A DNA stretch of 33,150 bases from Nemertoderma westbladi. Its lineage: Eukaryota; Animalia; Xenacoelomorpha. A program made the translations under genes and the position numbers. The notes under the pieces were generated by a model, which worked only from the letters and a program-made list of their open reading frames with translations, searched no databases and was not told the origin of the DNA. Below are positions 1-33,150 of this stretch, one piece after another. Within the stretch, counting starts at the first letter, position 1. Each line of letters starts with the position of its first letter. The stretch lies in assembly GCA_032718475.1 (NCBI GenBank), contig JAUCBJ010002529.1:1-33150 (forward strand), read 5' to 3'.

Positions 1-3000
1 AACCAACCTGGACTCCCTCCTCCAACCAACCTGGACTTCCTCCCCCAACCAACCTGGACTCCCTCCTCCAACCAACCTGGACTCCCTCCTCCAACCAACC
101 TGGACTCCCTCCTCCAACCAACCTGGACTCCCTCCTCCAACCAACCTGGACTCCCTCCCCCAACCAACCTGGACTCCTCCTCCAACCAACCTGGACTCCC
201 TCCTCCAACCAACCTGGACTCCCTCCTCCAACCAACCTGGACTCCCTCCTCCAACCAACCTGGACTCCCTCCTCCAACCAACCTGGACTCCCTCCTCCAA
301 CCAACCTGGACTCCCTCCCCCAACCAACCTGGACTCCCTCCCCCAACCAACCTGGACTCCCTCCTCCAACCAACCTGGACTCCCTCCTCCAACCAACCTG
401 GACTCCCTCCTCCAACCAACCTGGACTCCCTCCTCCAACCAACCTGGACTCCCTCCTCCAACCAACCTGGACTCCCTCCTCCAACCAACCTGGACTCCCT
501 CCTCCAACCAACCTGGACTCCCTCCTCCAACCAACCTGGACTCCCTCCTCCAACCAACCTGGACTCCCTCCTCCAACCAACCTGGACTCCCTCCTCCAAC
601 CAACCTGGACTCCCTCCTCCAACCAACCTGGACTCCCTCCTCCAACCAACCTGGACTCCCTCCTCCAACCAACCTGGACTCCCTCCTCCAACCAACCTGG
701 ACTCCCTCCTCCAACCAACCTGGACTCCCTCCTCCAACCAACCTGGACTCCCTCCTCCAACCAACCTGGACTCCCTCCTCCAACCAACCTGGACTCCCTC
801 CTCCAACCAACCTGGACTCCCTCCTCCAACCAACCTGGACTCCCTCCTCCAACCAACCTGGACTCCCTCCTCCAACCAACCTGGACTCCCTCCTCCAACC
901 AACCTGGACTCCCTCCTCCAACCAACCTGGACTCCCTCCTCCAACCAACCTGGACTCCCTCCTCCAACCAACCTGGACTCCCTCCTCCAACCAACCTGGA
1001 CTCCCTCCTCCAACCAACCTGGACTCCGTCCTCCAACCAACCTGGACTCCGTCCTCCAACCAACCTGGACTCTCTCCCGCAACCAACCTGGACTCCCTCC
1101 TCCAACCAACCTGGACTCCCTCCTCCAACCAACCTGGACTCCCTCCTCCAACCAACCTGGACTCCCTCCTCCAACCAACCTGGACTCCCTCCTCCAACCA
1201 ACCTGGACTCCCTCCTCCAACCAACCTGGACTCCCTCCTCCAACCAACCTGGACTCCCTCCTCCAACCAACCTGGACTCCCTCCTCCAACCAACCTGGAC
1301 TCCCTCCTCCAACCAACCTGGACTCCCTCCTCCAACCAACCTGGACTCCCTCCTCCAACCAACCTGGACTCCCTCCTCCAACCAACCTGGACTCTCTCCC
1401 GCAACCAACCTGGACTCCCTCCCCCAACCAACCTGGACTCCGTCCTCCAACCAACCTGGACTCCCTCCTCCAACCAACCTGGACTCCCTCCTCCAACCAA
1501 CCTGGACTCCCTCCTCCAACCAACCTGGACTCCCTCCTCCAACCAACCTGGACTCCCTCCTCCAACCAACCTGGACTCCCTCCTCCAACCAACCTGGACT
1601 CCCTCCCGCAACCAACCTGGACTCCGTCCTCCAACCAACCTGGACTCCCTCCTCCAACCAACCTGGACTCCCTCCCCCAACCAACCTGGACTCCCTCCCC
1701 CAACCAACCTGGACTCCGTCCTCCAACCAACCTGGACTCCCTCCTCCAACCAACCTGGACTCCCTCCTCCAACCAACCTGGACTCCCTCCTCCAACCAAC
1801 CTGGACTCCCTCCTCCAACCAACCTGGACTCCCTCCTCCAACCAACCTGGACTCCCTCCTCCAACCAACCTGGACTCCCTCCTCCAACCAACCTGGACTC
1901 CCTCCTCCAACCAACCTGGACTCCCTCCCCCAACCAACCTGGACTCCCTCCTCCAACCAACCTGGACTCCCTCCTCCAACCAACCTGGACTCCCTCCTCC
2001 AACCAACCTGGACTCCCTCCTCCAACCAACCTGGACTCCCTCCTCCAACCAACCTGGACTCCCTCCTCCAACCAACCTGGACGCCCTCCTCCAACCAACC
2101 TGGACTCCCTCCTCCAACCAACCTGGACTCCCTCCTCCAACCAACCTGGACTCCCTCCTCCAACCAACCTGGACTCCCTCCTCCAACCAACCTGGACTCC
2201 CTCCTCCAACCAACCTGGACTCCCTCCTCCAACCAACCTGGACTCCCTCCTCCAACCAACCTGGACTCCCTCCTCCAACCAACCTGGACGCCCTCCTCCA
2301 ACCAACCTGGACTCCCTCCTCCAACCAACCTGGACTCCCTCCTCCAACCAACCTGGACTCCCTCCTCCAACCAACCTGGACTCTCTCCCGCAACCAACCT
2401 GGACTCCCTCCTCCAACCAACCTGGACTCCCTCCTCCAACCAACCTGGACTCCCTCCTCCAACCAACCTGGACTCCCTCCTCCAACCAACCTGGACTCCC
2501 TCCTCCAACCAACCTGGACTCCCTCCTCCAACCAACCTGGACTCCCTCCTCCAACCAACCTGGACTCCCTCCTCCAACCAACCTGGACTCCCTCCTCCAA
2601 CCAACCTGGACTCCCTCCTCCAACCAACCTGGACTCCCTCCTCCAACCAACCTGGACTCCCTCCTCCAACCAACCTGGACTCCCTCCTCCAACCAACCTG
2701 GACTCCCTCCTCCAACCAACCTGGACTCCCTCCTCCAACCAACCTGGACTCCGTCCTCCAACCAACCTGGACGCCCTCCTCCAACCAACCTGGACTCCCT
2801 CCTCCAACCAACCTGGACGCCCTCCTCCAACCAACCTGGACTCCCTCCTCCAACCAACCTGGACTCTCTCCCGCAACCAACCTGGACTCCCTCCCGCAAC
2901 CAACCTGGACTCCGTCCTCCAACCAACCTGGACTCCCTCCTCCAACCAACCTAGGACTCCCTCCCCCAACCAACCTGGACTCCCTCCCCCAACCAACCTG

Positions 3001-6000
3001 GACTCCGTCCTCCAACCAACCTGGACTCCTTCCTCCAACCAACCTGGACTCCCTCCCCCAACCAACCTGGACTCCCTCCCCCAACCAACCTGGACTCCGT
3101 CCTCCAACCAACCTGGACGCCCTCCTCCAACCAACCTGGACTCCTCCTCCAACCAACCTGGACTCTCTCCCGCAACCAACCTGGACTCCCTCCTCCAACC
3201 AACCTGGACTCCGTCCTCCAACCAACCTGGACTCCTTCCTCCAACCAACCTGGACTCTCTCCCGCAACCAACCTGGACTCCCTCCCGCAACCAACCTGGA
3301 CTCCCTCCTCCAACCAACCAGGACTCCCTCCCCCAACCAACCTGGACTCCCTCCCCCAACCAACCTGGACTCCTTCCTCCAACCAACCTGGACTCCTTCC
3401 CCCAAACAACCTGGACTTCCTCCTCCAACCAACCTGGACTCTCTCCCGCAACCAACCTGGACTCCGTCCTCCAACCAACCTGGACTCCTTCCTCCAACCA
3501 ACCTGGACTCTCTCCCGCAACCAACCTGGACTCCGTCCTCCAACCAACCTGGACTCCTTCCTCCAACCAACCTGGACTCTCTCCCGCAACCAACCTGGAC
3601 TCCCTCCCGCAACCAACCTGGACTCCGTCCTCCAACCAACCTGGACTCCGTCCTCCAACCAACCTGGACTCTCTCCCGCAACCAACCTGGACTCCTTCCT
3701 CCAACCAACCTGGACTCCTTCCTCCAACCAACCTGGACTCCCTCCTCCAACCAACCTGGACTCCTTCCTCCAACCAACCTGGACTCTTTCCTCCAACCAA
3801 CCTGGACTCCCTCCCCCAAACAACCTGGACTCCGTCCTCCAACCAACCTGGACTCCTTCCTCCAACCAACCTGGACTCTCTCCCGCAACCAACCTGGACT
3901 CCGTCCTCCAACCAACCTGGACTCCTTCCTCCAACCAACCTGGACTCTCTCCCGCAACCAACCTGGACTCCGTCCTCCAACCAACCTGGACTCCTTCCTC
4001 CAACCAACCTGGACTCTCTCCCGCAACCAACCTGGACTCCCTCCCGCAACCAACCTGGACTCCGTCTTCCAACCAACCTGGACTCCCTCCTCCAACCAAC
4101 CAGGACTCCCTCCCCCAACCAACCTGGACTCCCTCCCCCAACCAACCTGGACGCCCTCCTCCAGCCAACCTGGACTCCCTCCTCCAACCAACCTGGACTC
4201 CCTCCTCCAACCAACCTGGACTCCCTCCTCCAAACAACCTGGACTCCCTCCTCCAACCAACCTGGACTCCCTCCTCCAACCAACCTGGACTCCATCCTCC
4301 AACCAACCTGGACTCCCTCCTCCAACCAACCTGGACTCTCTCCCGCAACCAACCTGGACGCCCTCCTCCAACCAACCTGGACGCCCTCCTCCAACCAACC
4401 TGGACTCCCTCCTCCAACCAACCTGGACGCCCTCCTCCAACCAACCTGGACTCCCTCCTCCAACCAACCTGGACTCTCTCCCGCAACCAACCTGGACTCC
4501 GTCCTCCAACCAACCTGGACGCCCTCCTCCAACCAACCTGGACTCCCTCCTCCAACCAACCTGGACGCCCTCCTCCAACCAACCTGGACTCCCTCCTCCA
4601 AACAACCTGGACTCCCTCCTCCAACCAACCTGGACTCCCTCCTCCAACCAACCTGGACTCCATCCTCCAACCAACCTGGACTCCCTCCTCCAACCAACCT
4701 GGACTCTCTCCCGCAACCAACCTGGACGCCCTCCTCCAACCAACCTGGACTCCCTCCTCCAACCAACCTGGACGCCCTCCTCCAACCAACCTGGACTCCC
4801 TCCTCCAACCAACCTGGACTCCCTCCTCCAACCAACCTGGACTCTCTCCCGCAACCAACCTGGACTCCCTCCTCCAACCAACCTGGACGCCCTCCTCCAA
4901 CCAACCTGGACTCCCTCCTCCAAACAACCTGGACTCCCTCCTCCAACCAACCTGGACTCCCTCCTCCAACCAACCTGGACTCCATCCTCCAACCAACCTG
5001 GACTCCCTCCTCCAACCAACCTGGACTCTCTCCCGCAACCAACCTGGACGCCCTCCTCCAACCAACCTGGACTCCCTCCTCCAACCAACCTGGACGCCCT
5101 CCTCCAACCAATCTGGACGCCCTCCTCCAACCAACCTGGACTCTCTCCCGCAACCAACCTGGACTCCCTCCTCCAACCAACCTGGACTCCCTCCTCCAAC
5201 CAATCTGGACTCCCTCCTCCAACCAACCTGGACTCCTTCCCCCAACCAACCTGGACGCCCTCCTCCAACCAACCTGGACTCCCTCCCCCAACCAACCTGG
5301 ACGCCCTCCTCCAACCAACCTGGACTCCCTCCTCCAAACAACCTGGACTCCCTCCTCCAACCAACCTGGACTCCCTCCTCCAACCAACCTGGACTCCCTC
5401 CTCCAACCAACCTGGACGCCCTCCTCCAACCAACCTGGACTCCCTCCTCCAACCAACCTGGACTCTCTCCCCCAACCAATCTGGACTCCCTCCTCCAACC
5501 AACCTGGACTCCTTCCCCCAACCAACCTGGACGCCCTCCTCCAACCAACCTGGACTCCCTCCTCCAACCAACCTGGACTCCCTCCTCCAACCAACCTGGA
5601 CTCCCTCCTCCAACCAACCTGGACTCCCTCCTCCAACCAACCTGGACTCCCTCCTCCAACCAACCTGGACGCCCTCCTCCAACCAACCTGGACTCCCTCC
5701 TCCAACCAACCTGGACTCTCTCCCCCAACCAATCTGGACTCCCTCCTCCAACCAACCTGGACTCCTTCCCCCAACCAACCTGGACTCCCTCCTCCAACCA
5801 ACCTGGACTCCCTCCTCCAACCAACCTGGACGCCCTCCTCCAACCAACCTGGACTCCCTCCTCCAACCAACCTGGACTCTCTCCCCCAACCAATCTGGAC
5901 TCCCTCCTCCAACCAACCTGGACTCCCTCCTCCAACCAACCTGGACGCCCTCCTCCAACCAACCTGGACGCCCTCCTCCAACCAACCTGGACTCCCTCCT

Positions 6001-6375
6001 CCAACCAACCTGGACTCTCTCCCCCAACCAATCTGGACTCCCTCCTACAACCAACCTGGACTCCTTCCACCAACCAACCTGGACGCCCTCCTCCAACCAA
6101 CCTGGACTCCCTCCTCCAACCAACCTGGACGCCCTCCTCCAACCAACCTGGACTCCCTCCTCCAACCAACCTGGACTCCCTCCTCCAACCAACCTGGACT
6201 CCCTCCTCCAACCAACCTGGACGCCCTCCTCCAACCAACCTGGACTCCCTCCTCCAACCAACCTGGACTCTCTCCCCCAACCAACCTGGACTCCTTCCTC
6301 CAACCAACCTGGACTCCCTCCTCCAACCAACCTGGAGTCCCTCCTCCAACCAACCTGGACTCCATCCTCCAACCA
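1..6375. repeat. 23-bp tandem array (about 275 copies, runs off the window start); unit AACCAACCTGGACTCCCTCCTCC
   Basis: Period 23 read directly (unit starts at 1, 24, 47...). On the minus strand the unit is TGGTTGGAGGAGGGAGTCCAG-GT, matching the last 21 nt of exon 6355-6610 plus its GT. Confidence 0.98.
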
Positions 6376-6610
6376 CTGCACTACCATTGACCCGTTCCAT
6401 TCCCCCTTGATCTCAGCGAACATCGATCTGTTTCCAGACCTTGGGGAGGAGTCGGGGGGACCGAAACATTTACAGGTTATCTGATGTCGCTTCCCGCCTA
6501 TGTCCCAGAAGGACTTGGTGTGGAAGACAACCTCCGCATTGTAGCCAGTACGATCGCAAGTTATGTAACATTTACCGCCCATCTCAAACCACGGCACAGA
6601 AATGATATTC
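6355..6610 (-). CDS. OSBPL9: OSBPL9/ORP9 internal coding exon (ORD domain)
   Basis: Acceptor ttttctttag at 6611-6620. Translates (R)NIISVPWFEMGGKCYITCDRTGYNAEVVFHTKSFWDIGGKRHQITCKCFGPPDSSPRSGNRSMFAEIKGEWNGSMVVQWLEDGVQ, matching the ORP9 'RSILTVPWVELGG...GEWNG' segment. Phase 2 start fits the preceding exon. The donor CAG|GTTGGT at 6355/6354 is the first of many identical candidates, so the 3' boundary is inferred. Confidence 0.9.
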
Positions 6611-7585
6611 CTAAAGAAAATTTCAATGGAGTTAATATCCTAAAGAATTGTTGGGTTGTTCTCACAAAAAGTGGCCAAACTTTTATGTCAAAATGTCCAT
6701 GGATTCGCACGGTTATATTTCCAAACGACACAGATTTAACCCCATGAACCTATATACCAATCGGAAGAGCGGAAATCTGCTCATATTTCAGCAAATTTTC
6801 AACAGATTCCATTCACAACCTAGAGAATGACACCATTTCAAATATCGAAAATGCATGTTTTTTGAAATGTCACATTGAATTATTTTGAAATATTTGGCTT
6901 CTGAGCTAAAGTAATGAAAGCAAAGGTTCCACATACCATACATCAAAATAAAGCCAATTTAATGCTCTTTCACATACTATTGGTGGTTTTCAACCGAAGC
7001 TACTCACATTTTATATATTTAATATTTACTAACAATTAATTACTCCGTCACTAGGATTTTGTCCACCATGTAACGCTCGTTTTTATGACATGGTTTTTTT
7101 ATATTTATTCACAACATCTCCAAGTGAGATATTTCTAAACGGCGATTTATTTAGCTATCAGCAGGTAAAAAAATTACAAGAATTCGTTCATTAGAACTCA
7201 AGCGTTGTGCGAAAACGTAAATCTACATAAAATACCGTCATTAGGAATGTCCTCAATGTAACGCTACTTTGAATAGCGATAACTTTTGCTTTATTAATCA
7301 TATCGACACCATTGAGGGCTCATATGAAAGAGCAATCGCAGATCTATCGAATCACATATTTGATTTTAATATAGTTTCAAAACAGACTATAGTCAACGCC
7401 ATGCTAATGAAAAATGTCTTCAATGTCCATCATGTAACGCATGTAACGCTGTCACAATCAATAGCGTTACACTTGAGACATGTCCATCATGTAACGTAGT
7501 TGGGCCTGAACATACCTAGCAGTACGAGTGGCGTTTCTTTTTACAAATTAGGCAGTCAGGGTCAAATTAACAATAGTCGATGGTT

Positions 7586-7638
7586 TCTGGTTTTCAGTAT
7601 TTAGTATAAACAGTTTATACTAAATACTGAAAACCAGA
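7586..7638. repeat. Perfect 53-bp palindrome (26-bp arms, 1-nt centre)
   Basis: TCTGGTTTTCAGTATTTAGTATAAAC-A-GTTTATACTAAATACTGAAAACCAGA. Confidence 0.95.
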
Positions 7639-7781
7639 CAGTATACTGTAGTAGTCTCATGAGTTTGTTTACCTTTCTTTATTTCGGTTCTAAAACAGTA
7701 CTTCTTAATCGTCATGCAATTACAATTGTCAAACGGAATTAAGCGTGTTGTGTCCGGTAAGAACTTCTCGATTGAATTTAT

Positions 7782-8350
7782 AGTGATGGTGTTACACGTG
7801 AAAGACATAAAGATTAAGTTAGTGATGGGATGGCGTTACACGTGAAGGACTTAGAGATTAAGTTAGTGATGGCGTTACACGTGAAGGACTTAGAGATTAA
7901 GTTAGTGATGGCGTTACACGTGAAGGACATAGAGATTAAGTTAGTGATGGGATGGCGTTACACGTGAAGGACTTAGAGATTAAGTTAGTGATGGCGTTAC
8001 ACGTGGAGGACTTAGAGATTAAGTTAGTGATGGCGTTACACGTGAAGGACTTAGAGATTACGTTAGTGATGGCGTTACACGTGAAGGACTTCGAGATTAA
8101 GTTAGTGATGGCGTTACACGTGAAGGACTTAGTTACACGTGAAGGACTTAGAGATTAAGTTAGTGATGGGATGGCGTTACACGTGAAGGACTTAGAGATT
8201 AAGTTAGTGATGGCGTTACACGTGAAGGACTTAGAGATTAAGTTAGTGATGGCGTTACACGTGGAGGACTTAGAGATTAAGTTAGTGATGGCGTTACACG
8301 TGAAGGACTTAGTTACACGTGAAGGACTTAGAGATTACGTTAGTGATGGT
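7782..8350. repeat. 39-bp tandem array (about 14 copies) inside the Sola2-like element
   Basis: Unit GATGGCGTTACACGTGAAGGACTTAGAGATTAAGTTAGT; explains the MALHVKDLEIKLV repeat ORFs. Confidence 0.95.
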
Positions 8351-8910
8351 TTTAAGGATTCCGTTAACTATTTTGTACAATTATTGTTACAATAGTATGT
8401 ATATATTCATATTGTATGTATACAATAATACAAACTAAATAATTTGCTGATTTGAAAAATATTATTTTCAGCCATTGGGTCGATAAATAAATCCGTAAAT
8501 GACATTAAAGTGACTGTTGAATTTCTGATATATATTTTAAATGTGAAATCCTGGATACTGATTGGCTAACAAGTAGCGTTACATTCGAGACAACGAGTTA
8601 GATTGTGGGCGTTTTGTGAAATGAAGGCTGCTGATTGGCTAACAAGTAGCGTTACACCAGGGACAAAATGTTACATTGTGGACATTAGTTTTTCGCGAAT
8701 AAAACCTTACGACTTTACTAAATAAACGGCCCACTAGTGTATTCGAAATCGCCTCATCGAGTGCTCTCGAAATATTATATATTTATATGGTTTTGACAAA
8801 AAAAAATTTGACAATTTTTTTCTCAAAATTTTGGCCACTTTTTGTGAGAACAACCCTGTTGAACATTCAATTTCACTACTTATGTGTCAAAGTAAACATA
8901 TTTCCGTATT

Positions 8911-8968
8911 GGTGAAAAATATCGACACTAGAGCAATATCGCGAGAAAAAATATCGAGAGTAAAAAAT
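8911..8968 (+). mobile_element. Degenerate left-end fragment of the foldback family seen at 25884-26913
   Basis: GGTGAAAAATATCGACACTAGAGCAATATCGCGAGAAAAAATATCGAGAGTAAAAAATAA resembles GGTGAAAAATATTGAGACTTGAAAAATATCGAG...AGTAAAAATAA at 25890. Confidence 0.5.
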
Positions 8969-8988
8969 AAAAAACCAAGTATGTATTT

Positions 8989-10040
8989 GTAACCCGACAC
9001 ATAGAAAGGGGTCAAGTGACAAAAAAAATTTTTTTTAACTTTTTGTTGGTTTCATCAGAATTTCACATTGAAAACAACCATTTGTTAACATCTCTCTTTG
9101 TTTTTGAGTTATTGTCGATTTAGAAAGATAAGGTTCAGAGATAATTTCATAGCAACATTCTGAGAAAATTCGATTTAAAATTTTCAAACCTTCCCGCCAT
9201 TTTCAGTGGAGTGATTTTTAAACATCATTTTGAACATCTCTGATGGATAATATTCAATAACATCAACATAATTATAGTCACTGTTACTTTAAACCGGCAA
9301 AACTGTAGCAAAAACTTTAAATGTTCATATGATTTAATTACGTGAACGAAATACGCAATTTTGGGATTGTTTTGTAGCTCTTGATAAATTCCACACAACA
9401 TACTTTATTTATAACAATTGGCAATAACTATTAATCGTATATTCAATTGTATTTTTGCTGTTTATGTAGATCCAGTGTAGATCTCTGGCGCAACTTTAGA
9501 CGTACGTTTTTAGTACGCAGATCCAGAGATACCCAAGGAAGACATGTTTTAGTTTTTTTATATTTTGATTTTTGAAGAGACAATATGTGAGACAATATGA
9601 AAACTAGGTGTAGGATATAAACACTACTTAAATACCGGTATTTATTTCGTCACTGGAAACATGGGGTTTGAAAATATGGGCTTTCTCAAAAAATATTGCC
9701 GAACTTTGAAGGTTCGCTGTTACTTGTAAATTAGGTCTACTGGAACAATTACGAGCCGATTTGAAGATAATTTTATGTGCTTTCTATATAACCAATTCAT
9801 TGCCAAGAATGTAACACCAACTCCGAAAAAAACATAAAAACAAAAAACAAAAACATAAAAAACATAAATCATAGTCAGACAGACAGACAATTTAAGTGTT
9901 CGAATTTTGGATTTTCGGAATTTTGATCTGAAAACAAAAAAAAATATGAATTTATATTTGTTTTCTAATATTTTTTCATATTTGAAATTTCTGGTAAATG
10001 AGATTATTTGAAGTTAACCCCTTTCTATGTGTCGGGTCAC
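8989..10040. mobile_element. Non-autonomous DNA transposon, Sola1-like (1.05 kb)
   Basis: 24-bp TIR GTRACCCGACACATAGAAAGGGGT (1 mismatch). Flanks ATTT (8985-8988) and ACTT (10041-10044) look like an AWWT-type 4-bp TSD with one mismatch. A TGT...ACA (Ginger-type) reading is possible but gives a worse TSD. Confidence 0.7.
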
Positions 10041-10399
10041 ACTTTCAGTGTAGAGTTTTCGTTGGTACACTGAAAAAAGTATCTGCCTGTTTTTTTTAAA
10101 ACATCCACTTCCGATATAAAACGAGCTGTTCGTAATTTTATAAGTGCCACTTATTTTTTTCATCCACTTAAATAAAAAAAATAAAATAGAAAAATTTTGA
10201 TTTCTGAAAAAGTGCCTGTTATATATTTAAAGTTGATGTTATAATATTCTGACGCATGATGAATGAAGTGGCAGTTATGATTTAAACTAGCTGTTTAAAT
10301 GGAAGCGGCACTTTTTTTGATAAGTGATACTTATATGTTTCAAATTCATGCTTATTTAATAAAAATAAAGTGACTGTTTATATTTGTAAACTGGGCCTT

Positions 10400-11070
10400 T
10401 AAAAAATAAACTATACTTTGTCAAATAAGTAGCACTTTTGGAGGTTTGAGATTGGAAACTGCCACTTTATTTTTATTCAACTTAACTGCCAGTTTAGTAA
10501 GAAAATCGCCAATTTTAAATAAGAAGATGCACTTTTGTTAGAAGTGGCAGTGAAATACGTCAAAGTCCTGCTTATTCAAATTTAAGGAAAAACAGTTGGT
10601 TTTTAAACCGTGCCTTTAAAAACATACTCCTTTTGGTAAATAAGTAGCAATTCTTAAATTAATTTTGGGTTTTAAATGAGAAAGTGGCATTTTATTTCAT
10701 TGAGTGGCATTTTATTTCTTTGAGTGGCATTTTATTTCTTTGAGTGGCATTTTGGCAAGAGAATTGCCATTTATAAATAAGAAGAGGCACTTTTACTAGA
10801 CGTGATAGTGAAATTAAAAAATAAACTATACTTTGTCAAATAAGTACCACTTTTGGAGGTTTGAGATTGGAAACTGCCACTTTATTTTTATTGGAGGTTT
10901 GAGATTGGAAACTGCCACTTTATTTTTATTGGAGGTTTGAGATTGGAAACTGCCACTTTATTTTTATTCAACTTAACTGCCAGTTTAGTAAGAAAATCGC
11001 CAATTTTAAATAAGAAGATGCACTTTTGTTAGAAGTGGCAGTTAAATACATGTCCTGCTTATTCAAATTT
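10400..11070. repeat. Internal direct duplications in the left arm of the CACTG element (~150-bp block twice, 38-bp unit three times, 20-bp unit three times)
   Basis: Block AAAAAATAAACTATACTTTGTC...AGAAGTGGCAG at ~10400 and ~10816. TTGGAGGTTTGAGATTGGAAACTGCCACTTTATTTTTA x3 at ~10853-10966. TTGAGTGGCATTTTATTTC repeats at ~10683-10753. Confidence 0.85.
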
Positions 11071-11939
11071 AGAGACAGGGGGAAACTGGACGCAAATTCC
11101 ATCTTGGCGAATTGATATATTGAGTGTCATTTTGGCAAAAGAAATGCCATTTATAAATAAGAAGAGGTACTTTTACTAGAAGTGACAGTGAAATACATCA
11201 AAGTCATTCTTATTAATAAAAAAAACACACACATATTTTGGTAAATGTATTTCTTATGTATGTATCTGTCTTAGATTAATATTGGGTTTGATATGGAAAG
11301 CGGAATTTTATTTCTTTGATTGGCTTCTTGTGAATAAATGGCCAATAAACAGTAAATTTATTATTTCGATTTAATATTTCTATTAATATGGGAAATGATT
11401 TAAAAACGGCCACTTTATTTATATAAAAATGAGTTTGTTTACAAAAAACAACTTCAACAAATATTAGCCTTAATAGCGCCCTTATTTTGCCCATATATGG
11501 TAGGATCATAATTCTTCATTTTGATTGGTTGGTTGGTCCTTAAAGAGAGAGCCTTCTGCCCAGTCAGTTAATAGCTTACCGGTAGTGTATAAGGCAGGAA
11601 AGGCCTGTATGAGGTGACAGTACTGCATCACACACAGTACAGCAGTACCGGTAATACACTGTAATATGGTACAGTTATCAGAGGCAATACTGCAATAGGC
11701 TATCGGTACCGGACCATCTTGCATACAGCACAGCATACGGAGGGGATCTACTATCTATACACCCCCACCAACCCTAATACTGTCATATGATAGTGTCTGA
11801 CAGTATCAGAGTGTACTGGTCTGCCCGCTGTCGCCTGCAGGTACGATTGTATGTGTACACACCTGTAACAGTGCAACAGTAACATGCATGCCCATTACAG
11901 CATTACTGCATTAGAGGCCTACATCATTACTCTACAGCT

Positions 11940-12113
11940 CGAGGACTAGGCCTACTCTACGCACCGTACTGTCAGACTGTAGTTGTAGTACCAGTATGCA
12001 GTAGGGCAGTTAGGCTGTGAGTGCAGCGAGGACTAGGCCTACTCTACACACCGTACTGTCAGACTGTAGTTGTAGTACCAGTATGCAGTAGGGCAGTTAG
12101 GCTGTGAGTGCAG
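11940..12113. repeat. 87-bp direct repeat, two copies, just upstream of the PWWP ORF
   Basis: CGAGGACTAGGCCTACTCTAC...GCTGTGAGTGCAG at 11940 and 12027, one mismatch. Confidence 0.95.
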
Positions 12114-12149
12114 TAAGGCAGTAAGGTGGAAGTTAGGAAGTTCATTCAT

Positions 12150-12553
12150 ATGATTCATTCGAGTTCTGAGGAGTCAGACGATGAGTCTGGAGATGGGATC
12201 TCCTCCTCTGATGCTGAGAACGAGCAACGCGGATCTGATTCATCTGATGATCTCTCTCCGGAAGATTCGTCTGCAGAGAACGATAGCGGGTCCCTTGTTT
12301 GGGCGAAAATGTCGAAGAAGGATAACCCATGGCCAGCGCGTATACTGGTATAGTCGCACCTAACGCACATTTTCCTAAACCCACTAAAGGGAAATTTGGG
12401 GGCGAATACAAATATGTATACTTTTTCGGAACCAAAAATTTTTCATGGGTGAAGAATACCCCGGAATATATTCTCCCTTATATTGAGTATAAAGACAAGT
12501 TCTCTGTGCGTAAGGCCAATATCCCCTTAATGCCAATTTTATATTGGCACTAA
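12150..12553 (+). pseudogene. Frameshifted ORF: Ser/Asp/Glu-rich tract + PWWP domain (HDGF/LEDGF/GLYR1-like), carried inside the CACTG element
   Basis: Two overlapping ORFs join if 8 nt (CTGGTATA, 12345-12352) are removed. The result is a 131-aa product ...GSLVWAKMSKKDNPWPARIVAPNAHFPKPTKGKFGGEYKYVYFFGTKNFSWVKNTPEYILPYIEYKDKF..., with the PWWP hallmarks GxLVWAKM, WPARI, VxFFGT and W...PY. Confidence 0.85.
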
Positions 12554-14455
12554 GCGAAATACAAAACAATGAATAATTATCATTGATTTTTAGGTGAACA
12601 ACAAATGTATATCGTTGTTTAAAGTACATATTAAAGTATATATTATATATATATACGGTTCCCGTTATATATATATACCTTATAATATATACCTACCCAT
12701 TATTGTACCATCAACAGGTTTTTAAACAATATTTTTTATTTGTATAATAATTTCAATTATTTTTTGCCGGTATTATATATTTTTAATTATTTTTTTTATT
12801 TATATTTGTACCTATATTATACATCTATATCGTCTTATTTTTATATTTTCTAAATTGAATCATAAGCCATTTTGAAACCCATTAGGCCATTTCGTGCTCA
12901 TGTGCTCATTTCGTGCTCATTTCGTGCCCTTGATTAGTATAGTTTACCTCTATAACGGGGGATATATATAAATTGCCAGTGAGTTTGTTTTTGCTGCTCA
13001 TATAAATGGGAGGAATTCAGGTTATTAAACAACGATATATATATATCTACATAAATATAGTGCTACTTGATTGTGTTTAATTATGTTGTGTTTCTTCCAT
13101 AGCTGTTTTCTATAGCATTTGTGTTTCCATAGGTAATTTGAAATCTGCATATGTTCAATCTTTCTATAATAAAACTGCCCAACGTCTGTGAAAAAAGTCT
13201 GTGTTATTGTGTTTAATTATGTCACCTATATAATTGTGTTGTGTTTCCATAGCTGTTTTCTACAGCATTTGTGTTTCCACAGGTGTTTTCTATAGCATAG
13301 GTAATTTGATATGTGCATATGTTCAATCTTTCTATAATCAAACTGCCAAACGTCTGTGAAAAAAGTCTGTGTTATTCAAGAAAAATGCCATTTTTTATAT
13401 TCAAACTGCCACTTTTATTCAAGCAACTTGCATTCTTTTATCAAACAAGAGGATCTCGTCCAAATAGCAAGTCCGTGTTATTCAAGAAAAATGCCATTTT
13501 TTATATTCAAACTGCCACTTTTATTCAAGCAACTTGCATTCTTTTATCAAACAAGAGGATCTCGTTCAAATAGAGTCCGTGTTATTCAAGAAAAATGCCA
13601 TTTTTTATATTAAACTGCCACTTTTATTCAAGCAACTTGCATTCTTTTATCAAACAAGAGGATCTCGTCCAAATAGCAAGTCCGTGTTATTCAAGAAAAA
13701 TGCCATTTTTTATATTCAAACTGCCACTTTTATTCAAGCAACTTGCATTCTTTTATCAAACAAGAGGATCTCGTCCAAATAGCAAGTCCGTGTTATTCAA
13801 GAAAAATGCCATTTTTTATATTCAAACTGCCACTTTTATTCAAGCAACTTGCATTCTTTTATCAAACAAGAGGATCTCGTCCAAATAGCAAGTCCGTGTT
13901 ATTCAAGAAAAATGCCATTTTTTATATTAAACTGCCACTTTTATTCAAGCAACATGCATTCTTTTATCAAACAAGAGGATCTCGTCCAAATAGCAAGTCC
14001 GTGTTATTCAAGAAAAATGCCATTTTTTATATTAAACTGCCACTTTTATTCAAGCAACATGCATTATTTTATCAAACAAGAGGATCTCGTCCAAATAGCA
14101 AGTCCGTGTTATTCAAGAAAAATGCCATTTTTTATATTAAACTGCCACTTTTATTCAAGCAACTTGCATTCTTTTATCAAACAAGAGGATCTCGTCCAAA
14201 TAGAAAGTCCGTGTTATTCAAGAAAAATGCCATTTTTTATATTAAACTGCCACTTTTATTCAAGCAACATGCATTCTTTTATCAAACAAGAGGATCTCGT
14301 CCAAATAGCAAGTCCGTGTTATTCAAGAAAAATGCCATTTTTTATATTAAACTGCCACTTTTATTCAAGCAACATGCATTCTTTTATCAAACAAGAGGAT
14401 CTCGTCCAAATAGCAAGTCCGTGTTATTCAAGAAAAATGCCATTTTTTATATTAA

Positions 14456-16112
14456 CCCTTTCGATCCCAAAGTACCATATATGGGCACCAACATTTAGGG
14501 TATAAATTGCATTCAAAGAAACTTTAAATTCAGGGACTATTGCATTTAATTAGAAAAAAAAATACATGGATTTGCTCAAAACGTAATTTTACAGTACTGC
14601 CATTGCCAACAATTCCCCGATATTGGCTACTTCATAATAGCTGTTCTTGGCAATATTTTTCCTGAAATATTGACAGTTCCCAATCACTACAATGGATGGT
14701 ACACCTCTTGAAAAAAATATGAGCAAATTGGCTGACATCTCCACTAACATTTCCAACCAATAACAATAGGCCATTACCAAATCACTGAATGAGCTAATTA
14801 GTTTAAACAGGTGGGCATATATGGGCCACCGGGCATGTACAGTATGATTAGATTTTTTTATACTTCTGCTCTACAGCACTATATTGCAGTATTGCCATTC
14901 TGTGTTACTGTAATATTCAGCAATTAAGTACAGTAGGATGGTAAATGGCCTAGTACCTTGTTAGCTCGGGCGCCGGACTGTGTAGTGTAACGAACATTCA
15001 ACAATGATGTCTGATAGATGATAGGCCTATCTTGGTACACCGCCATTTGCTGGTACTGACCGGTATGTTTTACAGAGCTATCTATTTCATCAGTTAGGTA
15101 GGTCTATAGTAATATTGGAGGTAGGCCTACCTACACCCACCCTGTAGGGTGTTGCTCTCTGGTTGGGCAGATATACCGCTACAGTGTAGCGTAACAATAC
15201 AGCAATATAATATATATATAATAGAAGAGTCTTCTTGTGGGCACTAAATGTAGCAACAGTAAATGCATGGTTGCATTATAAGAAGGACGCAAAGAACGAC
15301 ACAACCCGTTTGTTGAAATCCAAAAAAATGGATTTGTTGTCCTTTACAGAAGCCATATCAACATCTTTGCTTTTCCTCGATAAGATGCCGCCATCGCTGG
15401 TGAGGAAGCGAGGCCGTCCAGGAGGAGACTCTGCTACCTCTAGTCCAGCACCAAGTGTTTCGGGGGCGTTTGTGGGATTTGAGACTGATAGAGCTGTAGA
15501 GTGTCAACTCCACGTCACCATAGGTCGAATGCCCCTTCTCCTGCCATGGATATACGGCATGATATAATTGCCCATTTCCCTGGGATGGTCCCAGTATCTG
15601 ATCGACAGCGCTGCCGTCACTGCGGCATGAACTCACAGATATCATGCCTTAAATGCTCTATCTTCCTGTGTATACGACACGACCGGATCGAAACTGCTTT
15701 CTAGACTACCATTGTATAGGGTATGATTGAACTGTATTATTGAACTCTGGTATGATTATTGATTATGTGAATTATTGCCTAATACTATGAATTAGGTGAA
15801 CTAAAAAATAATACATACACATACCAACGAACCAACAACATGCATAGAATCTAGTAATTGTTATATTGTTATCAATATTTCAATATTTTTATTATTAATT
15901 AAACAAGGAAATGCATTTTTCACGAATTTTTTAATTTAAATAAATTTACCCCAAGATCCCGTTGTACCATATATGGAACGTCTCTAAACTGAATGAAGAT
16001 AATATGAACATTATTTAATTTTCATCTTACTAGTTCATTTGTATCCCAATTAAGGTATTTTGACAAAAAAATATTTTTATTTACCACAGAAATTAATTCG
16101 GGATCGAAAGGG
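14456..16112 (+). mobile_element. Internally deleted piggyBac transposon (1.66 kb)
   Basis: TTAA TSD (14452-14455, 16113-16116), 13-bp TIR CCCTTTCGATCCC, subterminal GTACCATATATGG near both ends, and a transposase remnant. Confidence 0.95.
15223..15730 (+). pseudogene. C-terminal remnant of a piggyBac transposase with cysteine-rich domain, at least two frameshifts
   Basis: FLWALNVATVNAWLHYKK...MDLLSFTEAI...RKRGRP, then DIRHDIIAHFP...RQRCRHC...CLKCSIFLC, then (third frame) DRNCFLDYH. This is a typical piggyBac C-terminus; the catalytic DDD core is absent. Confidence 0.9.
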
Positions 16113-16821
16113 TTAAACTGCCACTTTTATTCAAGCAACTTGCATTCTTTTATCAAACAAGAGGATCTCGTCCAAATAGAAAGTCCGTGTTATTCAAGAA
16201 AAAGGCCATCTTATAAAAATTAAACAACCACTTATTAATTTTATAACTGCAGGTTTGATAAGCCCAATAAGTGTTATTTGAAATTTTTTAACCGCCGGTT
16301 TTCCAAAAAAGCGCCTCGTTCTGGTGTTGCACTTTAAGCGCAACTTTTTTGGAAAACCGGTGGTTTTTTAGTAAAAAAACGCCAGTTACTTCTTTCAGTG
16401 TAGCTAACTAGCTTGTTTTTACAAAAACTATAGATGTAAAAATTTAATAATTTTATTTTAAGAAAATCACTGAAATTTTATTTTATTTTCTATAAAGTTA
16501 TCTCTAGCTATTACACCATGTCCTGAAATAAAGAATCGATATTCAGGTATACCTGCCCACCCAAAAAAATGGCATATTACATGCGCATGGGAAAATAAAG
16601 TAGAACTTTTTTTCACTATTCTCGTTTTTTTCCCATGTAATACCTATAATTATATTCTTAAATTGGTACTTCTTTGTTGCTCAATTATTAGTTTTGATTT
16701 ATTTAATAAAAGATTACAATACGATACAGCTCACTTCAATAATTGACAAATTAGAACTCACTGATCGCTGCATTCACAATACCGTTGTGGGCTGCATTTA
16801 ATATATTTAATGTAATCTTAC

Positions 16822-17084
16822 CTCCCATACGCACTGGGAAATGTTGCAATATAGTCTTCGTCGTAGTCAAGTAAGGTAATACATCCCTGGCCGATATTAT
16901 GAACTCCTATTGACAACCCCAGGAACTTTGACTTGGTGTAGATATGAGCTTGTACTTGTATTTTGTTGACGATATTTTCTGCGTAGAAGGCGGATATGGG
17001 CGGGTGGTGTGAGACCTGTTCGGCTACGAAGGCGAGGTCGCTGTCTGCGCACCAAGGCACCGGACCAGTAGCCAATGACGGAGA
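16822..17084 (-). CDS. OSBPL9: OSBPL9/ORP9 internal coding exon with the OSBP signature
   Basis: tttacag|TCT...GGGAG|gtaag, 263 nt, phase 0 to 2. Translates [87 protein letters not shown](R). Confidence 0.97.
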
Positions 17085-17150
17085 CTGTAAATGTAAAACT
17101 AATGGTAAACTATTGGATTGGGGGGGGGGGGGGGTAGACCTAATGTTTAA

Positions 17151-18212
17151 CCCTTTCGGTACCATGGCACATACGTCTGTTCCATGTTCCATGGGTATTG
17201 CGCCATGACACACACGTCTGTTCCATGACATTTATTTGATTTCTAAGAAGGGAAAATGATGCTGGACTCTGCTGGACTGCTGAAAGTACATGCTTCTATA
17301 TGTTAGCGGCGCATTTCAGCTTGTATCTACTGTAATTTAACTACGGTCGGCCTACTGCAGACCTGCTTACAGACTGCCAGACTTTAGCAATAACAGAATA
17401 AGGCAGTACTGCAGTAAGGTACGCCTAAACTGACTAAACAGCCTAAACAAAAAAGCCTAAACAAACTGACCGACAGACAGTCTGGATAGGGCCAAAAGTA
17501 AAAACTGACAACGGAAATGAAATCCTTGACCAGGAAAACCCCCATAGAGAGAATTTTAATTAGCTAATGTGATTCCTTATATTTTTGACGGACAGACAGA
17601 CCGACAGACAGTCTGGATAGGGTTAAAAGTGAAAACTCACAGCGGCAATGAAATCCTTAACCAGGAAAACCCTCATAGAGAGAATTTTAATTAGCTAATG
17701 TGATTCCTTATATTTTTGACGGACAGACAGACCGACAGACAGACAGTCTGGATAGGGTCAAAAGTGAAAACTGACAGTGGAAATGAAATACTTGACCAGG
17801 AAAACCCCCATAGAGAGAATTTTAATTAGCTAATGTGATTCCTTATATTTTTGACGGACAGACAGACCGACAGACAGTCTGGATAGGGTTAAAAGTGAAA
17901 ACTCACAGCGGCAATGAAATCCTTGACCAGGAAAACCCTCATAGAGAGAATTTTAATTAGCTAATGTGATTCCTTATATTTTTGACGGACAGACAGACCG
18001 ACAGACAGTCTGGATAGGGTCAAAGGTAAAAACTGACAGCGGAAATGAAATCCTTGACCAGGAAAACCCCCATAGCGAGAATGTTAGTAGATTTTATTCT
18101 TTCTAAAGTCTTGACAGACAAACTGACAGAAAGACTGACAGACTTCAGAAATTCATTAATTAGAGTTGGGCACTTGGGGGTTTGAATAATTTCCAGTTAG
18201 GTACCGAAAGGG
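17151..18212. mobile_element. piggyBac-type MITE (1.06 kb) with internal 131-bp repeats
   Basis: TTAA TSD (17147-17150, 18213-18216) and 13-bp TIR CCCTTTCGGTACC; no coding remnant seen. Confidence 0.93.
17470..18085. repeat. 131-bp tandem repeat (about 4.7 copies, alternating A/B variants) with GACA runs
   Basis: TCTGGATAGG recurs at 17481, 17612, 17747, 17878 and 18009. Confidence 0.93.
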
Positions 18213-18251
18213 TTAAAATACAAAGTCACAAATTGAACGTTCTAGTGGAAT

Positions 18252-19946
18252 TCTTCCTACTCCAACACACTGCCTATATTGGTACGAGTTCCTTACCCGG
18301 TCTTCCTACTCCAACACACTGTCTATATTGGTACGAGATCCTTACCCGGTCTTCCTACTCCAACACACTGCCTATATTGGTACGAGTTCCATACCCGGTC
18401 TTCCTACTCCAACACACTGCCTATATTGGTACGAGTTCCTTACCCGGTCTTCCTACTCCAACACACTGCCTATATTGGTACGAGTTCCTTACCCGGTCTT
18501 CCTACTCCAACACACTGCCTATATTGGTACGAGTTCCTTACCCGGTCTTCCTACTCCAACACACTGCCTATATTGGTACGAGTTCCTTACCCGGTCTTCC
18601 TACTCCAACACACTGCCTATATTGGTACGAGTTCCTTACCCGGTCTTCCTACTCCAACACACTGCCTATATTGGTACGAGTTCCTTACCCGGTCTTCCTA
18701 CTCCAACACACTGCCTATATTGGTACGAGTTCCTTACCCGGTCTTCCTACTCCAACACACTGCCTATATTGGTACGAGTTCCTTACCCGGTCTTCCTACT
18801 CCAACACACTGCCTATATTGGTACGAGTTCCTTACCCGGTCTTCCTACTCCAACACACTGCCTATATTGGTACGAGTTCCTTACCCGGTCTTCCTACTCC
18901 AACACACTGCCTATATTGGTACGAGTTCGTTACCCGGTCTTCCTACTCCAACACACTGCCTATATTGGTACGAGTTCCTTACCCGGTCTTCCTACTCCAA
19001 CACACTGTCTATATTGGTACGAGTTCCTTACCCGGTCTTCCTACTCCAACACACTGCCTATATTGGTACGAGTTCCTTACCCGGTCTTCCTACTCCAACA
19101 CACTGCCTATATTGGTACGAGTTCCTTTCCCGGTCTTCCTACTCCAACACACTGCCTATATTGGTACGAGTTCCTTAACCGGTCTTCCTACTCCAACACA
19201 CTGTCTATATTGGTACGAGTTCCTTACCCGGTCTTCCTACTCCAACACACTGCCTATATTGGTACGAGTTCCTTACCCAGTCTTCCTACTCCAACACACT
19301 GCCTATATTGGTACGAGTTCCTTAACCGGTCTTCCTACTCCAACACACTGTCTATATTGGTACGAGTTCCTTACCCGGTCTTCCTACTCCAACACACTGC
19401 CTATATTGGTACGAGTTCCTTACCCGGTCTTCCTACTCCAACACACTGCCTATATTGGTACGAGTTCCTTACCCGGTCTTCCTACTCCAACACACTGCCT
19501 ATATTGGTACGAGTTCGTTACCCGGTCTTCCTACTCCAACACACTGCCTATATTGGTACGAGTTCCTTACCCGGTCTTCCTACTCCAACACACTGTCTAT
19601 ATTGGTACGAGTTCCTTACCCGGTCTTCCTACTCCAACACACTGCCTATATTGGTACGAGTTCCTTACCCGGTCTTCCTACTCCAACACAATACCTATAT
19701 TGGTACGAGTTCCTTACCCGGTCTTCCTACTCCAACACACTGCCTATATTGGTACGAGTTCCTTACCCGGTCTTCCTACTCCAACACACTGCCTATATTG
19801 GTACGAGTTCCTTACCCGGTCTTCCTACTCCAACACACTGCCTATATTGGTACGAGTTCCTTACCCGGTCTTCCTACTCCAACACACTGTCTATATTGGC
19901 ACGAGTTCCTTACCCGTTCCTTACCGGTACGAGTTCCTTACCCGGT
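18252..19946. repeat. 49-bp tandem array (about 34 copies) abutting the exon donor
   Basis: Unit TCTTCCTACTCCAACACACTGCCTATATTGGTACGAGTTCCTTACCCGG. Its minus strand contains ACCGG|GTAAGGAACTCGTACC, identical to the exon-intron junction at 19942/19941. Confidence 0.98.
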
Positions 19947-20107
19947 TTTGCGTTCCTGGCAGGTTCCACCAGCATTGGAATGTTTCACCGAGTATGGGAT
20001 TATAAGGTTTCTTAGCAACCGGGGATTTCCGACCTGCGTGGAATGACGACAAATACCAACGAACCGTCGCCATAAATCGCTCCTTTGGAGTCGAACATTG
20101 GGCGATT
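19942..20107 (-). CDS. OSBPL9: OSBPL9/ORP9 internal coding exon
   Basis: ttcgtttag|A ATC...AAC CGG|gtaagg, 166 nt, phase 2 to 0. Translates [55 protein letters not shown] ([10 protein letters not shown] motif). Confidence 0.96.
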
Positions 20108-20118
20108 CTAAACGAAGA

Positions 20119-23100
20119 TTAAAAAATAGGAGATTATTAGGTTAAATGTAAAGGGACATCCGTTAAAAATAGGAGATTATAGCTATAGGTCAAATGTAAA
20201 GGGACATCCGTTAAAAATAGGAGATTATAGGTTAAATGTAAAGGGACATACATCCATTAAAAATAGGAGATTATATGTTACATGTAAAGGGACATCGGTT
20301 AAAAATAGGAGATTATTAGGTTAAATTTATAGGGACATCCGTTAAAAATAGGAGATTATAGGTTAAATGTAAAGGGACATCCGTTAAAAATAGGAGATTA
20401 TAGGTTAAATTTAAAGGGACATCCGTTAAAAATAGGAGATTATAGGTTAAATGTAAAGGGACATCCGTTAAAAATAGGAGATTATAGGTTAAATGTAAAG
20501 GGACATCCGTTAAAAATAGGAGATTATAGGTTAAATGTAAAGGGACATCCGTTAAAAATAGGAGATTATAGGTTAAATGTAAAGGGACATACATCCATTA
20601 AAAATAGGAGATTATAGGTTACATGTAAAGGGACATCGGTTAAAAATAGGAGATTATTAGGTTAAATTTATAGGGAAATCCGTTAAAAATAGGAGATTAT
20701 AGGTTAAATGTAAAGGGACATCCGTTAAAAATAGGAGATTATAGGTTAAATGTAAAGGGACATCCGTTAAAAATAGGAGATTATAGGTTAAATGTAAAGG
20801 GACATCCGTTAAAAATAGGAGATTATAGGTTAAATGTAAAGGGACATCCGTTAAAAATAGGAGATTATAGGTTGAATGTAAAGGGACATCCGGTTAAAAA
20901 TAGGAGATTATAGGTTAAATGTAAAGGGACATCCGTTAAAAATAGGAGATTATAGGTTAAATGTAAAGGGACATCCGTTAAAAATAGGAGATTATATAGG
21001 TTAAATGTAAAGGGACATCCGTTAAAAATAGGAGATTATAGGTTAAATGTAAAGGGACTGGGACATCCGTTAAAAATCGGAGATTATAGGTTAAATGTAA
21101 AGGGACATCCGTTAAAAATAGGAGATTATAGGTTAAATGTAAAGGGACATCCGTTAAAAATAGGAGATTATAGGTTAAATGTAAAGGGACATCCGTTAAA
21201 AATAGGAGATTATAGGTTAAATGTAAAGGGACATCCGTTAAAAATAGGAGATTATAGGTTAAATGTAAAGGGACATTGTTTAAAAATAGGAGATTATATA
21301 AGTTAAATGTAAAGGGACATCCGTTAAAAATAGGAGATTATAGGTTAAATGTAAAGGGACATCCGTTAAAAATAGGAGATTATAGGTTAAATGTAAAGGG
21401 ACATCCGTTAAAAATAGGAGATTATATAGGTTAAATGTAAAGGGACATCCGTTAAAAATAGGAGATTATAGGTTAAATGTAAAGGGACATACGGTTAAAA
21501 ATAGGAGATTATAGGTTAAATGTAAAGGGACATCCAGATCCGTTAAAAATAGGAGATTATAGGTTAAATGTAAAGGGACATCCGTTTAAAATAGGAGATT
21601 ATAGGTTAAATGTAAAGGGACCTCGGTTAAAAATAGGAGATTATAGGTTAAATGTAAAGGGACATCCGTTAAAAATAGGAGATTATAGGATTAATGTAAA
21701 GGGACATCCGTTAAAAATAGGAGATTATAGGTTAAATGTAAAGGGACATTGGTTAGAAATAGGAGATTATAGGTTAAATGTAAAGGGACATCCGTTACAA
21801 AAATAGGAGATTATAGGTTAAATGTAAAGGGACATCCGTTAAAAATAGGAGATTATAGGTTAAATGTAAAGGGACATCCGTTAAAAATAGGAGATTATAG
21901 GTTAAATGTAAAGGGACATCCGTTAAAAATAGGAGATTATAGGTTAAATGTAAAGGGACATCCGTTACAAAAATAGGAGATTATAAGTTAAATGTAAAGG
22001 GACATTGGTTAGAAATAGGAGATTATAGGTTAAATGTAAAGGGACATCCGTTACAAAAATAGGAGATTATAGGTTAAATGTAAAGGGACATCCGTTAAAA
22101 ATAGGAGATTATAGGTTAAATGTAAAGGGACATCCGTTAAAAATAGGAGATTATAGGTTAAATGTAAAGGGACATCCGTTAAAAATAGGAGATTATAGGT
22201 TAAATGTAAAGGGACATCCGTTAAAAATAGGAGATTATAGGTTAAATGTAAAGGGACATCCGTTACAAAAATAGGAGATTATAGGTTAAATGTAAAGGGA
22301 CATCCGTTAAAAATAGGAGATTATAGGTTAAATGTAAAGGGACATCCGTTAAAAATAGGAGATTATAGGTTAAATGTAAAGGGACATCCGTTACAAAAAT
22401 AGGAGATTATAGGTTAAATGTAAAGGGACATCCGTTAAAAATAGGAGATTATAGGTTAAATGTAAAGGGACATCCGTTAAAAATAGGAGATTATAGGTTA
22501 AATGTAAAGGGACATTGGTTAGAAATAGGAGATTATAGGTTAAATGTAAAGGGACATCCGTTACAAAAATAGGAGATTATAGGTTAAATGTAAAGGGACA
22601 TCCGTTAAAAATAGGAGATTATAGGTTAAATGTAAAGGGACATCCGTTAAAAATAGGAGATTATAGGTTAAATGTAAAGGGACATCCGTTAAAAATAGGA
22701 GATTATAGGTTAAATGTAAAGGGACATCCGTTAAAAATAGGAGATTATAGGTTAAATGTAAAGGGACATCCGTTAAAAATAGGAGATTATAGGTTAAATG
22801 TAAAGGGACATCCGTTAAAAATAGGAGATTATAGGTTAAATGTAAAGGGACATCCGTTAAAAATAGGAGATAATAGGTTAAATGTAAAGGGACATCCATT
22901 AAAAATAGGAGATTATAGGTTAAATGTAAAGGGACATCGGTTAAAAATAGGAGATTATTAAGTTAAATTTATAGGGACATCCGTTAAAAATAGGAGATTA
23001 TAGGTTAAATGTAAAGGGACATCCGTTAAAAATAGGAGATTATAGGTAAAATGTAAAGGGACATCCGTTAAAATAGGAGATTATAGGTTAAATGTAAAGG

Positions 23101-25883
23101 GACATCCGTTAAAAATAGGAGATTATAGTTTAAATGTAAAGGGACATCCGTTAAAAATTGAAGATTATCTAGGTTAAATGTAAAGGGACATCCGTTAAAA
23201 ATAGGAGATTATAGGTTAAATGTAAAGGGACATCCGTTAAAAATAGGAGATCATAGGTTAAATGTAAAGGGAGATCCGGTTAAAAATAGGAGATTTTAGG
23301 TTAAATGTAAAGGGACATCCGGTTAAAAATAGGAGATTTTAGGTTAAATGTAAAGGGACATCCGTTAAAAATAGGAGATTATAGGTTAAATATAAAGGGA
23401 CATCCGTTAAAAATTGGAGATTATATTAAATTAAAGGGACATCCGTTAAAAATATGAGACTATTAGGTTAAATGTAAAGGGACATCCGTTAAAAATAGGA
23501 GATTATAGGTTAAATGTAAAGGGACATCCGTTAAAAATAGGAGATTATAGGTTAAATGTAAAGGGACATCCGGTTAAAAATAGGAGATTTTAGGTTAAAT
23601 GTAAAGGGACATCCGTTAAAAATAGGAGATTATAGGTTAAATATAAAGGGACATCCGTTAAAAATTGGAGATTATATTAAATTAAAGGGACATCCGTTAA
23701 AAATATGAGACTATTAGGTTAAATGTAAAGGGACATCCGGTTAAAAATAGGAGATTATAGGTTAAATTTAAAGGGACATCCATTAAAAATAGGAGATTAT
23801 AGGTTAAATTTAAAGGGACATCCATTAAAAATAGGAGATTATAGGTTAAATTTAAAGGGATATCCATTAAAAATAGGAGATTATAGGTTAAATTTAAAGG
23901 GACATCCATTAAAAATAGGAGATTATAGGTTAAATTTAAAGGGACATCCATTAAAAATAGTAGATTATAGGTTAAATTTAAAGGGACATCCATTAAAAAT
24001 AGTAGATTATAGGTTAAATGTAAAGGGACATCCGTTAAAAATTGGAGATTATATTAAATTAAAGGGACATCCGTTAAAAATATGAGACTATTAGGTTAAA
24101 TGTAAAGGGACATCCGGTTAAAAATAGGAGATTATAGGTTAAATTTAAAGGGACATCCATTAAAAATAGGAGATTATAGGTTAAATTTAAAGGGACATCC
24201 ATTAAAAATAGGAGATTATAGGTTAAATTTAAAGGGTCATCCATTAAAAATAGGAGATTATAGGTTAAATTTAAAGGGACATCCATTAAAAATAGGAGAT
24301 TATAGGTTAAATTTAAAGGGACATCCATTAAAAATAGGAGATTATAGGTTAAATGTAAAGGGACATCCGTTAAAAATAGGAGATTATAGGTTAAATGTAA
24401 AGGGACATCCGTTAAAAATAGGAGATTATAGGTTAAATGAAAAAGGGACATCCGTTAAAAATAGGAGATTATAGGTTAAATGTAAAGGGACATCCGTTAA
24501 AAATAGGAGATTATAGGTTAAATGTAAAGGGACATCCGTTACAAAAATAGGAGATTATAGGTTAAATGTAAAGGGACATCCGTTAAAAATAGGAGATTAT
24601 AGGTTAAATGTAAAGGGACATCCGTTAAAAATAGGAGATTATAGGTTAAATGTAAAGGGACATCCGTTAAAAATAGGAGATTATAGGTTAAATGTAAAGG
24701 GACATCCGTTAAAAATAGGAGATTATAGGTTAAATGTAAAGGGACATCCGTTAAAAATAGGAGATTATAGGTTAAATGTAAAGGGACATCCGTTAAAAAT
24801 TGGAGATTATAGGTTAAATGTAAAGGGACATCCGTTAAAAATAGGAGATTATAGGTTAAATGTAAAGGGACATCCGTTACAAAAATAGGAGATTATAGGT
24901 TAAATGTAAAGGGACCTCGGTTAAAAATAGGAGATCATAGGTTAAATGTAAAGGGACATCCGTTAAAAATAGGAGATTATAGGTTAAATGTAAAGGGACA
25001 TCCGTTAAAAATAGGAGATTATAGGTTAAATGTAAAGGGACATACATCCATTAAAAATAGGAGATTATATGTTACATGTAAAGGGACATCGGTTAAAAAT
25101 AGGAGATTATAGGTTAAATGTAAAGGGACATCCGTTAAAAATAGGAGATTATAGGTTAAATGTAAAGGGACATCCGTTAAAAATAGGAGATTATAGGTTA
25201 AATATAAAGGGACATCCGTTAAAAATAGGAGATTATAGGTTAAATGTAAAGGGACATCCGTTAAAAATTGGAGATTATAGGTTAAATGTAAAGGGACATC
25301 CGTTAAAAATAGGAGATTATAGGTTAAATGTAAAGGGACATCCGTTACAAAAATAGGAGATTATAGGTTAAATGTAAAGGGACATCCGTTAATAATAGGA
25401 TATTATAGGTTAAATGTAAAGGGACATCCGTTAAAAATTGAAGATTATAGGTTAAATGTAAAGGGACATCCGTTAAAAATAGGATATTATAGGTTAAATG
25501 TAAAGGGACATCCGTTAAAAATAGGAGATTATAGGTTAAATGTAAAGGGACATCCGTTAAAAATAGGAGATTATAGGTTAAATGTAAAGGGACATCCGTT
25601 AAAAATAGGAGATTATAGGTTAAATGTAAAGGGACATCCGTTAAAAATAGGATATTATAGGTTAAATGTAAAGGGACATCCGTTAAAAATAGGATATTAT
25701 AGGTTAAATGTAAAGGGACATCCGTTAAAAATTGAAGATTATCTAGGTTAAATGTAAAGGGACATCCGTTAAAAATAGGAGATTATAGGTTAAATGTAAA
25801 GGGACATCCGTTAAAAATAGGAGATCATAGGTTAAATGTAAAGGGAGATCCGTTAAAAATAGGAGATTATAGGTTAAATGTAA
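20119..25883. repeat. 42-bp tandem array (about 137 copies) filling the intron
   Basis: Unit AGGTTAAATGTAAAGGGACATCCGTTAAAAATAGGAGATTAT. One further diverged partial unit at 26914-26950 runs into the splice donor. Confidence 0.98.
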
Positions 25884-26913
25884 GGTAATGGTGAAAAATA
25901 TTGAGACTTGAAAAATATCGAGACTTGAAAAATATCGAGAGTAAAAATAACGAGAGTAAAAATATCGAGAGTTGAAAATTAACGTGATTAAAAAATATCG
26001 AGAGTAAAAATATCGAGAGTAAAAATATCGAGTGTTGAAAAATATCGAGTGTTGAAAAATATCGAGTGTTGAAAAATATCGAGAGTAAAAATATCGAGTG
26101 TTGAAAAATATCGAGTGTTGAAAAATATCGAGAGTAAAAATATTGCATTTTGCTTGATCATTTTATTTAGAATTATGGAACAATATTGCAGTGCATTGGT
26201 TTCAACAGTGCAAGTGATGTATTACACCTTGGGTACCCATTTACCAGATTTATTATACTAGCTAGTTTTTGCTATTTTTTTAATAAATATTATAAAAGAA
26301 GTGCTAGCTATAAATTTTGATAAATATTATAAATATTGTTAAATCTTATACTGTATTAGAACACGTACTGTATAAGCTACCAAATGTTGATAAATATTGT
26401 TGTTCTAGAACATTTATAGTAAAAAAAAATTATCATACAACCCTTATTTAAAAAAATTGTTACTATCGATATTTTTACTCTCAATATTTTTCAACACTCG
26501 ATATTTTTACTCTCGATATTTTTCAACACTCGATATTTTTACTCTCGATATTTTTCAACACTCGATATTTTTACTCTCGATATTTTTCAACACTCTATAT
26601 TTTTCAACACTCGATATTTTTACTCTCGATATTTTTCAACACTCGATATTTTTACTCTCGATATTTTTACTCTCGATATTTTTCAACACTCGATATTTTT
26701 ACTCTCAATATTTTTCAACACTCGATATTTTTCAACACTCGATATTTTTCAACACTCGATATTTTTACTCTCGATATTTTTACCCTCGATATTTTTACTC
26801 TCGATATTTTTTGAACTCTCGATATTATCGTTATTTTTCAACATTTTCGTTATTTTTACTCGCGTTATTTTTACTCTCGATATTTTTCATGTCTCGATAT
26901 TTTTCAATATAAC
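25884..26913. mobile_element. Foldback/Mutator-like non-autonomous element (1.03 kb) with modular long TIRs
   Basis: 9-bp TSD TAAATGTAA (25875-25883, 26914-26922). The arms are built from 15-17-bp AAAAATATCGAGAGT / GAAAAATATCGAGTGTT units in opposite orientation; G...C termini. Confidence 0.88.
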
Positions 26914-26956
26914 TAAATGTAAAGTGACATCGGTTAAAAATACGAAATAAACTTAC

Positions 26957-27116
26957 CCAACAAACAAATCCGCGTGAGCAAAGAAATCAGCGTACATTTC
27001 TAATAAAGAGCGGCGTTCTAGAATAAAGGTTGGCAAGACGACCCTAGTGAGATCCATGCCGAGTCTCACCTGGGACAGCAGGTGTGTAATCAGATTTCTA
27101 TGTTTTTCAACATTGG
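26957..27116 (-). CDS. OSBPL9: OSBPL9/ORP9 internal coding exon (start of ORD)
   Basis: tctttgcag|CC AAT...GTT GG|gtaagt, 160 nt, phase 1 to 2. Translates [52 protein letters not shown](G), near-identical to the ORP9 motif. Confidence 0.97.
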
Positions 27117-27612
27117 CTGCAAAGAATACAATATACGAATAATAATAATAAATAAACGTAAACGATAATGTTAAAAAATTAAATTGTTTATCTTTATAAA
27201 GAAAGGTATCATATACGCAGATTAACTAAAATTAAATAAATAAATTACCGGTATAATATATAATTTTTCTATAATAGATCATTTCATTAATAAATTTATA
27301 AGACACATGCAGTTCACACCAATCGTTTCGTATGTTACAATTTTGTAAAAAAACTACATTTCGTTAAAAAAAACTTCACCGTGTTTCAATCGTCGTATAT
27401 GGATAGTTGATATCCGCTAACTTACTTAGGATCGTCTGTGTAACACACAGACAGTGAGAATTTATACAGACGTGAGTAATCTGTGCACCTGAGCTGCCAC
27501 AACCTGTTGCGAACGCAGTCAGGCGGCGCAAAGCCGCCGCACCAAGATATATACGTCGATTATAACTTTTAAGTATATTAGATAATTAAATTAGCCATAA
27601 AGTCGCTCATAC

Positions 27613-27824
27613 CGTCTGTTTCCATGTCGTTGGCGAACAACTCCTCGTCCGTGTACTCCCTGTACTGGTTCGCTTGAACAGCTGTTTCGCCTTGCGACCA
27701 CATCGACGTGGTTTCCTCCAGTTTAAGCTCATCGTTAATGTCAACCATCCCAACTCCGACGAGTTCCGCAGTCGATGAACCATCCTGCGTCGCGGCAGCA
27801 GCTGGCACCGACGTGTTCCCGTTG
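27613..27824 (-). CDS. OSBPL9: Probable OSBPL9 linker exon (acidic, upstream of ORD)
   Basis: actttttag|C AAC GGG...GAC G|gtatga, 212 nt, open frame NGNTSVPAAAATQDGSS...YTDEELFANDMETD. The phase 1 end joins the next exon in frame. Sequence is poorly conserved, so assignment rests on splice sites, phase and composition. Confidence 0.75.
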
Positions 27825-28254
27825 CTAAAAAGTCATTATTAAATTCCCCATAGAAGAGTTTTTTACTACTATATTGTAGCTATATAGTGAATATGTGATG
27901 GGAACAAGTTCGGTTTGAAAACACACACAAGCCACCCCCACCACATATAGTTAGGGACATTATGTAATACCTATACATTTCGTAGCAATTCAAACATTGA
28001 CAAAATATTCCAGAACATGGTGTATTTATTAAATAAAATAAATGGCCAGCAGCGGGAAAAAAATCAGGCAATTCCTAAATCTCAACTATTGCCCAATACT
28101 AACACATGACAAACGCCGAGCTCTATGGAACAATACCACCTGTAGCAACCACCCTCCGTGAGGAAGAGGAGGGCTGGAATTGAAACTATCCGTTTCAAAT
28201 AGTTTTTATAAACAACAATAACAATTGTATTTAATTAATTCTATTTAATTATAT

Positions 28255-28981
28255 GGCTAGAGTTCCGCCCGTGCCAACATTTTCAGTTTGCTCTAAAAAT
28301 AATGTGTATAGTTTACTAGCTACTACTTTTAATGTTAGTGTGAAGTATTCTAGGATATTTCGAATTATTTTTTTGTTAAATAGGCCTAATGTTATAGAAC
28401 ATATTATTTTTTGTTCTAGAACATTTTTAAAAATTATATTTTTTTGTTTTTTTAACACTTTTTTTGTATAATTAACATATATATCTAGTAATTTTTTGTA
28501 CTCAAGTAATAATTTATAATTATAGCTAGTAAAATTAGATGTCGATGATTGACTATTGATGTCATTCTGTATTCCAATTATTTTTTAAATTAAACAATCA
28601 TTATAATAATTTTTTTTAAAAGAACAAATATTCTAGAATTTTTTTATCGAATTAGTTAATAAAAATGTTCTAGAAAATTTGGTACAAGTTCTAGAACATT
28701 TAATAAATGTTCTAGAACTATTATCAATAAAAAACAGGCAAAACAGGCAAAATAGCACAAAAAATAATAAAATTTAACAATTTTATTAACAATTTTCTTC
28801 TTAAAAGAAAATTATTTTCTCGAAAATTCATAATTAAAATGTTGTAGAACTTTTTATCAAAGTTCTAAAACACTCAATATACGTTCAAGAACATTTATCA
28901 AAAAAAAAAAAACTGACAAAAAAGCATGAAAATTTGTTTTAAAAAAGCAACGAAAATGTTGGCATGGGCGGAACTGTTCCC
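28255..28981. mobile_element. Mutator-like MITE (727 bp)
   Basis: TIR GGCTAGAGTTCCGCCCGTGCCAACATTTTC versus GGGAACAGTTCCGCCCATGCCAACATTTTC; 8-bp TSD AATTATAT (28247-28254, 28982-28989); many internal TTCTAGAA motifs. Confidence 0.88.
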
Positions 28982-29326
28982 AATTATATTATCTTGATAA
29001 AGTCAACATTTTATATAATGGAGCCAACACGATTAAATTCAAAAAAAATTCCTAGAACAGCAGAAAAAAATAATTCAAACAAAGAAATTATCAATAGATG
29101 TGACACAGGCTGAATTGTATCGTCTCAACCAATAGCAATTAATTTATTGGCGTAATAAAATACTAATTATTGACAAGCTTTGGGAACGTTGCGGTACTTA
29201 CGAATGTATGACGTCTTCTAATCTTTTACTCCTGACAAATATTCTCAAGAAAAAACGTCTAATCATATTATTCGCATTCCATTGAAAAAATGAAGTTTGG
29301 GAATGTGGGGAAAGTACCAGTTAAAT

Positions 29327-29440
29327 AACTGGGAGCAAATCTTGGGATAGGAGTAGCGCCCACCCCTACCCTCGGATAGCAGCTATCGAAAGAGGAGCCT
29401 TCGGGTCGCCTCCGGCTTCGGCCGACTGTTTGCTTGCTTT
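29327..29440 (+). mobile_element. GC-rich structured segment, probably the 3' part of a SINE
   Basis: Four adjacent stem-loops, two closed by C(TTCG)G, followed by a short TGCT repeat tail. Resemblance to invertebrate SINE tails is from memory only. Confidence 0.45.
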
Positions 29441-29529
29441 TTACAGCTAGTATTTTTTAATGTCCCCAATTAAAGCTACTTTTTTATGAGTTATGGCGCA
29501 AAATGACCGAAAAAACATTAAAAGAAAGT

Positions 29530-29700
29530 AGATATCTGTCTGCCAATCTGTCGGCTAGAGTTCCCCTGTCTATCAAAATTTAAGACAGATAGACAGATAA
29601 CTGACAGACGGACAGGCTAGATTCCACCAAATTTTTAAAGTGACTTCGGAAATGAAATCAGCGACCCCGAAAACCCCCTAAACATAATTTCAGCTCGGTG
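29530..29700 (+). mobile_element. Fragment of a GACA-microsatellite-bearing Helitron/Helentron-like repeat
   Basis: GACAGA runs followed by GGAAATGAAATCAGCGACCCCGAAAACCCCC, similar to the core of the 131-bp unit at 17470-18085. Confidence 0.4.
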
Positions 29701-29841
29701 GTGTGCTTCCTACAGGAATAGTTATGAGTCGATACAACAATGGTCCTCGATAAAATAGTAGATTAAAAAAAGATTATTTTCTAGAAATAGATTAAAAAAT
29801 ATTATTTAAAATGAATTTTTTTTACAAGCTAATGAAGAAAA

Positions 29842-30159
29842 GGTACTATTTCGTTATATCGACACCCCTGACCAATTTTTTTTACCTGTGTTTTTGGTGT
29901 TTTTTAATGATTTTTTTTTATATTGGTGAATGTTATAGAACATTAGTAGTTCATCTAGTAGAACATTAGTTTTTTATGGTAGCTAAGCTAACGCTAAACC
30001 TAACTTATTTTTTATTTCCAAAAAACTCTAGCTACCACAAAAAAAAGATATCTACTAATGTTCTAGAACATTCATTAGTATCAAAAAAACACTAAAAACA
30101 CACAAAAATTGACAAGTAAAAAAAAATAGCTGGGGGTGTTGACATGACGAAGTAGTACC
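29842..30159. mobile_element. Mutator-like MITE (318 bp)
   Basis: TIR GGTACTATTTCGTTATATCGACACCCC versus GGTACTACTTCGTCATGTCAACACCCC; 8-bp TSD GAAGAAAA (29834-29841, 30160-30167). The arms pair imperfectly across most of the element. Confidence 0.9.
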
Positions 30160-32374
30160 GAAGAAAACTAGCTAACACAAAATCATCTTACTGCCAGAAG
30201 GTCAATATTTTCTCCAATAATAGTCATTTTCACATTTTAAAAGAGGGTACATACATGGGTCATAATATGGTAATGCCCGCTTTCCAATGTTTTAGAAAGT
30301 CGACCTCGACACTCACAAACATATACAAATAACTAATAAAGTAATGCACAACTCAGTTAGAGACCTGACTCAGATGACAATTAATATTATACATTAAACT
30401 AACTGTAAACTAACTGATCTAATGTTAAATTTATTTGGTTTAAGTGAGTGTTTTGTCATCTCAGAAAGGCATCTAACTCCCAAAACACGATGACGTATTG
30501 TAGAACAAATGAAAAGCATTCCCAGTTTAATAGTTGTAGTTACGAATTATATGAATAGAATAAATAATAATCCTTCGCATTGATATATATTACAATTATA
30601 TTACAATCCGTCATGACAATGACACATTGTAAATTAATTAATTAGGTGATAACAATATCAAACACCACCCAATCGTGTAACTGAATCGAACTCAAGTATT
30701 GTAAAGATAATTAGCTAACATGTTACATTTTACTATTCTATTTCATAATAAAATATCTACAATTCTCGAATATTTTAATGGAGGTTTACTTGTCAACAGC
30801 ATGGGGTCTGATGTATATTTTAGAAACTGAGTTAATATTGAAGTCATTGATTTTTTATATTTTATGACATCCTTAAGTTACTTTTGGTCATTACCACGAG
30901 GCTTTTCATTAAAATACAAACAGTTCAATTTATTTTGTAACACTAAATTCGTTCTATCTTTTATTAAATAATTGAGCAACAAAAAGTGCTAATTTATGAA
31001 TAAAATTGCGTAATACATTGGAAAAAAAACGTAGAAACATTTTTTTTTCAAATCTTTTTCAATTTTCTCTACCCTTTACTAACCTCACTGCCGCTAGGTA
31101 AATAAAATGCCTCGAGAATAGTGAAAAAATGTCTTTTTTTCCCATTTAATAAATAATTATTAAGGTTAAATTTATTAATAATTACCAACGTAATTACTGA
31201 TCTACAATAAATAACGCAAAATCAACAGAATAAACTTCTAAATCATTAATTGGATGAACCTTTTAGGCATTTATGGAAGATTGCTTTGATAATAATTACT
31301 ATATTGTCCGCAAATGCGGACAATAAAGGGAAATTTAAAGAAACTATTAAATACTAAATAATTACTAATAAAAAATATAGGTGTACATTTAATATAATTA
31401 TAAACATTAAGATCCCCCCCACCACATTTTGGAAATATATCAAACAACCCCATTAATCACTTGTGCATACATTTTTACATTTGCGAAAAAATTTATATTT
31501 GTTTGTAAGTAATTTGGTCTATTAAATTTAGTCATTATTTTGCAAATAATTTGCAATATGACGTATTGATCACAGTCTACTATACATTACAATAACGGTA
31601 CGATTTAGCTAAACAATTGATGTATTGATATTGATCTGCTGACTGACTTTATGTTACAGTATTGTTATAGTCGTCACGGGAGTGCATTCCGGTTGCCTTC
31701 ATTAGTTTATTGCGTCTGTTGGAACATCTGTTGCCTGTCTTCCATTGTTCAGTATTGACAGACAATTAAGCTGATACTTTGTAGACAGTAATGACACGAA
31801 GTGGCTGTTCACGTCTCCAATCGAAATAATTATAAGCAAAATATAAGCAGATGTCCCATAATCTCCTTTACCCCAAAGCGGCAGACTAGGTAACTGCAGA
31901 CGATTTAAACAGAGGCATTACAAATCTGAGGTCTAGAATATATATGTGCCAGGTATCAATCAGGAAGTAATAATTATAAACAATAATACAAATAACTTAA
32001 GAATTTCATTTAAAAAATTTCTAAAAAAGTTTTCATTTCAGCCCACTAGCGGTAGACTGGAGAACTGCCGAGGAATTACCGTCCCAACAAACGTTCCTGG
32101 GAAATAAGCTTTCAAATATTATTAGACCGGCAGATAGACACGCGGTTGATATAGTGGTACAGGTATGCTAAAAGCTCGGTTAGTTTCATGGCTCGCCCCT
32201 CAGTAATACTATAAGTATGTTCGAAACAAGTCCGATTTGATCTGGAGTCAACAGTTCAAGAGATATTTGCCCGAACTTACATTAATATTGGAACTTTTTC
32301 TCTAGTATGCCCGTACAAAATTGGATTGGAAATGGTTAAAATCTTAAAAGTTATTTACGAATGAATTTTTCATT

Positions 32375-32457
32375 ACAGACAGACAGACGGACAGAAAGAC
32401 AGACGGAAAGACGGACGGACAGACAGACAGACAGACGGACAGACAGACAGACGGACA
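32375..32457. repeat. (GACA/GACG)n microsatellite, probably part of a Helentron/HINE-like non-autonomous element
   Basis: ACAGACAGACAGACGGACAG... about 20 tetranucleotide units. The element boundaries were not resolved. Confidence 0.8.
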
Positions 32458-33150
32458 TGAAAATTTGTCCTATTTACTGATTATAATTGTGCGCTAAGGC
32501 TCACCTTTATTGCCAGGCTCGCCCCACAGTTAGACAGTTAGTAATACATCACACAGTGGAGTGGGCCAGAAACCCTGTTTTGTGGCCAAAATTCATTATT
32601 TCGACAAAGAGTGCGAAAGTCGGTTCCCCATGGTATAACAAGATGCTGAAGCGTCAAAAAATTGTTTTAAATTCTCTAGTAGCACAGAAGTGCCACTTTT
32701 TAGCATCTGGCACATGGTACACGTGTTTAGAATGGCACAAAATATCAAAATCGCTAAAGCTTCATATAAATGTGCCATTTTTGGTTTATATAGGTTTTCA
32801 AAGGTGCTGATTCGATTACAAATGGTTTCGAATTCTCTAGTGGAGTGGCACAGTGCCACTTTTTAGCATGTGGCAATTGTTTAACGTGTAAGACTGTATT
32901 CCATATGTCGAAACTTCCTATAGAGGACATTTTAGAGAAAATGAGCAAAGAAAATATGGCGACAATGTTCAGTAAAACTGAACGGACACAGACAGTGATT
33001 CAGTTTGCTTCAGTCGACGATGGATCAAAGATTTATCACATCCATGCAGGAGATAACAACAATAAACTTTAATTAGATATAAATTTATCGGTACCTGGTA
33101 ATAATTTTCACTTATATTCGAAATAGTTGATGATTAAAATGTTCAAATTG

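What the first reader, a model, noticed from the sequence alone, without database searches (positions are those of the whole stretch)
1..26956. Junction-seeded satellites: three introns of one gene inflated by amplifying their own splice-boundary sequence
Seen: three unrelated arrays (23, 49 and 42 bp) each abut an OSBPL9 exon, and each unit is made from local junction sequence rather than a shared satellite family. The 23-mer is exon end + GT. The 49-mer is 5 exon nt + the first 44 intron nt. The 42-mer is the body of a mini-intron. Removing arrays and TEs leaves roughly 80 nt (20108-26956) and 150 nt (17085-19941). Inference: a recurrent mechanism amplifies DNA at exon-intron borders (for example R-loop or paused-polymerase breaks repaired by repeated template re-entry or rolling-circle copying), turning tiny introns into multi-kb ones while leaving the coding exons intact.
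Basis: partly seen in the sequence, partly recalled or inferred. Interest (0 to 1): 0.85.

Follow-up and report, generated by a model that had tools for sequence, protein, structure and literature searches.

The report
Giant splice-donor minisatellites in OSBPL9 introns
In an animal's OSBPL9 gene, two exon ends with their splice signal and the body of one tiny intron are copied head-to-tail 34 to over 270 times, yet the one spliced transcript assembly seen uses the original signals, so these are likely harmless, unusually large examples of a repeat type already known from lancelets and human genes.

Summary
Five OSBPL9 exons lie on the minus strand. Three unrelated, locus-born arrays abut them: a 23-mer (277+ units; 21 exon nt + GT), a 49-mer (34 units; 5 exon + 44 intron nt) and a 42-mer (about 135 units). 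Collapsed, the two closed introns are 79 and about 145 nt. Independent DNA data hold the arrays at tens of times single-copy depth. One transcript-like run joins the exons through the first donor at both donor arrays. The two donor arrays match the 'mirage' minisatellites of lancelets and the human F7-type VNTRs. The 42-mer holds no splice site and is an ordinary intronic minisatellite between 9-nt direct repeats. Most likely: short local duplications, filtered by selection, then stepwise expansion. A junction-targeted (R-loop) process is not shown: a crude null gives only weak excess (P 0.014-0.049, in a window chosen for the pattern), seven other arrays sit in transposons, and the 42-mer has the wrong strand skew. 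The scan noted the same pattern in other windows of this genome and in other genomes (unchecked notes). What is unusual is scale and density, not kind.

The parts
27613..27824 (-). OSBPL9 exon A (variable region before the sterol-binding domain)
   Evidence: AG/GT borders and open joined frame; no homolog alignment covers it and its junction to exon B was not seen in reads
26957..27116 (-). OSBPL9 exon B
   Evidence: PF01237, tblastn; joined to exon C in run X4
26914..26956 (-). Donor of intron B-C (14 nt unique) plus first, diverged part-unit of the 42-mer, beginning with a 9-nt direct repeat
25884..26913 (.). 1030-bp foldback (MULE-like by its 9-bp target duplication; label recalled) element inserted into the first 42-mer unit, with 15-17-bp subterminal repeats
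   Evidence: identical 9-bp flanks; inverted arms
20122..25883 (-). 42-bp intronic minisatellite, about 135 units, no splice site and no AG in the consensus
   Evidence: held by DNA runs X1, X2, X3
19942..20107 (-). OSBPL9 exon C
   Evidence: PF01237; covered exactly by an X4 contig joined to exons B and D
18252..19946 (-). 49-bp donor-spanning ('mirage') minisatellite: 5 exon nt + 44 intron nt, 34 full units after two truncated ones, 29 decoy donors
   Evidence: 79-letter cyclic contig in X1, X2, X3
17147..18216 (.). TTAA-flanked non-autonomous element (piggyBac-like; label recalled) with a 131-bp internal repeat, in intron C-D
16822..17084 (-). OSBPL9 exon D
   Evidence: joined to C and E in X4
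6611..16821 (-). Intron D-E, 10.2 kb, about 0.6 kb host DNA plus nested terminal-inverted-repeat elements (6653-8856, 8988-10041, 10066-16402 with 14452-16116 inside); no junction array
   Evidence: multi-copy depth at 6653-7760
6355..6610 (-). OSBPL9 exon E; its donor at 6354 is the first of the repeated donors
   Evidence: PF01237; X4 contig ends on the window at 6355 and runs on into other sequence
1..6375 (-). 23-bp donor-spanning ('mirage') minisatellite: 21 exon nt + GT, at least 277 units, 261 downstream copies keep CAG|GTTGG; runs off the window
   Evidence: held at high depth by X3

Best explanation
These are three locus-born minisatellites, two of them copies of the exon end plus its splice donor, that likely began as single short tandem duplications in small introns, likely survived because the first donor stays intact and is the one used, and likely grew stepwise by repeated unequal exchange or slippage. 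Shown: unit anatomy, collapsed intron sizes, use of the first donor in one sample, multi-period block structure. Inferred: (1) seed by microhomology-guided slippage or break repair (clear for the 42-mer with its 9-nt direct repeat, at most 1 nt for the 49-mer, unreadable for the 23-mer); (2) selection removes duplications inside exons and leaves intronic or donor-spanning ones, so in a compact gene the survivors crowd at junctions; (3) exon-derived units are GC-rich in an AT-rich background (exons 0.50, host intron 0.29) and may expand more easily; (4) the arrays are neutral cargo that, with transposons, inflates introns.
For: The first four downstream donors of the 49-mer array all give premature stops, so only the first is viable. 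9-nt direct repeat at both ends of the 42-mer array. Variant units recur at lags 16, 7, 23, 6, 11 in the 23-mer (0 of 500 shuffles reach it) and 6, 9 in the 42-mer (P 0.006). X1 and X2 show 42-mer junctions that the window lacks (checked), as unequal exchange would give. A diverged two-copy 64-bp duplication spans the orthologous donor in unrelated animal OSBPL9 loci (TRF in 5 of 11 loci scanned), so such seeds arise and persist elsewhere. Same anatomy and silent decoys in print.
Against: A pooled null over the four collapsed introns gives P = 0.049 for at least 2 of 3 donor-spanning arrays and 0.014 for all three near a junction. All three arrays over 1.5 kb are at junctions, while those in transposons are at most 1.1 kb. 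No useful microhomology flanks the 49-mer. The 49-mer shows no significant periodic structure (P 0.36). The 49-mer array begins with two short units that restart at the donor. The splicing evidence is contigs from one sample, which drop rare forms.
Confidence: 0.6

Rival explanations
1. A transcription- or splicing-coupled mutational process (R-loops or G-quadruplexes behind a paused polymerase, or repair that loses homology at exon ends) seeds and re-seeds duplications preferentially at exon-intron borders in this lineage.
For: Weak excess over the pooled null (P 0.014-0.049). Both donor units are G-rich on the non-template strand (GC skew +0.71 and +0.42; G4Hunter 0.96 and 0.39). Two truncated units restart at the exon C donor. 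[quoted passage not shown] Unchecked scan notes report many junction arrays in this genome and a donor bias in a worm.
Against: The 42-mer (5.8 kb) has skew -0.54 and no splice site. Seven of ten array regions are in transposons. The donors of exons A and D and all five acceptors carry no array. Several periods in the variant maps argue against one rolling-circle event. The window was chosen because of the pattern, so the P values are inflated in significance. Neither unit has four G3 tracts.
Confidence: 0.25
2. The decoy donors are kept by selection: they load U1 snRNP to protect long, transposon-filled introns from premature cleavage, sharpen exon definition, or feed a nonsense-decay switch.
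For: 261 of about 276 downstream 23-mer copies and 29 of about 35 downstream 49-mer units keep the donor. The repeated donors match the U1 consensus at 7 of 9 positions, like the donors of exons B and D. U1 protection of long introns is recalled, not from a call.
Against: Arrays are only 1-3% diverged, so intact donors need no selection. Donor positions are not spared: 6 of 18 variant alleles in 9 of 23 positions for the 23-mer (P 0.40), and 5 of 10 in 9 of 49 for the 49-mer, an excess (P 0.023, post hoc). No alternative junction appears in X4. The 10.2-kb intron has no such array.
Confidence: 0.08
3. The arrays, or most of their length, are an assembly artefact.
For: Only short-read contigs were available; none spans an array. 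In X1 the 42-mer consensus contig has depth 202 against 361 for the 49-mer, the reverse of the window's ratio.
Against: In X3 (another sample and study) the 49-mer cyclic contig has depth 948 and the 42-mer 1429, against 24 for exon E: 39.5 and 59.5 times, where the window predicts 24.4 and 69.5. X2, the same sample as X1, has 42-mer contigs at about 1240, so the X1 ratio is not stable. Structured variant maps are not what a collapse or stutter gives.
Confidence: 0.05
4. The units belong to dispersed satellite families that inserted next to exons.
For: The whole genome is not held, so other loci could not be searched.
Against: Units are built from this gene's own exon and intron bases. X3 depth is about what this one locus predicts. 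The loose ends listed for repeat contigs are further units, the foldback end or the donor-side unit.
Confidence: 0.02

Closest known systems
Amphioxus 'mirage' minisatellites (Adh3, globins BflGb6 and BflGb9, troponin C, PGBD5). Seen: matching passages of PMC3087553 and PMC3902484. The original Adh3 paper (PMC117041) is not held and is known to me only as cited there.
   Same: Tandem copies spanning an exon-intron boundary, made from the gene's own sequence, units in the reported 10-160 bp range, carrying cryptic splice signals, regular splicing undisturbed; origin described as unclear, turnover by unequal or intra-strand crossing-over suggested.
   Different: Copy number: 2-7 in the passages read against 34 and 277+ here; multi-kb arrays in three of four successive introns. 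No lancelet name among the 120 listed of 2015 protein hits (best identities 61-75%). The 42-mer spans no boundary. Somatic instability untested.
Human donor-spanning VNTRs: F7 intron 7 (37 bp), CBS intron 13, 6-16, lamin B2, PDGF. Seen: abstract, introduction and passages of PMC1557585.
   Same: First monomer spans the exon end and donor (F7: 4 exon + 33 intron nt; here 5 + 44); identical downstream pseudo-donors; the most upstream site is used.
   Different: 5-25 copies there; about 1.3 and 11 times the top of that range here. In CBS and 6-16 two pseudo-sites are also used; none seen here, within the limits of contigs.
Variable internal tandem repeats at exon-intron boundaries of human duplicated genes. 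Seen: passages of PMC2812944.
   Same: Minisatellite expansion at boundaries lengthens introns.
   Different: On average 30 bp x 4 copies, and often creating new introns or alternative forms. Here the intron positions checked look old and no new intron is seen.

Membership tests
mirage minisatellite (23-mer and 49-mer) | Tandem unit spans an exon-intron boundary of the host gene | tested here: met
   21 exon nt + GT; 5 exon + 44 intron nt; both donors confirmed by X4 junctions
mirage minisatellite (42-mer) | Tandem unit spans an exon-intron boundary of the host gene | tested here: not met
   Starts 14 nt after the donor, ends 11-14 nt before the acceptor; consensus has no AG
mirage minisatellite | Unit derived from the locus itself, not a shared family | tested here: met
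   No cross-match within the window; X3 depth fits one locus; genome-wide search not possible
mirage minisatellite | Regular splicing is undisturbed despite cryptic signals | tested here: met
   X4 contigs join B|C, C|D, D|E and E|next through the first donors; one sample, contigs only
mirage minisatellite | Length polymorphism between haplotypes | tested here: inconclusive
   42-mer junctions absent from the window in X1 and X2; depth ratios differ between runs but also within one sample
mirage minisatellite | Somatic instability (reported for Adh3) | not testable with these tools
   Needs long reads or small-pool PCR from single animals
F7-type donor VNTR | Only the most upstream of identical donors is used | tested here: met
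   No X4 cover beyond either first donor; rare use would be missed
dispersed satellite DNA family | Same unit at many unlinked loci | tested here: inconclusive
recursive splice sites (AG|GT ratchet points; features recalled) | AG|GT preceded by a polypyrimidine tract | tested here: not met
   Each 23-mer copy has CAG|GT, but the unit is 16 of 23 purines with no pyrimidine tract
rolling-circle amplification product | One constant higher-order period | tested here: not met
   Several lags with similar support in the 23-mer and 42-mer maps

The most novel reading that the evidence does not exclude
This animal lineage has a splice-junction-biased tandem amplification process that acts genome-wide as a main route of intron and genome expansion, building multi-kb arrays of hundreds of functional-looking donors that the spliceosome ignores by a strict first-site rule.
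Probability: 0.25. Interest if true: 0.75.

Novelty: new variant of a known kind. Interest (0 to 1): 0.4.

Why it matters
The repeat type is known, but at this scale it is a natural experiment on 5' splice-site choice: one real donor followed by about 260 equal decoys in 6 kb, which first-come or exon-definition models must explain. It also shows a route of intron growth that needs no transposon: arrays supply about 13.8 kb of the 27.8 kb from exon A to the window start. If a genome-wide count showed an excess at junctions over a fair null, it would point to a transcription-linked mutational process not found in my literature searches. In practice such arrays mislead gene predictors: the exon E frame stays open through all 6.3 kb of the 23-mer array.

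Tried and rejected
No RNA holder was listed by the run search; run X4 is listed as 'DNA?' and I treat it as a transcriptome only from its behaviour. No raw or long reads were served; exon C had no cover in the DNA runs and exon E little in X1 (a filter leaves records out), which says nothing. An exact search for a 31-nt piece of the 49-mer in metagenome contigs found 0 matches, which is uninformative for an animal repeat. Metagenome loci (15) are all distant, so no close ortholog was available; 11 of 15 were scanned, the four weak hits were left out. Depth as a measure of allele length was rejected because X1 and X2, one sample, disagree. Recursive splicing and rolling-circle origin were considered and not supported (membership tests). 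Selection on decoy donors: no consistent signal. Nine AG-creating variants lie in the 42-mer array; I drew no conclusion. A blastp ranking of fetched homologs did not place the organism (top hits 63-65%). Literature: ten searches listed no paper on genome-wide or multi-kb junction arrays in an invertebrate; the library lacks most subscription journals and I judged most rows by title and abstract start. I read no supplements; those of PMC3087553 and PMC3902484 hold the mirage alignments and may give larger copy numbers.
Full report
Observation. The host gene is on the minus strand. Five exons (27824-27613, 27116-26957, 20107-19942, 17084-16822, 6610-6355) have AG/GT borders and join to one frame with no stop. 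The four exons tested hit the oxysterol-binding domain above its cut-off. Exon D finds 2015 homologs; the named ones among the 120 listed are mostly labelled OSBPL9, at 61-75% identity across insects, vertebrates, a crustacean and a coral. The organism is an animal with no close relative among the listed hits.

Anatomy of the units. The 23-mer is the last 21 exon bases (20 of 21 match the consensus) plus GT; 261 downstream copies keep CAG|GTTGG. The 49-mer is 5 exon plus 44 intron bases; two truncated units of 17 and 11 nt come first, then 34 full units, giving 29 decoy donors. The 42-mer holds neither splice site. It begins 14 nt after the donor, ends 11-14 nt before the acceptor, has no AG in its consensus, and is bounded by a 9-nt direct repeat. 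A 1030-bp foldback element with a 9-bp target duplication sits in its first unit. With one unit left and transposons removed, the introns are 79 and about 145 nt. The units are unrelated to each other and to the rest of the window.

Are the arrays real? Five of six listed runs hold the gene, from three studies. In X3, a different sample and study from the possible source, the 49-mer forms a 79-letter cyclic contig at depth 948 and the 42-mer a 72-letter one at 1429, against 24 for a contig over exon E. That is 39.5 and 59.5 times single copy; the window predicts 24.4 and 69.5. The 23-mer bins sum to over 2000 in X3. The tool warns that contig depth is no copy number, and X1 and X2 from one sample disagree on the 42-mer, so I take this as order of magnitude only. 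No record spans an array, so exact lengths are unverified. X1 and X2 also show two 42-mer junctions that differ from the window: the foldback end followed by an ordinary unit, and the donor-side unit preceded by an ordinary unit (the second motif is absent from the array). Each rests on one contig per run; they suggest another haplotype reshaped by unequal exchange.

Splicing. X4 is listed as 'DNA?' but holds 0.40 of the words of a stretch that is 0.42 exon, and its contigs cover exons only, at depth 2179 and 2695. A 1491-letter contig covers 19942-20108 and continues into exon D on one side and exon B on the other. A 582-letter contig covers 6355-6612, continues into exon D, and on the far side continues into 30 listed letters that I read by hand as the next OSBPL9 exon in frame, resembling the homolog at that place. 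So both donor arrays are skipped from the first donor. No X4 contig lies on repeat bases beyond either donor. This is one sample, and contigs drop rare forms. The first four downstream donors at exon C would all give premature stops; at exon E, +23 and +46 shift the frame and +69 is in frame.

How they arose. The variant maps show blocks of units duplicated at several spacings (23-mer lags 16, 7, 23, 6, 11, reached by 0 of 500 shuffles; 42-mer lags 6, 9, P 0.006; 49-mer not significant, P 0.36), with 1-3% divergence. That fits young arrays grown by many slippage or unequal-exchange steps. The seed is easy to read for the 42-mer (9-nt direct repeat), has at most 1 nt of microhomology for the 49-mer, and is unreadable for the 23-mer. 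Is closeness to junctions surprising? Within a 79-nt intron it is forced (P 1.00); within 145 nt a 49-nt duplication spans the donor with P 0.34. Pooled over the four collapsed introns, P is 0.049 for at least two donor-spanning arrays and 0.014 for all three near a junction. This null ignores transposon DNA, where seven of the ten array regions of 100 bp or more lie, and ignores that the window was picked for the pattern. Against my reading, all three arrays over 1.5 kb are at junctions. For an R-loop model, the two donor units are G-skewed on the non-template strand but the 42-mer is skewed the other way. An unselected comparison helps: animal OSBPL9 loci from metagenomes carry a diverged two-copy 64-bp duplication across the donor that corresponds to the end of exon D (TRF in 5 of 11 loci scanned, by eye in a sixth; the six look like one lineage). 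Donor-spanning seeds therefore arise and last in other animals without any runaway. Those loci, and L002 for intron B-C, also share intron positions with the window, so the arrays filled old introns and did not create them.

Comparison with what is known. Tandem repeats spanning exon-intron borders are named 'mirages' in lancelets, with regular splicing, length instability and an unclear origin (PMC3087553, passages; PMC3902484, passages). Human F7, CBS, 6-16, lamin B2 and PDGF carry donor-spanning minisatellites of 5-25 units, and F7 minigenes show oriented choice of the most upstream donor (PMC1557585, abstract, introduction and passages). The 23-mer and 49-mer meet the defining features that I could test; the 42-mer does not and is an ordinary intronic minisatellite. 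Both papers came up in my own search, run together with the look-up of earlier scan notes that also named them; I took the word 'mirage' from those notes and checked it in the papers. The notes describe the same pattern in other windows of this genome (19 windows noted, this kind in all those shown) and in other genomes; I did not test them. Ten searches listed no paper on multi-kb or genome-wide junction arrays in an invertebrate.

Verdict. The kind of element is known; the scale (34 and 277+ donor copies, multi-kb arrays in three of four successive introns) is beyond the published cases I read. The most likely account is ordinary tandem duplication, a selective filter that leaves survivors at junctions of a compact gene, and stepwise growth tolerated by first-donor splicing (0.6). 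A junction-biased mutational process remains open (0.25) and is what a genome-wide count should test. Interest 0.4; new variant of a known kind.

Noticed in passing
L006 2626-2751 (also L007-L011): Animal OSBPL9 loci in metagenome contigs carry a diverged two-copy 64-bp duplication spanning the donor at the position of window exon D's end: a small, old mirage found without looking for one.
   Followed up: partly
window 10066-16402: 6.3-kb terminal-inverted-repeat element with CACTG ends and TA flanks, carrying a broken ORF with a weak PWWP match (12326-12550, E 0.0012, below the curated cut-off) and a 105-bp x 10 array.
   Followed up: partly
window 14452-16116: TTAA-flanked element nested in the 105-bp array; reading frames at 15211-15701 look like a decayed transposase end by eye but have no Pfam hit. 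Its ends resemble those of the element at 17147-18216.
   Followed up: partly
window 6653-8856 and 8988-10041: Two further terminal-inverted-repeat elements in intron D-E; the first is multi-copy in runs X1 and X3 (depth 500-3000 against 24 for exon E in X3) and holds a 39-bp array.
   Followed up: partly
window 18252-19941: Five of ten variant alleles in the 49-mer array fall in the nine donor positions (P 0.023, post hoc), as if decoys were being weakened; the 23-mer does not show this.
   Followed up: partly
window 1-6609 (minus strand): The exon E reading frame has no stop through the whole 23-mer array, so a retained intron or a gene predictor would give a repeat protein of over 2000 residues; a result of base composition.
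   Followed up: no
window 20131-20143: The last 42-mer unit carries a one-base insertion that makes a CTAAT branch-point-like motif about 30 nt before the acceptor; the same variant also occurs in some internal units.
   Followed up: no
window 6363-6365 region of exon E: The exon differs from the 23-mer consensus at one base; the exon's form recurs in only three other units.
   Followed up: no
window 28235-28975 and 29842-30159: Further inverted-repeat elements upstream of exon A, sharing short motifs with the interior of the foldback element (by eye; one search lists the second).
   Followed up: no
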